Below are positions 1 to 64,000 of a stretch of 64,000 nt of DNA, one piece after another. This DNA is from a virus (Duplodnaviria; Caudoviricetes): the IMG/VR virus record IMGVR_UViG_3300032218_003260. The stretch is one strand, 5' to 3'. Every line of letters begins with the position of its first letter. Within the stretch, counting starts at the first letter, position 1. The notes under the pieces were generated by a model, which was given only the letters and a program-made list of their open reading frames with translations, did no database searches and was not told where the DNA came from. A program made the translations under genes and the position numbers.

Positions 1-51
1 ATAACCTGCTCAGCAATACTCTTTGTATAGCGGAGCAGGATTTTGTTGCAA

Positions 52-78
52 CCCCAAAATCAAAAACAGATTCTGGGG
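52..78 (-). terminator. Stem-loop downstream of the AAA-cassette operon (possible terminator)
   Basis: Minus strand CCCCAGAATC-TGTTTTT-GATTTTGGGG is a 10-bp stem with one G-U pair, about 20 nt past the stop of ORF 99..368; no long U tract. Confidence 0.35.
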
Positions 79-98
79 AATCTTGTCAAAATGCGTAA

Positions 99-368
99 TT
101 ATTCACGCACTACGTGAACGTTGTACCAGCGCATTTTATCGTTGAGCCACTTGGCCTCGGCGGCGAGTGCGTCTGCGCGCGACTCAAAGTTACGCAAAGA
201 CGGCCCGCCGACTGGCGATAAATCAGCAACCCACTCTCCCGGAATTGTCGGGTCAGGCTCAACGTGACTGGCACGTTTGATATCAAGCTCTCCCAGCGCT
301 TTTAGGTTGATCTCTTCGCCATAGAGACATTGCGCTGAGCCGTTGGGGCGAATGTATAGCTGCATCAT
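99..368 (-). CDS. Conserved small hypothetical protein (89 aa) of the type recalled next to DUF1257/DUF2997/AAA cassettes
   Basis: ORF with CLYGEEINL...RASHVEP...W.ADLSPVGGP.L..F..R..AL.AE..WL pattern; tightly coupled to the upstream gene. Confidence 0.7.
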   Translation of the reverse strand: MMQLYIRPNGSAQCLYGEEINLKALGELDIKRASHVEPDPTIPGEWVADLSPVGGPSLRNFESRADALAAEAKWLNDKMRWYNVHVVRE

Positions 369-369
369 G

Positions 370-1371
370 CTACATCGACATCAGACGTCGAGAGGGTATT
401 AGCTCGTTCATGTTAACCGCTCGCGGCAACTGCGCCACGGCTGCAGGCGTATACAGGTTTTGTCGTCGCCGCTCAGACCTTGACACGTTGTACACATTAA
501 ATTGCGTAATATTGTCAATGATTGCTCCCGCAAACAACGCGTCGTCGTGCACGTCTTCGCGTGGGTAGGTTTGCGACTGGCCATCATACGTGGGGCGGAA
601 AATGATATGACCGCCGGCTGCAACAGCATGGCCGCGAAACGCTAACAGGGCGTTGATTTGTTCGACGTTTGCAATGATGGCGTAGTCAACAACTTTTAAA
701 CGCGACCGTTCAAACGTCGGGTCGTTCTGCTCACGCGAGTAGATCGTGACTTGCATCAGTTTGCTGCCTACGACCTGCGCTTTCCCGGCAATAGTGACAA
801 AGCCGCGAAGCACAGAACTGCTGATTTGCGCCTCGCCGCCGACGTATGCCTGACCTTCGAGTGACGTTTGAATTGCAATCGCTTTTCCCGAAATACCGCA
901 GTTCCCGCGTAACGTGCAACTGATAACGCGGGCGCTGTCTCTGATAAACGCGTTTTCGTACGCAGTTGTCGAGCCAGAAACAATACCGCCGTATACGCGA
1001 GCTTCGTTTGAGAACTGACAGTCGTCCATTACTCGGGCCCGGCCGCTGACGCTCGCAAACTGGCTCAGTTTTACGTTTCCGCTGACGTGCGCGTACCCGC
1101 AGATCTGGGCCCGATTATGCACGCGTACGTTGCCCTCGACACGGGCGTTGTGATACACCTGCGCCAGCTTGTAAACAAAAACCGAATCGGCCACTTTTGC
1201 GGTATCTGCTACCCAGCCCTCGCCGTTAACGTGTCGATGTGCAAACACGCGGCCGTTACCGTCTTTGAAATCATGCTTTGATGCCCGCTTCTTTTTTGGT
1301 TTGACCGCGGTCATCACCGCTGCCGCCGCATCTAGCACGGCGACAGCGCTGTCTTTTTGTTCCTCCATCAC
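370..1371 (-). CDS. Hexapeptide-repeat left-handed beta-helix (LbH) protein
   Basis: HRHVNGEGWVADTAKV leader, then many 6-residue repeats (A.V.GNV.V..RAQI.G.A.VSG). Confidence 0.75.
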   Translation of the reverse strand: MMEEQKDSAVAVLDAAAAVMTAVKPKKKRASKHDFKDGNGRVFAHRHVNGEGWVADTAKVADSVFVYKLAQVYHNARVEGNVRVHNRAQICGYAHVSGNVKLSQFASVSGRARVMDDCQFSNEARVYGGIVSGSTTAYENAFIRDSARVISCTLRGNCGISGKAIAIQTSLEGQAYVGGEAQISSSVLRGFVTIAGKAQVVGSKLMQVTIYSREQNDPTFERSRLKVVDYAIIANVEQINALLAFRGHAVAAGGHIIFRPTYDGQSQTYPREDVHDDALFAGAIIDNITQFNVYNVSRSERRRQNLYTPAAVAQLPRAVNMNELIPSRRLMSM

Positions 1372-2315
1372 GACTCCATCGGAAGGACACGCCGTCTGGG
1401 CGCGTTTGTGATCAGACTGTCGAGCGCGGTTTTAACCTCGCCCATCTGCTGGGTCAGGTTCTGCCGCAAGTTGTTGTTCTTGCGCAGGTCCTTCACGTCG
1501 ACACCTGAAACAATGTCAGTAGCGCGCTGGATTAAAGTATCAAGCTGCGCATTTGAGCGAATATTCATTTGCCGGAAGTTGTCATAGAACTCTTTGAAGT
1601 TTTCGATCGCAGAGTTTTGAAATTTCTTTTTCGTACCGTCAGGCTCGTCGGTCAGCCGCTCGATCAGGTGCGCGATCATGTCCTGCAGCTGCTCGGCAAA
1701 CGCGTTTTCAGCCATGACTACCGCCGTCTCAAACCGGTGCTGGACGCGTTGCTGCTCCTGCTGGTACAGCTCGGGATTGAACGTCATGAGATAGTTCGGC
1801 GGATCAACCGGCGGGTACTCCCACCGAAGGTCAAACACGCCTTCCAGCGACGGCGGATAGTCGTTGGGGTTGTACAGCTCGCCCAGCTTTTCGCGGGCGG
1901 CAACCTTGAGAGTTTCGTACTCTAGCTGCAGGTTTGCGGCAGCCACTACCAGCTGTTCTTTGTATTCGCGCATCCTGTCTTCAAACGCGCCGATGTCGGC
2001 TTGTTTGATGAGGCGCACACCTTCCTGCGGATACGGTAGCGTCATAGAGCGCCAGTACGCCGACGCCTGACTCTTGAGCGTGGTTAGCACGCGATATGTT
2101 GTGTTCTTTGTATCGATAAGGCGCTTGGACGCTGTGACCAGATCGGTGGCGGCATGAAACGTATCAGCGGCTTGCTTGGTCTGCGCATCAGATAGCTTGC
2201 GCTGCGTCCCTAACCACGAGAACGACAGCTTGACGGCGCCCATCGTCTGGCGCAAGTCGCTAGCTGTCTGCTCGACTGTCGTGTTTTCTTCGGTCGTTGT
2301 GTCGGTTGTGGACAT
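1368..2315 (-). CDS. DUF3150-like helical protein
   Basis: 315-aa ORF with AAGGAG RBS; TLPYPQEGVRLI and coiled-coil pattern recalled from proteins next to Ycf46-like AAA ATPases. Confidence 0.55.
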   Translation of the reverse strand: MSTTDTTTEENTTVEQTASDLRQTMGAVKLSFSWLGTQRKLSDAQTKQAADTFHAATDLVTASKRLIDTKNTTYRVLTTLKSQASAYWRSMTLPYPQEGVRLIKQADIGAFEDRMREYKEQLVVAAANLQLEYETLKVAAREKLGELYNPNDYPPSLEGVFDLRWEYPPVDPPNYLMTFNPELYQQEQQRVQHRFETAVVMAENAFAEQLQDMIAHLIERLTDEPDGTKKKFQNSAIENFKEFYDNFRQMNIRSNAQLDTLIQRATDIVSGVDVKDLRKNNNLRQNLTQQMGEVKTALDSLITNAPRRRVLPMES

Positions 2316-2915
2316 TCAGTCTCCTTCTTCGTCTGTGTCAAGTTCTTCTTCAATTGTTTGCTCCACCCACTCGTCGATTGCAAACGCTTGTACAAGTCTC
2401 TTTGGTAATTTTTCTAGTTCGGCCAGATTGTCGGGTACGCTAAACTCTTGAATGTCACCATTGCGGTAAATGCCGCAAAAACCTACGCCCGGCTCAAAGC
2501 AATAGGCTGTGATATCAAAACCTGCAACAACGCGCAGGTGGTCAAAGAACTGAATTGGCGGTGACCAAGCTGAATCGAAAACGAGTGTGATGTGTTTGGA
2601 TTTTGACGGCACGCGCTTTGGCGTTTGATCTGTTTCGCGCCCTACGTCCCACTTTGTTCCCCAATGACCAACCTGCCACTCGTACCAGTTTTTTGCTCCG
2701 TACAGCTCAACGTTTTGGCGTTCTTGCGCTTCTAACGCCAATTGTGCGGCTGACCCATCTGAGCCAGCGCAACCAGCGACAGTCGCTTTCAATTCTTCTG
2801 GGCACGGCAGAAATGTGCTCATGAGACAACCACTGTTCCATGCGCGCACCAACTTGTGCAACTGCTCCGGGTCGTTGTGTTTAAACGTAACTTTGTTGGC
2901 GCACCAGTTAGGCAT
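2316..2915 (-). CDS. DUF1281 / YubB ferredoxin-like domain protein
   Basis: Begins MPNWC.N; contains NWYEW...WGTKWD, F.SAWSPP and EPG.GFCG motifs; start moved to the ATG at 2915. Confidence 0.75.
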   Translation of the reverse strand: MPNWCANKVTFKHNDPEQLHKLVRAWNSGCLMSTFLPCPEELKATVAGCAGSDGSAAQLALEAQERQNVELYGAKNWYEWQVGHWGTKWDVGRETDQTPKRVPSKSKHITLVFDSAWSPPIQFFDHLRVVAGFDITAYCFEPGVGFCGIYRNGDIQEFSVPDNLAELEKLPKRLVQAFAIDEWVEQTIEEELDTDEEGD

Positions 2916-2926
2916 TGCGTTGGCTT

Positions 2927-2973
2927 GCAATCCGCAGCTGCGGGGCAGTGATGCCCCGCAGCCGCAGTATTGC
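2927..2973 (-). other. Long intergenic hairpin (21 bp, one bulge)
   Basis: Minus GCAAT(A)CTGCGGCTGCGGGGCA-TCAC-TGCCCCGCAGCTGCGGATTGC; two G-U pairs favour a minus-strand RNA. Confidence 0.65.
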
Positions 2974-2979
2974 TAGCAC

Positions 2980-4464
2980 TTAGCCCTTGGCGGGCGCCGC
3001 GACACGGCGCGGTCGCTGCGTTGTAACAGCCGGCTTACCAACACGCGTGTAAATACCGCGGTTGTCAGCCGACAGGCAGCGACCTTCAGCCCAGCCGCGC
3101 AGCCGCTCAATCTGCTCAGCCGACGTCACGGAGATCGGTACCACGTTCTGCGCCGCTTCAACAAGCGGGATATCAAGCAGCGCCGCGAGACGGCAGCACG
3201 ACTTGATCTCGGCGCCCGTCCAGTTGGCGTCGTCCGGCTTTTCCTGCGACTCATCTACGCCGAAATGCTTCAGGTAGATATCCCAGATCGCCGCGCGCTG
3301 GTCAGCGCCGGGCAGATCCACGAAGAAGATACCGTCGAAGCGCTCGGCGCGGGCAAACGGCGCCGGCAGCTGGCTGGCGTCGTTGCAGGTACCGATGAAG
3401 AACACATCGGACGTGTGGTCGTTGAGCCACGTCAGCAGCGTGCCGAACAGGCGAGCTGAGACACCGGAATCGGTCTGACCAGAGCTTCCGACGCCGGCAA
3501 GACCCTTCTCGATCTCGTCGACGAACAGAACGCACGGGGCCATGGCGTCGACCTGCTTGAGCGCACGCCGCATGTTACCCTCGGACTCGCCCACGAACTT
3601 ACCCATGAGCGAACCGAAATCCAGCATTACGGTCGGACGACCGACCTCGTTGCCAAGTGCTTTGGCAAACTGCGACTTGCCGCAGCCCGGAGGCGACAGC
3701 AGTAGCACGCCCTTGGGGCGTTTTTCTACGTTGGTTTCGCCCTGACGCCGCATGGCGCGCAGGCAGAAACTCTTTAGGTTTTCGAGACCACCAAGGTTCT
3801 CGAAGTTTGCGTCACCGCGATACAGCGTCATCGTCCCGCTCTTTTCGAGCGTCTGGGCTTTGATACCCCAGATCGTATCAGGCGACAGCTTATTATTGCG
3901 CACCAGCGACAGCGCGAAGGCGTTCTCGGCCTCCTGCCGCGTCAGGCCACGTGAGGCGTCGACGACAGCAGCTACGTCCTGCTCGGCCGGCTTGGCGAAC
4001 GGAGAGCCGTCCGGGAACAGCTCGTTGCAGACCGTGGTCAGCTGCGGGAGATCCGGCAGCTCGTGATGCACTACCGTGAACAGCTTCTCAACCTCGGGTT
4101 GCAGCTGCAGCACCGGCGCCACGATAATGATATGTTTACCTTCGCCCTTACCCTGCACCACACGGTTAGCCAGAGCCTGCAGCACCTCGGGGTTACCAAG
4201 GAAGCGATGAAAATTCTTCAGAACGAGCAGCATCGGCTGCTTGGGCTGCGGCTGGTCGAGAAACCGCAACGCCTGAAGCGGGCCGGGAGCCGGAGCGGCA
4301 CCCGAATACAGCTGGCGGTCGATGTCCCACACATCAAAACCCCAGTCCTTTTCTTCAGTTACGCGGCGAATCGACGCAATCGCGTCATCGCACTCCTGTG
4401 ATTCAATCCAGATGCCGGAGAAGCCGGCGCAAACCAGCTCCTTAATTTCTTTTTCGAGCGACAC
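2980..4464 (-). CDS. AAA+ ATPase, Ycf46/SpoVK-like
   Basis: Walker A SPPGCGKS, Walker B LFVDEIEK, arginine-finger region ARAERFD, N-terminal degenerate AAA-like domain (LVLKNFHRFL). Confidence 0.9.
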   Translation of the reverse strand: MSLEKEIKELVCAGFSGIWIESQECDDAIASIRRVTEEKDWGFDVWDIDRQLYSGAAPAPGPLQALRFLDQPQPKQPMLLVLKNFHRFLGNPEVLQALANRVVQGKGEGKHIIIVAPVLQLQPEVEKLFTVVHHELPDLPQLTTVCNELFPDGSPFAKPAEQDVAAVVDASRGLTRQEAENAFALSLVRNNKLSPDTIWGIKAQTLEKSGTMTLYRGDANFENLGGLENLKSFCLRAMRRQGETNVEKRPKGVLLLSPPGCGKSQFAKALGNEVGRPTVMLDFGSLMGKFVGESEGNMRRALKQVDAMAPCVLFVDEIEKGLAGVGSSGQTDSGVSARLFGTLLTWLNDHTSDVFFIGTCNDASQLPAPFARAERFDGIFFVDLPGADQRAAIWDIYLKHFGVDESQEKPDDANWTGAEIKSCCRLAALLDIPLVEAAQNVVPISVTSAEQIERLRGWAEGRCLSADNRGIYTRVGKPAVTTQRPRRVAAPAKG

Positions 4465-4503
4465 GTGTGACCTTTGTTTTTGTTTTGTAAGAACTTGCTA
4501 TTG

Positions 4504-4695
4504 TCAGTTGCTTTCCGTAATCTGCTCGTCATTACTGGCAATGTAAAAATCGCCGGTAAGCTGCTCGTCCACCTTTGCGCCCAACGCCTGTTCCAGCGCT
4601 CGCGTCGCGTCCTGACAAGAGCTGCCGGTAAAACCGAAAGTTTCGATCTTGGTGCCGCCCTTCGGGTCGACAACGATATGAATGGTCTTCGACAT
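4504..4695 (-). CDS. DUF2997 family protein
   Basis: 63 aa; I.I.VDP.G...IET.GF.G.SC..AT..LE.ALG pattern; directly upstream of the AAA ATPase. Confidence 0.8.
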   Translation of the reverse strand: MSKTIHIVVDPKGGTKIETFGFTGSSCQDATRALEQALGAKVDEQLTGDFYIASNDEQITESN

Positions 4696-4697
4696 GT

Positions 4698-5063
4698 TTA
4701 GAAACCTCCCGTCAGGCTGAGTTTGACCGAACCGTCCGGCAGCATCTCCTCGAACACCGAGTAGCCGCCCTTCTGAGCTTCGTAGATCGCCTTTTCGACC
4801 GCGTACGCCTGCAGGAACCTGTCCAACTCTTCCTGCCTACCCCACGCGCCGTTGTAGTTATCGTACGCCGCGGCGCCGGTTTCCGTATTGAACACGGCCG
4901 GGTACTGCCAGCCCGGGAGCTTCACAGCCAGTCCATCGGCACTCTGGCCGGCGAACAGCACATGATGCCCGGCCTTTGGGGCCTCAAACCCGAGACGCTT
5001 GCAGGCCGCTTCAACCGCGGCAGCGTCTTTTACTTCCGTCTTGATCTGAACAATGTGAGACAT
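4698..5063 (-). CDS. DUF1257 (Ycf35-like) family protein
   Basis: MSHIV.IKTEV.D...V..AC..LG start; YDNYNG.WG, QAYAVEKA..EA...G and E..L.DGS.KL motifs. Confidence 0.8.
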   Translation of the reverse strand: MSHIVQIKTEVKDAAAVEAACKRLGFEAPKAGHHVLFAGQSADGLAVKLPGWQYPAVFNTETGAAAYDNYNGAWGRQEELDRFLQAYAVEKAIYEAQKGGYSVFEEMLPDGSVKLSLTGGF

Positions 5064-5087
5064 GCTTAGCCTCTTCTGTCCTTTGCT

Positions 5088-5387
5088 TTAAGGTAGTTCT
5101 TGAAGTGCACACACAACTGTGTTTTCAAATTGTTCCGGCGAGATGTAATCATTGCCGGCAAAATATTCCAATACAGCAACCGCAATTTTGCGATTGTAAA
5201 CGTATTTAAACTGTAGCGGACCGCGCGGCGTATCTAAGCGATATTCCGTGATATCGTGTAACGACACGACTTCTGGAATTGCGATAACGTCGCTGTATTT
5301 TTTTCGTAACTCATTAAGCTCGTCGAGCGCCGTCAGAATGCGTTCGCGATCTTCGTCAAAACAATCTTCATTGTCGTAGGGCGTCAT
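5088..5387 (-). CDS. Hypothetical protein (99 aa)
   Basis: ORF fills the gap; ATGA overlap with the upstream gene. Confidence 0.6.
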   Translation of the reverse strand: MTPYDNEDCFDEDRERILTALDELNELRKKYSDVIAIPEVVSLHDITEYRLDTPRGPLQFKYVYNRKIAVAVLEYFAGNDYISPEQFENTVVCALQELP

Positions 5388-5692
5388 CGGTACGCGATGA
5401 TCTCTGCTTTAGTCTCTATCCAAACATGCGCGCCGCACGAGAGTGGCGCGTCTGGGGAGTACACAACCTGCGATTCGCCGCGGACGTCGACGTGTTTTGC
5501 CGCGTACGTTTTGTTGCGCCACTTGATCGTCAGTGGCGGCACGCGCAGGTTTTGTTTTTTGTTATCGCGGATAATGTGCTGGTTAACGTGTATACGTTTA
5601 ATCGTCCCAGCGGGCATTGTCATTTCATCGGCGTCCCCCGGGAAACGCAGCGGAATACGGGGCTCCAACAGGCAGACGTCTTCTGTCGCCAT
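5384..5692 (-). CDS. Conserved phage hypothetical protein
   Basis: IHVNQH.IR.N......P.TIK...VVYSPD.PLSCGA.VWIET, a pattern recalled from aquatic phage proteins. Confidence 0.7.
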   Translation of the reverse strand: MATEDVCLLEPRIPLRFPGDADEMTMPAGTIKRIHVNQHIIRDNKKQNLRVPPLTIKWRNKTYAAKHVDVRGESQVVYSPDAPLSCGAHVWIETKAEIIAYR

Positions 5693-5704
5693 AGGTAAAG
5701 ATAT

Positions 5705-5753
5705 TTATCGCGCGTCGGCATGGTCGTCCGTGACCATCGCCGGGCGCGGATAA
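5705..5753 (-). promoter_or_regulatory. Hairpin with a CsrA-type ACGGAC hexaloop
   Basis: Minus ATGGTC-ACGGAC-GACCAT apex; UCACGGACGA at 5724-5733 fits (A/U)CANGGANG(U/A); 13 nt upstream of the ATG at 5692. Confidence 0.55.
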
Positions 5754-5760
5754 AAATAGC

Positions 5761-6612
5761 TTACGACGCAACTACCGAGCGCAACTTCTTGTGCTCAGCC
5801 AGAATGTTGCCGGCCATGTCGTAGCAACCGTCGCAAGCAGCCAGAAACGCCGTCGCAGCCTTGAGCTGATCCATCGGCAGCGTCGTCGAACCAGACGGCC
5901 CGCGCGCGACCGGCCGCTTCGGGGCGGCGCTCTTCGCCGGCTCTTCCTTCCGCTTGTGGCGCGCCGCGTCGCGGGTCCGCTCTTCGCCCGCAGCTACGGC
6001 CTCGCCGCGCTTTGCGGGAGCTACGCCTGCTTTCTTCAACAGCTGGCTCACTTGAGCCGGGCTGACTTCAACACGCTTCTTGGCGAGCGCCGCCACGATG
6101 TCAACACCGCGGAGCGAGTCACCAGACTCCTGCCGACGCTCGATCTCCTCGCGGATGTGATCGGCGCCGCTTTTCTTCTCGGCCATATCTTTCACCTTCC
6201 CTTTTCTGGTCTTGGTCGCATTGGGCGCCTCGACCGGGTCATCGTCTTCGTCGGCTTCCACAGTGGAGTCGACAGCTTCGTCCGAAACCTCGTCGCCGTC
6301 TTCCGGCTCATACTCGGTTTCGTCGTCTTCGTCGTCGGTCAGCTTCGCGGCCGTCGAGCGGACGTCTTCGCTGCCTTCGTCTTCGTAATCGGCTTCAGCG
6401 TATGCCGCTTCGTCGTCGACTGTGTCTTCTTCAAGCTCGGCGTCGACATTTGCGTCAACGTCTTCGTCGTCGTAATCTTCTGGTGTCGCGAACCGCATCC
6501 CTGTGGTTCCTTTCTCCTTCTTGTCTTTCTCTGCGGGTGCCTTGCTGGTTGCGCCCGGAAGTGGCTTTCCCCACAGATTTGCCGGACTCACAAACTCGTC
6601 AGCCTTGGCCAT
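5761..6612 (-). CDS. Acidic low-complexity protein with a C-terminal putative DNA-binding domain
   Basis: AGGAGAGG RBS before the ATG at 6612; D/E-rich N half; ADHIREEI...GVDIVAALAKKRVEVSPAQVSQLLKK and DQLKAA..F motifs. Confidence 0.7.
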   Translation of the reverse strand: MAKADEFVSPANLWGKPLPGATSKAPAEKDKKEKGTTGMRFATPEDYDDEDVDANVDAELEEDTVDDEAAYAEADYEDEGSEDVRSTAAKLTDDEDDETEYEPEDGDEVSDEAVDSTVEADEDDDPVEAPNATKTRKGKVKDMAEKKSGADHIREEIERRQESGDSLRGVDIVAALAKKRVEVSPAQVSQLLKKAGVAPAKRGEAVAAGEERTRDAARHKRKEEPAKSAAPKRPVARGPSGSTTLPMDQLKAATAFLAACDGCYDMAGNILAEHKKLRSVVAS

Positions 6613-6720
6613 AGTGTCCTCTCCTAAAGCGCCGCCGGCCGAAACATTTCGGCCTCGTTGTGCGGCTAAATGAAAAATACACCACCGGAAACAAAAATCA
6701 ACTATTGCAGAAAACAACCG

Positions 6721-7083
6721 TTATTTGCTGCTTCTGTAGTTGTCCGGCACGTTGCCATCTTTAGTGCGAAGTGCGCCGGCATTTAGCTCGGGCCACTTCT
6801 CTAGCGAGTGGATGGCGCCGATGACATTCCATGCAGCGTGACCAAGATGGTCTTCACTGCGGTCGCCGTTCAAGAAATTGTAGATGTGCGCAATCGCGTG
6901 GTTTAGCAGGTCAGAGACGGGCATGCCGTTTTCCCAGTTGTACGGGCCAAACTTTTCAGCCCCTTCGTGGTAAGTCTGCGCTAGCGCGCGTAGACCAATC
7001 GGCGAAATTAGATCGTAGCGCACGGCGTCGCAATCGGCGCTGCGTACGGCGCCAGTGTCGTACTCGTGGCGTTCGTTGCTCAT
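6721..7083 (-). CDS. dATP/dGTP diphosphohydrolase domain protein (DUF5664)
   Basis: TGAVR...RYDLI.P..L..LA.....GAEK.G..NW..G......HA..H......EDHL.HAAWN. Confidence 0.85.
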   Translation of the reverse strand: MSNERHEYDTGAVRSADCDAVRYDLISPIGLRALAQTYHEGAEKFGPYNWENGMPVSDLLNHAIAHIYNFLNGDRSEDHLGHAAWNVIGAIHSLEKWPELNAGALRTKDGNVPDNYRSSK

Positions 7084-7391
7084 CAGAGATAACCTTCTTG
7101 TCGGAAAGCAAAGTAGAGCCGCGGTTCGTCGTTGAACGCGACTGTGCCGCGAACGCCGTCAGATTTTCGAATCACGTGCACGTAAGGCGGCTCAAAGTGC
7201 GACACCTCAAATGTGTCTAGCAATTGCTCGCTGTTCCAGACCTGCTCGCCATACTGCTCTTGCAGCACGGTACGAATCTCATCTGATCCGCGGCGGTCAA
7301 GCTGCTCTTTGATAACATTACGCAACATCACGTGCCCGATATCGAGCGGTATCTGCGTTGCGAGTTCTTTAGCTTTGTGTGGTGTCGGCAT
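7083..7391 (-). CDS. Conserved hypothetical protein
   Basis: QVW..EQL...FEV..FEPPYV.V.RKSDGVRG...F...PR.YF.F motif; start moved to the ATG at 7391. Confidence 0.65.
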   Translation of the reverse strand: MPTPHKAKELATQIPLDIGHVMLRNVIKEQLDRRGSDEIRTVLQEQYGEQVWNSEQLLDTFEVSHFEPPYVHVIRKSDGVRGTVAFNDEPRLYFAFRQEGYL

Positions 7392-7767
7392 TTGGTTGTG
7401 CAAGCTTGTCCAGTTCTTCTTTTTGTTGTTTGATTTGCTCTGCGACATGCGCCGCATACTGGTCAAGCATTCTAAGCTGGCCGACAAGATCTTTGTGCAC
7501 GTCGACACTGAACAGCGAAAGCCGCCGCATGAGCATGAGCAAACTTGCGGTAAACGGTGGTTCTTTGCTGCGTAAGCTCAGCAGGCCGGGCGGAGCGTTT
7601 TCCGGCTGCGATGTCCACAGGGGAACAAGCGCAAGTCCGTGTAGTTCTGGAACAGCGGCCATTACTTCGTTACAAAACTCTTCGCCGCGTCGCATAAATT
7701 CGACGTCAAACGGTAAGCGGCCAGATTGAATTTCAGATTGCTGATCAGGTTGCTGCGGCGTATCCAT
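7369..7767 (-). CDS. Hypothetical protein (132 aa, C-terminal coiled coil)
   Basis: ORF with an AAAGGA element just upstream; fits the gene tiling. Confidence 0.6.
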   Translation of the reverse strand: MDTPQQPDQQSEIQSGRLPFDVEFMRRGEEFCNEVMAAVPELHGLALVPLWTSQPENAPPGLLSLRSKEPPFTASLLMLMRRLSLFSVDVHKDLVGQLRMLDQYAAHVAEQIKQQKEELDKLAQPNADTTQS

Positions 7768-7780
7768 TAAACATCCTTTG

Positions 7781-8128
7781 TTACTGCGCGTAGCGCGATT
7801 CTTTTGGTAGCATGCCGTCGATTACGTTACCGAGGCGTGTGGCTGCTAGGCTGTAGATCACTACTCGAACGGTAGTTTCGACCATACCGCCTATTCCTGT
7901 TCCTGCCAAGAGCAGCAAAAACAAATACAGTGGCGCGTGATATGACTTGCAAAACGGGCAGTTGATCAGCTCTAGCAGTTTGCCTTTTGCCGTGTTGTAG
8001 GGCGTCACATCTTGAAGCGCCTGCGCGTAAGCTCGCGCTGTTTCAAACAAAGAACCCTTGTGCCACACCTCGATGATCGCACCAGCTGCGAGGGTGACAG
8101 TCAAAAAATCTAAAGCGCTAATCGTCAT
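7781..8128 (-). CDS. DUF1360-like membrane protein with CPFC motif
   Basis: Hydrophobic helices flanking ELINCPFCKSYH; ATGA overlap with the upstream gene. Confidence 0.6.
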   Translation of the reverse strand: MTISALDFLTVTLAAGAIIEVWHKGSLFETARAYAQALQDVTPYNTAKGKLLELINCPFCKSYHAPLYLFLLLLAGTGIGGMVETTVRVVIYSLAATRLGNVIDGMLPKESRYAQ

Positions 8129-8307
8129 CTGCGTTTTCGTTTGTGGGTAGTGTCTGTGGCGCCGCGCATGAAGCACGCACCACTATAGATTGCTGCGCCA
8201 GCTACTACGAGACCGGCGACGCCAATTTGCGGTATTGCGCAAATTCCGGCAAGAAGCATAAGCGTTGCGTACCCGGCGAAGGTAGCTTGCGGGTCTGGTT
8301 GTGACAT
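8125..8307 (-). CDS. Small two-TM membrane protein with basic C-terminus (holin-like topology)
   Basis: 60 aa; two hydrophobic segments then HKRKRR; TAATG coupling to the upstream gene. Confidence 0.5.
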   Translation of the reverse strand: MSQPDPQATFAGYATLMLLAGICAIPQIGVAGLVVAGAAIYSGACFMRGATDTTHKRKRR

Positions 8308-8531
8308 TACGGTGCCTGACTGTCGCCGTGCGGCCACACCTGTGTTCGAGTTGTGTCCGGCGCGGCCGGGTTAAATTGATATTGCGGTAGCGGCAACGGC
8401 GCCTCAAGTTTAAGATGGTTTACGGCGTTATCAGGGAAATAGAGCTGCGGCCCGGGGCCGCGGCGAGTGCCCTCAACGTAGTGCTGTTTTCGTTCCTGAT
8501 ACAGTTTTGCAGAGCGTCCGACGTTTGCCAT
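8307..8531 (-). CDS. Hypothetical protein (74 aa)
   Basis: GGAGG RBS and an upstream TATACT; TAATG coupling to the next gene. Confidence 0.6.
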   Translation of the reverse strand: MANVGRSAKLYQERKQHYVEGTRRGPGPQLYFPDNAVNHLKLEAPLPLPQYQFNPAAPDTTRTQVWPHGDSQAP

Positions 8532-8567
8532 ATAACCTCCAAAAAGTACGCGGCCGGGTCACCGTTT

Positions 8568-8573
8568 AGTATA
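8568..8573 (-). promoter_or_regulatory. Putative -10 element TATACT
   Basis: About 35 nt upstream of the ATG at 8531; the same hexamer recurs in intergenic DNA near 12770, 59303 and 62478. Confidence 0.35.
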
Positions 8574-8737
8574 CCCGGACGCGCACCCATCACTTGCGAG
8601 TCGTTTCTTTGGCGGCGGCAGCTGCAACCTGACACATGTAACCTAGTACATTTGCCAGCCCAGCAAGACCGTATATGAAAACATGCCCTGTGTATTTGAG
8701 GCTGTCTTCAACCCATTGAAATTCTGACTCGCTACCG

Positions 8738-10669
8738 TTGTTATTGTGGTTCATGGATAAACCTAATCAAACAGTTACTGAAGCAGTTGACATGCCTTCC
8801 GTAGGCGTGCAATCACTTCTACAAGAATTAATCTCAATCGACGTGACGGATGTACATTCTGTTCACGCGCGAGCGGCTGTTTTGCAGCAGCTCGCCGGTC
8901 GGCATGCTTTCCCGTCACTGGAACCGATTTTACCGCTAGTTCTGAATCTTAACGGGCGCCCGTACAGCATTCAGAATCATATGCCTTTTTCCCCACTTTT
9001 CCGGCTACTGACGCCGAAAAATCAAGTGTGGTGCACGGGGCGGCAGGTATCAAAATCGACCAGCCTAGCAGCGCACGGAGTTGTAGTTGCCAACTCTCTC
9101 CCGTTTTTTAAGACGTTATTCATCACACCGCTGTACGAACAGATACGGCGGTTTTCGAATAACTATGTGCGTCCGTTTATCGACCAGTCTCCTGTGAAGT
9201 CGCAATGGAGCGGCACGACGACCGAGAATTCAGTTCTGCAAAGATCTTTTAAGAACAATTCAATGATGTTGTTCAGCTTTGCGCTTTTAGATTCGGATCG
9301 TGTGCGCGGTGTTTCTGCAGACCGTGTGTGTATCGACGAAGTTCAGGACATGGATCCTGATCACGTGCCGATCATTCAAGAAACGATGTCTTACTCCAAA
9401 TGGGGGACTAGTTATTACACAGGAACGCCGAAGACGCTAGATAATTTAATTTACGGATTGTATAAACGATCATCACAAGCCGAGTGGTTTATACCGTGTC
9501 ATTCATGCAAGCACTGGAGCATCCCTTCGCTTGAATATGACTTGGACAAAATGATCGGCCCATACAGCGTGCATATCAGCGAGAAGTATCCGGGCACCGT
9601 CTGCGCTAAGTGTCAGAAACCGATCAGCCCAAGGCATGGTCGGTGGGTGCACAGATATCCCGAACGCCGCTGGCAATTTGCCGGGTATCACGTACCACAG
9701 ATGATACTACCGCTTCATTTCTCCGACCCTGAAAAGTGGTCAACTCTATTGTTGAAAAGAGAAGGGTTTGGGAACATGACCCAAGCCCAGTTCTACAACG
9801 AAGTAATGGGAGAAAGCGTTGATACCGGTCAGAAGCTCATCAGCGAAACTGATTTGAAGGCTGCGTGCGTGCTAGACTGGGAAAACAAGAAAGAACCAGA
9901 CCCTAAGTGCTTTGCAAATCTCTCGAACTACAAACATCGCATCCTTGCGGTCGACTGGGGCGGCGGCGGAGAAGCAGGTATTAGTTTCACCGTGCTTGCT
10001 GTGCTGGGGTTCCGCCCGGACGGGACCGTCGACACGCTTTGGGCCAAGCGCCTGCTTATTGGCGGCGATCATTTGGCCGAAGCTGTTGAATGTATGCGCT
10101 GGTCTAACTTGTTTAATTGCGATTTTGTTGCTCACGATTACACGGGTGCCGGCACGGTCCGCGAAACGGTCATGGTGCAGGCAGGATTTAATCTAGAGCG
10201 AGTCTTGGCGATGCGGCTCGTTCGTTCCGCATCGCAAGATTTGATGGTGTTCAAACCACCGACAGAGATCAATCATCGGGCACACTATAGCCTCGACAAA
10301 ACGCGGTCGTTGCTGTACACGTGTCAGGCGATCAAGCTGAAGCAAGTCCGTTTCTTCCAGTACGATTGGTCGTCACAGGATTCGCCGGGCTTGGTGTCGG
10401 ACTTTCTTGCGTTGGTAGAAAGTAAAGCCGAGTCTAGACTAGGCGGCGATATTTATACCATTACAAGGAACACGTTGTTGACTGACGACTTCGCGCAAGC
10501 TGTTAACCTAGGCTGCGCCGCTCTTTGGCACGTGAATAACGCGTGGCCTAATTTCGCGGAGATCGCTGGCGTAGCGCGGTTAAGCGAGCGTGTTGTCAAA
10601 GCCGAGACGCCGATGGATGACGACTGGGCGGATGACTCCATCGGGCGAAGCTACTTTGGCGGTTACTAG
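8738..10669 (+). CDS. Terminase large subunit (GpA-like)
   Basis: Walker A GRQVSKST, Walker B CIDEVQD, coupling motif GTPK, two CxxC (CHSC, CAKC), FYNEVMGE, nuclease AVDWG. Confidence 0.9.
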   Translation: MLLWFMDKPNQTVTEAVDMPSVGVQSLLQELISIDVTDVHSVHARAAVLQQLAGRHAFPSLEPILPLVLNLNGRPYSIQNHMPFSPLFRLLTPKNQVWCTGRQVSKSTSLAAHGVVVANSLPFFKTLFITPLYEQIRRFSNNYVRPFIDQSPVKSQWSGTTTENSVLQRSFKNNSMMLFSFALLDSDRVRGVSADRVCIDEVQDMDPDHVPIIQETMSYSKWGTSYYTGTPKTLDNLIYGLYKRSSQAEWFIPCHSCKHWSIPSLEYDLDKMIGPYSVHISEKYPGTVCAKCQKPISPRHGRWVHRYPERRWQFAGYHVPQMILPLHFSDPEKWSTLLLKREGFGNMTQAQFYNEVMGESVDTGQKLISETDLKAACVLDWENKKEPDPKCFANLSNYKHRILAVDWGGGGEAGISFTVLAVLGFRPDGTVDTLWAKRLLIGGDHLAEAVECMRWSNLFNCDFVAHDYTGAGTVRETVMVQAGFNLERVLAMRLVRSASQDLMVFKPPTEINHRAHYSLDKTRSLLYTCQAIKLKQVRFFQYDWSSQDSPGLVSDFLALVESKAESRLGGDIYTITRNTLLTDDFAQAVNLGCAALWHVNNAWPNFAEIAGVARLSERVVKAETPMDDDWADDSIGRSYFGGY

Positions 10670-11016
10670 AAGATACGCCAGCAATAGTCTTCGATAAATT
10701 TTTGCATCGGGCGGTGATCGCGAATCTTAGAGTTTTCGATAACGTCGATTACTTCGCGCGCCGCGTCAGCTAACGCCGCAGCAGCCGCCGTGCAATCCAT
10801 AGACGAGTCGTACAACTCCCAACCGGCGCCTGATCGCGGAATCGCCGGCTCTTTGCCGTCAAACGCGTCCGCAATCAGCCGTTGAAATACGCCGTCTGGT
10901 TCGGTGTCGAGCGCGCCAAACTCTCGATACTTCGTTTGCATGCGCTCAAACCTACGAACCGCTTCGCGAAGTTTCTCCACCGTCAGCGTCATTGGAGTTG
11001 TTAATAGAGTTGACAA
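10666..11016 (-). CDS. Hypothetical protein
   Basis: 116-aa ORF convergent with the terminase, stops overlapping at CTAG; start may be the later ATG (MTLTVEK). Confidence 0.6.
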   Translation of the reverse strand: MSTLLTTPMTLTVEKLREAVRRFERMQTKYREFGALDTEPDGVFQRLIADAFDGKEPAIPRSGAGWELYDSSMDCTAAAAALADAAREVIDVIENSKIRDHRPMQKFIEDYCWRIF

Positions 11017-11434
11017 GCTCCATTCCTTTTTCGGTTATTGAGAAATTGAAATCGTTTTTATCGTAGTCGTATTCTGCGTCTAGAAAACCGCGCTGCACGC
11101 CGACACGCATAACGTTTGATATAACGCGCGCACCGAGCGCACGAAACAGTCGAAGCATTTTTGTCTTGTACTCTTCGAACGAGTTGGCACCAATGCCGTA
11201 CGCGCCGTCAGCCTGCACGTCAGACAGTTCACGAACAATTTGTTCGACTTCCCAGACCTCCAAAAACTGTCGCTGATATTCAAGCGAGCATTCACTTTCG
11301 GTCGGTTCTTCGTTCTGCAGCTTGGCGATAAAACCGGCGAACATCACTAGTACATGATCGCGGAGATCTTCGATCGACCCGCAAATACGCCGCGCGGGCT
11401 GTTCTTCGTTTTCGTCTTCGTAGTCTTCGAACAT
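10952..11434 (-). CDS. Hypothetical protein
   Basis: GAGGT RBS before the ATG at 11434 (MFEDYEDE). Confidence 0.65.
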   Translation of the reverse strand: MFEDYEDENEEQPARRICGSIEDLRDHVLVMFAGFIAKLQNEEPTESECSLEYQRQFLEVWEVEQIVRELSDVQADGAYGIGANSFEEYKTKMLRLFRALGARVISNVMRVGVQRGFLDAEYDYDKNDFNFSITEKGMELVNSINNSNDADGGETSRSGS

Positions 11435-11441
11435 AACTACC

Positions 11442-11762
11442 TCAAGCCATCTCTGCGGCAAGACGAGCAGTGGCGAGCGCGGCGTCGTAATTGCCGCGCG
11501 CAATCATACGCGCGTGAGCGGCGTCACGGCACTGCCCCAGATAATCGGAGTAGTCGCTGTCGGTGTTGACGAGCGCTTCCGCCGAACTGAAGCTGTGCGG
11601 CTTGTTGGTCAGCGGGTTGTCGCCGCTTTTCATGATCCGCTCGACCGCAGCCATTTTGACAGAGATGCGGTTGTCTTCCAGCTCTGCCTCGCTGCGCACA
11701 GCGTCGGCAAGAACGGCGGCGGCGTGGGTAATGTTATCAGCAAAATTCTTGGCCATGATCAC
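11442..11762 (-). CDS. Hypothetical helical protein
   Basis: GAGGAG RBS; Ala-rich helical ORF. Confidence 0.65.
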   Translation of the reverse strand: MIMAKNFADNITHAAAVLADAVRSEAELEDNRISVKMAAVERIMKSGDNPLTNKPHSFSSAEALVNTDSDYSDYLGQCRDAAHARMIARGNYDAALATARLAAEMA

Positions 11763-12043
11763 TCCTCAATTTTTTGCCAACCATCTATGGCGCGGCGAAC
11801 AGTCAATATGTCGTCAAGCGCCCGGTCTAGCATGTGTACAGCCGATTCGAGATCGTCAGCGTCGGCTAATTCAAAGATAATAAACGCAAACAAGGTATCG
11901 CCGCATTCTCGAATACTCTGTTTGCCCACACGATTGATGTAATCGTGAAATGTTTCGTCGTTATTTGGCGGATCGACTGCGAGTAGGTCTGATCCCGGAT
12001 ATGAATCGTAAATTGCTTTCGGAACCAGTTGGCTATTCGTCAT
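11759..12043 (-). CDS. Hypothetical protein
   Basis: GGAG RBS before the ATG at 12043; GDTLF.FI..EL motif; the longer upstream extension overlaps another gene. Confidence 0.6.
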   Translation of the reverse strand: MTNSQLVPKAIYDSYPGSDLLAVDPPNNDETFHDYINRVGKQSIRECGDTLFAFIIFELADADDLESAVHMLDRALDDILTVRRAIDGWQKIEE

Positions 12044-12287
12044 TTCTCCAGTTTTGTTTTTCTTGGCGCGTTGGCTGCCGTTTGGGATATTTCTCGGGAT
12101 GACAAACCTGACAACGTGCGCGCGTGCAACCACAACTGCGCAACGTTTTACGATACCGCCCGGCTTCGCTCGCGGTTTGCGCCGCGTTTTCAACCCAACT
12201 ACCAAACTCCAGCCACCCGGCATTAATTTGTCGGTGCTGCTTTACTCGGCGTTCGATGATGTGCTTTTCGCTGTGGTAACGTTTCAT
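12033..12287 (-). CDS. Small basic Cys-cluster protein
   Basis: 84 aa; CGC...CQVCH putative metal-binding cluster; fits the tiling. Confidence 0.55.
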   Translation of the reverse strand: MKRYHSEKHIIERRVKQHRQINAGWLEFGSWVENAAQTASEAGRYRKTLRSCGCTRARCQVCHPEKYPKRQPTRQEKQNWRNDE

Positions 12288-12289
12288 TG

Positions 12290-12742
12290 TTATTTGCCGT
12301 CTGTTTCACAGTAGATGACGATTTTGCAACCGCACTGTTCTGCTAGTTTGACAACGTCGGGCGCATACACCGCCACGATTTGGTCGCGTTTGATCGCGCC
12401 GGCGGTGATCAGGGACTGCAACCCAAGTTTAGCTATGCCGCGACGTCTATACGCAGGGTCGACGAAACACTCGACGGTTTGTGCGGTAATAGGCCGACCT
12501 TTGAATTTTTCTGGCCACGGGCGCGAACCGACCCAGCCGGCTAGCGTGTCGTCTATCCACACGAGTGCCAGAGCCATTTCTGGATACGGCTGCTCATGGT
12601 TGACGTGCAGATAACGCTTGCTGAGTTCTTTTTGAATTGAACTGTCGCTACCCGAGTTTGGCCACGACAGTCTTGTCATGATGGCCGTGACATCGACCAG
12701 TCCAAGCTGGTTAATGTCTTTGATTTTGATAGTAATATTCAT
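12290..12742 (-). CDS. GNAT-family acetyltransferase
   Basis: Motif A FVDPAYRRRGIAK; GGAGG RBS before the ATG at 12742. Confidence 0.8.
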   Translation of the reverse strand: MNITIKIKDINQLGLVDVTAIMTRLSWPNSGSDSSIQKELSKRYLHVNHEQPYPEMALALVWIDDTLAGWVGSRPWPEKFKGRPITAQTVECFVDPAYRRRGIAKLGLQSLITAGAIKRDQIVAVYAPDVVKLAEQCGCKIVIYCETDGK

Positions 12743-12777
12743 GCTGCGCCCTCCGCGACACAGCATGAAGTATACAA

Positions 12778-12850
12778 AGCCGGCGGTCGGATTCGAACCG
12801 ACGACAGGCAGTTTACAAAACTGCTACTCTACCAACTGAGTTACGCCGGC
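12778..12850 (-). tRNA. tRNA-Thr (anticodon UGU), CCA not encoded
   Basis: Cloverleaf: acceptor GCCGGCG/CGCCGGC, D arm ACTC/GAGT, anticodon stem GCAGT/ACTGC with loop TTTGTAA, T arm GTCGG-TTCGAAT-CCGAC. Confidence 0.95.
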
Positions 12851-12855
12851 AAGCG

Positions 12856-13323
12856 TTAAACAGGTTCAGTGATTAAACCAGTTGGCCAGTAGTATGGCAT
12901 GTCGATCGGCTCCTGCCAACCAAACCGCGAGTAGTAGCGGAAATCTTTGCGGAGAAGATTGCTGCGATGACTGGCGTGAAATTGCTCGTCGCCAACCCAC
13001 GGCGGGTACACGTTGCGCTCAATGGTGTTGCGCAGTGTTGTATAGCTGCCCATGAACTGCGGGCAGAGCGTGTCATTAAATCCGCGGCGTATCCACTCGC
13101 GGCACACGACTATGGCATACACTGCTAGCGCTGTTTCATATCCCGCCCACATACGGACGGCAGGATGATTGCGCCAGCTACTTGTTCCGGGCTCATGTTC
13201 GCCTACCGGAACGCCAAGACAGAGTAAGATCTGTTTACATTCAACCCTTTGTTTGCCCAGCCTTTTGTTATCGAGGCAGGCGGCCGAGTGTTTAAATCTC
13301 GGCAGGGGTAAGAATGTCTGCAT
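12856..13323 (-). CDS. Pyrimidine-dimer DNA glycosylase / endonuclease V-like (MSMEG_6728 family)
   Basis: MQTFLP...LD.KRLGKQRVE..QIL, HPAV.MW.GY, H.SHRSNLLRKD and Y.WP motifs. Confidence 0.85.
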   Translation of the reverse strand: MQTFLPLPRFKHSAACLDNKRLGKQRVECKQILLCLGVPVGEHEPGTSSWRNHPAVRMWAGYETALAVYAIVVCREWIRRGFNDTLCPQFMGSYTTLRNTIERNVYPPWVGDEQFHASHRSNLLRKDFRYYSRFGWQEPIDMPYYWPTGLITEPV

Positions 13324-13327
13324 TTAA

Positions 13328-13648
13328 TCAATTGTCAACTTCGTCGTCAAAATCTTCTTCGTATTCAGGGTCATTGTCTTCTTCGTCCTCGTACTCTTCG
13401 TCCCAGTCCTCGTCCTCATCTGCGTCAACCCATTCTTCTTCGTCATCTTCTTCTTCGTCGTCGTCGATAAATACGTAGTTCGGTTTGGGTAACTCAATGT
13501 CGCTGTTATCGTCTTCGTCGTCTTCGTCTTCGTTGTCATCGACAAACTGCCACTCTTCTTCAATGAAATCACCATCGAGGCCGTCGTCGTGACGGGTGGC
13601 GCGTTCGTTTGGAATGTCGCGAAACAATGGAGATTTAAAGTAGCGCAT
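13328..13648 (-). CDS. Extremely acidic small protein
   Basis: 106 aa, about half D/E, with spaced aromatic residues. Confidence 0.65.
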   Translation of the reverse strand: MRYFKSPLFRDIPNERATRHDDGLDGDFIEEEWQFVDDNEDEDDEDDNSDIELPKPNYVFIDDDEEEDDEEEWVDADEDEDWDEEYEDEEDNDPEYEEDFDDEVDN

Positions 13649-13650
13649 AG

Positions 13651-16284
13651 TTATCCAGTTTCCCGGGCAAGGTCAGCTGCAGGTAACAAGTATTGATCGC
13701 ACCAACTGCTGTCAACAAGAATGCCCGGCAGGTTGCGCACAGCTTCCTCTCCGCCGAAAACTCCGCGACGCGTCAATAGTTTAACAAGCCAAAGCCAGTT
13801 TGGGGCTAGCGCTTTTCTATCATAAAAATAGCGATTGACGGCGCGCTGATTCAACCACCAATGTGTTTTTTTACGCACAATGTAGTTATTGGGTTGGCCG
13901 ACTTTTCGCGCCCGGGGCAGAACCGCGAGCGCGCCGGTTTGAATGGCATTTGTTAACTCCGCAAAAAACGACAAATCGGCCTCGTTTTGCGTGGTTAATT
14001 GTTTGCGCGCATAGTCGAGCTGGAACGCGCTGCCGTACGTTTCTTGCAGCCAGTCGTGTAGGTCGGCAAGTACGGCCAAGGCAGTTACCGAGTCCGTTAG
14101 GCTAATCCGCATTCGTTGACGCATTGCACGCTGAATGTAGCCCGGCAAGATATACGCCAGCGGGGTAAAGTCGGTTTTAGGGTCTGCGTAGCCGTTGATA
14201 GTCTGCCAACCGTACATCGGCGCGATGGCTGCGGCGGTGGGAGCCAAATGCAAAAGTACGGGGCGGTTATGACAACGCGGGATCGTCAGGCTCAGACTGG
14301 TCGCGTCGAACACGCTAGCAACAGTTGTTGGCCACGCCAACTCTGCCGTGCGTGAGTACACCGCAGAACTGGCGGATGCGCGGTGCAGGATATCAATACG
14401 CTGGTGCGGGCAGCCAAGGACTGGCGCAATTTGTTGTACCACGACAAAACTATCGCCGGTAAAACCAGTAGCAACTGGATCACGGCGCAGTATTGGGTCC
14501 ACGAGATTGGCAATGACGGCGGCCGCAACGGTCCAGACAAAAGCATTTTCTTGACTGGGCGTTAAAAACTGCCGTATCGCCGGCGGGGCGACTGCAACAG
14601 GCTCTGGGAATACAGCGTGTTTGTTTTTTTCACTCGATTGATTTGGCGGTGACGGTGTGCCGTCTGCGGCTAGTTCGTAGTTTGCAAAACGAAACACGCT
14701 TGCGCGCTCGTCCCATCCTAGCCTGTTTGATACGCATACCAACTCTGGTTTGCTCAGGCCGATGGCCAGCAGGTGGCTTCTGCTATTCCACCGACTGTCG
14801 TACAGCATCACTTTTTTGTGGGACGCAACGACACTAGCCGCGAAGGCCAGCAGCCCGGCGCGTTCAATCTTGAAAGCGTTATCGGCAAAGTTAATTTCTT
14901 CGCCGTTGAGGTAGATCGTACCGGCATATGTTTTTTCGCCGTCGTCGGCTTGAGTGATTTTATTGATAACAATGTTGGCGTCACAAATGTGCTGATTTGT
15001 GACGCTCCACCAACCGTCTGCTTTTGGAATGACAGTATGGCGCCACGGCTGTGATGTCGTCGGGGTAATGTGCTTAGAAGTCTTGACATGCGTCAATACC
15101 CGATCTGAAAAACCGGGAGAAAAATTACTGCCAATTTTGTTCAAAAACGGCACTAACTTGTCTGGCGGTATCGTAAGTCGCGTCGCAAACGAATGCGCCG
15201 CAATTTCATTTATCTGCCCCAGCGTGCTGCTCAGCCGGCTTTGCCATGTTTCTGCGTTGCTGCGAATCGAAACTAGCCGCGTCATGGCGTCTGTGGCGAG
15301 CCTATTTTTTACTCGTTGATTTTGCGTTACTATTGCCACGTAGCCGCGGGCATTAGCGACCCTGCTAATTAGTTCCGGCGAAATAATGTGGCTCTGGAAG
15401 ATTCGCGGCACTGGCGCAAATGAACACCAGCTGCCGCCCCAGCTGTTTGCCTCGACGCCGGTGTAGCTCGCCATTACCGGCAGCAGCGACAACCCGTGGC
15501 GTAGCATTTCACACTGCATACTCAACGCCCACATCGGATCGTCTACTACAAACTGTGTGCTTTTTAGCGGCGCGACAGCGGGAAGAAGCGCCGCGCGCAG
15601 TAGAAAGTAACCAGCTTCTGGTCGGCTGCGTTTGTACTGGTTGAGCGAGATAAAGTTTTGTTTGGCCGTAAATTGCTCGTCGTACTGCACAATTAAGACG
15701 CCGGTTATACGCCCGGGCAGATCGTAATACGGAAACACAAGGCTTGCGCCGTTTTCTCGTATGGGGCTAATCAGCGGCCGGCGCACGAATCGCTGGAGCG
15801 TATCTATTTGTTCTTTGTACGCCACGCCGACCAATCCGGCCGCATCTATTTCTTGATGTACGCCCAACTCGCGTAGGCGGCAGGCAATAACATCGTCGTG
15901 GTGGCCCCAGATTTGCGCTTCGGCGTCAAACCAAAACTGCTCAAATTTTTCAAAGCGTTCAATAGCTCGGGCGTATTCGGCGACGGCATTGTCTTTTTCA
16001 GCTGGGTTTATGGCGTTTAACTCGATAAAACGGCTAATTGCCACATCGGGGCTTGTATTCCATAATGCCGCGCCAAACGTTATGATATCTCCATGGGCTG
16101 AGCACGAATTACAGTGTAGCCAGATACCGTTAGTGCTTGTGTCGTCGAATAGGTGTAGCGTATTTTTTTGACATAGCGGACAACTGACGACCGCCGGGAA
16201 AACCAACTGGTCCGGCGCAATGCCCAGCGCCGACAGGGCAATCGCGTGGTGTTGGCGGCCAATTAAACAGGTAGGAAATCCCAT
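13651..16284 (-). CDS. Primase-like protein: N-terminal zinc finger, primase-like core, DUF927-like domain
   Basis: CPLC...WLHCNSC..HGDII zinc finger, LVFPYYD..GRITGV primase-like strand, LGWD....FRF motif. Confidence 0.6.
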   Translation of the reverse strand: MGFPTCLIGRQHHAIALSALGIAPDQLVFPAVVSCPLCQKNTLHLFDDTSTNGIWLHCNSCSAHGDIITFGAALWNTSPDVAISRFIELNAINPAEKDNAVAEYARAIERFEKFEQFWFDAEAQIWGHHDDVIACRLRELGVHQEIDAAGLVGVAYKEQIDTLQRFVRRPLISPIRENGASLVFPYYDLPGRITGVLIVQYDEQFTAKQNFISLNQYKRSRPEAGYFLLRAALLPAVAPLKSTQFVVDDPMWALSMQCEMLRHGLSLLPVMASYTGVEANSWGGSWCSFAPVPRIFQSHIISPELISRVANARGYVAIVTQNQRVKNRLATDAMTRLVSIRSNAETWQSRLSSTLGQINEIAAHSFATRLTIPPDKLVPFLNKIGSNFSPGFSDRVLTHVKTSKHITPTTSQPWRHTVIPKADGWWSVTNQHICDANIVINKITQADDGEKTYAGTIYLNGEEINFADNAFKIERAGLLAFAASVVASHKKVMLYDSRWNSRSHLLAIGLSKPELVCVSNRLGWDERASVFRFANYELAADGTPSPPNQSSEKNKHAVFPEPVAVAPPAIRQFLTPSQENAFVWTVAAAVIANLVDPILRRDPVATGFTGDSFVVVQQIAPVLGCPHQRIDILHRASASSAVYSRTAELAWPTTVASVFDATSLSLTIPRCHNRPVLLHLAPTAAAIAPMYGWQTINGYADPKTDFTPLAYILPGYIQRAMRQRMRISLTDSVTALAVLADLHDWLQETYGSAFQLDYARKQLTTQNEADLSFFAELTNAIQTGALAVLPRARKVGQPNNYIVRKKTHWWLNQRAVNRYFYDRKALAPNWLWLVKLLTRRGVFGGEEAVRNLPGILVDSSWCDQYLLPAADLARETG

Positions 16285-17458
16285 GACAAATATCCCGCTC
16301 GATCAAGCGCATGACGTCAGCGGCCGCGAGACACACAGGCTGACGACTCTGTACCCGCAACCTGACTTTGTAAAAAATGCCGCGGATGAAAAATTAAGCG
16401 GCGCTGCGGATTTACCTCGTCATCTGTACGCTGATCAGCGCCATAAACTTTATCCGTGCCATACAGCCCCTGCAACATGGATGTCCGCGCTTTTCTTTGC
16501 TGACAAGCAAGCGCAGTTTGACGCCAAAGAGGCCGCGGCTATTCAATCTAGGATACACCAAACTGCCGAATATTTCGGTATTCGCGGGGCTGTGGCGGAA
16601 CTGGAAGAAAAGATTGCGGCCAGCGCTACACAGGATATTAACAGCCTACCGGACTCTGAATTTGCTATCGTCTGGGTCAGCGATGTGGGCGGCAAGGAGC
16701 GCCACTGGCCGCTGCGCAACGCCGGGGAGGTCAAATTTGCCGCCGCGCACTTTAAAACGTTCCGCGACAACTTCGTCTTCGAAGACCGCCACGTAATTGC
16801 CACAAAGATCCTCGAAAAGGCCGCGCAGTACAGCGCAGACGTTTCGGGGGCAGAGGGCTCGCTAGAGCTAGCGGCGGGGCTTGGCGCCTGCGCGGCTAAG
16901 GTAGCGAGCGACATGATCAAAGACCGCGTACGGCTTACCAGTCGGCAGCACACGCAGCTGGCGAGTGAGTTGTCAAAGTTAGCAGAAGCGGTTGACCAGA
17001 ACCCCGAGAGGGCGCGTACGGTCGACATGCGGCTAAAGTTGGCGAGCGCGGTCGATAATTTCGATAGGAGCACGCAGCTCTATCGACTCTACGACGCCGG
17101 CGGATTACCGCGGCCGGAAGAGGTCTTGTTTGCGATCACCGAAAAGGTGGCGCGGGACTTCATGGCGCAGAACGTCGAAACCACTACGGGCAACGTATAC
17201 GCTCTCGACGACCTTGAGAAGCTAGCCGTTGACGATGTACGCGAGTGGCTTGGCGACGACTTTGCTGACGCGGTAAGCGCCGGCGGCGTGTACATGGACC
17301 GCAGCAAGCTGGCAGCGATTGTTCCCACGCTCGACCGCGGTATGGCAACTATGCTGGACCGGCTCATGTCCGACAAGAGCGCCAGCGCTGTCGTGAAGTC
17401 AGCGTCAGCGGACAATCTGCTTTCGCTTGAGCGCCTTCGCGAGCTTGCGAGGGGCTGA
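16283..17458 (+). CDS. KxA-rich protein with two DUF6582-like repeats; putative head/scaffold protein
   Basis: AGGTAGG RBS before the ATG at 16283; repeats LPRHLYA...YPCHT and LPDSEFA...WPLRN; 14 of 20 Lys are in K-x-A. Confidence 0.65.
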   Translation: MTNIPLDQAHDVSGRETHRLTTLYPQPDFVKNAADEKLSGAADLPRHLYADQRHKLYPCHTAPATWMSALFFADKQAQFDAKEAAAIQSRIHQTAEYFGIRGAVAELEEKIAASATQDINSLPDSEFAIVWVSDVGGKERHWPLRNAGEVKFAAAHFKTFRDNFVFEDRHVIATKILEKAAQYSADVSGAEGSLELAAGLGACAAKVASDMIKDRVRLTSRQHTQLASELSKLAEAVDQNPERARTVDMRLKLASAVDNFDRSTQLYRLYDAGGLPRPEEVLFAITEKVARDFMAQNVETTTGNVYALDDLEKLAVDDVREWLGDDFADAVSAGGVYMDRSKLAAIVPTLDRGMATMLDRLMSDKSASAVVKSASADNLLSLERLRELARG

Positions 17459-17890
17459 GGCTTTTTTCTTCTTACGCGGAGCCGGGCCGAACAACGACTT
17501 AATATGTCGGAGTACGGCCGCTTCGCGCGTACGTTTGTAGTTTACATTGTCCCACGCTTGGTCGGCGTGTTCGACACCGCGGCGCGCGGCCTCGACGTCG
17601 TGGATAAGGCTGTAGTCCGGGTTATACCACTTAAATCCGCGACCCTTGCCTTTGTTCCATCTAAAGTCTGCTACTGATATCTCGTAGACGGTGTGCGTTA
17701 CGGTGTCGAGAATTATTTGCGCAGTGCATTTAAACTCTCGTGGTTTGTTCGGCAGCCGGATAGTCGCGTCAAGTATTTGCGCGTTGTTGCCGTAACAAGC
17801 CCAGCAGTACGCGGCGCTATCGGTTATCAGAAAGCGACAAGCGTTAAAAAAGCGATTAACCCGCAACGCGCCACAGTGATCAAATGTCAT
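17405..17890 (-). CDS. Hypothetical protein with basic C-terminus
   Basis: 161-aa ORF; ATGA overlap with the upstream gene. Confidence 0.6.
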   Translation of the reverse strand: MTFDHCGALRVNRFFNACRFLITDSAAYCWACYGNNAQILDATIRLPNKPREFKCTAQIILDTVTHTVYEISVADFRWNKGKGRGFKWYNPDYSLIHDVEAARRGVEHADQAWDNVNYKRTREAAVLRHIKSLFGPAPRKKKKASAPRKLAKALKRKQIVR

Positions 17891-18129
17891 TTTGATATCA
17901 AGTCCTTCAGTTTGCGAAATAGTTGCCGCACGGCTGGCATAAGCTGCCGCTTTCTTGACGGCTCAGCGCCCGGCTCAACGTTCTGAGAAGATAAGCCGCC
18001 AGACTGCTCTTCTAACTCGCTTCGGCAGTAGTCGAGGTAGAGTTGCCAGTTGTCATAGGCGTCTCTATCTTCTGCTCGTTCGTAGGGGATGTAGGGGGGC
18101 TCGTCGATGAGTCTGTCGTTCCAGCCCAT
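17887..18129 (-). CDS. Hypothetical protein (80 aa)
   Basis: ORF tiles between neighbours; overlaps the csrA tail. Confidence 0.5.
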   Translation of the reverse strand: MGWNDRLIDEPPYIPYERAEDRDAYDNWQLYLDYCRSELEEQSGGLSSQNVEPGAEPSRKRQLMPAVRQLFRKLKDLISK

Positions 18130-18302
18130 TTCTTTTTGTCCTTCTGTTTGCTCCCGTCAACTAACTCGCCGCGCACGATCGATGTCGTTTGCGGCGCGGT
18201 AAGACCAATTTTGACGCGGTCGCCTGTGATGCTTAAAACTTTCACAACAATCCCGTCGCCAATTACGACTTCCTGTTCTTTCTTCCTTGAGAGTACCAGC
18301 AT
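18012..18302 (-). CDS. csrA: Carbon storage regulator CsrA/RsmA-family translational regulator
   Basis: MLVLSRK..Q.VVIGDGIVVKVL.I.GDRVKIG..AP....IVRGE; RNA-binding L4, R6 and R44 retained. Confidence 0.92.
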   Translation of the reverse strand: MLVLSRKKEQEVVIGDGIVVKVLSITGDRVKIGLTAPQTTSIVRGELVDGSKQKDKKKWAGTTDSSTSPPTSPTNEQKIETPMTTGNSTSTTAEAS

Positions 18303-18312
18303 TGTGTCACCA

Positions 18313-18984
18313 TCATGATGTGGCTGAACCTTGTAACATTTTTACGACATACTCCGTGTTGCCGTTTTTAAGGTCCAGTGCGGCCATTTGTTTAATAAGT
18401 AAACCAGTCTTCAATCGAATCGACTGATTGATGTCTTCTGTCTTTCCCGTCTCAAAATCGTAGACCGCGTTAAACATCGTCGGGTCATCTGAGAAATCTG
18501 TAATGTTATGGCTGACCCGCGCGGCCCTCAACGCGATACGCAAAATGTCAGGGGCGTTAATGATTCCCTCGCTGTCCAGCACGGCGCCAATGTAACCGCG
18601 CACTTCGTCGGTGAACGGTTCTTTATCGTCGTCCTCTGGCGGGCTGATCAGCAGCGCTTCGGTAATACCCCACGCAACTTCTTCGGCGTCCGCGGGGTCC
18701 CACATATCTGGGCGGTATGTGTCACCGCCCAGCACGTTGCAGAACGTCACAAAGTCCGGCAGGCTTTTGAAAAACTTGTCGGTCGTGAGGATCTGAATCG
18801 CGACTAGCAGCTTGTCGAGCGCCAGTTGGGGTAGCTCGACGTCAAACTCCTCTTCGATTTCGAGGGTGATCGTCGACGGGTCCCAATCCAGCGCCTCGAT
18901 GCCGAACTTATCCAGAAACAGGGTCAGTAGGACGCTCGCAAACGTCTCCCTGCTTTTCCACGCTTCCTGCGCTATTGTTGCCAT
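18313..18984 (-). CDS. Conserved large-phage hypothetical protein
   Basis: WDPSTI..EIEEEF...DKL...I..LTTD.FF....F..FCNVL...AWGITEA pattern; start at ATG 18984. Confidence 0.65.
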   Translation of the reverse strand: MATIAQEAWKSRETFASVLLTLFLDKFGIEALDWDPSTITLEIEEEFDVELPQLALDKLLVAIQILTTDKFFKSLPDFVTFCNVLGGDTYRPDMWDPADAEEVAWGITEALLISPPEDDDKEPFTDEVRGYIGAVLDSEGIINAPDILRIALRAARVSHNITDFSDDPTMFNAVYDFETGKTEDINQSIRLKTGLLIKQMAALDLKNGNTEYVVKMLQGSATS

Positions 18985-19417
18985 TGAGTCCGGCCCTGCT
19001 CTTGATGATCTGCACGCCCCGGCGGTACAGCTCACTCAGATTATACGCTATCGTCTCCAGCGGACGGCGCGGGAGAAAATCGCATTTCTCGCCGGACTCT
19101 AGCGAAATCCAGCCCATCGCGCCAGTCCATGTGACGTGCCGGCCGTCCGCAAACGCGAGCGTGGCGGAGCAGTCACCTTGGATATCTTCGATGGGCAGGT
19201 CCAGCTCTTGTCGAGTCTGGCGCAGCAGTTCTCCGATCATCAGCCGCTGTTCGCTCGACAAGAAATTTAGGTTCTCCAACATATCGGCAAGCAGCAAATA
19301 AAACACCGCTTCCGTATTGACAATCATTGCCGGGCTATACGTCCACTGGCGTCTTAAAACGTTCGTAAAAACGTTGCGAATTTGCAACTTGCTAAGTTTC
19401 ATGACCTGCATTACCAT
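18908..19417 (-). CDS. Hypothetical protein (start uncertain)
   Basis: Long ORF; start shortened because the plus gene at 19455 has its own RBS. Confidence 0.55.
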   Translation of the reverse strand: MVMQVMKLSKLQIRNVFTNVLRRQWTYSPAMIVNTEAVFYLLLADMLENLNFLSSEQRLMIGELLRQTRQELDLPIEDIQGDCSATLAFADGRHVTWTGAMGWISLESGEKCDFLPRRPLETIAYNLSELYRRGVQIIKSRAGLNGNNSAGSVEKQGDVCERPTDPVSG

Positions 19418-19454
19418 ATCGAGCGTCAGGTCTACTTTTTCTTCGGAGGTATCT

Positions 19455-19733
19455 ATGTCCGTTTCCATTATCGACAACCTTTCTAATATCACGCAGGGCC
19501 GAGCTGAGATTATCGTCAGTGCCGATGGTATCGAGGAACTGCTGTCGGCTGCAACTGCCAACGTCGTGCTGCAGAAGGCAGCGGAAGCCGGCCTGCACCG
19601 ACCGGGCGTGTCCAGCGCGAGCGGGCCTTATCCGGTTGACGCCGACGGCAAGACCGACGACGAGCTGATGATGGGCAAGCGCGGGCCGGTTGTCGGCTAC
19701 CGCCGAGATTTTGTTATCTTGGCGTCGCTCTGA
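19455..19733 (+). CDS. Hypothetical protein (92 aa)
   Basis: GGAGGT RBS 4 nt before the ATG; stop abuts the convergent gene (TGATCA). Confidence 0.7.
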   Translation: MSVSIIDNLSNITQGRAEIIVSADGIEELLSAATANVVLQKAAEAGLHRPGVSSASGPYPVDADGKTDDELMMGKRGPVVGYRRDFVILASL

Positions 19734-20051
19734 TCAGGCGTCGTCAGATCGGTCGACTACCGACATGCTTGCGGCCGTGCCGTTGATAAATTCGATAACG
19801 GCAAAGCACACAGGCGTGCGGCAATCTATATCAAGACGTTTCGCGGCGGCATACCCGGCGCGGAAGCTTGTTTTCTTTGCCGCGGCGATGGCGGCTGCTT
19901 TTGTGCGGAACAGGCCAACGGGCACGTCGTCCATCGTGTGCCGCCATACAACAAGGTAACCGCACATCCGTGCGGCGGCATTGCTTAGCGTTTCTGGTTT
20001 GCTCTCACCCGAGGCGCGCGGAGCGCGCCTCTTCTTTTGCGTTTTTGACAT
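19734..20051 (-). CDS. Hypothetical protein
   Basis: GGAGGAG RBS; YLVVWRHTMDD.P..LF...AAA..AA motif. Confidence 0.65.
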   Translation of the reverse strand: MSKTQKKRRAPRASGESKPETLSNAAARMCGYLVVWRHTMDDVPVGLFRTKAAAIAAAKKTSFRAGYAAAKRLDIDCRTPVCFAVIEFINGTAASMSVVDRSDDA

Positions 20052-20052
20052 T

Positions 20053-20532
20053 TCACTCCTCCATTCCGAACTTGTCGATGTGCGCCAGTCTGGCGCAGTA
20101 GAACTCAGCCACAGGCCCGGCTACAGCGCCGAACCGTTTGACCATGTCTGGAATCACCTGCTCGTTAAACACGCGCAGGATAACTTTCCGAAACTTGGCG
20201 ACGGCTTCTTTTGTGTAACCTTCTTCTCTCGCTTTCTCGGCGGCTTTACGGATGTCTGCATTGCCGTCAAATTGCATCTGAAGATAGGCCGGGTTTACAA
20301 ACTCAATAATGTGCCCGTATACCTGTCTGACCTCATATGAGCAGGGCACGTCAAATACACCGCGGCCGGGCCAGCGTTCGCCGTTCACTTCGTCGTCTGA
20401 CAGGTATCGCAGCTTCCCCAGCGTCCAACCGAATGCCGCCGCGTCATCATTCGGTTCAGCCATGACAAAGGCTGGTTTTGGCGCTGGCGGTTGTTTGTCA
20501 AGTTTTGCTGCAGATTTACTTTTACGCGCCAT
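20053..20532 (-). CDS. Hypothetical protein (159 aa)
   Basis: ORF tiles with neighbours; basic N-terminus. Confidence 0.65.
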   Translation of the reverse strand: MARKSKSAAKLDKQPPAPKPAFVMAEPNDDAAAFGWTLGKLRYLSDDEVNGERWPGRGVFDVPCSYEVRQVYGHIIEFVNPAYLQMQFDGNADIRKAAEKAREEGYTKEAVAKFRKVILRVFNEQVIPDMVKRFGAVAGPVAEFYCARLAHIDKFGMEE

Positions 20533-20566
20533 AATTCACAATAGCTAAGGAAAATTGGGACAGTTT

Positions 20567-20643
20567 TGTTCTGACCGTGTAGCCGGGAGTCACATCAGCC
20601 GTCATAAGACGAATAGATGTGTCCCGACTACACAGTCAGAACA
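20567..20643 (-). ncRNA. Long intergenic hairpin (22-bp basal stem plus 6-bp and 4-bp stems)
   Basis: Minus TGTTCTGACTGTGTAGTCGGGA pairs with TCCCGGCTACACGGTCAGAACA (two G-U); CACATC/GATGTG; CGTC-TTAT-GACG apex. Confidence 0.7.
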
Positions 20644-20652
20644 CGCCGAAGA

Positions 20653-21027
20653 TCAGTCTCCGGCGGTGCAAGCAATGTACGCATGGTACTGGGCTATAGC
20701 CTCAATGTTAGGATCAATCTCTCTAAAGACTGGCTCATCATCCATAGTGGCCAGATCACCGCGAAAAAGCGCTGTCGTGTACTCGTGATACAGCCGAGCC
20801 ATATCACCACGCAGGTTCTTCTTGGTGAATTTAAGCACGCGCTCCTTCAGAAAGGCGGCGCGTTCCCAGAAGTTCGGCATCAGGTCTAGCTGATCCCGAA
20901 ACTTCTCTGCAGTCTTCTCGAAAAGCTTATGCGCCCTATCAGGAACAATCTGAAACTGGGGCGCGGCTTTTTTGCATCGAGCGGTGACTGCAAGGCGGAT
21001 TTGCTCCGCCGGGGGAGAAAGAAGCAT
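20653..21027 (-). CDS. Hypothetical protein (124 aa) flanked by structured RNA
   Basis: ACGGAG RBS; helical ORF. Confidence 0.7.
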   Translation of the reverse strand: MLLSPPAEQIRLAVTARCKKAAPQFQIVPDRAHKLFEKTAEKFRDQLDLMPNFWERAAFLKERVLKFTKKNLRGDMARLYHEYTTALFRGDLATMDDEPVFREIDPNIEAIAQYHAYIACTAGD

Positions 21028-21207
21028 GCGTTAACTCCGTTGTAACGCGGTAGAGAAGAGCCGCTAATACGATATAGCAGCGACAATAAATATGCCGCGA
21101 TTTTGGCAAAAATTTAGCTGCCGTTCGGAATTCGCGAATTGCAAAAGTGCCTGTCAGTACAGGACTTACGACGCGGTATAGCGTGTTCTGGAAAATGGAA
21201 AATGCAA

Positions 21208-21287
21208 CCGCCGCCCCGCGCTGCCTAAGAGCGTGAAGCCCGTGGGTTACGTGGCACGTAACCCGTCAGCAGACCGCAGGGCGGCGG
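21208..21287 (-). ncRNA. Putative structured RNA (three-way junction)
   Basis: P1 CCGCCGCCCUGCG/CGCGGGGCGGCGG plus CUGC/GCAG; P2 GGGUUACGU-GCC-ACGUAACCC; P3 GGGC-UUCAC-GCUC; lies in a 290-nt intergenic gap. Confidence 0.6.
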
Positions 21288-21317
21288 AAGATCGCAACCT
21301 ACACATGGCAGGTGCGG

Positions 21318-21620
21318 CTAGAAGGTCAACTGGACTACTTGCCCGCCAGCGTTGACGTAAACAACGCGGATCTTTTTAGTATCCAGCAGAGATTTGAGTT
21401 GCGTCTTTTTTTCGCTGCTAAGGCCGGCAAGACACGATTTAATTTGCGCCATAGCGCTTCGCCGTTTTTCTTGGCGTTTATGTGCGCAAGCGCCGCAACC
21501 GCTATTGTTTGTCCGAAACAATTCGAGCTTGTTGTAAAAACATGGAATTGATTCAGAGTACGTTGGGTCGCTCAGTAAAGATATTATTGTGTTGTCTTCA
21601 AGCACTACTAGATCGCGCAT
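21318..21620 (-). CDS. Hypothetical protein with CxxC
   Basis: GCGACAHK motif; last gene of the virion operon. Confidence 0.65.
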   Translation of the reverse strand: MRDLVVLEDNTIISLLSDPTYSESIPCFYNKLELFRTNNSGCGACAHKRQEKRRSAMAQIKSCLAGLSSEKKTQLKSLLDTKKIRVVYVNAGGQVVQLTF

Positions 21621-21627
21621 AGTACTC

Positions 21628-22152
21628 TCACGGCGCTGGAGGTGGTGGCGGACCAATCCATGTTTCTCCGCCCGGCAATAGATTGTCAGCCACGTCGAGC
21701 GTGTTTTTAAGTCGCTGTACGTCTTCCGCTACGTCTTCGATAAATGCTTTGACTTCTGCCCGCGAGCGCAGAAGCACGTCAACGTAGTTCAGTCGAAACC
21801 ACGCCGGGCGGTAATTTGGGAGCGGGTCGTCTTCTGGGTATTCTTCCAGATCCGTGGGCGAGCATACGTGGTCAAAAGCTCCGACCCGCTCTTCTGCGCC
21901 CGGTTTGAGTGGTAGCAGCTGATAAGCGAATATTTTTGTCGGCATATTTACGGCGTCGCTGGCGGTAATGCGCACGCGAATGCCGTCTGTGGTTTCGTAG
22001 TTATATCGGCTGACCTGCCACGTTAATTTGACGCGTCGCGGATTGCCCGGCGGCGGAGGGGGCGGATCAAGGTCGGGGATATAGAAATTGAGCCCAAGTG
22101 TTTCCGGCAGCTCAATAATGCCTTCGAGCGGATCTGGTTGGCAATTTGTCAT
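21628..22152 (-). CDS. Hypothetical virion-module protein
   Basis: 174-aa ORF with Pro-rich ends; tiles in the operon. Confidence 0.65.
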   Translation of the reverse strand: MTNCQPDPLEGIIELPETLGLNFYIPDLDPPPPPPGNPRRVKLTWQVSRYNYETTDGIRVRITASDAVNMPTKIFAYQLLPLKPGAEERVGAFDHVCSPTDLEEYPEDDPLPNYRPAWFRLNYVDVLLRSRAEVKAFIEDVAEDVQRLKNTLDVADNLLPGGETWIGPPPPPAP

Positions 22153-22159
22153 GTTATTT

Positions 22160-22432
22160 TTACTCCGGCAGAACGCGGGCTGTAATGTTAACTGGCCCCG
22201 GCGTCGTTGAGCGCACGTAGGCTAGCGCCAGTCCGTCGTCGTCCGTTGGTCCCGGTTGTGTGACTTGAGCGGTTGGTACGTCGGCCACTATTTCTGTTTG
22301 GCGGCCGACTACAGGGCGATTCCAGTGATCACGTAAACGAATTTTTACAACCGCAGCCTTCACGCCGTCTGCTAGTACCTGCGGTTTTGAGCCGTACAAA
22401 ATTTTGGAGTTCTGCGGGCTGACATAGCTCAT
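22160..22432 (-). CDS. Big-1 (invasin/intimin-type) Ig-like domain protein
   Basis: ADG..A.VVKIRLRD..N.PV.G.......TD.DG.A.A.VRSTTPG.V.ITA. Confidence 0.75.
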   Translation of the reverse strand: MSYVSPQNSKILYGSKPQVLADGVKAAVVKIRLRDHWNRPVVGRQTEIVADVPTAQVTQPGPTDDDGLALAYVRSTTPGPVNITARVLPE

Positions 22433-22797
22433 GGGTACGAATACCTCTGCGGCGCGTCACCGTTTGGCGGCGCGTAATATATTGTAACTCCTGTCGTCTC
22501 GATATTCGGTGTCTTGGCGACAAATTGAATGAATTGCCGCATGATCTCTTGATCGCCGTCTTTTGAGCTATTAAGCGTGTCGACAAACGCCTGCACACAC
22601 GGCGAAAACACGTTACTATCTGCGCGGCAACGGCATCCGCGTTCTTTTGCTGATTTTTCAAAAGCGTCGTTGCAGGCTTTAAATTGTTCTTTCAGCGGTG
22701 TCATGCCGGGCACTGCGCTAAAAAAATCGTCCTGCCGTCCAAACTGCATTATGTTATCTCGTCCAATCGAGATCATACGCGTAATGCGTTGCGTCAT
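22429..22797 (-). CDS. Hypothetical protein with Cys cluster
   Basis: GCRCRAD...PC motif; GTG-AGGA-CAC hairpin over the RBS. Confidence 0.6.
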   Translation of the reverse strand: MTQRITRMISIGRDNIMQFGRQDDFFSAVPGMTPLKEQFKACNDAFEKSAKERGCRCRADSNVFSPCVQAFVDTLNSSKDGDQEIMRQFIQFVAKTPNIETTGVTIYYAPPNGDAPQRYSYP

Positions 22798-22851
22798 AGC
22801 CGTGTCCTCACAGAGTTATGGTCGCATTTTAATCGGCACAAAGAAATCGCG

Positions 22852-24075
22852 CTACGACTGCGCGGCGGCTTTAACGGCCGCTCTGAGTGTCGCGTTTGTT
22901 TGCAGTTCGGCGATAAGCTGACTAAGCGTTAATTCGCCGTGTGGCCCTGTCGGCCCTGTTGCGCCCATGTTGCCGCACGGCCCGGTAGCGCCGGTATGGC
23001 CGACGCCTGTCGCCCCAGTGGCCCCACGCGGCCCTGACGGCCCTGTTACGCCGCGAGGTCCTGTGGCGCCTTGAATACCGGTAGCCCCGGCGGCGCCGCG
23101 TGAGCCGCGTGCGCCGGCTGGGCCAGATTGACCCTGCGGCCCCTGAGCACCCTGCGGCCCGGCGTTACCTTGCGGACCCATCAAACCCTGTGGCCCAATT
23201 AATCCCTGCGGCCCTTGCGCGCCTTGCGGCCCGCGGTCACCCTTGGGCCCTGTCTGACCTTTAGGTCCGGTTGCTCCGGTCGCGCCGATACCCCCGGTGG
23301 CCCCTGTGGCGCCATCAATGCCGTTTTTACCGGCCGGGCCTGTCGGGCCTGTCGGGCCTGTCGGGCCTTTTGGTCCGGTGGGCCCTGTAGATCCGCGCGG
23401 CCCGGTCGCGCCTGTTGCGCCTGTGGCCCCGCGCGGTCCCGTAGGTCCTGTTGCGCCCGTAAAACCTACTGCGCCCTGCGGACCAGTTGCGCCACGAGGA
23501 CCCGTGGGGCCGATTTTTCCCGTCGGTCCAGTTGGACCCGTTGCGCCTTTTTCGCCTTTATCGCCTTTATCGCCTTTATTGCCTTGCGGGCCTCGCGGGC
23601 CTGTCATGCCAGTGGGGCCTTTATCTCCTTTATCGCCTTTTTCTCCTTTATCTCCTTTGTCGCCTTTTTCTCCTTTATCGCCTTGCGGGCCCGGCATGCC
23701 GATAGCGCCTACGGGTCCTTGAATACCCATGTCGCCTTTTTCGCCTTTTTCGCCTTTATCGCCTTTATTGCCTCTTTCTCCGCGATCACCTTTATTGCCT
23801 TGATCGCCTTTTTCGCCTTTTTCGCCTTTATCGCCTTTGTCGCCTTTGCTGCCTGTGTCGCCTTTGTCACCTTTGTCGCCGCTATCGCCCTTGTCGCCAT
23901 CGTCTCCTTTATCGCCGCTATCGCCCTGCGGACCCGGCGAACCTTGCGGGCCCGGCGGTCCGGGTTCTCCCCGCGGCCCGGGCGGACCGGGCGTACAGCC
24001 GCTTGACGAGAGTTTTGGTCCCTCGTACGGAACAAACTCAATTTCGTTGTCGTTGCTATTAAAAGGCGCAGTCAT
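22852..24075 (-). CDS. Collagen-like fibre protein
   Basis: About 350 aa of uninterrupted Gly-X-Y (GDK/GEK, then GAT/GPT); short helical C-terminus. Confidence 0.9.
22943..23007. repeat. 65-bp exact direct repeat, copy 1 (copy 2 at 24300-24364)
   Basis: Identical sequence encoding [22 protein letters not shown] in both collagen genes. Confidence 0.9.
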
Positions 24076-24076
24076 G

Positions 24077-27000
24077 TTATGTATTTAGTGCTGCACGCAC
24101 GGCGGCGCGAAGATTTGTGTTAGTGTTTAATTGCGCAATAAATTCAGTTAAAAACGCCGGCGAGCGCACAATTTCTGCAATATTCAACGTGATATTTCCG
24201 TTAATATTTGTCGTATTTACAGTGATTGTACCGCTGCCGATGTTTGTCGGCGTAAATGTAATTATACCGTTTGCCGGTATGACACCTGTTGCGCCCTGCG
24301 GCCCTGTCGGCCCTGTTGCGCCCATGTTGCCGCACGGCCCGGTAGCGCCGGTATGGCCGACGCCGCTAGCGCCTGTAGCGCCTGTTACACCGGTTGCGCC
24401 TCTTGGGCCGACAGGTCCGGTGGCTCCGCGAGGACCGGTGACGCCAGTCGCGCCTGTTTGGCCGCGCGGGCCTGTCGCACCCTGCGCGCCGTTTGTGCCG
24501 GATAAACCAGCTGGGCCAGTTGCACCAGTTGCGCCGACAGGCCCGGTAACGCCCGTCGCGCCTGTTGCGCCTGTGGCCCCGCGAGGGCCAGTGACGCCGG
24601 TTGCGCCAGTGATTCCGCGGGGTCCGACGGGACCGGTAGCACCCGTAGCGCCGACAGGCCCGGTAACGCCCGTCGCACCAGTTGGACCCGTTGCGCCGAC
24701 GGGGCCCGTAGCTCCGCGGGGTCCGGTAGGTCCTGTCGGACCGCTTGGTCCTGTAACGCCGTTAATACCAGAGGCGCCGGTTGCGCCTGTTTGTCCAACT
24801 GGACCTGTTGCGCCGCGAGGTCCTGTGGCACCTGTTGCGCCTTTAGCGCCGGTCGGGCCAGTGGCTCCGCGAGGTCCTGTGGCGCCAGCCGGCCCGGTCG
24901 CGCCTGTGGCGCCTTTATCGCCTTTGTCGCCCTTAACGCCTGTAGCGCCTGTTACGCCCTTAACGCCTGTGGCGCCAGCCGGCCCGGTCGCGCCTGTGGC
25001 GCCTTTATCGCCTTTGTCGCCCTCGTCTCCTTTATCGCCTTTCAACCCCATCGGACCGAATAATCCCATTGGTCCTTGCGGGCCAATTGGACCAGCGTTG
25101 CCTATGTCGCCTTTATCGCCTTTGTCGCCTTGATTGCCTTGATTTCCCTTGTCACCCTTGAGTCCCTGTGGACCAATAATTCCCGGGGCGCCTTGAACGC
25201 CGGGAATTCCTTGTATACCTTGATTTCCTTTTTCACCTTTTTCGCCGCGGTCGCCTTTATCGCCTTTTTCGCCTTTGCTGCCTGTGTCGCCTTGCGGCCC
25301 CGGATCACCCTGCGAACCTTGAGGGCCGGCTGGGCCAGCCGGTCCCTGCGCGCAACTACCTCCGCTGCCACCAGAACCGCCGCTACCAGAGCCGCCGCTA
25401 CCAGAGTCGCCGCTACCAGAGTCGCCAGTCGGGCATTCAGTGGTGTTTAATGTTATTGTAATGGCGATATTTTCGCCTGATATGTCGACCGTTCCGCAAC
25501 CAATACCTTCCGGCAAAATTGTGACCGAGCCAGTTGTGAGTTTGCATTGCGGAATCCATAAATACGGCGTGAGTTTAAATTTGCAGTCGCCAAGATCCTC
25601 GACCATGATCTCTGCGCGACCCTCGGTCTCGCACGACACCAGCAGAACGCGGCCTTCGCCACCCTCGATTGACGGTTCGCAGTGCGGAACGCCTAAGTCA
25701 ACATTGATAGTGTAGAAGCATTCGGACGGCTCGTCTGTTCCGGTGCCGCCACTAGTGCCGCCACTAGTTTGCGTTGGGGTGACAGAACCAGACCCGTACA
25801 ACGTAGATGCTTTTTCTACATTAACGACGATATCAATTTGCGGACAAGGCGCTGGCGCACACTTTGGAATCCAGATATACGGTGTGATTTTAAATTCACA
25901 GAGATCTATCTGTTCAACAAAAATCTCGGCGCGCGCGTCAATTCCGCAGCCCGTAAGCGCCGTGCCGACGCCGCCAGTAATTTTTGGCATGCACGGCTTC
26001 GGTATGCCGATGTGGAGCGGCAGCGTGACGTCGCAAAAATCCCCGGGTTCAAATTCATTTATGGGCTGGCCGGCATACGCGTACGGTTCTTCTTGCGCGT
26101 CCAGTGTTTGCAGCTCAACAACCATTGAAACGGTTGTGCACGGCGGTTTTGGAATTTTGATGTCGAGCGCAAAATCTATTTCAAAACAGCACACCGGCGG
26201 TTCGTTGGACCCGACGCGCTCGTCGTATTCAGAGCATTTTGTGATTTCAAAACGAAACTCTGGCTGGATGTCGTAGCCCACCTCGTGCTTGAGTTCTTTA
26301 ATCCGTAATTCTGTACAAGGCGGGCGGGGCGTGGGAATGTCAACGTGAATATCAAACAGATAGTTACACGAGCCCGGGTCGTCGCATGTTGGCGGCGTCG
26401 GCATTGGGCGAATAACAAAAAAGCTGGGCGTATTATTTAAACGCCCGCCGGGCCCGTCTTTGTAGTGGCTGTTGACAGTTAAAAACTGCAACAACTCCGG
26501 GCAGCGTGGTTGCGGGATCGGCACGACAATTTCAATTTCAATTTCAAAATCGCACCGCTCTGGTTGGTCGCAGCCGGATGCCGGCGTGACGGTTTTTGTA
26601 ATTTCAAAGCGGGACTGACCGCTAACGCAACTTGTGCCGGCAAAGCCTGTTTTGACGTCAAACAGTTTCTTGGTGATTTCAATGCAGGGCGGCGGCGGGA
26701 TTGGTACGACAATTTCCAGCTCGATGTCAAAATCGCACTGATCTGGCGTATCGCAATCGCCCGGGGTGACGCGCGAGGTGACGTCAAAACGATTTGATTT
26801 ATTCTGCACGCATGGCGAATCATTAAAACCGGTTAAAACTTCAAACGTTTTAATGTTGATGTTAGGGCACGGCGGTTTTGGAATTGGAATATCGATTGTT
26901 AGTTCGATATCAAATTCACACGTATCCGGCGTATTGCAATCGCCCGGCGTGACACGCGGAGTGATTTCAAATTTTGAATCGCTAGTCGAACATGTCAGGT

Positions 27001-28645
27001 CGTCGTAGTGCACCTTGACGTCAAAGACAGGTGGATTAATTGACGGGCAGGGGGTGCGCGGAATGGGCACCAAAATTGAGAGGTCAATTTCAAATTCGCA
27101 CTGGTCTGGTGTGTTGCAGTCACCGGGCGTGCGTTTTGATGTTATTTCAAATATCGAACCACCTTGCGCGCACGGCGAGTCGCTGAACCCGGTTGTAACC
27201 TCAAATTTTTTAGTGCTGATTACTGGGCACGGTGTGCGCGGAATCGGTACGACAATCTCTAGCTCAATATCAAAGACGCATTGATCGGGGTTGTTGCAGT
27301 CTCCCGGAACGTGATTGGTGGTAATTTCAAATGTCGAACCACCTTGCGCGCACGAAGAGTCGCTAAACCCCGTCGTGACTTTGAGCACCGGCGAATTAAT
27401 AATCGGACACGGCACGCGAGGAATTGGAATAACAATCTCTAGCTCGATATCAAATTCGCATTGACCGGAACTATTGCAGTCGCCGGGGGTGTGGTTGGTT
27501 TTGATCTCAAATTTATTGTCGCCCGGCAGACACCCGGAATCTCCATACCCGCTTGTAACAGTCAGCTTTGGTTGGTTGATAATTGGACACGGCGCGCGCG
27601 GAATAGGTATGACAATTTCAAGTTCAAAATTGAATTCGCACTGATCGGGGTTGTTGCAGTCTCCCGGAACATTGTTAGTCGTGATTTCAAAACGATTTGT
27701 ACCAGTGAGGCAGCCGGTATCGTCATAGCCAGACGACACAGATAATTTTGGCGCGTTAAGAGTTGGGCAGGGCGTACGCGGAATCGGTACAACAATTTCT
27801 AGCTCAACGTCAAACTCGCAGCGGTCGGCGGTATTGCAGTCGCCGGGAGTGTGCCGCGGAGTGATGCTGAAAAAGTTCTGCTTGTCGTCAAGGCATGACG
27901 AATCAGAAAACCCACTGTCAACAGAAAACTTTGTCAGGTTGATAGTCGGGCACGGCGGCCGCGGAATCGGTATTGCAATTTCTAACTCGACTTCGAAACG
28001 ACACTGGTCGGCTGTGTCGCAATCGCCCGGCGTAATAATTTGCTCAATTGTTAATTTGTTTTGCTTGTCTAGCATGCACGGGGAATCTGAGTACCCCGAG
28101 TGCACGCCAAAATCAGTAACGATGATTTGAGGACACGGCGGTTTTGGTACTGGTATCTTGAGATCAAGATCAATAACAAACTCGCACTGGTCGGGTGTGG
28201 TGCAATCGCCGGGTGTGATGATCGGCGTAATCTTAATTTCGCTCAGCGGCGCAATACAATCCTGATAACCAACTTCTAATCCGAACTCGCCGGCTGTAAG
28301 CGTCGGGCAAGGTGTGCGCGGTACCGGCACATTGATATCTAAGGTGACGTCGTAACGGCACGGGTCGATATCTTGTCGCGTGATCTTCAGTTCGTTTTTA
28401 GGCGGCGGGCAGCCATCGTCGCCGGCGTCGCCGACAAAGCTGACGTCAATCGACGTCAAAGTCGAAAAATCAGGGCAGCGGTTGCCAACTTCTGTCGGTG
28501 GTTCGCGCGGAATGATCGGCGCCTGACAGCCGAAGATCGGCGGCGGAAGCGGTTCGATTTCGCAGACTGACGAAATGAAATCGAAATCTACCTTTGGGGT
28601 AGGATCGATCGGGCACTGCGAGTCTTTGAAAAGATTGTCAGGCAT
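24077..28645 (-). CDS. Large fibre protein: Cys-rich 60-aa tandem repeats, Gly/Ser linker, collagen domain
   Basis: About 11 clear units CP..(G)Y/F.DS.C....FEI....PGDC..PDQC.F..EL.I.IPIPR.P, then about 380 aa of Gly-X-Y; start at ATG 28645 after the TAA of the upstream gene. Confidence 0.85.
24300..24364. repeat. 65-bp exact direct repeat, copy 2
   Basis: Identical to 22943-23007. Confidence 0.9.
25371..25428. repeat. 15-bp tandem repeat encoding a Gly/Ser linker
   Basis: (gccgctaccagagyc) repeated about 3.5 times, giving [18 protein letters not shown]. Confidence 0.75.
26330..28310 (-). repeat. 180-bp coding tandem repeat array (Cys-rich units)
   Basis: Nine units with PGDC and two or more degenerate units; neighbouring units share long near-identical DNA; boundaries approximate. 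Confidence 0.85.
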
Positions 28646-28646
28646 G

Positions 28647-29879
28647 TTACGTGCAATTAATTTGTGCGTTGGGTTTCTTCTGTACCGTGATCGTTCCATC
28701 GTCGATCAGGATGTTGATGCCCGCGCCGCCAATAATGTTGACATTAGAGCCGCCGACGCCATTGATGGCAGAAATAAGCTCACAACATGCTGGCCCGCCA
28801 CTTAAAAATTTGTCAATTTGTTCAATCTCTGTCGGCATTTTTTCTGGAAAATCTTGCCAAGCCGATGCCGGCCAATTTGTGACACCCGCAGGCGGCGAAC
28901 CATACCACATATAATTAAACGTTGTGTGCGTTTCTACCCATGTCTTATTGTTCCATGTGTAGTAAATGACATTTTTATGCTGACAAAGTCGTGGAGGTAA
29001 AGGGCCGCAAGACGGATTGACCGGCGTAGGCTCTGACGCCCAGCCGTACGTGTCGCCGGGCATGGCGCGTCCGCAACCCGGCAGAGTAGAACTGTCAGGT
29101 GTCGCGACCACGTCTATGAACTGCGTTGCAATTAATTTTTTTGCCCCGGCGTCTTTTGCAAATAACGGAAGTTCACCGCTATTTGAACATAGCTCTGCGC
29201 TAGTTGATCCTGCGCCCGCGCCTTTAGCTGCGGTGACAGACAATTCGTTCGCGCGATCTGTTTGCGTAATTAGGCAGTTATAACCTTCCTTGAATCGAAT
29301 GTCGCCCTTCATACAGCGCGAATTTAACACGATCGGTCGGTTGTCGTTTGTCCCTGTCTGGTCGCACGGCGGAACACGTACGCGGTCGTAGTTACCGACG
29401 CTGATTGACCGCAGATACGCCTTGTTTAAGTTTTGAATGCGCCCCGGTTCAACCTGATAGTCGTTCGGCTGTAACGCCCATACACCGTTAACCGCAGCGT
29501 CATTAAACGCGGTTGTCAGCGCTTCCAACGGGCCAGTCACGAGAAAGCCAGACCAGATCGGCTCTTCGGCGCACGGGTTTTCCGTGTCGACTGCGGACTC
29601 ACTGTGTTCAAGTGCCCACTCCCCGGTATCGTGTCGAGTAAAAGAGACTGTAGCCGGCGACGCGTTTGTGCTAAACACAAACTCAAATAAGCTGCCTACT
29701 TTTTTTACCGCTGACAGCCAAATTGTATGTTCGCTCTCGTCATACCGGGCGTCGAGGCCCATAATGAACCCTGCGTCCAGTACCGCGCTTGTGGGTAGCG
29801 GCGGAAGGGTGGCTGGTTTGTTGTAGATAAACGGATACGCGCGGTATTCGTTATCGTTGTAAAATCCGGGACGAGGCAT
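28647..29879 (-). CDS. Tail-tip/fibre-associated protein (paralogue family)
   Basis: N-terminal [12 protein letters not shown]; C-terminal [11 protein letters not shown]. Confidence 0.6.
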
Positions 29880-30655
29880 TAGACAACACTCCTGCCAACA
29901 GTATCAACAACAATTGTCTCGCCGTCAGCGTAAATTCGCAACACAGCGTCGGCGACTGCTTGATTTGTTGCTGTAAACGTGAAATTACCAAAATCATCAG
30001 GACCGCAGCCGTTGATTGTTTTTAGATATCGCTTGTTCGGAAAATCGTCGCTTTGTGGTTCGCAGAGGAACCGGCGAAACAGCGGCACACCCACGATGTC
30101 GACACGAATAACGCCCGGCCCGTCTTGGCGCAGCACAACACCCTGATCGCCGACTAACCAGATATCGCCGGTCAGGAATTGTTTTGTCTCAGGCCGCGCG
30201 GCTCGAACGCCCGGCTCGTTTGCGGGGATAGAGACGCTGCTTACAAATTCTGTCTGATCGATTTCAAACGTATACGTGCCGGCACCCCAGCCAGAAAAGC
30301 GCGCAAGCCCCGTATTTGTCGAGAGCAGCATTCCGGCTGGGCGACCGTATTGATCCGCAAACAGCAGTACGCCGTCTGCCGGCGGACTCAGCGGATTGTA
30401 CGATGCCGACACGCGTGTGCTCAGCTCTTCATCGCCTACGTTTATTGTGACGCTTTGTGGCGCTACGACGATCGAAGATATGTAAACGCGTTGATACCCA
30501 CCAATAATGAAAAACGACGCGTCAATAAACGTGTCTGGTGCGATTGAAATGTTTTCTGTAGTTTCGCTTTGCAGCCCGGCCGAGTCTGCAAACGGATACC
30601 GCGACGCTTCTTGCTCGTCGCGAAACTCTGGAAATAGAATTCGTGCGCCTGACAT
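29879..30655 (-). CDS. Tail-tip/fibre-associated protein (paralogue family)
   Basis: N-terminal FRDEQEASRYPF; C-terminal LKTINGCGPDDFGNF. Confidence 0.6.
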   Translation of the reverse strand: MSGARILFPEFRDEQEASRYPFADSAGLQSETTENISIAPDTFIDASFFIIGGYQRVYISSIVVAPQSVTINVGDEELSTRVSASYNPLSPPADGVLLFADQYGRPAGMLLSTNTGLARFSGWGAGTYTFEIDQTEFVSSVSIPANEPGVRAARPETKQFLTGDIWLVGDQGVVLRQDGPGVIRVDIVGVPLFRRFLCEPQSDDFPNKRYLKTINGCGPDDFGNFTFTATNQAVADAVLRIYADGETIVVDTVGRSVV

Positions 30656-32385
30656 TATTGCACCACAAACTTGTTAAAAAACGTAGACGCTTGATTAGTA
30701 AATAAACCAATAGACCCGGTCACTTCGCCCGGGTTGTTGATACTGGTTGTGCCGCTCACCGGATGTGAGCCATTCAGCTCGGAGACGGAAAAAGAAACAG
30801 ACAAGCTGCTGCCGTTCAACGACAGGCTTGCGTACATCCGGTACCAAATGTTTACTTTTGCGCTGTAATTGACTGACAACTCGTCGACAAATATGTCACC
30901 GTTGTACCGCAGTACACGCACCTTGCCGCGCGTCCCGTCGACGATAACGACAACATATCTTGTTACAACTTGACCCAGTTCCAGCGTCTGCATGTAGTTC
31001 AACACAAGGCCGCCGTTTCTGGCTGCTCCGTTTGTGCCTAGTTTGAACTCGGTCATGATCGAGCGATTTAGCGCCCAGTCAGTTGCGCAGTTTTTAAGCA
31101 CGGCGATATTCGTACCGCCGATGCCGATAGACAGATACGTGCCGTGATTTGTTAATGCCGCGCCAAGCTCCGGGTCAAACTCGCCCGGTGCGCAGTTTCC
31201 GCAAATCGGCGGGGCAAGTGTTTCTTGCGGCGAGAACGAACCCGCTTTAGTAACAAAATACGCGTTCGGCTGACACGAGCCAAAATCAACGCAAAGCGGC
31301 AGCGGCATGCACGCGTAGTCAGGCGGATCTAGCGTCTCGTCTACAACCAGATCAATTGCCGTTGTCGGATCTGGCCAGCAATATTCGTCAATTACGATAT
31401 CTGTCTCGACGTAATTTGAGTCATCCCATCGATACACCTTATTGGTATCAAAAGCTAAATACAGTTTGTCTAGTTCACCGGCTGGCGGAAATGACGCGCG
31501 ATTTGCATACACCGTGATGTTTTCGCCGGTTGGCGCACAGCACAAGTCTTTAAATTCTTGCGGTGGTTTTGGTTTATTTGCGTCACATATAGCACCTAAT
31601 CCAACATCCGTAACAATATCGGCGCCGCCGCAGCCGGCAAAATTTACCGCTGTAAAACCATCAAACACAATGTCGATGTTTCCATCGCAATCAGGCGCGA
31701 CGCCGTTGATTGTTTCAATGGGCGTCTTTGGGCACGTGCCGCTTTCTGGACGCTGCGCGCACGGACCCAAAAATGTAGCCAGCGGGTTATAGTCGCCGGT
31801 CACAAGCGCGGTATCTAAGCGAAAGACAATCGCTGGGTACTCGACAGAGTCGTATTGAATCGTTTCGTACTTTGCCGTAACAGGCGAAGCGCCGATGACG
31901 TTTACTACTCCCTGCAGCGAAGTGCTCAAATTAATCTTGCCAATCGTGGGGATAGGTAGCGGGCGATACGGGCGCGCGTTTCTCGGTTGCACAAGTGTTT
32001 GTCGCGCTGCGCTGTATCGGCCGACAAATGGTGTATCTACACCGGGGCCGAACACCACCCACCCAGAGACGCCAGACGTCATAGCGGTCACAGGATAATT
32101 TACGTACGGCGCGACAGGTTGCGGAACTGACACGGCGCACACGGTCTGCCCGCTTGAATCAATCTCTGTCGCCGCGCCGAATAAGATTGTGACAATACCG
32201 GCGGATACCGTCATTCCCTGAACGTATAAATACTCGCCCAGCGTTGAAGAAAACCGAATATGGCAATCAACCAGAATGTCTTCGCGAATAAACGAACCTA
32301 GATCGTCGACACCCGTTGAAATATCGTCGAGCGGGTACCGGCGCGTGGACTGCAGGTTGTACCAATTTTGATTGCGAATAGGCAT
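30655..32385 (-). CDS. Tail-tip protein with a probable C-terminal lectin-like beta-sandwich
   Basis: WYNLQSTRRYPL; IETINGVAPDCDGNI; FPPAGELDKLYLAFDTNKVYRWD fibre motif; beta-rich C-terminus ending GSIGLF...FFNKFVVQ. Confidence 0.6.
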   Translation of the reverse strand: MPIRNQNWYNLQSTRRYPLDDISTGVDDLGSFIREDILVDCHIRFSSTLGEYLYVQGMTVSAGIVTILFGAATEIDSSGQTVCAVSVPQPVAPYVNYPVTAMTSGVSGWVVFGPGVDTPFVGRYSAARQTLVQPRNARPYRPLPIPTIGKINLSTSLQGVVNVIGASPVTAKYETIQYDSVEYPAIVFRLDTALVTGDYNPLATFLGPCAQRPESGTCPKTPIETINGVAPDCDGNIDIVFDGFTAVNFAGCGGADIVTDVGLGAICDANKPKPPQEFKDLCCAPTGENITVYANRASFPPAGELDKLYLAFDTNKVYRWDDSNYVETDIVIDEYCWPDPTTAIDLVVDETLDPPDYACMPLPLCVDFGSCQPNAYFVTKAGSFSPQETLAPPICGNCAPGEFDPELGAALTNHGTYLSIGIGGTNIAVLKNCATDWALNRSIMTEFKLGTNGAARNGGLVLNYMQTLELGQVVTRYVVVIVDGTRGKVRVLRYNGDIFVDELSVNYSAKVNIWYRMYASLSLNGSSLSVSFSVSELNGSHPVSGTTSINNPGEVTGSIGLFTNQASTFFNKFVVQ

Positions 32386-32388
32386 GGT

Positions 32389-34590
32389 TTAACACGGCGC
32401 CTCTGTTTTGCCTTCTGCGTTGCAATGCAGCGTTTGCGCAGTTTCAGCAAGAGCTGGTAGCGGCGGTAATCCGTCGTCTAGGTTGTTGCCGCAATTTGTC
32501 AAAATAGGTTGGGTGCTGCTCAGATATGTTCCTGTGAGTGTTCCGGTGATTACATACGGCCCGCGGGCACGCGTGTATTCTGGCTCTGGAGATGTCGGGT
32601 CATATTGGTTAAATTTGACGCGGAATTGCACGTACGCCGAATCGCCGGGTTTGATTTGCGGAAACGCAGCAGAATACTGAAAACCGCCGCCGCTAACAGT
32701 TATGCCGACAGCGGCGCCACGAATCCCCGGCGCATACATCGATGTGTGGCCGCATTCTAATTCTGGGCGAATGGCAACAGATGTCTGCGTCTCTGGGTTA
32801 GCTACGACTAGGTCACCGCTGACAGAAAGATTTACAGTCAACCGCGTCGGCTCCGTGCACTTGTCGCACGGGTTACACAGCATCATCACGATATCTAAAT
32901 ACGCGCAACGCTGCGGCACCATGAACAACCGCAGCGGACGTTGCACGCTACACGATCGTTGATCGAGCCAACGCGCAATATTGTTTTCATGTTCAGTGCG
33001 CACGTTTTCTGCGCGCTGTCCGATTAATTTGTAGCGGTAACTTGTTTCGTTCATGTACTTGGCGGTATTTGCGTAATCGTCGCAACCGCAGCATGGAGCG
33101 CAATCTGCGCCAACTTGCTGGTGCGCAGTAGTAGATGGGTTTACGGGGTGCGGCGCAGCAACGCCGACTGTCACGGGCCGGCGGACCCATAGGCAGTCAG
33201 TCGCGCCAAGTCTGAAGTCACCGTTCTCGGCAGTGACGCCGTTAATTTTAGTAATTGGCACCGCAACACCGCCGGGGCAGTTGCCGTATCGGCCCAGCCC
33301 TGTACCGGCCACAGCGCTAAAATTGACGCTTGTGATATTACGAAAGTTTTTTACGGCAGCGGGCGTTGTCGTAATTTCGGTGTTGTATCCGTTTCCAAAT
33401 GTGAACGCGCCAGAGTATCGCGGCGATGTTGTCTGCCCGTTCCGCACGCGTAATGTCAGCAGTCTTTTTGGTATTTTATAGACAGCGCGTTCATCTAATA
33501 TTGCGCGCGCTGGCGTTAAATAAAGATCGTAACTGCGCTCTGTGTCGTCGTCTGTTATCCCGTTGTCATCATCCGGCCATTTTTTATACGCAATCAAACT
33601 GCATACGGTATTTTTTCTTTGCCATCTAACGGCTGTGTACACATGGTTTGAGTCAATAACATGACAAATCGTCGACGAGTCTGCGCTTGTATCTAAAATT
33701 ATGCGATCATTGGCGTCGACAACAACAATATCGGCTTGATTTACAGGTTGCGGAAAATCTGCTGCGGGTTGGTTACTTTGACAACCAAAACCGTATAAGT
33801 GTTTTATGCGCAATGGATGCTGCGCGGGCGGAACAGTGGCGTCGTATTCACCAGCGTCGTCGTAACTGAGATAAAAATCTGCAATTAAATACTTTATATC
33901 TTGAGATGGATAAACCAGCGGGTAATCTAATCCGCTTTGCGGTTGCACAACGCCAATACCACGGCGTGCGCGAGCGTCAAATGCAAAATTTTTATACGCC
34001 GCAATTGCGGCTTGCAACGCGGCGGCGGTGCGGGCGACAGCGGCTATGCGCACCGGTAATAATGCGGTGTGCGTAGCAATATCGGCTTCGATGTAACTTT
34101 GTTCGTTTTGCATGGCCGTAATTTTTGCTTGCTGTGCGCTTATAGCGTCAAGCACCCACTGCGGCACCGGCTCTGCAGGATCTTTTTGTCCGAAACTTGT
34201 CGCAAGTTTGTTGAGCGCGATTAATTGGTCAATCAAAGCCATAATAAATGCAGCAATCAGTTGCGCTCTAATCCCCAACGCCTGCAAGGCTTTTTCGCTA
34301 ATTTCTTTTTCGGCGACGGCAAACTCGTACTCAAGTTGCCGAATAGTTTTAATAACAATAAAGCGACGCAATTGTTTGCAATAACGCTCCATTGCGTATA
34401 GAAGCGGCGCGCCAAGATCTAACGCAGCGAGTCGGTTATTTAACGCCGTAAGTTCTGCGTTTAAACTAGCGATCTCGGCAGCACGTAATTCGTTTGCCTG
34501 TTCGCGTGCGAGTATTTCTTGCTCTAATACCGCAACTTCAGCGTTACCGGCGAGATATTCGTTTGTGTATTGATAACTAAATGCGCTCAT
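32389..34590 (-). CDS. Tail-tip/fibre-associated protein with an N-terminal coiled coil
   Basis: About 200 aa of heptads; GLDYPL; ITKINGVTAENGDF; CAPCCGC. Confidence 0.6.
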   Translation of the reverse strand: MSAFSYQYTNEYLAGNAEVAVLEQEILAREQANELRAAEIASLNAELTALNNRLAALDLGAPLLYAMERYCKQLRRFIVIKTIRQLEYEFAVAEKEISEKALQALGIRAQLIAAFIMALIDQLIALNKLATSFGQKDPAEPVPQWVLDAISAQQAKITAMQNEQSYIEADIATHTALLPVRIAAVARTAAALQAAIAAYKNFAFDARARRGIGVVQPQSGLDYPLVYPSQDIKYLIADFYLSYDDAGEYDATVPPAQHPLRIKHLYGFGCQSNQPAADFPQPVNQADIVVVDANDRIILDTSADSSTICHVIDSNHVYTAVRWQRKNTVCSLIAYKKWPDDDNGITDDDTERSYDLYLTPARAILDERAVYKIPKRLLTLRVRNGQTTSPRYSGAFTFGNGYNTEITTTPAAVKNFRNITSVNFSAVAGTGLGRYGNCPGGVAVPITKINGVTAENGDFRLGATDCLWVRRPVTVGVAAPHPVNPSTTAHQQVGADCAPCCGCDDYANTAKYMNETSYRYKLIGQRAENVRTEHENNIARWLDQRSCSVQRPLRLFMVPQRCAYLDIVMMLCNPCDKCTEPTRLTVNLSVSGDLVVANPETQTSVAIRPELECGHTSMYAPGIRGAAVGITVSGGGFQYSAAFPQIKPGDSAYVQFRVKFNQYDPTSPEPEYTRARGPYVITGTLTGTYLSSTQPILTNCGNNLDDGLPPLPALAETAQTLHCNAEGKTEAPC

Positions 34591-34627
34591 ACTGCGTCTA
34601 TCCGTTGTTGTTCGCGCTGCTAATTAT

Positions 34628-35575
34628 TTAATTAGCATTACAACTGGAATCGCCCAATTTGCTGCCTAGTACGACAAGGCTCATCTGTGTAACTTCAGAC
34701 CCGAGACGCGTGATGAAGTTCTGCAGCGTTGTCACGCCGTCACCGAACCGGTTGATTTGATTGACAATAGCGTCCAGTTCTGTGCAGCCGCAGCAGGGTT
34801 GCGCACACGTGTCGGCAAATTTTAAACCATTACTCATTGGCGTAATTTGAATGCAGTCGTCTGGCGCAAGAATGAAATTACCGTCTGTGCTGCACACGCC
34901 ATTGATACACCGAATGCACGAACCTATTTCTGGTGTTTCGCAGTAACACTCTTCGTTTAAATTGGTCCCTGAAATCGCATCAAAAATGATTTCGGTTTCC
35001 GTAGCAAACGAGACTGCGGTAATACGTACGTTGTTTCCCGCAACAAGTGTTACGTCGCCGTAAATAGGCGCGCTCATTTCACCGTTGTTTGAAACGCGCA
35101 GCCGGGTAACCGCGCGCAGCATTGGGCGAATAGTATCAGGTTCTAACTCGCCGGCAGCAAACGTAAATTCGTACAACCCGACCGGCATTTGATCAATTTC
35201 GTCGAGCGTGCCGAGTACAATCCGGCCGACGCAATCATCAAAGTTGTCTAGCCCGCCGAGCGCGTATGATCTATTTGGTTGGTAATTGCTGCGAACAATA
35301 TTTGCTGCAGCAACATCAACAATTGTTCCGTTGTTGTCATAACCAACGGTGATATTAAAACCCGTCGGCGCAACTAACAGGCTTTTGATAAAAAAACGAT
35401 TTGGCGCAAAAGCCAGCCCGGAATGAATCGGCAGATATAGCGCGACAATAAAACTGTCGGGGATCGTGAACGTGCCGCCGGGGTCGTTTGATTTTTTTGT
35501 GGCGCGCTCGGTCAGCGGGTACGACCGCTGCGAGTTGTGGTTGAGCCACTGTAGATTCCAGTTTCCAATCGGCAT
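34628..35575 (-). CDS. Tail-tip/fibre-associated protein (paralogue family)
   Basis: WLNHNSQRSYPL; IRCINGVCSTDGNF; CAQPCCGC. Confidence 0.6.
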   Translation of the reverse strand: MPIGNWNLQWLNHNSQRSYPLTERATKKSNDPGGTFTIPDSFIVALYLPIHSGLAFAPNRFFIKSLLVAPTGFNITVGYDNNGTIVDVAAANIVRSNYQPNRSYALGGLDNFDDCVGRIVLGTLDEIDQMPVGLYEFTFAAGELEPDTIRPMLRAVTRLRVSNNGEMSAPIYGDVTLVAGNNVRITAVSFATETEIIFDAISGTNLNEECYCETPEIGSCIRCINGVCSTDGNFILAPDDCIQITPMSNGLKFADTCAQPCCGCTELDAIVNQINRFGDGVTTLQNFITRLGSEVTQMSLVVLGSKLGDSSCNAN

Positions 35576-35588
35576 GGTGGCTCACCTA

Positions 35589-37496
35589 TTACGTTGCGCT
35601 ATAGACGATACCCGTGACGCGCAACACGCCGATTTCTCCGTAGACGTTATCTTCGGCGCGACCGATTGTGATTAGCGCGGTGTCTCCGTGCGCAACGCTA
35701 AAGGCAGCGCTATCACGCGTGATAGCGTGATCAATGAACAAATTTGCGCTTGAATTAAACGTGAGCGCGGCGTCGGTTGTTGCAAGACCTAACCCGTCGG
35801 TTAGCGTAGGGTCGGGCGATGCCAGCGTTCGACGGGTCATATACAGCGACGGCATAACTTTTCTCTGCAGTTGCGTGCCGTCACGCCCGAACAACTGCAC
35901 GCGAATTTTCATCATCAGGTTGTCGCCGAGATTGCTGCCCGGCACGTTAAAACGAAGGCGCAACAACGACGCCTGCCCGCCCGGAAAACCCAGATACGGA
36001 ATGTCCATGTACAGCCGTTCGACCGTATCGCTGAGCCGGATAATCTGCGGCGAGATCTCTCGCTCCACCAGTTGATCCGTATAGTCGATCTTGAGAATGC
36101 CTTGATGCAGTGTTACCGGGCTTGATGTCGTGAGGTTAAACTGTTGTTTTTCCTGCGTGGTCAACACGCGCGGATTTGGACGCGAGCCGGTGATTGCAAT
36201 TTGATTTGATAGCGTAAACGCGCCTTCAGCCAGCCAACCGCGCTTTAATTGATGTCGATTGACGACTCCCTTTAGCGCTTGTCCGCCAGTCGCTTCGGCA
36301 GCGGCAATCTGCAGGTCTAGATTAAGCTGAAGATCCCCAGTCGACGCCGGATCATCCGCGCAATTTGAAATAGCAATCGGGCTTGTAACTGTTGTAGCAG
36401 TAGCGGTGGGCGTGGTCTCTGGTGCCGTACCGTCTACGTCTTTGACGACGCTAGTGACAACGTTACGATCATTACCGGAGAGCATGCGCAGATACACAAC
36501 CGACACGCGCATGTTTTCGTAGCGAGGGCATTCGCCGGTGCCGACCGGATGCGTTGTCGGTGCCGTAAACGGGATATCGCCGGCGCAATTACTCATCCAC
36601 CAAATGCCGTTGGTGTCGCAAATTGCCAAGCCGTTGCGGCCGAGCGGGATTTCGGTGGCGCCGACATGGTCAGCGCCCTTATCCCACAACATGGCCACCG
36701 ACTGAAGCGGCAGCGGCGGCCAAACGTTAGCCAGCGACGAATGCTGACTCAGGTTGTAACCAAACAGAGCGCCGTTCGGGGCTTTGCCGTTAAAAATATC
36801 ATGACTCGCGGGCAGCCATCCGGGCAACTCTGGATTTGGATCGGTGATTACGCGATGACTTGCGCCGTTATGGACGATTGTCGCGGGCGTACCGGCGGGC
36901 TGCGCAACAAGATCAAATCGGTAATGCGTGTGCTCGTCGATGAAGTCGCGAATGTGCGGCATGACCACAACGCGCGGCACCGTCGTGCAGCTGTCTTTCG
37001 GGCCCTGCACGTGGCAGACACTAACCGTGACAGCCGGGCGCTGCTTTACGAGCTTGCCGGCCTCCGACGCCGACAGGTAGTAACGGCCCGGCGTGATTGC
37101 GCCGTCGATAGCGTTGGCTAGTTCGGGAATATCGACAATGCCGCGCAGTACGATATCGCCCAATGTTTCAGAACGTTTGCGTACGCAGATGCCGACGCAG
37201 TCTGACGACGGCTGTACGACTAGTGTTTGCGTGTTGGCGTCTGGCTCAACGGCCGCCAGTGCGGGCTCGTAACGATGCTCGGTCCAGTTCCAGTAAACCG
37301 GCTGTCCGGGCAGTACGGAGCTGCAGATAGTCGCGTTGCTGTCGACTAGGACTTTACCAAGCTCGGCGGCGTCGAGCCGGTCTTTGAGGTAATCCGTGCG
37401 GTCTTCGAGCGTACGGTCTGGGCGTGAAACGACGCCAGCCTGTACAGGCTCGCCCGGATTGACGTGTTTAATATTGTGCAGCCAGTTCCCGGACAT
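35589..37496 (-). CDS. Proximal tail fibre / baseplate-attached protein
   Basis: N-terminal GEPV.AGVVSRP...LEDRT.YLK.RL resembles fibre-attachment N-termini; position after the baseplate genes. Confidence 0.5.
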   Translation of the reverse strand: MSGNWLHNIKHVNPGEPVQAGVVSRPDRTLEDRTDYLKDRLDAAELGKVLVDSNATICSSVLPGQPVYWNWTEHRYEPALAAVEPDANTQTLVVQPSSDCVGICVRKRSETLGDIVLRGIVDIPELANAIDGAITPGRYYLSASEAGKLVKQRPAVTVSVCHVQGPKDSCTTVPRVVVMPHIRDFIDEHTHYRFDLVAQPAGTPATIVHNGASHRVITDPNPELPGWLPASHDIFNGKAPNGALFGYNLSQHSSLANVWPPLPLQSVAMLWDKGADHVGATEIPLGRNGLAICDTNGIWWMSNCAGDIPFTAPTTHPVGTGECPRYENMRVSVVYLRMLSGNDRNVVTSVVKDVDGTAPETTPTATATTVTSPIAISNCADDPASTGDLQLNLDLQIAAAEATGGQALKGVVNRHQLKRGWLAEGAFTLSNQIAITGSRPNPRVLTTQEKQQFNLTTSSPVTLHQGILKIDYTDQLVEREISPQIIRLSDTVERLYMDIPYLGFPGGQASLLRLRFNVPGSNLGDNLMMKIRVQLFGRDGTQLQRKVMPSLYMTRRTLASPDPTLTDGLGLATTDAALTFNSSANLFIDHAITRDSAAFSVAHGDTALITIGRAEDNVYGEIGVLRVTGIVYSAT

Positions 37497-37504
37497 CCTT
37501 GTCC
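37491..37504 (-). promoter_or_regulatory. CsrA-type hairpin over the start codon
   Basis: Minus GGAC-AAGGAT-GTCC; ACAAGGAUGU matches the core of the CsrA SELEX consensus and contains the AUG. Confidence 0.55.
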
Positions 37505-37520
37505 TCCGGCAGTTAGTTGA

Positions 37521-38153
37521 TTACAAGAACGCGACATCCCACGTGATGCCGATTTGCGATGACGCTTCCTTGGTCACCTGATTTCCGCCGCTAAAAATTG
37601 TCCGCGCAAACACGACGTCTTTTGATCGGTCGCTTAATACCGGCGCGGCCACTAAAGCTGCCGCGTACACTCGACTGTTGTTTGCGCTGCTAAATTGCCG
37701 CGCCGCGCCCGCGTAGACAACGCGAGCCTCTGAGGTCTGCGCAAAGAACGTAAGCTGATTGCCAGATTGATTGACTGGCAAGTTGGCGTCGTAGCCAGCT
37801 GATACGCTCAGCGCCGGTTCAATGCTCAGCGGGACGCGAATAAAATTGCGCGTCTGCGAATCGCTAAGCGAATTGTAGTACGTGATATCGACATTGCGAC
37901 CAAAGCTGGGTGTCGATACAGTCAGCGCGGGATCGATGTTTTCGTACTCGATGTACATCGCCGAAATGTGATAGTCCAGCCGATCAGGTTGCCGACGATA
38001 ACCCAGTTGCTTGGCTGCGATAAATCCCCAGCCGTATTGGATCTGGTTTGCTTGCGCGAACAGCGGCAGCTTCAGGCCGTTCTTTTCGTCAATGCGCCAC
38101 ACCGACACGTGTCCGCGTACGCCAAAAGCGGGGGTAATGTTATCGGTAGCCAT
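37521..38153 (-). CDS. Baseplate/tail-fibre-associated protein
   Basis: 210 aa ending K......ITWDV.F; position between wedge and fibre genes. Confidence 0.5.
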   Translation of the reverse strand: MATDNITPAFGVRGHVSVWRIDEKNGLKLPLFAQANQIQYGWGFIAAKQLGYRRQPDRLDYHISAMYIEYENIDPALTVSTPSFGRNVDITYYNSLSDSQTRNFIRVPLSIEPALSVSAGYDANLPVNQSGNQLTFFAQTSEARVVYAGAARQFSSANNSRVYAAALVAAPVLSDRSKDVVFARTIFSGGNQVTKEASSQIGITWDVAFL

Positions 38154-38162
38154 GTGTTGTCC

Positions 38163-39884
38163 TTATTGGCAGGTACCGGACACGAGTCTGGCGGTGGCGC
38201 CTAAATCGTGCACCAAAGACACCGGTACGTCGTCGTTTGCGGGGTTCATTCCTGTAAAGCGCGTTACGGCCTCAAAAACGGCGTTCTCTGGCGTTATCTT
38301 ATCTTTATCGACCGCCAGCTCGAAAATTACGATCATTGCCGTTTGCGGCGGTAATAACTGACGTAGATGCCTAATATTGTACAGTCCCAGATGATTTAGC
38401 CCTAGCGCGCTTACCGAGATTCTTACCACAAATACGTTGTTGCGCAGCACGTTTTCAACTAGGAAACGTAACGGGTTAATTGTCTTCGGTAAATGCGCGG
38501 TGTTGGGTTCTGTGCCCGCGTTGACGCGTTTATCAAGTAACTGCGCCAGCGTGCCAATTTTGAGCCGTGGCGCACAATCTGGTTGCGCTTTGCGGAACTC
38601 GGCCGCCTGTACGCCGCGCTCGTGGATCTCGTCAAAGAACTGCTGCACGTCTGCCGGGTAGCCGCCTAAACGGAATTTTACGTATGTGTAGCCGGTGTGG
38701 TGTGCTGTGTTTACTTCGAGGGGCACGTTTTGGTTTTCAAAGACAAGGTCGCCGTAAAAGCACGACGAGAGAAATCCGCTGTCCAGTGCCAGCGCTGTAA
38801 TAGCCCGACGAACTGGCTGACAAGAATCTGCATTTGGGTCAAGCAGCAGCTCGTCCTCTGTTTCGGTCGCTAGCGGTTCCCACGCGTTACTGGTCAAAAT
38901 GTTATTCGGCGGGGGGCAACAAATAATCTCTCCCGGTGTTTCTCGCGCATACGTGTTGCCAACAAAGAACTCATATACGTCAATACCGCGAACAAGCGGC
39001 GTACCGGCGTGAATAGTCTGTCCAACTTCAACGCGCGGCACAATGTTTTCTGTAAAACGATAAACTGCCTTGTCCGTCACGATCAGCAGACCGCGGGCAT
39101 CGTCGTCAACAAGCTCGACGGTTTCTATCGGCCCCATACTGACTGGTACGCCGCAGATAGCCGCGATTGCGGCGTCAAGCCCGGCCGCTGTGGCGCCGCC
39201 CTCGACAAGCCCGGAAATAATGGCATTCGTTAAGTCTTTGTATGCCTGACTTGTGCGGAGTTTGATGCCAACCGCGTACGCAAACTGGTTGAACACCGTG
39301 TTGTAATCAAACTGCCCACAAAACCCCCACAGCGCCAGCTCTTCGTCGTCTGCGTTGTCGGGCGACGGGCGCTTTGTAAACACAGGGTTTTCAAATGGGT
39401 CTTTGGCGAAAACGATGGCGTTGCGCGTCGTGTCAATCAGGAAGTCTGAGTTTTTGATCAGTACGCCGGTGGGATATGTAATGCGATTAAACAACTGCAT
39501 CACGTCGGTCAAATTTGGCGGCAGCGGGAACGAAAAGAAGGTGGTTGTCGGCGGCACGTCAAACCGCAGGCCAGAATCAAACGTAGCCGAATTGCGGTCA
39601 AATTGTGTGATTGTTGTGCGCGCGCTGTTGCGCTCTGACTTTTTTAAGACGATTGGCGTCAGCGTCTCAGTGTGAAACAGCGGTACGTCAAAGCGGCTTA
39701 ACGACTCAATCGTTTCAATGAGGTTGTGATACGTTTGATTTACAACCTGTGCGGTCGCAATTGCGTACGAATGCACCTGATCTACGCCCGTGTATGTGCG
39801 CGCCCAGAAGCTACCCAACGCCGCAATTAGGTTGCGGCTGCGGTCAAAGTCAGACCCGGGGTATACAAATTCTGGTTTGTTCAT
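38163..39884 (-). CDS. Baseplate wedge protein
   Basis: LGSFW...Y N-terminus; directly follows the baseplate J-like gene. Confidence 0.55.
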   Translation of the reverse strand: MNKPEFVYPGSDFDRSRNLIAALGSFWARTYTGVDQVHSYAIATAQVVNQTYHNLIETIESLSRFDVPLFHTETLTPIVLKKSERNSARTTITQFDRNSATFDSGLRFDVPPTTTFFSFPLPPNLTDVMQLFNRITYPTGVLIKNSDFLIDTTRNAIVFAKDPFENPVFTKRPSPDNADDEELALWGFCGQFDYNTVFNQFAYAVGIKLRTSQAYKDLTNAIISGLVEGGATAAGLDAAIAAICGVPVSMGPIETVELVDDDARGLLIVTDKAVYRFTENIVPRVEVGQTIHAGTPLVRGIDVYEFFVGNTYARETPGEIICCPPPNNILTSNAWEPLATETEDELLLDPNADSCQPVRRAITALALDSGFLSSCFYGDLVFENQNVPLEVNTAHHTGYTYVKFRLGGYPADVQQFFDEIHERGVQAAEFRKAQPDCAPRLKIGTLAQLLDKRVNAGTEPNTAHLPKTINPLRFLVENVLRNNVFVVRISVSALGLNHLGLYNIRHLRQLLPPQTAMIVIFELAVDKDKITPENAVFEAVTRFTGMNPANDDVPVSLVHDLGATARLVSGTCQ

Positions 39885-39886
39885 GA

Positions 39887-41608
39887 TCAGTTAGCCCAGC
39901 CGGCGGAGACGACAGATACCGACACGTCTTGCGGTCCGGTTAAAAACACAGTTGTACGGCCTGTAACAAGACGAGCTGCGTCGGTGGGTAGTTTCAAAAT
40001 TGTGTTGTCGCGCACATACGTAGTGCTGCCGTCGGGGCGGCGGATGCGGCCAAACATATCAATACCGCCAAGCGCTTGCTGGCTGGACAAGTGCTTGTGC
40101 GCAGCGTTACTAATAACTGACGCGTGCAGCTGCCCGGAGAACCCAACACCGGCGACCGCGGCGCTGACGCTCTTTTGAATCGCTTCAATATCGGGCGTAA
40201 CGACGGCGGGGCTTTTACGGATCTCAAACGAAATCTTTGTGAAACACGGCACCGCGGCTTTTACCAGCACGTCGGCAGCGCGTGGGCGGGTGTCGCGCCC
40301 GGCAAAATAATCTTGCAGCTCGCCAATCAGGGGCATTCCAGTCGTAGTGACAGCGTACCACTTTTTCGTCTGGTTTGGGATGAGCGCTCCCGCCGGTTGG
40401 ATAGCGGTGTTCACAAAACGGATAACAGCTGTCTGATATCGTGTATACGCGCTTTCGTGGAGATACAGCACGTCGGGCACGAAATCCAGCTCTAAGAAAT
40501 CGGCCGTTCGTGTGTCTTGCAGCACGGAGTAATTTGCCTGCGGCACTCCAGCCAGCGCCGGATCCACGATGCGTGTGACTTCGTAAAACCCGGGAGCGGT
40601 GTTTCGACCGATTGAGACCTGCCAGACAGTGCCGGTTGGTGTGCCGCCAACCAGAGCCTGTTCGTCGCAATTCCCGGTTGGATTCGTCGGGGGCGTGTAG
40701 GGGCCGACGTATGTTGCCTCTAGCAAGTGTTCAATTTCTTGCGCGTACGAATTGGTCTGCGCGTAGATGTCAACTTTTCCGCCGCCAGAGATCGGAAACA
40801 GGGAATGCTGGTCGCGCTGCTGTTCCGCGTCGCCACAACCTAATACAGACAGGTGCTCGGTGTTTTTGAAAGCCGGTTGCGCCATTACAGCCGCGGTGTA
40901 GCTGGCGCGGCTACCGACTGTCTTCGCAGCCAGTCCGGTTGTCAGTCGCGCTAAATAGTCTTCGTTGGTGGCTGGGTCGCGGCCGGCAATAAAATCTGCC
41001 GCGGCGAAGGCGGCCGCCACGTTGTTTAAAAGGTTGTCAGGAATCAGATTGACGCCGCGCTTAATGTTGCCCGCTGCGCCAATTGAGCGTGCCACTACAT
41101 TAACCGTCGCCGCAAACGTACCGTCGCCAACCGGGATCATTTTGCGCTGATTCGCGTCAGTCAGTACGTCAGTCGTCGTAGGCGGTAATACGAGAAACGA
41201 CCCGGTTGGTACGAAAATGGTTTCGGCGTCTTCGGCTGTGAACCGCACCGTATCGGGAATCTCGGTGCGTACGTCTGCATTGAAAATGATCGTAATCGAA
41301 CCTACAGCCGGAGTGCCGTTGTCGCGCTGCACGTTGAAATTAGACAATACTTGATCGACGATGTCCGGGTCGGCAAGCGTCGGGTCCTGTGTGATCTTTA
41401 ATAAGCTGTTGCTCTGTTGGACGCGCGTGATGTTTTCCTGAATCGCGGCGTTTAGCAGGCCGTCAAAATACAGCACAAGATCGTGAAATACGCCGCGCGT
41501 TAGCTCGACCTCCGGGTGGCGTTCCGCCATAAGTTGCGACAACGTCGCAACCATTTCTTGCACCCTAGTCGGGTTAAGCTGCGTTAAACTGGTTATTTCA
41601 ATCGACAT
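39887..41608 (-). CDS. Baseplate J / gp6-like wedge protein
   Basis: GVFHDLVL, QVLSNFNV.R..G..A.G.I, A...G..GNI, GRDPATNEDY..R motifs. Confidence 0.8.
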   Translation of the reverse strand: MSIEITSLTQLNPTRVQEMVATLSQLMAERHPEVELTRGVFHDLVLYFDGLLNAAIQENITRVQQSNSLLKITQDPTLADPDIVDQVLSNFNVQRDNGTPAVGSITIIFNADVRTEIPDTVRFTAEDAETIFVPTGSFLVLPPTTTDVLTDANQRKMIPVGDGTFAATVNVVARSIGAAGNIKRGVNLIPDNLLNNVAAAFAAADFIAGRDPATNEDYLARLTTGLAAKTVGSRASYTAAVMAQPAFKNTEHLSVLGCGDAEQQRDQHSLFPISGGGKVDIYAQTNSYAQEIEHLLEATYVGPYTPPTNPTGNCDEQALVGGTPTGTVWQVSIGRNTAPGFYEVTRIVDPALAGVPQANYSVLQDTRTADFLELDFVPDVLYLHESAYTRYQTAVIRFVNTAIQPAGALIPNQTKKWYAVTTTGMPLIGELQDYFAGRDTRPRAADVLVKAAVPCFTKISFEIRKSPAVVTPDIEAIQKSVSAAVAGVGFSGQLHASVISNAAHKHLSSQQALGGIDMFGRIRRPDGSTTYVRDNTILKLPTDAARLVTGRTTVFLTGPQDVSVSVVSAGWAN

Positions 41609-41609
41609 A

Positions 41610-42083
41610 TTACACCTGTGGCAGCGTGGCTACCGGTAAAATTACAACCCGCTCGTCGCCGGCGATGCTTGTAATCATAACACGCATGTTTAAATATCCC
41701 GGCAGGATTGCGACAGATAGCAATTCTGCGTCGTCAAACCGCTCGTCGGCCGGCATTCCTTCGTATTCTTCGTTTTGGAGCGTGACGCGTAACCGAAGAT
41801 TGGCGTCATAAAAGTTCTGCGTAACGTCAAGCTGGCTGCGCATCTGCCCCTGTCGGACCAGCTGCATAAAATCGGTGCCCCGCTCAGGGAGGCCGGGCAT
41901 TGAACCGATTTCGGTCAGGAACTCTAGCGCCCAGCGTTGCGCCAGCTTTTGAATGCCGACGCAAATAAGCCCGCTATTGTCTTCGTCATATAAGACGAGA
42001 CCGAGTTTATTATCGCGCGCAGTGTTGACGTTCTGCAGCGCGAGGTAGTCATATTTGCGGTTTGCAAAGTCAGCTAGACTCAT
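41610..42083 (-). CDS. gp25-like baseplate wedge (sheath initiator) protein
   Basis: GIQKLAQRW..EFLT..GS......RGTDF; immediately upstream of the J-like gene. Confidence 0.7.
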   Translation of the reverse strand: MSLADFANRKYDYLALQNVNTARDNKLGLVLYDEDNSGLICVGIQKLAQRWALEFLTEIGSMPGLPERGTDFMQLVRQGQMRSQLDVTQNFYDANLRLRVTLQNEEYEGMPADERFDDAELLSVAILPGYLNMRVMITSIAGDERVVILPVATLPQV

Positions 42084-42085
42084 GG

Positions 42086-42568
42086 TTAACCTCCGGCCGC
42101 GCCGGCATCAATGTGCGTTTGTACGTTGTCTTTGAAGAACGAAAACACGCCAACTTTTGTTTTCCCGTGACCTTGTAGACGCCCGTGCATGAACGACATG
42201 CAACGAGCGTAGCTTGCGTGGCGTGTCCGCCACGCGCGTTCTTCTACTGCCATAAAGTCTGCTTGCCATTTCATTGCTATTAAATCGCCCGTCGTGCCGC
42301 CTTGCTTCTCCGGCCCCGAAAGTACCGAGTCCGAATAGATCTGATTAATGTTGTTGCGGTCCCAGCTAGGAAAACTCATGCCGGGAACGTCGAGCAGTTC
42401 TTTTGTTTTGATTTCTTCTGGTGTGTGCCAAGGACGCCAGTCCGTCATGTAATTTTTAAAGACTTCGGCCATTTTCTTGGCGCGCTCTTCTAGCTGGTCG
42501 ATACGGGCTTGGAACTTTCCGTCGACTTGCCCTTTTTTTGCGCCGAGGCCGGGTTTTTCTTCTGCCAT
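42086..42568 (-). CDS. Hypothetical baseplate-region protein
   Basis: TAAGGAG RBS; 160-aa ORF. Confidence 0.65.
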   Translation of the reverse strand: MAEEKPGLGAKKGQVDGKFQARIDQLEERAKKMAEVFKNYMTDWRPWHTPEEIKTKELLDVPGMSFPSWDRNNINQIYSDSVLSGPEKQGGTTGDLIAMKWQADFMAVEERAWRTRHASYARCMSFMHGRLQGHGKTKVGVFSFFKDNVQTHIDAGAAGG

Positions 42569-42577
42569 GACCGCTCC

Positions 42578-43399
42578 TTAGAAATTGCCTTGAGTGTATT
42601 GTTTATCGAGCATCGCCTGAATCTTGGCGGCGCGTTGGCTTACCGCGCCGGGCGTGATGTTTAACCGCCGTGCGATTTCTTGCGTGCTGGTTTTTTTTCG
42701 CCCATTACGGCCGAGTGTCATATCCGCAATTAACTTGTCGATTGAGCCAAGATCTTCGTAGACAAAGTTAAACCACGCATCAGCGGATCGGTTACTGTTT
42801 GGAATCGTGCTTGCTACGTCGCCACCGTAGCTTTCTTCGTCAGTGACTTCGCGTGTCGTCATGCCTTCGGATACCGGCTGATTAAACGCGCGAATTTTTT
42901 GAATACGGCGTTTTGATAGCCCGGTGTGATCAGCCAGCTCGTCGTCAGTAGGATCGCGACCTAGCTGGTCATACAGCTCGGATTCGTTCTCCGTTAGCCG
43001 ACCGTAATCGAGGCCGACTTGCTCAGGAATCGAGATGATGTTTTGTGCCTGCGCAGACACTCGGCGCAGGCTCTGTAACTGCGACAGCAGATGAGTGCGC
43101 ACGTTGCCGCGTTGCGGGTCGTAAGTATCCAGCGCCTTGAGCGCCATAAGCCGCGCTTTGGATTTAATTGTCGGGCTGGCGTTTTGACCGGCGTAACTCA
43201 TCACAGCTGTGTCGATAACCGGCTGAAGTGTTCCTAGCAGCGCTGTATTTGTTTCCGGCGTTTTAGCGTGCTGCCACTGCGTATAGGCGTTATCAAAGTC
43301 GGTGCTGACGCCCGTCGGCCTCCGCGCCGAGAACGGTGCAGGCACGTCGCCTAAGATAGACGGCATGCCGGCCGGCGTACTGGTTTTGTTATCAGCCAT
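42578..43399 (-). CDS. RNA polymerase sigma-70 family factor (putative late sigma)
   Basis: Region 2 ALKALDTYDPQRG; region 3 LGRDPTDDELADHTGLS..RI; region 4 STQEIARRLNITPGAVSQ. Confidence 0.85.
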   Translation of the reverse strand: MADNKTSTPAGMPSILGDVPAPFSARRPTGVSTDFDNAYTQWQHAKTPETNTALLGTLQPVIDTAVMSYAGQNASPTIKSKARLMALKALDTYDPQRGNVRTHLLSQLQSLRRVSAQAQNIISIPEQVGLDYGRLTENESELYDQLGRDPTDDELADHTGLSKRRIQKIRAFNQPVSEGMTTREVTDEESYGGDVASTIPNSNRSADAWFNFVYEDLGSIDKLIADMTLGRNGRKKTSTQEIARRLNITPGAVSQRAAKIQAMLDKQYTQGNF

Positions 43400-43401
43400 G
43401 A

Positions 43402-45012
43402 TTATGCCTTCTTGAGCGGGCCGCCGGGCCATTTAGTACTGTCTTTGTACAACGGAGCATATGTCTGTGAAATAAGTGTCGTGTCTTCGTCTTCTTCTTC
43501 TGTTCGAATATAGGCCAGCCCAAATGATGTACCCGCTAACGCGCGTTCCGCATTGATCGCGTACGACACCTGCGTGACGGACGCGATCATCGCACCGTCT
43601 GATTGAATTTCCGAGTTTGGCAGTTCAATTCTAACAATACTGCCCGGAGCAATATCGAACCGCAGTTTGCCCGATAATTCGCCGTAACGCTGGCTCAAAA
43701 ACTCTGTTTTGTAGAAATGTTCTGCAAAACGTTTACAAACACCGTCCGCCATTCCCTGCGCGACGTCCGCCGGCAGCAGCCACTCAGGCGGCGGCTCACC
43801 TTCACCATACCCCCCACCCGAAACACAATCTCCGGGGCACTTGCCTTTCACTGCGGTCGTTGCGCCCGTAAAAATTGGCCATGGCGCCATATTTGTTAGC
43901 CACGACGGCAAATCTTTAAATAGCTTTAACCCGGGACGTTCTTCCCCGGGTTTAAACGGATACTGACCCGCTGGTTGTGTGTACACATCCGCCATACGAA
44001 CTTGCCCGCCCGTCGACAGCATCGGGTCCATTTGTTGCGGCCAAAATACGACCACGCTGTCAATGAGCTGACTCATAGACGCGTTAAAGTTGGCGTAGCT
44101 ATATTCGTCGCCTTTGATGACGTATTTTTTATTGCCATCATGCTTAAGCCCGCCAAAAAACGGAACCACGTATGCGTGTTCAATTGCCGGCGACACCGCA
44201 AAGAAAAACTGCGACGCGTATTCGCCGACAAGCTTTCCCCAAAACGATGTGTACGCAAATGATTCCAGCGCGTCCTTTGTCAACGCCGTACGCACCGACT
44301 GTTCAATGTTGTTGCCGTTTAAGCCGTCAAGGTTTAAAGCTAGCTTGGCGTTACCCGGCGCAACGGGCATGCGTTTTAACGCTTTTATTGCTGCTTCGTT
44401 TGGGCGTGATTGCGGTAACTTATACTCAGCCATTTTGTTGAAGATCGGTTTGATAACCTCACCCCACAGGTCGCGCGAAATCTTGTCTTTGCGGATGAGA
44501 TCGCCGTTGGCGTCAATAATCGGAACGCTGGAGTGCGCGTTACCTTCCGTCTGCAACGCCACAAAGGCTGCGTTTGTGGCCATAAGGAACGGCGCGTTTT
44601 GAAACCATTTGCCGTTGAGGGCTGACGAGTTGTTCAAGTCGTCGAGCCAGTGGATGAGTTGCAGCACGTAGTTAGCGCTGTTGTGCGAGCGCTGATACCC
44701 AATGCCTGCAAGCATGCCTTCAAATATCACAAACCGGCCGTTCTCCATTTTGTCTTTCTGCCCGGCTTCGGGGATAATTCTGAGCCAGACAGTCACAGGA
44801 TCGCGCGGTTTGATTTGTTTACGCAATTTATGGATCGTCGCTTCGCGTTTCTGACCCGATGCCGCGTCATATCCGACAGCCACGGTGAGCGACGCTGTCG
44901 GAATGCTGTTCAATCCAAACGTCGCCGAAATAGCTACGATGTCATCAAACACGGTGTCTTTGATCTTGGCCGTGATTTCAAACTTGGAGTAGACGTACGG
45001 CTGTTTAGCCAT
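43402..45012 (-). CDS. Baseplate hub protein (gp27/gp44-like)
   Basis: ATFGLNSIPTASL.VA N-terminus; G.L.GKLRFDIAPGS.V.I...V..V C-terminus. Confidence 0.65.
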   Translation of the reverse strand: MAKQPYVYSKFEITAKIKDTVFDDIVAISATFGLNSIPTASLTVAVGYDAASGQKREATIHKLRKQIKPRDPVTVWLRIIPEAGQKDKMENGRFVIFEGMLAGIGYQRSHNSANYVLQLIHWLDDLNNSSALNGKWFQNAPFLMATNAAFVALQTEGNAHSSVPIIDANGDLIRKDKISRDLWGEVIKPIFNKMAEYKLPQSRPNEAAIKALKRMPVAPGNAKLALNLDGLNGNNIEQSVRTALTKDALESFAYTSFWGKLVGEYASQFFFAVSPAIEHAYVVPFFGGLKHDGNKKYVIKGDEYSYANFNASMSQLIDSVVVFWPQQMDPMLSTGGQVRMADVYTQPAGQYPFKPGEERPGLKLFKDLPSWLTNMAPWPIFTGATTAVKGKCPGDCVSGGGYGEGEPPPEWLLPADVAQGMADGVCKRFAEHFYKTEFLSQRYGELSGKLRFDIAPGSIVRIELPNSEIQSDGAMIASVTQVSYAINAERALAGTSFGLAYIRTEEEDEDTTLISQTYAPLYKDSTKWPGGPLKKA

Positions 45013-45898
45013 TTGTATGCCTTCTTACGCTTTCCATACGGTAAATAAACGCCAGCACTAAACCGGCAAGGCGGTACGCCGGTAGCGGATGATCAAACCA
45101 CAGATTTTTGAATGTTGCATATGGTTGCGCGTCGTCAAGGCCAAACAGCTCAATAAATACTGGCTCGCCAATCAGCTCCAGTGTCGGAAACAATGTTGTA
45201 ATAGCCGGCGCAGGATTTGCGTTTAGTGCGACATACCAACGACCGTTGAATGTCGTTGGATCTGTTGTTAACCGCTCTAGCCTCAATTTGATATCTGTTT
45301 CTGGTAGCGTAATGACCGGCAGATCGCCCGCCGACCGTTCTCGTGTACGTGGCGCCGGGTCGTATACAGTTTGCGTTGTTAAAAACACTTCGGCATCTGG
45401 GTCGAGTTCTGTGAGCAGCACGCCGCGATTGTCTTCAAGTGTTAAAAACTCATCTTCTTCGCTCCCCATCGGTTTGGGTGGCACAGGATACAACCCCATC
45501 GTGTACTGGCGGTTTGCGCGACCAGTGCTGTTGCTGGCAATAAACTCGCCGCCAATCGCGACATTCCTTGGCGCGCCCGCTATTTGTGTAACGCGCAACG
45601 ACGGCTGATATTTAAACTCGTTTTCTGCGGGTTCCGGCCAGTACGTTATCCGTTGATCGAGTTTGTGCAGGTATTCAACCGCCGGTGTTTGATGGATGTA
45701 GCTAAGCAGCTCTCGCGCACGAAGATTCAAAAATCGCTGATCAGGGCTGCTGCCAAACAATACGCGACGCACTGTGTTCAATACAGTCGGCAAAACTAGC
45801 GGCCGAAACTCTGGCGGAATGTATTCATATCCCGCTTGTTGTTTCTGCGCGCTCTGCGCCCAGATATTTAACAGTAATGTTCGGCCGTGATTAATCAT
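45005..45898 (-). CDS. Baseplate-region hypothetical protein
   Basis: MINH.RTLLLN start, coupled to the upstream stop. Confidence 0.6.
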   Translation of the reverse strand: MINHGRTLLLNIWAQSAQKQQAGYEYIPPEFRPLVLPTVLNTVRRVLFGSSPDQRFLNLRARELLSYIHQTPAVEYLHKLDQRITYWPEPAENEFKYQPSLRVTQIAGAPRNVAIGGEFIASNSTGRANRQYTMGLYPVPPKPMGSEEDEFLTLEDNRGVLLTELDPDAEVFLTTQTVYDPAPRTRERSAGDLPVITLPETDIKLRLERLTTDPTTFNGRWYVALNANPAPAITTLFPTLELIGEPVFIELFGLDDAQPYATFKNLWFDHPLPAYRLAGLVLAFIYRMESVRRHTNG

Positions 45899-45899
45899 G

Positions 45900-46364
45900 T
45901 TATTTTTTGGGCACGATGTTGAAACGAAGCGACCACTGCCCAACAAGTGTCTGCGGATCCTGCAACTCTAAACGCATGCCGGTTAAAAAGGCCCAAAACG
46001 TGGAGTTTGCGCAATCACCGATTGTGACAGACATCTTGCCGTTTTCTTTAATGCGATTTTTTTGATAGAAGTCGTAGACGTTACAAATTTTTGCGCTGTC
46101 TGCGCCGGGGCAGGGTTTTACAAAACCAAAACCAGACACAGTTAATTCACCCACACGATCGCCAAACGCGTACACGTAAATAAAGTCATTTACGGTGTGA
46201 AGGAATTGATAGTTTCCGTTTAGTTCTAACGCAAAACCGCTAGTTGGCGCTGTCAGCTGCCCGCCTTTAACGCCACCAAACTTGATTTTGAAAATAGCGC
46301 CAGTGCAGTTTTTGGGCTTAATAATTGCCACAGCGCCGGCGCATGGAGTAAAGGCTACTGGCAT
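45900..46364 (-). CDS. Tail-tube initiator-like protein
   Basis: FLHTVNDFIYVYAFGDRVGELTVSG; directly downstream of the tape measure. Confidence 0.5.
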   Translation of the reverse strand: MPVAFTPCAGAVAIIKPKNCTGAIFKIKFGGVKGGQLTAPTSGFALELNGNYQFLHTVNDFIYVYAFGDRVGELTVSGFGFVKPCPGADSAKICNVYDFYQKNRIKENGKMSVTIGDCANSTFWAFLTGMRLELQDPQTLVGQWSLRFNIVPKK

Positions 46365-46367
46365 GGG

Positions 46368-49300
46368 TTACTTTCCGTAGTTTGCGCCGGTGCCGCCAGC
46401 CATGTCGACTGGCGGTCCGTTATCTGGGGTATCTTCCATGCGATGACCTGTGGCCGCCAGCACGGCCTCTGAGAGTCCGTGCAGCGTCAACGTGCCGTTG
46501 ACGTTCATATCGCCACCACCGCCGCCGCCCATCCCGCCCGCCGGTCTTGCAGCGTCGTATTGCGAGATTGTGTCGCTGAGGTAGTTGTAACGGGCTTGGT
46601 CTTTTTCATCGTCAAAGTATTCGCCACTCCACCAGCTCGTTTTCTTTTTCTTCTCAAGTTCGCCGAGCCGTTGCCGCGCGGATTGAATCGGGTCAGCCGA
46701 CTGCATGTCAAGGAGCGCTTGTTCGGCTACCAATCGTGTATGCGGTTTTTCAACGACCTGCTGTACTGAGCCGTCCGCCCCTGTAACGTTTACTTTTTTG
46801 GCGCCACCACGTTGTTTAAATTCCGCTTTTTCTTTGGCGGTGCCGTAACGCTCCACGTCGGCAGCGGCTTGCTCTTCTGTATATTCTGGGTTGTACGGAA
46901 CGAATACGCGCTCAGAAACGTCTTGATGACCGCCAAAGACATGCCAATTGGATTCGCCACGAATTTCGCGCATCGATAGGGACGTGCCGGCCATTTGACC
47001 CATTCTGTTAAACGGGTCGTGCACTGTGAATTCTTGAATGTCGCCGGCGTTGCCTGCCGTTTTACCGCCCTGCGCCATCGACTGCCGGCGCTCCATTAAG
47101 TCGGTGCGCCGTTCTTTGTCTTCCGCGTTGTAGTCCAACCAGTTGTCTTTATTTCGTTCTTCGATAGCTGCCAGTTCTTTATCTATTTCTCCTATCGCGT
47201 CGGCGCGGCTTTGTGTGCGTGTACCGCCAGTCGGACCCGCCGGCGTCGGCGGGTGACTTGATTGATGCGACGCCGCCGAATGACCTGCGCGATTCAGCTG
47301 CTGCACCTGCCCGGGCGTGAGATTCTGCGATGATACGCCAGCGCCAGTCTTGCTTTCCGCGATAGCGCCGTGAATACGCTCCATGTTGGCGAGATCATCG
47401 TCGCTTAGGTTGTAGAACATTTTTGCCGCATCAGGCGCTTGCAGCGCGCGGCTGAAGTTCGTCATCGCATCTTGTTGCGCCGCTGGATCCAACTTGTTGA
47501 ACAATTTAACCGCGTCGGCAGATGGCAACGTTAAAAGTTGTTGTCGCTTTTTCTGGTCTGTAAGCGCGTTTTTTAGCGCCGCGCCAGTCGGATCTTTACC
47601 GACCTCGTCGAGCACGGTTTGTTGGTCTGTAGTAACTTTTTCGGTGGCTGAAGCAACACCTTGTCCATGCGCGCGTTTAGCTTCTTCAGCTACACGTAGT
47701 GCGCTAGTAGTGCGACGTACAATAGCTTCTTTGTCTTTACCCATGACCGCGGTTAATTGCTTGCGCGCTTCAGCGCGAGCGGCTTCTGGGTCCATTCCCT
47801 CCATAATGAACTGATCGGTTAGGTGTTGCGTCATGCGCCCCGTCATCGCCAACGCGCGCTCTTCATCAGATTTTCCGACCGTATCACCCATCTGATTTAC
47901 AGCGACGTCTGACATAGCAATGCTAATTTGCCGCAGCCGCTTTTTGCGCTGCGTATCGAACTGCGAATCAGACATACCTTTCGGCCGTAATTTTTCATAC
48001 TCGGCTTTGTCGTAGTTCTTTTCGAGCGAGTCGTAAATGCTTTTGCCGACGTCGGCGGAAATACGATTTGAAGTTGCAGTTCCCCGTTTTTGCGCTTTGG
48101 CGACATCAACCGGAGTTTGCTCCAATCCCGCACCGGCAAGTCCGCCAATATCGCGCGCAACGCGGAGCGCCTGCGCAACGCCGCGGGCCTGCTCTTTTTT
48201 CTCGTCCGATAATCCGCCCCACCCATCCCACGCGGCAGACATCTGTTTTTCAAAGTTGGTGCTGTCAGCGGCCAGCGCAGCAGAAGCAAACTTTTCGATT
48301 TGCGCGGTTGTCGCACCCGCGCCCAGCGTTTGCTGCGCCATAGCTTTGGCGGCCGCCTGCACGTCTTCGGCTTTGCCGGTATTAAAGCCGCGCATAATCA
48401 GATCTGCGCGGTTTCGCTGCTGTTCGTTTTTTGCCCGTTCTGCATCTGTGCTGCCGGCTGCTGTATCAGCAGACTTCATCTTGGCCGCGCCACGTAATTG
48501 ACCCAGCTCGTCAGCTGTGAGCTTTTTACCGGGATCAACGCCGGCCATGATCTTGAGTTGCTTGGCTTCGGCGCCGTCTGGATTCTTTTGCGCGGCGTCG
48601 GCCATCGTGTCGATCTGTTTCTCGGTTACGCTTGCCTGCGTATACATACGCGCTGCCGCCACAAGTCCTTCTTGCATGTCTGGCGCGTAGCCCTGCAGCA
48701 GCGAATCTTCAGAGGCGATATTGAAAATGCGTTTTAACGACTCAGTGCGCGTACCGGCGTTATCGCCGGCTAACCGTTCCAATTCGTCGCCAACGCGCTG
48801 CATAACGCCCGACTCTGTTCCGCGAGAAGCCAGCTTAAATCGATCGGCTCGCCGCTTGTTCATCTCTTCTTTAACTGTGGCTTCGTCGGTAGCGCCCTGA
48901 TGGTGCATTTGTTTATGTGCTTCAATAGACACTCCAGTGCGCTGCTGCGAAATGGCGCTCGTCTCAGAGTACGTCGCCAAAAGCGTGTCGCGGCGGTCTG
49001 ATTCATTCGCGCCGTAAAACGCGCTGAAGTACTGCTCGGCCATACGCTCCGCCGCCGCGCCTTTGAGCCCGCCGCCAGCGCTACTCTTAAAGTACCGCAC
49101 CAGTTCTTCTTTGCCGCGCTTTTCAAGTGTCTTTACGCGCTCTTCCGGCGTCATGTCGGCTGTTTCGTCCATCATGATGCCGGTCATTTTGGTAGCAAAA
49201 CTTGTCGCAAGCGTGCTATTACGTGAGTGAAAATCCTCCTCCGACATACCAGACGGTTTTAACTTTTTGAACTCGTCACTACCCATACGGTCGACAATTG

Positions 49301-51071
49301 CGCCGGCATGAGCACGCGACAGATCGCGTTGCAGCTCAAAACGTTGCGTTTTGTATGCGTACCCAGATTTCATGTACTCCTCGGTCCCGATCTGGTCCGT
49401 CATGTAGGCGCGAAACAATCGGTCATCTGCGCCGCTTTCGCGCGCCATGTTGTAAAGACCTTGCACACCCTGCTGGCCGGCCATTTCCGCTAGGTTGAAA
49501 GTCTTACCCTTGTATTCGTATTTGTCTTCTCCGCGCTTGTAAGCTTGCATTGCCGCAGCTAATTGCGTGTCTTTGTATTTATCTGGATTCTCAGACACGA
49601 GTCGATTCATGGATGCCAGCGCGCGTCCAACAGAAGATGCGTCGCCACGCGTAGACATTGCCGACATGCGCGCTTCAGCTTCGGCCCGGTTAAGCTTGCC
49701 AAAACCGGGCTTTTCAAACACGCCGGCGTCAGCCATGGCTTGCCCGCGCAGCAGATCGCCCGCAAGACCTTTTTCGGCTGTGACTTCCTGCAGCCCCATT
49801 CCGCGGGCCATGGCTTTCTTTTCAGCCGCGATGGCGTTCAAATTTTGCAGATCTGTGTTTGTATCTCGGGCGGCTAACCTAATCTCGCGCACCATTGACT
49901 CAACTTTGCCGGCGCTCATGTTGCCTTGCGCGCCGTTTGTTAAGTGCTGCAAGTTGGCAATGAGTTGCTGGATCGGCGCGTTTGGGTTTCCGTTGTCGCC
50001 GAAAATTTCTCTGATCGCAGCTATGGAGCCGTTGTACTCTTTCACTGCGCGCGACACGCTCTTGGCGTCTAACGCGTTAGCGGCCAAACCGACGCCTTCA
50101 AGTTGTTCAATTTCTTCAGCAGACTTAGCGCGCGGATCTTTTGACTGAAATTTGTCGACTTCTTTGAATGTGTCGTCTAACCTCTTCCGAAACGACGGTA
50201 ACTTGTCTGACAGCATGATCTTTTGCTCTTCTTCGCTGGCAGAGGCGTAAGCGGCGTCACGGGAAGACAGCTCTGAGTGACCAAACTGGCGGGCCAGCTC
50301 GTTCATAGTCTTGTCGTCTCGCTTGGTACTGCTGAGCGCTTTTACGCGGTCAGCAGCCGACATGGCGCCGAGGCTCTTGGGAAGGCGGCCTTGTTGAAAC
50401 AACGTCTCCATCATCTCGCCGCTGGCCACTGCTCCAAACCCGTGCATCTCGTCGAGGTTGGCGTCTTCGCCGTACAAGTTTTGATATACATTTTGCGAAA
50501 ACTGCTTTAACGAGTCCGACGACATGCGCGGACCCTGCCCACCCGCGTCCGGTCGGAAAAAACCAATCCGGTTGGTAGCGGCGGCGATGGCCGTCGGATC
50601 GCCACGTCGACCGAACATGATGCCTTCGAGATTTTCGGCGCCGATTTGAGACGCGGCAAACTGTTTAAATATCGGGTTGTTTAATACCCGCGCGCCGATA
50701 TTTGCGTGTTCGCGGTCCAAATCGGTAACGGGTTGACCGTCATTAACAAAACGTTGCGCGCCAATTAACTTCTGAGCAACTTGTGAGTTGCCCGCCATGT
50801 TCGCCGCCTCGATAGCCGCGGCACCGTGACGCTGGTATCGCGCGGCCGTAAACTGATCGAGGCGGGCTTGCCCGGGCGCCTGATGCGCTAGAAACGCGTC
50901 TTGCCCGAACGCGCCCTGTACGAGCGCGGGGCCGTACATATTGGCCATGTAGCCAAACGCGTCGTCTACGTGGGCAGCGTTTTGAAACGGCGAATATACA
51001 GGTGGGGCGTACGGATTACCTGTATAGTTCTGGGTAAAGCCGGCGGCGTTTTGTGTGTGATATTGAGCCAT
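46368..51071 (-). CDS. Tail tape measure protein
   Basis: 1567-aa Ala/Gly/Gln-rich helical ORF downstream of the tube and chaperone genes. Confidence 0.8.
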   Translation of the reverse strand: MAQYHTQNAAGFTQNYTGNPYAPPVYSPFQNAAHVDDAFGYMANMYGPALVQGAFGQDAFLAHQAPGQARLDQFTAARYQRHGAAAIEAANMAGNSQVAQKLIGAQRFVNDGQPVTDLDREHANIGARVLNNPIFKQFAASQIGAENLEGIMFGRRGDPTAIAAATNRIGFFRPDAGGQGPRMSSDSLKQFSQNVYQNLYGEDANLDEMHGFGAVASGEMMETLFQQGRLPKSLGAMSAADRVKALSSTKRDDKTMNELARQFGHSELSSRDAAYASASEEEQKIMLSDKLPSFRKRLDDTFKEVDKFQSKDPRAKSAEEIEQLEGVGLAANALDAKSVSRAVKEYNGSIAAIREIFGDNGNPNAPIQQLIANLQHLTNGAQGNMSAGKVESMVREIRLAARDTNTDLQNLNAIAAEKKAMARGMGLQEVTAEKGLAGDLLRGQAMADAGVFEKPGFGKLNRAEAEARMSAMSTRGDASSVGRALASMNRLVSENPDKYKDTQLAAAMQAYKRGEDKYEYKGKTFNLAEMAGQQGVQGLYNMARESGADDRLFRAYMTDQIGTEEYMKSGYAYKTQRFELQRDLSRAHAGAIVDRMGSDEFKKLKPSGMSEEDFHSRNSTLATSFATKMTGIMMDETADMTPEERVKTLEKRGKEELVRYFKSSAGGGLKGAAAERMAEQYFSAFYGANESDRRDTLLATYSETSAISQQRTGVSIEAHKQMHHQGATDEATVKEEMNKRRADRFKLASRGTESGVMQRVGDELERLAGDNAGTRTESLKRIFNIASEDSLLQGYAPDMQEGLVAAARMYTQASVTEKQIDTMADAAQKNPDGAEAKQLKIMAGVDPGKKLTADELGQLRGAAKMKSADTAAGSTDAERAKNEQQRNRADLIMRGFNTGKAEDVQAAAKAMAQQTLGAGATTAQIEKFASAALAADSTNFEKQMSAAWDGWGGLSDEKKEQARGVAQALRVARDIGGLAGAGLEQTPVDVAKAQKRGTATSNRISADVGKSIYDSLEKNYDKAEYEKLRPKGMSDSQFDTQRKKRLRQISIAMSDVAVNQMGDTVGKSDEERALAMTGRMTQHLTDQFIMEGMDPEAARAEARKQLTAVMGKDKEAIVRRTTSALRVAEEAKRAHGQGVASATEKVTTDQQTVLDEVGKDPTGAALKNALTDQKKRQQLLTLPSADAVKLFNKLDPAAQQDAMTNFSRALQAPDAAKMFYNLSDDDLANMERIHGAIAESKTGAGVSSQNLTPGQVQQLNRAGHSAASHQSSHPPTPAGPTGGTRTQSRADAIGEIDKELAAIEERNKDNWLDYNAEDKERRTDLMERRQSMAQGGKTAGNAGDIQEFTVHDPFNRMGQMAGTSLSMREIRGESNWHVFGGHQDVSERVFVPYNPEYTEEQAAADVERYGTAKEKAEFKQRGGAKKVNVTGADGSVQQVVEKPHTRLVAEQALLDMQSADPIQSARQRLGELEKKKKTSWWSGEYFDDEKDQARYNYLSDTISQYDAARPAGGMGGGGGGDMNVNGTLTLHGLSEAVLAATGHRMEDTPDNGPPVDMAGGTGANYGK

Positions 51072-51080
51072 ACGCCACCG

Positions 51081-51479
51081 TCATTTTCCGACATTCAGTT
51101 CTTTGTAGCGTTCAATAAGTTCCTGCGCTGCTTTGTCAACTATTATAGCTTTTTTAGGGTCTGCTTTTGCTGCGTCTTTCTGCGCTTCTTTTACATTATC
51201 CCACGGAAAAAGTGTTGTTTGAATGTTTTCCAGCAATTCGATTGAGCGAGTTTTGGCGTTACCAAAACTTTCTTCGGTCAAACTGCCGTGCGCTACAAGA
51301 GCAAGCCAGTGCCTGTGCGCTGCTTGCATTAATTCGTAGTCTTCTCGTCGCGCCATCTCCGTGAGTGTTAGCAGGTGCTTTATTCGCCACTGTCTGTTTT
51401 TGGGATCGGCACCGGTGTAATCAATTACACCGGAAACGGCAGCCCGCACCATGAAGGCTGCTACCCGATCCCGTTCCAA
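51081..51479 (-). CDS. Tail assembly chaperone, downstream (-1 frame) part
   Basis: Overlaps the upstream gene in the -1 frame at a T5 run; precedes the tape measure. Confidence 0.55.
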   Translation of the reverse strand: MERDRVAAFMVRAAVSGVIDYTGADPKNRQWRIKHLLTLTEMARREDYELMQAAHRHWLALVAHGSLTEESFGNAKTRSIELLENIQTTLFPWDNVKEAQKDAAKADPKKAIIVDKAAQELIERYKELNVGK

Positions 51480-52450
51480 AAACTTGGTTCAAGCGCCATA
51501 GCTTCCATCGCTTCAACCAACCGCTGGAACTTGCGCAGGTGTGTCGCGGCAAGGCGGCGCGTTACTTCGTGCGCGAGCGCCTTGCTGTGCACAAACTCGC
51601 GCGCAGCCGGGAGCGCTGTCTGATTGGGCTTATCCGGGTTGACGTCAAATTTAAAGTCGCTCAACTGCGGTACGATCACAAGCGGCTTTCCGTTGGCGTC
51701 GTATACGGCGGCTAGTGAGCAGGCCATACGGTACTCAAACAACCTTAAAAACCACTCGGCCTCCGACAAGATCAGGTTATCGTTCTGGTCCAGCAGGAGC
51801 TGTCGCTGGACGTCAAAGTTCTCGTCGGCCAGCATGCTGCGAAACTCCAGCACGATCTTGCCGCCCATCAGCTCAAACCGGCGCGTAAACCGAGACCCGC
51901 CCAGAATCGTGACAAGGAAGTCTTCTTTGTCGCGGTCTGTTACATCAACGTCAAACTTCTGCTGCATGTCCCAGCCGCAGCGTGGGCAGAACGGCAGAAT
52001 GACCATCGGCGGCACAATATTCTCTTCCGGTACCGCTGGCGTTTCATCTGTCGCGGTCTCGGGCGTTGCAGTCGCGGGGGTCGCTTCGTCTGTCGCCGCT
52101 TTTTCACGGTCGTCGATGATTTCGGCGTCCGTGTTCTGCAGCTGCGCGTACATTTCACGCACGCTGTCAGGCATGTTGGCCGTTTCTTCTTCGAACTGTT
52201 CTTTTTGCGCTTTTTTCTTGGCTACTTCCTTGGCTTCTCGCAGCATGGTTTTGATATTTTCAACGTCCTCTTCTTTCATCGCGTCTTTGTCGATCAAAAC
52301 GTCGACGCGCGGCGACGGCGGCAGCGTGTCTTTAATCCGCAGCATGAGCGGTCCAAGCTCGGCCGGAATAGGATCGTCTTTCCGCCAGCCGAACTGCTCA
52401 AGCGTTTTCTTTGTAAAATCAGACACGTAAACGTTTTCAACCAGTTCCAT
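51461..52450 (-). CDS. Tail assembly chaperone
   Basis: AAGGAG RBS; CPRC motif; position just before the tape measure. Confidence 0.55.
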   Translation of the reverse strand: MELVENVYVSDFTKKTLEQFGWRKDDPIPAELGPLMLRIKDTLPPSPRVDVLIDKDAMKEEDVENIKTMLREAKEVAKKKAQKEQFEEETANMPDSVREMYAQLQNTDAEIIDDREKAATDEATPATATPETATDETPAVPEENIVPPMVILPFCPRCGWDMQQKFDVDVTDRDKEDFLVTILGGSRFTRRFELMGGKIVLEFRSMLADENFDVQRQLLLDQNDNLILSEAEWFLRLFEYRMACSLAAVYDANGKPLVIVPQLSDFKFDVNPDKPNQTALPAAREFVHSKALAHEVTRRLAATHLRKFQRLVEAMEAMALEPSFWNGIG

Positions 52451-52464
52451 GGTTATCTCCTTCG

Positions 52465-55347
52465 TCAGGTTCGCGGAATGATGGGGTAGTTACCGTTAAT
52501 GATCTTTGGCGTATTAGATTTGAATTCCGGCTCCTTGTACTCTGCCGCAAGGCCGGGCGCTTCGTTGCGCCTTTTATCGATATAGCCACCCTCGTTTTGC
52601 ACAATCTTCAAATCTTGCTCGACGTAGGCTGGTTCTGCGTTAAGCCACTTATCCCCCGGGAACGGGAACGTCTTTCCGCAAGCAGCAGCGTTTACGGGTC
52701 GCTCGGTCCACTTGTCGGGGCTCTTGCCGCCGATGCGCGCCATCTGCTGCCACCTGTCTTCGTAAAGCATAAAATCTGGGATCTTGTAGTCTTCGTCGCG
52801 GCGGAACGAGAATTCCAGAATCGTCATTACACGGTCGTTGCCGGCGCGCTTGTCTGTGTACCACAGCTGCTGAATTTTCTCGTTGTCAATTTGATCGCCA
52901 ATCGCCGGAATATCTACGTCAATCAGTGACTTAAATAATTCGACAGCGGCTCGGACCTGTGCTTGGCAATCGCCGTCGCACGGACCGACGAAGATTGCGC
53001 CGCGGGCGGCCATCTCGGTGAGGATGTGCCCTTTTGACACAAGCACGCTACCATCGCACAGTACGTTACCGTCGCAGAAGATATCGCCGTCTGTGCCGAT
53101 CGGGCCGCAGAGGCAGGTAAGCGTCTGTCGGAACAAGTTGGCCTTGTTCGTGCCGCCAATTTTCTGCCCGCCAAAGAAGTGATAAACTTCGCCGTCTTCT
53201 TTGAGGTAGTTGTAAAAATTAGTGGATTTTGTGATGATATCTTTACTGCCCTGCGCCGCGTCGAGCATGATGTCGCCGGGCTTGATGTTCCCGCCGCCCG
53301 TGCGCATGTAGATCTGATGCGCCAGCCCCACCACGTTGGAGTAAGGCGCGCGCGCAACAACACCGGCAAACTTGATCTGATCGCCGCACTGCTCGAAGTC
53401 ATATTCGATTGTTTTGCCACGCGACTCAAGCAAAATTCCGCCTTCTCGGTCGGACGTCTCGTTACCAGCAAACACTAGTACGTTACGCTCAGCTTTGATG
53501 CGCACGTTCTTTTCTGTGGCCGAAATGTCAACGGTTTTGTTGCCGCGGAGTATGACGTCGTTACCGCCCCACGCTTGAACGTCGCGGCCACCCTTAAGCC
53601 ATACGTCGCCCGGGGCTGAGATAATCACACACCCAGCCACCATGCGAATCTCGCCGCCGTACCCATCACCGATCACTACGCCGCCGTCTTCAAGCAGCGA
53701 GATATACGACTCCTGCTCGTAAAACTTTTGTTCGTTATAGCGGTGGTCGATTTTCCATTCTTTGGGTGTGGGTTCTTTGAGATACATCGAGCCTTTGAGC
53801 TGGTTGAACTCCGGGATCTTTTGATTAACGTCGGCGTAGCCTTCGCTTTTTAGATCCTGCTCTTCCCACGTCTTGTAATCCTTGGCGTGCCAGTAGAAAG
53901 GGTGCAAGCCGGCGTAGTTAAACAGGTAGCCGTGTAGATCGAGGACAGCCGTGGCGCGTTGCATATTCGGCCACTTGCTGTCGGTGGTTTTGATATCACC
54001 AGTGATTTTATGATCTGGGCCGCTGCCGTATTTACTGGCGGCTTTGTAATTGCGTTCTGCGTCATCACCTTCGCCAGACTCGGGTCTGCGGAGGCGTTGC
54101 GGCATGGGCAGTAGAATACGTTTAGATAACACAATGCCTTTGGACGACGTAATAAATCGGCGACCGTCTAGCGCGGTGTTATCTTCTTGTAAACCGTAAA
54201 CTGGCTTCTCTTCGTGATCCTTGTCTTTACTGCCGCCGCCACAATCGGGCGAGAATCCGTCCTTGCCGCGGATACTAGATTCATACGGTTTGATCGCCTC
54301 GCCTGCGTCCCCGGGTTTGTACGTCCAACGCATCACGCCTTTTGGCGGCGCGTGAGTAATAGTGCGCGAGCCCTGCCCTAGATAACCAAAGAATTTCTGT
54401 GTGCGGTGGTAGGGCTGCTGGAACTCGTTCTTGTTTTCCCAGTGCGAATAATACGGCACACCAAGCGGGCACTGATAATCTTTGGGCTGAAACTCCTGCA
54501 CCATCGGCAGCCCGGGCTCGATCATGCCGGCGGCTTCCCACGGATACGGCGAGTACCCGGTGCTGTCGTTGCACTCCGCCTGATCCATGTAAGCGTCGCG
54601 CTCGCTGCCGGCCGTCCAGACCTGCATGTTGTAACCAGCTACGCGCAGCATCTGGTCGTGATAGAACCCATAGATGCCGCAGAACTCGTTAACAGAGGCG
54701 CGCAGCATGAAGTCGTCAACAGAGATGCCGATGCCCGTGGTGGACACTGCGCCCCACTCACTCGCGAGTGTCGCGTCCCACGGGCGCCAACACGACCAGT
54801 CGACCATCTGGCCGTTCAGCTTCTCTTTAATGTACTTCTTGTGGCAATCGTCCACCCGCTTGCGAGTAGCCTGCGAGATGTAGTCGTGGTAGGCGCGCTT
54901 TCCGATATCTAAAACGCTGGGCACACACCCGACAATATATGCCTGCCCCAACCGGTCGTGAATCATGACGACAACAGGGGTGCCGGGCGCGTACGTGTTA
55001 ATAGCAGACGCGCCGAAACACACCTGACTTGTCGTAGACAGCGCGGACGCAATAATCGGCGCCCGGGACTTTTCGACAAACACCTTGTAGCAATTAGCGA
55101 TTGCCGTGCCGTCGACAATCAGCCCTGTACACAGGCGGCCGGTATCCTGAAAGCCGGCCTTGTAGCCGTGCAGCTTAGAGAAGGGGTCAGCTACCGCCTG
55201 CACCTGCGAGCCATAAGCGGCTGTTCCGGTGCGAGTAGCTAACTGTTTTTGCGCAACAAGCCGGGCAGCAGACGCAAGATCGTAGGAGTGTTGTTGCCCA
55301 GTTTGTGGTGTATTACTGACCGGTTTACCCGGCGGGGTAACGCCCAT
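52465..55347 (-). CDS. Baseplate central spike (gp5/VgrG-like)
   Basis: N-terminal OB-fold-like YAPGTPVVV...AYIVGCVP; beta-helix-like S.ISLLEDGGVVI.DG.G.EIRM..G...ISAPGDVWL.GGRDV. Confidence 0.6.
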   Translation of the reverse strand: MGVTPPGKPVSNTPQTGQQHSYDLASAARLVAQKQLATRTGTAAYGSQVQAVADPFSKLHGYKAGFQDTGRLCTGLIVDGTAIANCYKVFVEKSRAPIIASALSTTSQVCFGASAINTYAPGTPVVVMIHDRLGQAYIVGCVPSVLDIGKRAYHDYISQATRKRVDDCHKKYIKEKLNGQMVDWSCWRPWDATLASEWGAVSTTGIGISVDDFMLRASVNEFCGIYGFYHDQMLRVAGYNMQVWTAGSERDAYMDQAECNDSTGYSPYPWEAAGMIEPGLPMVQEFQPKDYQCPLGVPYYSHWENKNEFQQPYHRTQKFFGYLGQGSRTITHAPPKGVMRWTYKPGDAGEAIKPYESSIRGKDGFSPDCGGGSKDKDHEEKPVYGLQEDNTALDGRRFITSSKGIVLSKRILLPMPQRLRRPESGEGDDAERNYKAASKYGSGPDHKITGDIKTTDSKWPNMQRATAVLDLHGYLFNYAGLHPFYWHAKDYKTWEEQDLKSEGYADVNQKIPEFNQLKGSMYLKEPTPKEWKIDHRYNEQKFYEQESYISLLEDGGVVIGDGYGGEIRMVAGCVIISAPGDVWLKGGRDVQAWGGNDVILRGNKTVDISATEKNVRIKAERNVLVFAGNETSDREGGILLESRGKTIEYDFEQCGDQIKFAGVVARAPYSNVVGLAHQIYMRTGGGNIKPGDIMLDAAQGSKDIITKSTNFYNYLKEDGEVYHFFGGQKIGGTNKANLFRQTLTCLCGPIGTDGDIFCDGNVLCDGSVLVSKGHILTEMAARGAIFVGPCDGDCQAQVRAAVELFKSLIDVDIPAIGDQIDNEKIQQLWYTDKRAGNDRVMTILEFSFRRDEDYKIPDFMLYEDRWQQMARIGGKSPDKWTERPVNAAACGKTFPFPGDKWLNAEPAYVEQDLKIVQNEGGYIDKRRNEAPGLAAEYKEPEFKSNTPKIINGNYPIIPRT

Positions 55348-55410
55348 TTTTATGCCACCAAATAGGTGTGGTTACGGGCATTACGCCCAAGGCTTTACAG
55401 CCTAATACCA

Positions 55411-55445
55411 TAAGCGGCGGCTGCGTTTTGCGCAACCGCCGCTTA
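55411..55445 (-). terminator. 15-bp hairpin after the tube gene
   Basis: Minus TAAGCGGCGGTTGCG-CAAAA-CGCAGCCGCCGCTTA; weak U tract. Confidence 0.6.
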
Positions 55446-55472
55446 CTTAATTGCCTATATTACCGACTAAGA

Positions 55473-55916
55473 TCACTCGTCTTCAAGATCTGAGAAGATG
55501 AAGCCGAGATTTTCAGTCAGCACGATTTCCTGCGCCGTGATGCTCGCGCCCATTGACGTGAGCGTGGCGTCAAGCATCGTATATGTTCGCTGTGCTTGTT
55601 TACACTTGTCGGGGCCGTTTCCGGTCGCTTTTAGCACGAGGGTATCGGGCTTACACATGTTACCGAACTTGGTGATGAGTTCGCGCATTTTGGAATTTCC
55701 ACCAACAACGCGGCTCATCTGGCACTGACCCTGCCGACGGTTGCCGACATAGTACACGTTATTCGACCCAATCTCGTACAGCATGTTCACGGTGCGGTTG
55801 CACGTGAATTGAACTTGCTGCACCAGCACCGCCTTATCCCCGCCGAGCATAAGCTCTAAGTCTTCCGCGCGGAACGAGCCGACGTGTGCTTGTTTATTTC
55901 CGAAACTAGCTGGCAT
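55473..55916 (-). CDS. Tail tube protein
   Basis: 147 aa directly after the sheath; LVQQVQF...R.V..LYEIGS..VYYV. Confidence 0.8.
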   Translation of the reverse strand: MPASFGNKQAHVGSFRAEDLELMLGGDKAVLVQQVQFTCNRTVNMLYEIGSNNVYYVGNRRQGQCQMSRVVGGNSKMRELITKFGNMCKPDTLVLKATGNGPDKCKQAQRTYTMLDATLTSMGASITAQEIVLTENLGFIFSDLEDE

Positions 55917-55967
55917 AGCTCACCTTAACCTTTGTTGTTGGTATGTACTTTAACTTTGGTCAATTAC

Positions 55968-58900
55968 TCAGACAACTAGGTGCAGCTCAATGTTATTGAG
56001 CGGCGCCGGAACAACAAGATCGAGCACGATTTCGATGCGGTCCTTGAGCAAAGGATGAATCTGCAGGGTCCGAATCGCGCCCGAAATCAGCTGCGAGCCG
56101 AGTTCTTGCGTGTTGCCGTTAGTTGAGAGGAAGTTAATCACACTCTTCACTTGGTACTCAAGAACCGAAATCATACCCGGCTGCGCATTCGTGCGGCCGA
56201 TGTACGGGCGCAGACGGCGGTAGAACAGGTACGACATGCTATCAACGTTACGCCGGATCATCTCTTCGCGACGGTTCAGATCAAGGTTGTCGGTCGTGAG
56301 CGCGTGCCGCGTGTGCGGGGTGCCGTCACGATCTTCAGTCACAATCCAGACGCCAGCTTCAGCCATACGGTTCAACTGCGTTTCGTTGAGGTACTTGTAG
56401 GACCGCGAGAAGTCGTCGAAACCGGCGACCTCGACGTTTGTCAGCGGCTGGTGGGGCACCACGCCGCTCACGAGACCCGCGAGGGCCGCCGCGAGGTAGT
56501 AACCGGGCTGAATCGTACCGGCTTCGCCGACCTGATCAGGCCACACGGCGCACACCCGGCGATTCGATAGCGAACCACCCTGCTGCGCAATGTCTTCAAC
56601 AATTTCGTTGCGGTTGCGGTTGTGCCAGACTTCGACGCTTTGCGGAACTGTGACCGCGGCGTCAGCGCCAGAGTACAACAGCAGGGTCGATTCCGAGATA
56701 ACCTGATCCACAACATACTCTTCGTACTGCTCTTCGCCGAAACCGTCGACGGAGTAGTTATAGCGAACGATGTCGCCGGGGCGCACGTCATTCGTGATAA
56801 AGTAGCCGTTGCCCGACGTAACAGTGAGCCGCGTGTACTGCGTGTTAGTGGCGTTCGGATCGTCGGCCAGCGTGGCGAGAACCGGTTCAGTTACCGTCTC
56901 ACCAAGCACACCTTCAATGTTTACGCCTTCACCAACAACCTTTACAGTCGGCACCGCCTTGAGGGCGAAGAAGCCGGCCTTCCAGTTGTTCGCGTACTCG
57001 TTCGACTCGCCGCCGATGTGCGCAGCCCACAGGTTTTGCACCCGGCGGTCAAACGTCATCGGAACAAGGTTATACAGATCGTCGCGACCCTTCAGCCGTT
57101 CCAGCACCTGTACCCACTTGTCGAGGTCGTTACCGAGCGAACGACCCTCTTCGTCGTACTTCTCGGGATCGGCCACGGCGGTGTACTTCACCACAGTACC
57201 GTTGCTGTTGGAGAGCGCCTTGTAAACGCCCCACTTCAGCGGGTTATCGGGGTCGAGCTGGCCTTTGATGTTGTCGAGGTCAGCGACGTCGCTGATCGAG
57301 TTGACCTGATCGGCCAGCTCAGACAGCCACTCGCGATACTCAACATACACCTTGCCGGACATAACCGGCAGCGGCTGTTCGGCGCCGGCGCTTGTCCACT
57401 CGGGGTGGTAGGCGACGATGCCTTCCTGCACGCAGATCTGGGTGTCTTCGTACCAGAAGTTGGTCATCGGGGCGTATCCGATCCGATTCTTTGAGATCTG
57501 GATATCGTCCTTGATGAACAGTTTAAGGTCCATGTCTTCGCCGCTGATCAGCTGGCAAGTTGCTGTGGCCGTAGCGCCTACCGTAGAAGCCGCCGCCGGT
57601 AGATCCGGCGAAGCCATCATCGGGGAGACGCCAGCGTTGTTGGGCATCGTGATTGTCGGGGCCGATGTATAACCAGCACCACGATCCGTCACAACGATGC
57701 CAACAACCTTGTCGCTGTTTTCGCCGACAACTGTTCCAAGAACGGCGTAACCCGTAGCAGTCCGGGCCTGCACGAGATTACCCGTGGGAGCCGAGAACGT
57801 CACTGTGGGAGCGGCGCTGTAACCAGAACCGCCATTAGTGATGCTGACCGGACCCACCTTGTCGACTGGAGCGCCGTCCTGCGTCAGCAACGAGGTCGGG
57901 AGGTCGTCGCGCAGGATGAGCTTGCGCACCGGGCCGGCCTTGCTAGAGTTCACAGTGATGTACCACTTGTCGCCCTTACGCAGGCCAGCAACAGCGTAGT
58001 TGTCTTCTTGGTCAGCAGCGCCAATGAAACGAACTTTTACGCCGTTTGTGCCGATGGCCACGGAAACGGCGTTACCGCCGGCGCCGTCGCCAGTTACTTC
58101 GGTCGGACCGGAGAAATCTAGACCCTTGACGGTGCGCACGGTGATCTCAGGAAGCTGAGCCCATGTGCCGCCCTTGGTGCATTCAACAACGTACGTGTCG
58201 TTCTTGGCGCCGGCATACTTGCCGAGAATGTCAAGATCGGTGGCGACGCCGTTAAGCGATTCTTCCGTCTGGTAGACGCCGTCAGCGTCCGACACCGCCT
58301 TAACCTTTTCATAGGTTTGGTGGAGGTCGAACTTCCACTTCTGACCAACGACAAAGTTGTCGTTACCAGTTGTGGTGAAACGAACCGACAAGCCACGGGT
58401 GCCGACGAACGTCACGCCGTCAGCGTCGTCAAAGTCGTTCGGCTGGATTTCAGCCTGATCGTCGGTGCCGCTGGCCGAAGTGACGCGCAGACGGGCAGCA
58501 TTGCAACCCGAAATCGTGCTCTTGATAACTTCGACAACGTATTCCTCTTCGACGTAGCCGGCGACGAGGCCGTCGTAATCGTTGGCGCCTTCATCGTCAG
58601 CGGTGAGCACCGTAACAGCCACGGCGTTATCAACGCCTTCGATCTGCGTGACAGTTACGTCAACGCCGTTCGGGTTGGTGGCTGTGTAGCTGTCCTGATT
58701 GTTAACGTCAGCGACGGCCGGCAGAATGCGCGACGGAACAAGATCGCTGGCGAAGCCCGTGACGTATGTCTCAAGCACGGTCTCAAGGCAGTCGTTGTCC
58801 GTGCTCACAGTGCGGAGCTGAACAACGTCGCCAAGCTGCACGTCGCGATCGAGGAACGCACTCGAACGCGGGTAGGCAGCTCCGTTCGACTTGAACGAAA

Positions 58901-59246
58901 GCGTGCTGGACTGAATCCAGTTGGTCTTGCCGGGCACGGCGGTGATCGTCGTGTCGCTTTCACCCATGTTGTGGGTGTAGTACTGCAGCATGGCGTCGTC
59001 GACGTAGACCTTAACGTAAGGCAGGTCGACCACCGAGCCGGGCTTGCGCTGCGGCCACGAGTAGCACGTGTCGTTAAGACGATCGTATTGGCCGAGAAGC
59101 GCGTGTTGCTTCTCGTCTGTGTTGCTGTAGCGGTGAAGGATAGCGTGCGGACCAGCGATGTGGGCGCGCAGCGGTTCCGTGATCTCCGTGGGGACGATAC
59201 GGAACTCTTGGAAAACGAGTACTTGTGGTTTTACGTAGCTCGACAT
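55968..59246 (-). CDS. Contractile tail sheath protein
   Basis: C-terminal L...QLNRMAE.GVWIV...TRH.LTT...E..I.RNVD....I..VL..VVPAPLNNIELHL; GGAGG RBS. Confidence 0.88.
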   Translation of the reverse strand: MSSYVKPQVLVFQEFRIVPTEITEPLRAHIAGPHAILHRYSNTDEKQHALLGQYDRLNDTCYSWPQRKPGSVVDLPYVKVYVDDAMLQYYTHNMGESDTTITAVPGKTNWIQSSTLSFKSNGAAYPRSSAFLDRDVQLGDVVQLRTVSTDNDCLETVLETYVTGFASDLVPSRILPAVADVNNQDSYTATNPNGVDVTVTQIEGVDNAVAVTVLTADDEGANDYDGLVAGYVEEEYVVEVIKSTISGCNAARLRVTSASGTDDQAEIQPNDFDDADGVTFVGTRGLSVRFTTTGNDNFVVGQKWKFDLHQTYEKVKAVSDADGVYQTEESLNGVATDLDILGKYAGAKNDTYVVECTKGGTWAQLPEITVRTVKGLDFSGPTEVTGDGAGGNAVSVAIGTNGVKVRFIGAADQEDNYAVAGLRKGDKWYITVNSSKAGPVRKLILRDDLPTSLLTQDGAPVDKVGPVSITNGGSGYSAAPTVTFSAPTGNLVQARTATGYAVLGTVVGENSDKVVGIVVTDRGAGYTSAPTITMPNNAGVSPMMASPDLPAAASTVGATATATCQLISGEDMDLKLFIKDDIQISKNRIGYAPMTNFWYEDTQICVQEGIVAYHPEWTSAGAEQPLPVMSGKVYVEYREWLSELADQVNSISDVADLDNIKGQLDPDNPLKWGVYKALSNSNGTVVKYTAVADPEKYDEEGRSLGNDLDKWVQVLERLKGRDDLYNLVPMTFDRRVQNLWAAHIGGESNEYANNWKAGFFALKAVPTVKVVGEGVNIEGVLGETVTEPVLATLADDPNATNTQYTRLTVTSGNGYFITNDVRPGDIVRYNYSVDGFGEEQYEEYVVDQVISESTLLLYSGADAAVTVPQSVEVWHNRNRNEIVEDIAQQGGSLSNRRVCAVWPDQVGEAGTIQPGYYLAAALAGLVSGVVPHQPLTNVEVAGFDDFSRSYKYLNETQLNRMAEAGVWIVTEDRDGTPHTRHALTTDNLDLNRREEMIRRNVDSMSYLFYRRLRPYIGRTNAQPGMISVLEYQVKSVINFLSTNGNTQELGSQLISGAIRTLQIHPLLKDRIEIVLDLVVPAPLNNIELHLVV

Positions 59247-59253
59247 ACGTCTC

Positions 59254-59265
59254 GGCCTCCGTGCC
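59254..59265 (-). promoter_or_regulatory. CsrA-type hairpin enclosing the sheath RBS
   Basis: Minus GGC-ACGGAG-GCC, fits CANGGANG, 7 nt upstream of the ATG. Confidence 0.5.
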
Positions 59266-59351
59266 TAAAATTTACGTGTGTGCGGTAGGGCGTTCAGGTC
59301 GTAGTATACACAACTACGGGTTTGCAAAAAAAACACCCTATTTGAAAATTC

Positions 59352-60062
59352 TTAACAAGACAGTAAATCCGATGCCTTGAAGACAATCCGCTTTAGGCGC
59401 GGCGCATACGGCTGGAGCGACCAAGCTTCCTCGGCTATGTATGCAACAGTCACGGGGACGGCATATCCCTGAGCGACTTCTTGAACTTCTCCTATGCCGC
59501 CAACCTCGGCGACGTAAAAACGGAACAAATCCATCTGCTCGCGAATCAGCGGCGAAAAGTTGATTAAAAACTTCAACACTTCTGTCGCGAGAAATTCGGT
59601 TTCTGCACCGGCAGAACTAAGGCAGTATAGCGTGTGGCTGCCTTCCCACATTCCGGCGTAACTTACTTCTCCAGTATAGAGGTTGGCGCCTGCAATGTCA
59701 CCAATAGTTTGTTTTTGCCAGCGCCAACTATTTCGTTTAATTAGAACGGCCGGTCGTTTGTCGGCCGTATTAGGCGACCAACGGGTAATACTTTCTATCA
59801 AAATGCCGCCCTTGTTGTCGCCGGCGTCGGATGGGCGCCAAGCGCCTAAAGTTTCAACGTGGCGGCGAATACGCGGTTCTTCAATATTTTCGGGGTCGGC
59901 AAAGTGCCCCATTAACAGCTGCCGCAGCAACCCGGTCATAACGTGCGGCCGCATTCCGTACGAGCACAGCGCGCTAACTTTGTCGACGCGGTTTTCCGGT
60001 TTACTGCCAGCCGGAAACTGCGCTTCAACTTCCGGCAGATTCGGATCGTCGCATGTGCTCAC
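59352..60062 (-). CDS. Tail terminator / completion protein
   Basis: Position between neck and sheath; RPAVLIKR, GS.TL.C and TV.Y..EE.W motifs. Confidence 0.5.
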   Translation of the reverse strand: MSTCDDPNLPEVEAQFPAGSKPENRVDKVSALCSYGMRPHVMTGLLRQLLMGHFADPENIEEPRIRRHVETLGAWRPSDAGDNKGGILIESITRWSPNTADKRPAVLIKRNSWRWQKQTIGDIAGANLYTGEVSYAGMWEGSHTLYCLSSAGAETEFLATEVLKFLINFSPLIREQMDLFRFYVAEVGGIGEVQEVAQGYAVPVTVAYIAEEAWSLQPYAPRLKRIVFKASDLLSC

Positions 60063-60177
60063 GGTCGCTGCCCTTTAGTTTTTGGTCGTAGAACTTGATG
60101 GGTTCAAACAAACTGATTTTCTTGGGTGTTATCCGAATTTTATCGAGTTTCGGTTCGGCGGGGTTTTTGTTGGCCAT
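60025..60177 (-). CDS. Unannotated 50-aa small ORF (MANKNPAEPKLDKIRITPKK...)
   Basis: TAATG coupling to the stop of 60177..61409; fills a 115-nt gap; below the ORF-track threshold. Confidence 0.45.
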   Translation of the reverse strand: MANKNPAEPKLDKIRITPKKISLFEPIKFYDQKLKGSDREHMRRSESAGS

Positions 60178-61409
60178 TAGATATCCCAAAAATTGTCTTT
60201 GGTGTTTGGCGGCGTTTCGACAACACGTGTAGCTACCGGCGCTGGCGCGGCGGTAATTTGTTGCGGTGCGTTGGTATTTACAACAGTAACAAAGTCAACG
60301 TCCGGCCCGTATTCACCCAACTTGCTGTATACAATAGCATACTCGCCGGGGTCTAGCGCGATTGACTGCGCCCAACGCCCATTTGCTGTTGTCGATGTTA
60401 CACCGAGCGCTAGATTTTCTGGCGTTTCAAAGCCGCTAACGTCAAACACGCTTCTAGCGTAGATATAAATAGCCGCGCCGTGAATCGGACACCCGTTTTC
60501 GGTTTTGTAAACAAATCGGTCAAGGCTGCCATAGTTTTGATCTACCGGCACAGAACCACAGCCATCCACCGGCAACGTGGGTCCGACACGTTCCGCTGGC
60601 TCGCCGCCGACTTCGATAGCGTACGCTGTATTGCTGAACGGCAACAGACCCATTTGAATTTGATAAATAATCGGGACGTTGCGAATAGCGGCTTCAATTT
60701 TGATGGTCTCTACTAACCACCGCTCGTCGCTAGAGCCGTTGACCCATATATCGCTTTTGTTAATTGCCGGAAATCCAATAACGCGCGCCGTGATGTAGGG
60801 GTTTTGACGCGTCATACCTTTAAGTTGCGAGTCAACGTCTTCTTGAATTGTCTGTGTTGATAGATCCCAGCACTGTAGCGATAGCGGCGGATGATAACCC
60901 ACTTCAAAGCCAGTGCCGTTGCAGACCGGGCAATCAGAATCCAGTACTTCTTGCGTCAGCTGATCTCGGCACCGTCTGCAAGCCTTCCCAAACCGAAACG
61001 GCTTTAACAGATAACCCGGCACCGCGACGTATTTAAAACGCAGCTGTTCTTTACGAATGATCTCGCGCGCAATCAACCAGTCTTTTTCGGGGAGGTCGCC
61101 GTAGCAGTTGGCTGCCTGCGAAACGTAAACACTGGTCGGTGTGGTCAGTACGACGCGATAATGGTCGAGCAAGTCGTAGCCGGCTTCGCGCCACGCCGGG
61201 TCAGATGCCGTGTAGCCGTTTACTACCGGCGGCCCAACGTTTACCCAGTCAGTAGCGTCTCGTAAGCCGGTCTTGCCCAGCTGCAGTTGAAAAACGTATG
61301 GCCCGGGCTCGTTAAACGTTCGCTCTAACTGCCACCAAACACGAGTCGTGCCGCGGACCATATGGTCTACGGACACGCGGCGGAACGGAAAGATGCGCGA
61401 CTGTGGCAT
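60177..61409 (-). CDS. Neck / head-closure protein with zinc finger
   Basis: CRRC...CPVCNGTGF..GY; D.WV...SDERW.V..I; beta-rich C-terminal extension. Confidence 0.55.
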   Translation of the reverse strand: MPQSRIFPFRRVSVDHMVRGTTRVWWQLERTFNEPGPYVFQLQLGKTGLRDATDWVNVGPPVVNGYTASDPAWREAGYDLLDHYRVVLTTPTSVYVSQAANCYGDLPEKDWLIAREIIRKEQLRFKYVAVPGYLLKPFRFGKACRRCRDQLTQEVLDSDCPVCNGTGFEVGYHPPLSLQCWDLSTQTIQEDVDSQLKGMTRQNPYITARVIGFPAINKSDIWVNGSSDERWLVETIKIEAAIRNVPIIYQIQMGLLPFSNTAYAIEVGGEPAERVGPTLPVDGCGSVPVDQNYGSLDRFVYKTENGCPIHGAAIYIYARSVFDVSGFETPENLALGVTSTTANGRWAQSIALDPGEYAIVYSKLGEYGPDVDFVTVVNTNAPQQITAAPAPVATRVVETPPNTKDNFWDI

Positions 61410-61461
61410 TGAGCTTTTGAGCGGTTAAGCCTAAAAAACTTGTGTAATTCCCAACATATTA

Positions 61462-62454
61462 TCAATACCGGATACGTATCGCGTCTGTGTAGGCCGAGTA
61501 CTTGTACGTCGAAGAAACCTCGCCGTAGCCGCCCTCCAGATTGATACTGGCTTTTGTCGCGCGCACCCATTCCCGGTAAGCCTGCCACCGCGCCTGCCCG
61601 GCTCGTTCGTAGCTGGCTTCTTTATTCTGGTCGTTTACTGACAACCCGGCCGCCGAGTAATCAAATTGGTTACGGCGAAATTGCTCGGCAACCATCATGA
61701 ACAGGTTGGCGCATATCCCCTCCAACCAATGATATCTAAACGGGAAAGACTGTGTGTTGTATACCGCGTCGATGGGCGGCGGAACTTCATTCCAGTACAT
61801 CACCGGACGCGCAATCGCCAGCGCAATCTCGGCGTCATCAAACATCAGGTTGTCGAGCAAGAAACTTTCGCCGGGCGCAGAGTCGCGCAGGTGTAACCGG
61901 ATCTCAGCGATGCTCGGCGGCCCACCCGGCTGATTAACGCTAGAAAACGTACTGCGCGCGATCACCACAGAAAACGTATTAGAGAAGATCACGCAGGGTT
62001 GGTTGTTGGTCTGGGCCGGAATGCTGACCAGCGCCATCTCACCGTAATACACGCCCGGCACGCTCGTGGCGTTGCTAGACAATGCTACGGCTACCTTGCC
62101 AATTTCCGGCGCGACGATAGTAGCCTGTACTTCGACGGGCGGGTTTTGGTTGCCCAGCGACAGCTGCTCTTTCAGGCGCAGAACTACTTTGAAATCCTGC
62201 TCATTCGTGCAGGCAGTTAAACTAACAGGTCGGCCCTCGCGGTCGTGCATTGTCCACTCAATCGTGGCGCACTGGCCCTGCGTCAGCGTAATGGCGCGCA
62301 TGCGCGTTAAAATAGGCTGTCCGTTAACACCGGAGATCGGCGCGCTAACGATGTTCTGGCCGACGCACGGCACGGGTGTAATAGCTTGGCCGTTTGTGCT
62401 GCCGTTGCAACACGGCACAATGGGGTGTTCAGCTGGTGTGGCGATGACGACCAT
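61462..62454 (-). CDS. Head-tail adaptor with an N-terminal Ig-like (BppU-like) domain
   Basis: QGQCATIEW.M.D...PV.L domain, then EIRLHLRDS...N.L.F.D.EI..AI...V.YWN. Confidence 0.6.
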   Translation of the reverse strand: MVVIATPAEHPIVPCCNGSTNGQAITPVPCVGQNIVSAPISGVNGQPILTRMRAITLTQGQCATIEWTMHDREGRPVSLTACTNEQDFKVVLRLKEQLSLGNQNPPVEVQATIVAPEIGKVAVALSSNATSVPGVYYGEMALVSIPAQTNNQPCVIFSNTFSVVIARSTFSSVNQPGGPPSIAEIRLHLRDSAPGESFLLDNLMFDDAEIALAIARPVMYWNEVPPPIDAVYNTQSFPFRYHWLEGICANLFMMVAEQFRRNQFDYSAAGLSVNDQNKEASYERAGQARWQAYREWVRATKASINLEGGYGEVSSTYKYSAYTDAIRIRY

Positions 62455-62482
62455 GCGAGCCTCCGTGTTACAGCTACAGTAT

Positions 62483-62519
62483 AAACAAAAAGGGCTGGCC
62501 GCTTACGCAGCCAGCCCTT
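62483..62519 (-). terminator. Rho-independent terminator of the capsid transcript
   Basis: Minus AAGGGCTGGCTGC-GTAA-GCGGCCAGCCCTT followed by TTTGTTT; GNRA loop. Confidence 0.85.
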
Positions 62520-62545
62520 CGTGAGTCAAACAGTTAGGTTAAAAC

Positions 62546-62866
62546 TCAGTCCCAACCTTCCGGGCTCTTTGTGCCCAGCGCGTTGTCGTTGAGGTTGACC
62601 TGATCGATGCTGCCGTCGTCCTCGTCAGTGAGGTAAACGGCCGGCGACTTGGTGATGACCAGCGTGCCCCGCTCAAGAGCCTTTTCAAGGGCCTTGAACT
62701 GGCGCTGACCACCGCGGCCACCCTTGCCCACGGTCGAAACGAGGTCGCCCGGAACCGTGTAGGTTTCGTTCGCCGCGAGACGCTTGCCATGAGCGCCGAG
62801 AAAACCGAACACACGGGCAGCGCCCGACGTGTTCTTAACTGTCGTGTATAAACCGGGTACTGCCAT
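62546..62866 (-). CDS. Capsid-associated small protein (decoration?)
   Basis: Co-transcribed with the capsid gene; similar high-GC3 codon usage. Confidence 0.55.
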   Translation of the reverse strand: MAVPGLYTTVKNTSGAARVFGFLGAHGKRLAANETYTVPGDLVSTVGKGGRGGQRQFKALEKALERGTLVITKSPAVYLTDEDDGSIDQVNLNDNALGTKSPEGWD

Positions 62867-62885
62867 TTTTATTTACTCCATTTCT

Positions 62886-63275
62886 TCAGGATGCGCTTTG
62901 CAGAGCAGCAGCAGCGGCAGCCTGCAGCGTCAGAACAGCCTGCGCAATCGCAGGTTGCTCAGCCGCTACGTTAGCCACATCGCCGAAAGCAGCCGCCTTT
63001 TCACCAGTGCCGCCAAGGCCCGCGGCGGCAAGCATCTCGTCCAGCTGCTGGTTAGCAGCCGAGAGCGAGGAGGCTTGCGCAGCCGCGACCTTTTCTTGCT
63101 CCGCCGTGTAGAGCACATGAAGCTTGGAAGCAGCGGCCCACATTTCTGCGGCTTCGCCTTCCGTGCGCGGCTGAATGCCGTGCGCGGCAAGCTTCTCGAA
63201 GAAATACGGCGCGGCAAGTTCCGACACGATTGTGGCGTAAGCTTGCTCAGCCGCTTCTTTAACATTATCAGACAT
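62886..63275 (-). CDS. Ala-rich capsid-adjacent protein with K-x-A motifs
   Basis: AAAGGAG RBS; 4 of 5 Lys are in K-x-A. Confidence 0.65.
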   Translation of the reverse strand: MSDNVKEAAEQAYATIVSELAAPYFFEKLAAHGIQPRTEGEAAEMWAAASKLHVLYTAEQEKVAAAQASSLSAANQQLDEMLAAAGLGGTGEKAAAFGDVANVAAEQPAIAQAVLTLQAAAAAALQSAS

Positions 63276-63309
63276 AACGTGCTCCTTTAAGGTTTATTAC
63301 TACACGGCA

Positions 63310-64000
63310 TCACTTGAAGTCAACGCGAGCCAGACCGTTGGTGTGGCCGAACGAGCCACCCGAAGTCTGGTAGGCGAAGTACTCAAGCATGTAAGCTTCA
63401 CGACGGATGTACATCGTGGTGGGCTCCAGCTCGTAGTTCTTGCCGATGAACTTCGGAGAGGCGAACATGAACAGCGAGTCATCGGGGACAAGATCGCGCT
63501 TGATCGTGACGATCCAGCGGCAGTTGAGGAAGTTAGTCTCCGCCCAACCGTTCTTGATGATGTCCTGCGAGAAATCACCGCCCATCTCGTCGCGGCCGAA
63601 CTTGAGGAGTTCCTTGATCGTGATGTTATTCACGAGGCAGGTTTCAACCTCAAAGTGCGACGGCGTCCGGGGCATGACCTTCAGCGCGTCGACAAGGGTC
63701 TCACGCGTGATGCCGCCCGAGATCTCTTCGTACTGCACAGCGCCGCTGGCGACGTTGGCAACACCCGGAGTCGGGAGCACGGCGTTGAAGGCGGCAATAA
63801 ACTTGCCGTCCTCTTCAGCCAGCATGTCCTTGATCATGTTGTCGCTGAGGACCTGACGGATATCGATCACGTATGTACGCAGCTCGTCGACGTCCTTCAC
63901 AGCGCGGGGCGACACGATCCGGTCAAACATGACGCGGTAGCGCGGGCCACGGATGTAGAAGTTAATCGGGAGCGTCGCAAACGGGAGCGACACAGCCGCC
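63310..64000 (-). CDS. Major capsid protein, C-terminal part (5' end outside the window)
   Basis: Frame open to the window edge; WIVTIKRDLVPDD..F.FA.PKFIGK.Y.LE...MYI.R.A..LEYFAY....G..G motif; position ahead of head-tail and tail genes. Confidence 0.75.
   Translation of the reverse strand, partial: AAVSLPFATLPINFYIRGPRYRVMFDRIVSPRAVKDVDELRTYVIDIRQVLSDNMIKDMLAEEDGKFIAAFNAVLPTPGVANVASGAVQYEEISGGITRETLVDALKVMPRTPSHFEVETCLVNNITIKELLKFGRDEMGGDFSQDIIKNGWAETNFLNCRWIVTIKRDLVPDDSLFMFASPKFIGKNYELEPTTMYIRREAYMLEYFAYQTSGGSFGHTNGLARVDFK

Follow-up and report, generated by a model that had tools for sequence, protein, structure and literature searches.

A five-gene module centred on a classical-clade AAA+ ATPase in a large freshwater phage and in integrating elements of Planctomycetota

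Cdc48, p97, and VAT are the AAA+ ATPases that give the best solved-structure matches to the phage ATPase described here (E values of 5e-44 to 1e-38). Common to them are Walker A and B, sensor 1, a second region of homology (SRH) with two arginines, a pore loop of the type K-[FWYL]-x-G-E-S-E, small dedicated partners, and an N-terminal region to which cofactors could bind. On the other hand, the phage protein has one active AAA domain in 494 aa, compared with about 800 aa in Cdc48, and its N-terminal half does not resemble the N domain of Cdc48. Its partners (DUF1257, DUF2997, DUF3150, and an 89-aa protein, p89) are unlike any known Cdc48 cofactor, and the phage has no ubiquitin-like system. 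A second, putative relative is Ycf46 (Slr0374 / Synpcc7942_0417), which likewise is about 500 aa long and has its AAA domain in the C-terminal half. Homologues of the phage ATPase are labelled "SpoVK/Ycf46/Vps4 family" by JGI, and the Atlas clusters nearest to its N-terminal half come most often from Cyanobacteriota (0.97-0.98), with a cluster named ycf46 at 0.85. The phage DUF1257 protein carries the M-S-H start that is typical of Ycf35 (PMC13060386). Unlike the genes of the module, however, cyanobacterial ycf46 belongs, together with other genes, to a three-gene operon induced by stress (PMC7496141, PMC13683863), ycf35 clusters with a DUF2997 gene and fed7 (PMC4284462), and neither DUF3150 nor p89 has been reported beside the cyanobacterial or plastid genes. 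ClpX acting on the MuA transpososome and ClpA acting on P1 RepA offer a functional analogy only, in which an unfoldase serves the recombination or replication of a mobile element, and the present module is located between recombinase and replication/recombination genes. The Clp/Hsp100 enzymes are nevertheless host-encoded and have no dedicated element-encoded partners, whereas the ATPase of the module is element-encoded and of the classical clade. No published description of the five-gene module was found in the literature searched.

The window, i.e., the whole stretch of 64,000 nucleotides that was analysed, belongs to an IMG/VR virus record of 76.6 kb. This record contains terminase, tail fibre, and baseplate genes and its relatives are contigs of approximately 200 kb, so that the phage origin given by the initial annotation holds; the carrier of the module is a large freshwater phage. 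The five core genes lie on the minus strand within positions 99-5063 (Table 1), and the successive spacings along the train from g99 to p89 are 24, 2, 39, 49, 0, -4, and 1 nt. The positions, strand, and tight coupling of these genes were as first described, but two clade-specific genes interleaved with them, p204 and p333, had been overlooked. The gene g102 overlaps g99 by 4 nt and is also clade-specific (47/48 close-clade loci, 0/22 divergent loci), and g99 is restricted to the close clade (32/48). The true start of p204 is probably an ATG six codons inside the annotated start. The gene is present in 11 of the 48 close-clade loci and fills a variable slot between the ATPase and DUF3150 genes that is occupied by other cargo in other loci. 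The p333 protein also matches YdcK_fam (E = 7e-12) and, below the cut-off, Bactofilin (2.3e-5); its gene is an insert between DUF3150 and p89 that was found in 37 of the 48 close-clade loci and was absent from the other loci examined. The hairpin beyond p89 (66-nt fold, -17.4 kcal/mol, z = -2.7) is not among the calls of the terminator scan and may be where the module ends or is processed.

Table 1. Features of the gene train, in window positions (letters denote core genes in the gene orders given in the text)
Feature	Letter	Size	Position	Strand	Matches and remarks
g102		102 aa	5384..5692	-	phrog_8676 E 1.9e-14; head of gene train
g99		99 aa	5088..5387	-	clade-specific; no family match
DUF1257/Ycf35-like	Y	121 aa	4698..5063	-	PF06868 E 0.0042 (below cut-off); phrog_20456
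DUF2997	Z	63 aa	4504..4695	-	PF11211 E 1e-14, 54.6 bits
AAA+ ATPase (hub)	A	494 aa	2980..4464	-	PF00004 E 1.7e-27; phrog_8638 2e-82
p204			2316..2930	-	DUF1281_C/Api92-like, weak; PF18406 E 0.0039 (under cut-off); phrog_20518 8e-17
DUF3150 family	D	315 aa	1368..2315	-	family via relatives
p333			370..1371	-	beta-solenoid, bactofilin/YdcK/hexapeptide-like; phrog_5070 4e-26
p89 (orphan)	P	89 aa	99..368	-	no family
Hairpin		10 bp	52..78	-	21 nt past p89 stop; no T-run

The ATPase consists of a family-specific N-terminal half (residues 1 to 218) and one classical AAA domain, whose closest solved structures are those of Cdc48/p97 (D1/D2), AFG2, and VAT. The catalytic residues, i.e., Gly260, Gly262, and Lys263 of Walker A, Asp316 and Glu317 of Walker B, Asn361 of sensor 1, and Arg372 and Arg375 of the SRH, are invariant or nearly so in 27 diverse homologues (29-81% identity), and the enzyme had rightly been regarded as intact. 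The pore loop reads K-F-V-G-E-S-E, and its aromatic residue is replaced by Leu in most copies from Planctomycetes. The N-terminal half can at best be regarded as an AAA-like domain that has degenerated (hhalign P = 0.0016, probability 16%). The natural reading of such an intact ATPase of the classical clade, equipped with a pore loop, is a motor that remodels proteins. This agrees with one half of the initial proposal of a protein- or membrane-remodelling machine; the membrane half was not borne out, since no transmembrane or membrane-binding family was found. A DNA-binding, nuclease, or peptidase domain could not be recognised in any of the five core proteins. Homologues of the ATPase in Mycobacterium cluster-O phages and in a Streptococcus satellite have no detectable partners.

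The window copy of DUF1257 scores below the Pfam cut-off (17.7 bits against 22.2), and PF06868 is matched by 18 of 23 aligned relatives (best E = 4.4e-15). Met1, Ser2, and His3 are present in all 23, Asp68, Tyr87, Ala96, and Gly100 are likewise invariant, and Cys21 is nearly so. The DUF2997 gene, whose product has invariant Gly13, Cys27, and Gly39, always lies immediately 3' of DUF1257 (2 nt apart in the window), and the two form single fused proteins in loci L208 and L219. The connection to ycf35 and ycf46 that had been pointed out initially is borne out by the M-S-H signature, by the PF06868 relatives, and by the joint loss of both genes from freshwater red-algal plastids (PMC5940233).

The DUF3150 copy in the window itself has no Pfam match, and PF11348 is matched by 9 of 18 members of its family (best E = 1.3e-20), which comprises 11,139 clusters (50% identity, E ≤ 0.001). 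The model (pLDDT 89) aligns with an Atlas cluster named "DUF3150 domain-containing protein" (TM = 0.79/0.75, 291 residues) and takes the shape of an alpha/beta domain with a helical bundle; the DUF3150-like identity therefore stands, but the simple coiled coil first described does not. The p89 protein has no match in Pfam, PHROG, NCBIfam, or PADLOC and is defined by the signature RASHVEP ... W..D ... PVGGP ... GPF..R..AL.AE..WL, with 14 invariant columns in 52 sequences. Its model (pLDDT 88) shows a weak likeness to the HicB-N/UPF0150 fold (Z = 4.3, TM about 0.5). Loci encoding p89 number 253 in prokaryote genomes and 95 in viral contigs. DUF3150-p89 fusions account for 29 of 120 longer p89 proteins, a weak signal consisting mostly of singletons.

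Co-occurrence was tested from three independent anchors: the ATPase, p89 in genomes, and p89 in viruses. The initial annotation had staked its proposal on the recurrence of these genes in other genomes, and they recur strongly from each anchor. The order of the train is constant in all 48 close-clade loci, where DUF1257 and DUF2997 were each found in 47, DUF3150 in 42, and p89 in 34, with contig ends limiting these counts. At least one partner accompanies the ATPase in 22/22 divergent loci: DUF3150 in 16 (in 10 as the sole partner), the DUF1257 and DUF2997 pair in 10 (each family in 11), and p89 in 6. Five loci have DUF1257, DUF2997, and p89 without a DUF3150-sized gene. In species genomes, p89 as the anchor recovered 253 loci, nearly all of them in Planctomycetota; DUF3150 is adjacent in all 40 long loci, and the ATPase lies less than 10 kb away in 30 and further upstream in some of the others. 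In viral contigs, the same anchor added 42 unrelated loci; 27 of these are at least 15 kb long, and all 27 contain DUF1257 and DUF2997, with the ATPase in 24 and DUF3150 in 22. The module is also partly present in the cultured Rhizobium phage L338C (vB_RleS_L338C), as genes 050 and 052-054. Co-occurrence of the core genes is far beyond chance, and since the five genes are found in at least eight different orders (including AYZPD, ADYZP, DYZPA, PYZA, YZADP, and APDYZ), it is selected, not merely inherited as synteny. The partner set is facultative and is best read as two pairs, DUF1257 with DUF2997 and DUF3150 with p89.

In Planctomycetota, the module is carried by integrating elements that encode a large serine recombinase, and in a multi-copy element every copy has it; the planctomycete mobile elements named at the outset are real carriers. 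Here the module lies between the recombinase and clamp-like, nuclease, and ligase genes. Several lineages place the module among replication and recombination genes (helicase, primase, ligase, PD-(D/E)XK nuclease, and clamp-like protein). An SF2 helicase, with cluster-mates in L059, L061, L068, and L071, and a DnaG primase are directly downstream in L064, a ligase gene is present in L063/65/66/70 and L226/231-233, and a PD-(D/E)XK nuclease immediately follows p89 in at least nine viral loci. In Rhizobium phage L338C, a replicative helicase is encoded approximately 2 kb downstream of a p89-like gene. This context is not universal, because PolA and DnaB-like genes are approximately 32-37 kb away from the module in the source phage clade. 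The ATPase gene is the best conserved of its arm of the genome, and in relatives its Walker B codons are split by a group I intron with an HNH-like ORF, and introns of this kind tend to reside in conserved core genes of phages. The module is best read as conserved backbone, not interchangeable cargo, of the elements that carry it.

We tentatively favour, with somewhat less than even confidence, an AAA+ remodelling machine, with the two partner pairs as facultative components, that serves the establishment of the phage or integrative element or its DNA replication or recombination. The hub would be a single-ring unfoldase of the classical clade, in which one Cdc48-type AAA domain presumably forms a hexamer and the pore loop threads the substrate. 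DUF1257 with DUF2997 and DUF3150 with p89 would most likely bind to the N-terminal half of the ATPase as adaptors, regulators, or substrates. Genomic linkage, the DUF1257-DUF2997 fusions, and the mostly singleton DUF3150-p89 fusions suggest that the five proteins may form one physical complex. ATP hydrolysis would drive the remodelling or disassembly of a protein or nucleoprotein complex at one of these steps. Points that count against this reading are the facultative partner set, the cargo that can separate the ATPase and DUF3150 genes in Planctomycetes, the distance from PolA and DnaB-like genes in the source clade, the absence of recognisable DNA-binding, nuclease, or peptidase domains, the Leu in the pore loop of most Planctomycete copies, and the ATPase homologues that have no detectable partners.

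Host takeover or anti-defence, the role first suggested, received no direct support, and we regard it as unlikely. The unfoldase, guided by its small partners, would in that case act on a protein of the host, for example a regulator or a defence effector, by extracting or unfolding it either early in infection or once the element has entered. Such a role would suit the long same-strand arm of small genes without assigned function in which the module sits, as this is typical of early or accessory regions. The arm also encodes a DUF1281/Api92-like gene and DUF3085, which on conjugative plasmids is the most strongly enriched factor in broad-host-range plasmids and lies beside RadC (PMC12826799). 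Moreover, establishment in a new cell is a task shared by phages and integrative elements, the two kinds of carrier of the module. However, anti-defence genes usually vary among close relatives, whereas the order of the module is kept in 48/48 close-clade loci and in many lineages, and its ATPase is the best conserved gene of the arm and a target of intron homing. No likeness to any known anti-defence protein was found, with PADLOC giving generic AAA similarity only, and the module behaves as backbone near replication and recombination genes in several lineages.

Somewhat less likely still are separate jobs for two blocks, DUF1257-DUF2997 (with or without the ATPase) and DUF3150-p89 (with downstream recombination genes), linked by shared regulation and descent. 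In Planctomycetes, the ATPase and DUF3150 genes are separated by 0-18 kb of cargo unrelated to the module (Rrf2, protoglobin, methyltransferase, and ligase), an arrangement that is equally compatible with one machine and with two conserved blocks on either side of a cargo site. The p89 gene is next to DUF2997 in most phages and next to DUF3150 in Planctomycetes and the source clade, its fusion partner is whichever gene adjoins it (f4, f12, f11, ligase, or f33), and the cyanobacterial DUF2997-ycf35 pair clusters with fed7 and not with ycf46 (PMC4284462). Against this, descent alone is insufficient to explain five families that stay together in at least eight orders and in unrelated phages. The long viral loci found through p89 alone contain the ATPase in 24/27 and DUF3150 in 22/27, and plastids lost ycf35 and ycf46 together although the two genes lie apart there (PMC5940233).

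A defence or superinfection-exclusion role, in which the ATPase would be a sensor or effector comparable to IetA of IetAS and guard the host or resident element from competing phages, is improbable. The AAA domain is matched by the IetA models of PADLOC (E = 7e-16) and by NCBIfam IteA (2e-14), but Cdc48, FtsH, and proteasomal ATPases give stronger matches, and those to IetA and IteA reflect the generic AAA fold only. PADLOC found no IetS-like protease or other effector, and the module differs from IetAS in its partner genes and its pattern of conservation as well. Defence cargo does occur in the same elements: a type I restriction S subunit adjoins one Planctomycete locus, and approximately 11 of 35 long Planctomycete loci carry a cassette (ThiS-like, 351-aa gene, JAB, and ThiF) in the same order as BilABCD (ISG15-like Ubl, E2, JAB, and E1). 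Conservation across a large phage clade and in every copy of a multi-copy element is nevertheless the pattern of a backbone, not of a defence island. A tag-dependent segregase, acting on proteins tagged by this Ubl-E1-E2-JAB cassette as Cdc48 reads ubiquitin or SAMP, is highly improbable: although Cdc48/p97 is the nearest solved relative and the cassette lies on the same strand among backbone genes directly after p89/f4, it is a neighbour and not a part of the module, two thirds of the Planctomycete loci and every viral locus tested, the source phage included, lack it, and no ubiquitin-binding domain was recognised in the ATPase or its partners.

The families of DUF1257, DUF2997, and the ATPase also show a link across kingdoms, through the plastid and cyanobacterial genes ycf35 and ycf46. 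The partial module of the cultured Rhizobium phage L338C makes its function, including the favoured one of a remodelling machine in establishment or DNA replication and recombination, experimentally testable.

The five core genes, which encode the DUF1257-like, DUF2997, AAA ATPase, DUF3150-family, and p89 (89-aa orphan) proteins, form a close-spaced minus-strand train in the window, as the initial annotation had reported; its inventory stands, apart from two inserted genes that it left unmentioned, those of p204 (DUF1281_C/Api92-like) and p333 (a β-solenoid protein). From the clade-specific small gene g99 to p89, the successive spacings are 24, 2, 39, 49, 0, -4, and 1 nt (negative values are overlaps), and a 10-bp hairpin lies 3' of the p89 stop codon. 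These genes belong to a single long minus-strand train that diverges from the terminase gene near 8.7 kb, runs leftwards through the module, and extends 12.7 kb further, past window position 1. The window corresponds to bases 12683-76643 of the 76.6-kb IMG/VR record (CheckV completeness, 37%), and the phage encodes a large terminase, a collagen-like tail fibre, and a baseplate wedge protein. Its close relatives are 198 to 205 kb long, which indicates a freshwater phage of this size, about 200 kb, as the source of the window. Among public runs, window-related DNA is mostly from freshwater metagenomes, and no RNA run carrying it is listed.

Coordinates of the module, its neighbours, and related features (window positions unless a prefix is given; L-numbers, compared loci; G001, 8.9-Mb Thermoguttaceae genome)
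Feature	Position	Strand	Remark
120-aa protein	6721-7083	-	upstream in train
318-aa acidic protein	5761-6717	-	adjoins g102 upstream
g102	5384-5692	-	gene train
g99	5088-5387	-	gene train
DUF1257-like	4698-5063	-	core gene
DUF2997	4504-4695	-	core gene
AAA ATPase	2980-4464	-	core gene
p204	2316-2930	-	between AAA and DUF3150; slot interval
DUF3150-family protein	1368-2315	-	core gene
p333, β-solenoid	370-1371	-	between DUF3150 and p89
p89	99-368	-	core gene
Tail-fibre protein	22852-24075	-	collagen-like repeats
DUF6878	L002:11033-11617 (G000:C1)	-	downstream of p89 in phage
DUF6915	L002:10155-10529 (G000:C1)	-	downstream of p89 in phage
DUF3085	L002:9719-10174 (G000:C1)	-	downstream of p89 in phage
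DUF6745 protein, 487 aa	L002:8287-9750 (G000:C1)	-	downstream of p89 in phage
Group I intron	L039:6939-7721		in AAA gene, relative of window 2980-4464
Group I intron	L042:6384-7171		in AAA gene, relative of window 2980-4464
Group I intron	L053:6954-7741		in AAA gene, relative of window 2980-4464
Intron ORF	L039:7137-7697		186 aa
Divergent AAA	L065:2087-3622		Walker B precedes Walker A
Divergent AAA	L063:2795-4279		Walker B precedes Walker A
Split AAA copy	G001:C1:4063467-4066361		
Slot interval	L159:6215-9954		between AAA and DUF3150
Slot interval	G001:C2:1125562-1145132		between AAA and DUF3150

The 120-aa protein upstream in the train matches phrog_18716 (7.7e-21); a second, weaker match is to a phage dATP/dGTP pyrophosphohydrolase (phrog_801, 1.3e-9). 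The very acidic 318-aa protein has a long D/E-rich middle and a basic C-terminal part and is without a family match. The tail-fibre protein matches phrog_5073 (1.7e-118), and its gene region has a raised G+C content (0.59) and a strong AT skew. Two of the genes downstream of p89, DUF6878 and DUF6915, also occur within Planctomycete modules, between DUF2997 and AAA. DUF3085 is a conjugative-plasmid gene that adjoins RadC and shows the strongest enrichment of any factor in broad-host-range plasmids (PMC12826799).

The AAA protein matches PF00004 over residues 253 to 383 (E = 1.7e-27), and its best solved-structure relatives are Cdc48, p97, AFG2, and VAT. Across 27 homologues with identities down to 29%, Gly260, Gly262, and Lys263 of the Walker A motif (S-P-P-G-C-G-K-S), the sensor-1 residue Asn361, and Arg372 and Arg375 of the second region of homology (SRH) are invariant, and Asp316 and Glu317 of the Walker B motif (V-L-F-V-D-E) are conserved in at least 90%. 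Asn361, Arg372, and Arg375 align with the SRH of p97/Cdc48 in the HMMER alignment, and pore loop 1 (K-F-V-G-E-S-E) aligns with M-W-F-G-E-S-E of the Cdc48 D2 domain; its Phe is replaced by Leu in most Planctomycete copies, as in p97 D1. Judged from the Walker motifs, the SRH, and the pore loop, the protein belongs to the classical AAA clade. A clamp loader was considered and rejected, as the best matches are of the Cdc48 type with SRH and pore loop, and the clamp-loader family phrog_168 is matched at E = 8.8e-4. The N-terminal 218 residues are family specific. A degenerate D1 domain in the N-terminal half is topologically sensible, but the hhalign comparison with the AAA domain (P = 0.0016, probability of 16%) is too weak to accept it. 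The top clusters in an Atlas feature search with residues 1 to 218 (0.97 to 0.98) are commonest in Cyanobacteriota, a cluster named ycf46 appears at 0.85, and COG-level names at JGI also point AAA homologues toward Ycf46; on these leads the Ycf46 label is plausible.

The AAA gene of several relatives is split by a group I intron (RF00028, 68.6 to 72.2 bits against a gathering score of 50) directly after the V-L-F-V-D codons of Walker B, and the intron of L039 contains an ORF with an HNH-like motif. The gene is broken likewise at residue 319 in L040, L043, and L044; the window copy is free of the intron. Group I introns of this kind home into conserved, important phage genes. As AAA is also the best-conserved gene of this arm, both observations speak for backbone status, and the conservation of the module is backbone-like. 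Two divergent AAA proteins, those of L065 and L063, have the Walker B segment (G-F-V-D-E-I-E-K-G-L-A-G ... D-S-G-V-S) ahead of Walker A (G-H-A-G-T-G-K-S) and none at the usual position; the AAA core seems to be circularly permuted here. One AAA copy of the Thermoguttaceae genome is decayed or interrupted: some 1.3 kb separates its two parts at about residue 180, and a single TAG lies within the N-terminal part.

The window copy of the DUF1257 protein scores below the threshold of PF06868 (17.7 bits against a gathering score of 22.2). A match to this model is found in 18 of 23 aligned relatives (best, 4.4e-15), and Met1-Ser2-His3 is invariant in all 23 sequences, including that of the window; this N-terminal motif occurs in essentially all Ycf35 proteins (PMC13060386). 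On this profile and motif evidence, the DUF1257 label holds at the family level even though the window copy is sub-threshold. DUF2997 matches the whole 47-position model of PF11211 (positions 1 to 47; E = 1e-14, 54.6 bits against a gathering score of 24.1). Cys21 of DUF1257 is near-invariant, DUF2997 has a single invariant cysteine (Cys27), and a DUF2997-ycf35-fed7 cluster occurs in cyanobacteria (PMC4284462). The Met-Ser-His motif, the two cysteines, and the ferredoxin (fed7) neighbour are hints of a metal- or redox-linked pair. In two viral loci (L208 and L219), DUF1257 and DUF2997 form a single fusion protein.

The assignment of the DUF3150-family protein comes from its relatives and its predicted fold. 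Neither the window copy (at E ≤ 1) nor the Planctomycete copies match PF11348, which is matched by 9 of 18 profile-linked relatives (best, 1.3e-20), and an Atlas feature search places the protein at 0.98 to a cluster of which 18% carries PF11348. The predicted model (pLDDT = 89) has the same fold as an Atlas cluster named "DUF3150 domain-containing protein" (TM = 0.79/0.75, RMSD = 2.9, 291 residues), with an N-terminal α/β domain bearing two long helices followed by a four-helix bundle. No informative solved relative was found: a Foldseek search of the PDB is empty at E ≤ 0.001, the alignment profile finds only designed helical bundles and STAT coiled coils (E ≥ 0.009), and a wide structural aligner recognizes residues ~180 to 310 as a generic four-helix bundle with Z-scores up to 10, a range common for helical bundles. 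Tblastn with a Pfam-positive member finds no match in the cultured-phage and plasmid collections, and PF11348 has no match in three Planctomycete or other genomes and 14 control genomes, because the model misses this subfamily. The family comprises 11,139 clusters at 50% identity; the indexed homologue search gave the close clade only, and the exhaustive profile search covers its 150 best matches, so that the neighbourhoods cover close DUF3150 members. JGI annotates three close homologues (P0317, P0342, and P0343) as "DNA polymerase III psi subunit"; Pfam scans do not reproduce this name, which was rejected.

The p89 protein, which has no family in any library scanned, is the most sharply conserved small protein, with 14 invariant columns in 52 sequences, including R-A-S-H-V-E-P, Trp46, Asp49, and Arg64. 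Its model (pLDDT = 88) weakly resembles the HicB N-terminal/UPF0150 fold, on which three methods agree: the wide aligner (HicB3, Z-score = 4.3, RMSD = 3.5, 59 residues; all p89 matches have Z ≤ 4.3), Foldseek (HicB-N/UPF0150, a weak E of 2.4), and the Atlas HicB_lk_antitox clusters (TM = 0.46 to 0.51). Foldseek finds no match in the PDB at E ≤ 0.001. DUF3150-p89 fusions account for 29 of 120 longer p89 proteins, and they carry little weight because p89 is also joined to other neighbouring genes and most such proteins are singletons; the longer proteins are largely read-through or assembly artefacts.

The co-occurrence of the five genes in other genomes, whose absence would have counted against the initial annotation, is borne out by three independent anchors: AAA in viral contigs, p89 in one genome per prokaryote species, and p89 in viral contigs. 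The AAA anchor yields 70 loci, 48 of the close clade (AAA at least 68% identical) and 22 divergent ones (29 to 47%). The close clade keeps the train order, with DUF1257 and DUF2997 each in 47/48, DUF3150 in 42/48, and p89 in 34/48 loci, and the shortfalls are due to contig ends; p204 occurs in only 11 of the 48, and p333 is confined to this clade. With iterative profiles, the 22 divergent loci contain DUF3150 in 16, DUF1257 and DUF2997 in 11 each (both in 10), and p89 in 6. The genomic p89 anchor gives 253 confirmed loci, nearly all in Planctomycetota and several per genome. Of these, 40 are at least 14 kb long: every one has DUF3150 directly 5' of p89, 30 have AAA no more than 10 kb upstream, and 22 have DUF1257 and DUF2997. 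The 10-kb limit undercounts AAA, since in the 8.9-Mb genome three of the four p89 copies have an AAA gene upstream at distances of 2, about 10 to 12 (the split copy), and 18 kb. The viral p89 anchor gives 95 confirmed loci, including 42 new ones unrelated to the window clade; the 27 of these 42 with at least 15 kb all carry DUF1257 and DUF2997, 24 carry AAA (E < 1e-40), and 22 carry DUF3150. Thus, co-occurrence exceeds chance. The five genes (A, AAA; Y, DUF1257; Z, DUF2997; D, DUF3150; P, p89) are found in at least eight gene orders, among them AYZPD (18 loci), ADYZP (10), DYZPA, PYZA, APDYZ, and YZADP (that of the window), and DUF1257 and DUF2997 are always adjacent, DUF1257 first. A set that persists while its order is shuffled again and again is better explained by a functional link than by inherited synteny. 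A cultured carrier is the Rhizobium phage vB_RleS_L338C, with AAA (gene 050), DUF1257 (052; hhalign probability of 96%), DUF2997 (053), and a p89-like gene (054; 85%). Mycobacterium phage Dylan and the Streptococcus satellite Javan368 have AAA homologues beside which neither HMM searches nor hhalign find partners.

Small, multi-copy elements of Planctomycetota, with all genes on the same strand, have the module as their backbone. These elements begin with a large serine recombinase (Resolvase and Recombinase domains; phrog_95, 2.7e-46) and a 204-aa gene, followed by DUF1257, DUF2997, optionally DUF6878 and DUF6915, AAA, a variable slot, DUF3150, p89, and an 85-aa gene. After an optional set of ThiS-like, 351-aa, JAB, and ThiF genes come a 482-aa protein that matches a phage DNA-polymerase processivity factor (phrog_947, 3.5e-18), a 180-aa gene, and a PD-(D/E)XK exonuclease. 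Between AAA and DUF3150 lies what behaves like a slot for cargo, with 0 to 18 kb of unrelated genes in the elements, the upper value in the Thermoguttaceae genome. It holds p204 in the window phage, an ATP-dependent DNA ligase in several elements, and an Rrf2 regulator, a protoglobin, an HPP protein, a cupin, and a methyltransferase in another. A DNA-metabolism context is also present in unrelated phages and is not universal. In L064, genes for an SF2 helicase and a DnaG-type primase come next after AAA and DUF3150, and cluster-mates of this helicase occur in L059, L061, L068, and L071. A ligase is close to the module in other phage lineages, a PD-(D/E)XK nuclease lies directly 3' of p89 in at least nine viral loci, and a replicative helicase is found about 2 kb downstream in the Rhizobium phage. 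In the complete 205-kb relative of the window phage, PolA and a DnaB-like gene are 32 to 37 kb from the module.

As predicted from these sequences, the module is an AAA+ unfoldase with dedicated partners. AAA, which has a substrate-threading pore loop, would form a hexamer, DUF1257 with DUF2997 and DUF3150 with p89 would be two facultative pairs of adaptors, regulators, or substrates, and the machine would remodel a protein or nucleoprotein complex during the establishment, replication, or recombination of the element. We prefer this reading tentatively, with slightly less than even confidence. The motor would be of the same kind as Cdc48, p97, and VAT, though with a single active domain and with unrelated partners. 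The complex prediction for AAA, p89, and DUF3150, with DUF3150 as the scored partner, gives 0.01 against a mark of 0.32 and counts neither way.

The initial annotation had interpreted the module as a remodelling machine for host takeover or anti-defence. The part of that interpretation that stands is an intact AAA+ motor linked to four partner families; a takeover or anti-defence device as such is unlikely. That the genes are separate backbone blocks rather than one machine is a little less likely still. A defence or exclusion system is improbable. PADLOC finds no match among nine neighbouring proteins, and the IetAS system was rejected because IetA matches only generically, on the AAA domain, and the IetS serine protease is absent. 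A Ubl-dependent segregase is the least credible reading and very unlikely: a Bil-like cassette (ThiS-like of 81 aa, the 351-aa gene, Prok-JAB, and ThiF of 239 aa) is interleaved with backbone genes downstream of p89 in about 11 of 35 long Planctomycete loci (including L083, L085, L098, L109, L119, L128, L129, L137, and L138), but the module of the window phage contains no Ubl, E1, E2, or JAB gene, which excludes a Bil system, and profiles of the ThiS, ThiF, JAB, and f17 genes of Planctomycetes have no match in the phage record or in the 70 + 42 viral loci; the cassette is a neighbour of the module and not a part of it.

For decades, the conserved genes ycf35 and ycf46 have gone by the name of "hypothetical chloroplast ORFs". 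The two genes were lost together in freshwater red-algal plastids (PMC5940233); ycf46 lies in a strongly stress-induced operon, its product reportedly interacts with KaiC, and in cyanobacteria it is tied to stress, CO2 use, and KaiC without a mechanism (PMC7496141, PMC13683863). The literature thus supports a functional tie among the Ycf35, Ycf46, and DUF2997 families. In a full-text search on DUF1257, DUF2997, and DUF3150, the five-gene module is nowhere described, and DUF3150 is barely mentioned in the searchable literature. Here, ycf35/ycf46-type families are physically linked on mobile DNA, with DUF1257 and DUF2997 occasionally fused, and travel with two unstudied families, p89 and the very large DUF3150. 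The module makes up about half of the genes of the Planctomycetota elements, and its conservation there and in freshwater phages of ~200 kb suggests that it probably performs a basic, undescribed task of mobile DNA. The Rhizobium phage, as a cultured carrier of AAA, DUF1257, DUF2997, and a p89-like gene, makes the module experimentally accessible. It is possible, though doubtful, that the five genes are one ancient machine with two adaptor pairs, linked on mobile DNA, whose parts (Ycf46, Ycf35, and DUF2997) are scattered in cyanobacteria and plastids. Ycf35 and DUF2997 would then be a heterodimeric adaptor or sensor of a Ycf46-type unfoldase, a pair that may be redox- or metal-responsive in view of the invariant N-terminal Ser-His, the conserved cysteine in each protein, and the cyanobacterial ferredoxin neighbour. 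The other adaptor pair, DUF3150 and p89, would be specific to mobile elements and would guide the motor to complexes of replication or recombination. If this is true, the phage module would show how two conserved plastid ORFs, long without explanation, work.

Follow-up and report, generated by a model that had tools for sequence, protein, structure and literature searches.

In the RsmE-hcnA and CsrA-glgC systems of Pseudomonas and E. coli (PDB 2JPP), the GGA of the Shine-Dalgarno (SD) sequence is held in an A-N-GGA-N hexaloop on a short stem whose closing pair is often C-G, an arrangement that the hairpins described here share. The csrA gene is common in phages, and published proposals for its role during infection concern host targets. 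Reports of phage- and plasmid-borne CsrA/RsmA homologues (Campa et al., 2021, PMC8450108; Sobrero and Valverde, 2020, PMC7366521; PTXU04_00028, PMC11879866) resemble the present case in that a csrA-family gene is carried by a phage. Knock-down of a csrA homologue in another phage led to smaller plaques (PMC11879866). The jumbo phage family described below supplies statistically supported candidate cis-targets within the phage genome itself.

The DNA analysed (64,000 nucleotides; hereafter, the window) is a fragment of the genome, ~205 kb in size, of an uncultured freshwater jumbo phage. This lytic-type jumbo myophage is a member of an IMG/VR jumbo phage family with genomes of ~200-205 kb. Megablast of the window against GenBank phages gave no match, and an Rfam search of the window returned a tRNA as its sole match.

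The csrA gene (18012-18302, minus strand) is a complete open reading frame, as an earlier note on this DNA had claimed. Its product matches the Pfam CsrA family (PF02599, E 9.4e-20; score 70.8 bits, where the cut-off is 27) over residues 1-49, on a profile of 53 positions, corresponding to about 18156-18302, and CsrA/RsmE structures in the PDB; it was aligned to 1Y00, 2JPP and 1T3O, the RsmE/CsrA alignment spanning residues 1-48. The RNA-binding residues L2, L4, R6, R44 and E46 in strands beta1 and beta5, together with the GxxAP turn, are invariant or nearly so among 13 homologues. The 3' part of the gene, ~40 codons, encodes a low-complexity tail that overlaps the next gene in another reading frame; homologues occur in 96-aa and 64-66-aa forms, and their reading frame diverges after an A-rich tract. 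csrA was found in all near-complete family genomes tested, and no conserved GGA was seen in its own leader among the relatives compared.

The earlier note had also listed eight minus-strand GGA sequences, all recovered at their coordinates, and had read them as CsrA-type hairpins at or just upstream of translation starts. This reading stands for the leader of a GNAT gene (12743) and for a sheath-like gene (59254), but not for 7770, 22800, 37491 and 62460, which are ordinary or non-conserved SDs. The GNAT and sheath-like sites are the only two of the eight that lie on starts and belong to the conserved hexaloop class. A further site, at 5724, is indeed a conserved GGA-hexaloop hairpin, but it lies ~30 nt upstream of the start and off the SD. 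The canonical loop, A-N-GGA-N with the GGA at hexaloop positions 3-5, is present at 5720-5737, at 59254-59265 and, with G as its first base in the window but A in four relatives, at 12738-12769; 7770, 37491 and 62460 fail this geometry, and the loop at 21030 is 9 nt long. Among the eight sites, structure beyond that of shuffled sequences is confined to 5700-5760 and 12730-12790, the remaining six having fold z-scores of -1.3 to +2. That six of eight sites fold no better than shuffles, and that four are non-conserved or trivial, would fit the view that the listed sites are nothing more than ordinary SDs whose flanks are complementary by chance.

For four individual sites this view is accurate. 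The SD at 22800-22813 (minus strand; fold z 0.0) is an ordinary one, and in relatives its stem is lost, as is, in one of them, the GGA. At 62460-62467 (minus strand) the SD, CACGGAGG, is ordinary and unstructured, and relatives have CCGGAG, AUGGAG or, in two cases, GAGGUGA, which lacks GGA. The SD at 7770-7782 (minus strand) has a trivial A-U stem, shows less structure than shuffles (fold z +2.05) and is nearly invariant in relatives. At 37491-37504 (minus strand; fold z +0.2) a 4-bp stem surrounds AAGGAUG; here the GGA abuts the start codon, the real SD is a GGAGG upstream, and the site is nearly invariant with a possible compensatory change in one relative. The stem covariation that the earlier note had wished to see checked was detected at 12743 and 5724. 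A 6-bp inverted repeat, GCGUUA/UAACGC, surrounds CAACGGAGU at 21028-21048 (minus strand), directly before the ATG at 21027 (fold z -0.8). This leader hardly varies, even where the proteins are only 63% identical; its sole change is from ACGGAG to AGGGAG in the loop, so covariation is uninformative there.

Whether SD hairpins are enriched depends on how they are defined. Under a loose definition, which admits loops of any size from 4 to 8 nt on stems of 2 to 5 bp, stems surround 57% of SD GGAs and 55% of internal GGAs, which is no enrichment. Nor was there an excess over fixed-GGA shuffles, internal-GGA controls or flank swaps, with the exception of a single nominal value, seen with exactly 3 bp. 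The loops of 909 stable hairpins are likewise not enriched in GGA, which ranks 48th of 64 trinucleotides there, and ANGGAN hexaloops counted genome-wide regardless of position are not enriched (7 against 4.3 expected). A scan of IMG/VR for the 15-mer TGGTCACGGASGACC gave 113 scattered matches, by rough estimate about what chance would yield. The loose-hairpin and trinucleotide figures again favour chance complementarity.

The canonical geometry, an NNGGAN hexaloop with the SD GGA at positions 3-5, gives another result. Against a null in which left and right flanks were swapped between genes, the window's contig has 7 such hairpins where 3.2 are expected (P=0.035), although this geometry was one of several tried and the excess within the window alone is small. 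In three complete relatives the counts are 27 against 8.6 (G006), 25 against 9.6 (G009) and 20 against 8.1 (G008), all with P<0.001; with Watson-Crick pairs only, they are 18 against 2.8, 14 against 2.9 and 12 against 2.6, respectively. The SD-matched enrichment envisaged in the earlier note thus exists, but only for the canonical hexaloop. Neither lambda nor T7 showed such an excess, nor did a set of 63 unrelated viral contigs (1052 genes). Moreover, orthologues inherit the hairpin state (9/19 versus 2/106 for G008, p=3e-7; 5/7 versus 4/62 for G009) while their stems differ. Together with covariation in the GNAT and 5724 stems, the excess in relatives, its absence from controls and this inheritance contradict chance complementarity for the class as a whole, and as a general account it is very improbable; it holds for 7770, 22800, 37491 and 62460.

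Hexaloop SD hairpins occur on about 20-27 of ~250 genes per genome, or roughly one in ten ribosome-binding sites, with stems of 3-13 bp. PHROG annotation of the hairpin-bearing genes in G006 is mostly blank. The consensus of the class, C-A-[A/C/U]-G-G-A-G-G, corresponds to the CsrA/RsmE motif CANGGANG. The loop opens with A in 15 of 18 hairpins, whereas 48% of SD GGAs overall have an A there; the next base varies among A, C and U but is G in none, and an A at this second position is what an extended SD would favour. Classical CsrA targets have a second GGA site, which lets a dimer bridge the two. Between -60 and +30, hairpin genes have on average 2.15 GGAs (their own SD GGA counted), compared with 1.32 in other genes.

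These hairpins could also be real and have no dealings with CsrA. They might display the SD, protect the 5' ends of the genes that come first on a transcript or serve another reader, such as a RegB-like GGAG nuclease or, at 5705-5761, RNase III, while the phage CsrA acts only on host mRNAs or Csr sRNAs for takeover or anti-defence. This is a serious contender, although we would rate it somewhat below an even chance. Placing the SD in a loop can simply make it easier for ribosomes to reach, and the longer intergenic gaps before hairpin genes (median 47.5 nt versus 9 nt) fit 5'-UTR elements; proposals for phage CsrA in the literature are of host manipulation, including repression of CRISPR-Cas (PMC8450108). 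However, the loop is held to A-N-GGA and varies at the base where CsrA tolerates any nucleotide, which display or stability would not need, and the excess is absent from control phages.

The GNAT-leader hairpin (12738-12769, minus strand; given as 12743-12764 in the earlier list) combines a 13-bp stem with a hexaloop, GCGGAG, that contains the SD, and its 3' arm includes the AUG at 12742. It precedes, and putatively controls, a GNAT acetyltransferase gene (12290-12742, minus strand; Pfam Acetyltransf_1, E 1.8e-8). Its folding energy is -24.9 kcal/mol (z -3.0 for 12730-12790 against shuffles). Across 11 relatives, both sides have changed in 6 of 13 pairs and 90.8% of cells remain paired, a result matched by none of 500 shuffles; the presence of G-U pairs in the stem places the hairpin in the coding-strand RNA. 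In four relatives the loop is ACGGAG (UCACGGAGGA), which, like the tip of the hairpin at 5720-5737 (UCACGGACGA), is an exact match to the RsmE/CsrA motif (A/U)CANGGANG(U/A). The hairpin has one copy per genome and is missing from G005, a csrA-positive genome. It begins at a conserved promoter-like box, TATACT, and also occludes the AUG, which could make it a regulator in its own right, as a CsrA-independent role would have it.

The second conserved start-site hairpin, GGC-ACGGAG-GCC (59254-59265, minus strand), is only 12 nt long and contains the SD of a gene for a tail-sheath-like protein of 1092 aa (55968-59246, minus strand; PHROG tail sheath, E 2e-9, residues 912-1018). The form GGC-A[C/U]GGAG-GC[C/U] is kept in 26 of 26 sequences while the flanks diverge on both sides, and the outer pair (GC in 18, GU in 7, AU in 1) is broken in none. 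Sheath-like orthologues in G008 and G009 also carry the hairpin. Three other candidates were rejected. A weak SD hexaloop hairpin, ACU-ACGGAA-AGU (46370-46381, minus strand), emerged from the geometry scan and was absent from the earlier list; distant relatives use a GGUGA-type SD instead. Distant relatives do not keep an SD hairpin that precedes the contig gene at window position -11671, nor is there conservation of a start-codon hairpin at 52438-52455.

The remaining conserved hairpin does not overlap an SD. At 5705-5761 (minus strand), a long interrupted hairpin (-27 kcal/mol; z -4.0 for 5700-5760 against shuffles) ends in the tip GGUC-ACGGAC-GACC at 5720-5737, listed earlier as 5724-5733. 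It is intergenic, its GGA lies 32 nt upstream of the ATG at 5692, and a DUF1257/DUF2997/AAA operon follows. The A, G, G and A of its A-N-GGA-N loop are invariant in 10 relatives, 4 of 13 stem pairs show compensatory change, and in one relative the stem is another sequence altogether, with the ACGGAC loop kept. The hairpin is present once per genome. Its stem measures ~20 bp. In phage T7, RNase III processing sites are intergenic stems, and the resemblance of this intergenic stem to phage RNase III sites is a further point for CsrA-independent hairpins. Searches of the window, 30 loci and five complete relatives with covariance models built on the 5724 and GNAT hairpins turned up no additional copies, and a terminator scan recognised neither hairpin as a canonical intrinsic one. 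No conserved second GGA site was seen in the GNAT, sheath or 5724 leaders.

The regulon proposed in the earlier note gains support from a conserved hexaloop SD class in a csrA-encoding phage, even though most of the sites it listed fall outside that class. A Csr-type translational regulon in this phage is plausible from the sequence evidence, if just short of an even bet. Points against it are the absence of the GNAT hairpin from csrA-positive G005, the csrA leader with its lack of a conserved GGA, and the failure to find a sponge RNA in the contig or in G006. A CsrA dimer, the phage's own or jointly with host CsrA, would clamp the A-N-GGA loop and block 30S loading, so that the subset of genes with hairpins would be repressed or timed; CsrA would in this way, we infer, set the timing of accessory and virion genes. 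Binding at 5705-5761 might instead alter the mRNA stability or processing of the DUF1257/DUF2997/AAA operon. The link between hairpins and CsrA is one of co-occurrence within one lineage only and, coming from a single lineage, counts as one evolutionary observation. More tentatively, the genomes may encode a self-contained viral Csr circuit, comprising the phage's own CsrA and about 20 SD-hexaloop operators per genome with no sponge RNA. In such a circuit, rising CsrA would shut down or time a subset of genes including the sheath-like and GNAT genes, and would dock on the non-SD hairpin before the AAA-ATPase operon. No CsrB/RsmZ-type sponge was detected, in that no intergenic region of the window's contig or of the complete relative G006 exceeds 2.5 GGA per 100 nt. 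Natural stem-swapped variants of each target make gel-shift and reporter testing feasible despite the uncultured host.

Phage T4 encodes RegA, a translational repressor, and RegB, a nuclease that cuts GGAG at early SDs. Like these proteins, the candidate system would exert post-transcriptional control where ribosomes bind the messages of some of the phage's genes, but the protein family differs, and so does the mode of recognition. Complete Csr/Rsm systems differ in having a GGA-dense sponge RNA, which was not found in the contig or in G006. Unlike RsmE-hcnA and CsrA-glgC, the regulator here is phage-encoded, and some 20 genes of the phage itself are candidates for its targets. Finally, earlier reports of phage-borne CsrA proposed host targets and gave no cognate sites in the phage genome, whereas here a csrA seen in all near-complete family genomes tested is accompanied by an enriched class of start-site hairpins.

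Hairpins that hold the GGA of the Shine-Dalgarno (SD) sequence at positions 3-5 of a 6-nt loop are a conserved class in the csrA-carrying phage family of the window, with members at about 10% of genes. G006, G008, and G009, three complete genomes of this ~200-205-kb IMG/VR jumbo-phage family, were run through an identical pipeline, in which the null model (flank swap) exchanges left and right flanks between genes. G006, which is nearly identical to the window phage across the overlap, has 27/168 canonical hexaloop SD hairpins against 8.6±2.7 expected, whereas G009 has 25 against 9.6 and G008 has 20 against 8.1 (P<0.001 in each case). Stems of at least 4 bp reach 3-4 times expectation in all three, and counting Watson-Crick pairs only gives 18 vs 2.8 (G006), 14 vs 2.9 (G009), and 12 vs 2.6 expected (G008). 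Lambda (2 vs 3.6 expected) and T7 (1 vs 1.9) show no excess, and 63 unrelated viral contigs with 1052 genes give no signal (51 vs 40.8 expected; 11 vs 14.4 for stems of at least 4 bp).

The loops of G006 share the consensus CANGGANG. A occupies position 1 in 15 of 18 hairpins, compared with 48% among SD GGAs as a whole; at position 2, A, C, and U all occur but G does not; G fills position 6 in 14 of the 18, and 10 close with a C-G pair. Because every stem is different, the hairpins are not copies of one cassette. A G008 orthologue with a hairpin exists for 9/19 G006 hairpin genes but for 2/106 other genes (p=3e-7), and the corresponding fractions for G009 are 5/7 and 4/62. The hairpin state is thus passed on between orthologues, often with changed stems.

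Most class members sit in the 128 kb missing from the 76.6-kb record. Those inside the window are the GNAT start and the sheath-like start, and weaker, less conserved hexaloop hairpins occur at 6618-6629, 22800-22813, and 46370-46381. The earlier note proposed that the phage's CsrA, or the host's, times translation via CsrA-type GGA-loop hairpins on phage start sites. Under a permissive definition (stem of at least 3 bp and loop of 4-8 nt around GGA), the enrichment this predicts is not seen, as 57% of 58 SD-position GGAs qualify vs 55% of 684 internal coding-strand GGAs. The flank-swap null with permissive loops also yields no excess in this contig (30 vs 25.5, 12 vs 11.1, and 4 vs 4.7 expected for stems of at least 3, 4, and 5 bp), and hairpin loops as a whole show no preference for GGA. 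Enrichment appears in the canonical geometry, tested next, with 7/58 against 3.2 by flank swap (P=0.035; internal GGAs 5.4%), an excess that is weak alone because this was one among several geometries tried. Overall, it is very improbable that there is nothing there.

All eight GGA sequences of the earlier note are found where it placed them. Against dinucleotide shuffles, only 5700-5760 (-27 kcal/mol, z -4.0) and 12730-12790 (-24.9 kcal/mol, z -3.0) fold exceptionally, and the remaining six sites have z of -1.3 to +2. The hairpin proposed at the GNAT start (12743-12764) is borne out as structured and covarying, with a 13-bp stem whose hexaloop contains the SD and whose 3' arm includes the AUG. 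This stem is kept with different sequences in 11 distinct relatives (e.g., CUGUGUC/GGCGCAG, GUUGGUC/GACCUGC, UCAGCC/GGCUCA), with both sides changed in 6/13 pairs and 90.8% of cells paired vs 32-47% with the partner slid, a covariation level reached by 0/500 shuffles. The loop across relatives is [G/U/A][C/A]GGAG. The site at the sheath-like start (59254-59265) also holds, reading GGC-A[C/U]GGAG-GC[C/U] in 26/26 sequences, with protein identity as low as 48%, even though the flanks on either side diverge; its outer pair is GC, GU, or AU and is broken in none of the 26.

At 5724-5733, the claimed GGA-loop hairpin is conserved, but its placement on a start fails: the GGA is 32 nt ahead of ATG 5692, a start without an SD, and the adjacent AUG at ~5721 is out of frame and missing in relatives. 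With GGUC-ACGGAC-GACC, the site caps a longer, interrupted hairpin (5705-5761) that is intergenic after gene 5761-6612 and has the same loop as the class, away from any SD. Compensatory changes affect 4/13 pairs, and L039, a related IMG/VR sequence, has a wholly different 10-bp stem with an identical loop; across ten sequences the loop is A-[C/U/A]-G-G-A-[C/A/U]. Downstream lies a DUF1257-like (weak match)/DUF2997/AAA-ATPase cassette (2980-5063, minus strand). The first gene past the hairpin, 5384-5692, is without an SD in most relatives.

Four other proposed sites were not upheld. The stem at 22800-22813 is not kept in relatives, one of which has no GGA, and at 7770-7782 the A-U stem is trivial and the region is less structured than shuffles. 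Across homologous leaders, the SD at 62460-62467 takes the forms CACGGAGG, CCGGAG, AUGGAG, and GAGGUGA, and this site behaves like an SD, not a GGA-specific site. The 4-bp stem at the start codon at 37491-37504 is nearly invariant in relatives. The candidate site at 21030-21046, a 6-bp inverted repeat with a 9-nt loop, lies in a leader with almost no variation. Upstream of the 21027 leader, another hairpin (~21050-21085, minus strand) covaries in relatives (GCUGCU/AGCGGC, GCUGCU/AGCAGC, GCUACU/GGUAGC) and looks like a terminator because a pyrimidine run follows it.

TATACT boxes on the minus strand (12769-12774, 59303-59308, 62478-62483, 8568-8573), 29-62 nt upstream of four starts and conserved as GTATACT in relatives, are probably a phage-specific promoter element. 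A canonical terminator directly precedes the box at 62478, and the box at the GNAT gene directly adjoins the hairpin at its 5' base. A tRNA-Thr (UGU) at 12778-12850 (minus strand) lies directly upstream of this box and hairpin, and relatives have another tRNA there.

Positions 1-63961 of the window correspond to bases 12683-76643 of the 76,643-bp virus record, in which gene calling by codon bias and RBS yields 95 genes, almost all on the minus strand. Its IMG/VR relatives measure 193-205 kb, with completeness ratings of 96-100% for several and terminal repeats in two, so the 76.6-kb record covers only part of a ~205-kb jumbo phage. Related contigs in IMG/VR number more than 25, some with direct terminal repeats; GenBank phages give no nucleotide match to the record, and a sequencing-run search returns many runs labelled freshwater or lake-water metagenome, each sharing few words with it. 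Among the genes that can be recognised are a large terminase (8753-10669, plus strand), a 1092-aa tail-sheath-like protein (55968-59246, minus), GNAT (12290-12742, minus), a baseplate wedge protein, and two large collagen-repeat fibre genes with long triple-helix repeats (22852-28645, minus; Pfam Collagen E 2e-56). The fibre genes were rejected as a sponge RNA, their GGA density, the highest of the window, being a coding artefact. The product of 6721-7083 (minus) matches the N-terminal domain of dATP/dGTP diphosphohydrolase (PF18909, E 3.5e-16), a family linked to phages with modified DNA bases.

The intact csrA claimed at 18012-18302 (minus) is confirmed by a Pfam CsrA match (E 9.4e-20, residues 1-49). 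Its product aligns to CsrA structures of B. subtilis, Geobacillus, and E. coli and to RsmE, and L2, L4, R6, the GxxAP turn, R44, and E46 are kept across 13 CsrA homologues. The gene occurs in every tested family genome at least 93% complete (G005, G006, G007, G008, G009; weakly in the near-complete G010). In relatives CsrA is either 64-66 or 96 aa long, a length set by indels in an A-rich lysine tract, after which the 64-66-aa forms follow a different frame. A conserved 80-aa protein gene (MGWNDRLIDEPPYIPYE...LKDLISK; 17887-18129, minus), without a call in the gene annotation of the related contigs, shares the final 118 nt of the csrA ORF but is read in a different frame. The last ~40 CsrA residues were rejected as a conserved extension because the frame differs in relatives and the DNA beneath encodes this well-conserved protein. 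Given the overlap and the tract indels between the two forms, the 96-aa tail looks like out-of-frame read-through, not a functional extension.

CsrA-mediated control of the family's phage leaders is tentatively given just under an even chance. Caution is due because the csrA-hairpin association comes from a single lineage, because no sponge RNA was found (by Rfam in the window or by intergenic GGA density in the contig and G006), because csrA's own leader has no conserved GGA among relatives, and because the GNAT hairpin is missing in csrA-positive G005 and only G-U-rich in G009. CsrA-independent roles are a real possibility, if short of even; longer intergenic gaps precede hairpin genes, which fits 5'-UTR stability or SD-display elements. 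With regard to CsrA control, the loop rule of the class is A, any base, GGA, and CsrA/RsmE tolerates variation at the base between the A and the GGA of its motif. Compared with RsmE-hcnA (PDB 2JPP), the phage loops vary exactly at this tolerant position, and for this reason the rule fits CsrA recognition better than plain SD extension. Phage-borne CsrA/RsmA is established (PMC8450108, PMC7366521), and knock-down of a csrA homologue in one phage gives smaller plaques (PMC11879866). Annotated csrA examples include phages CSP3 and vB_VneS_J26. In the literature searched, the proposed targets of phage CsrA are host only; cognate operators on the phage's own starts would, if true, be a new variant of Csr control.
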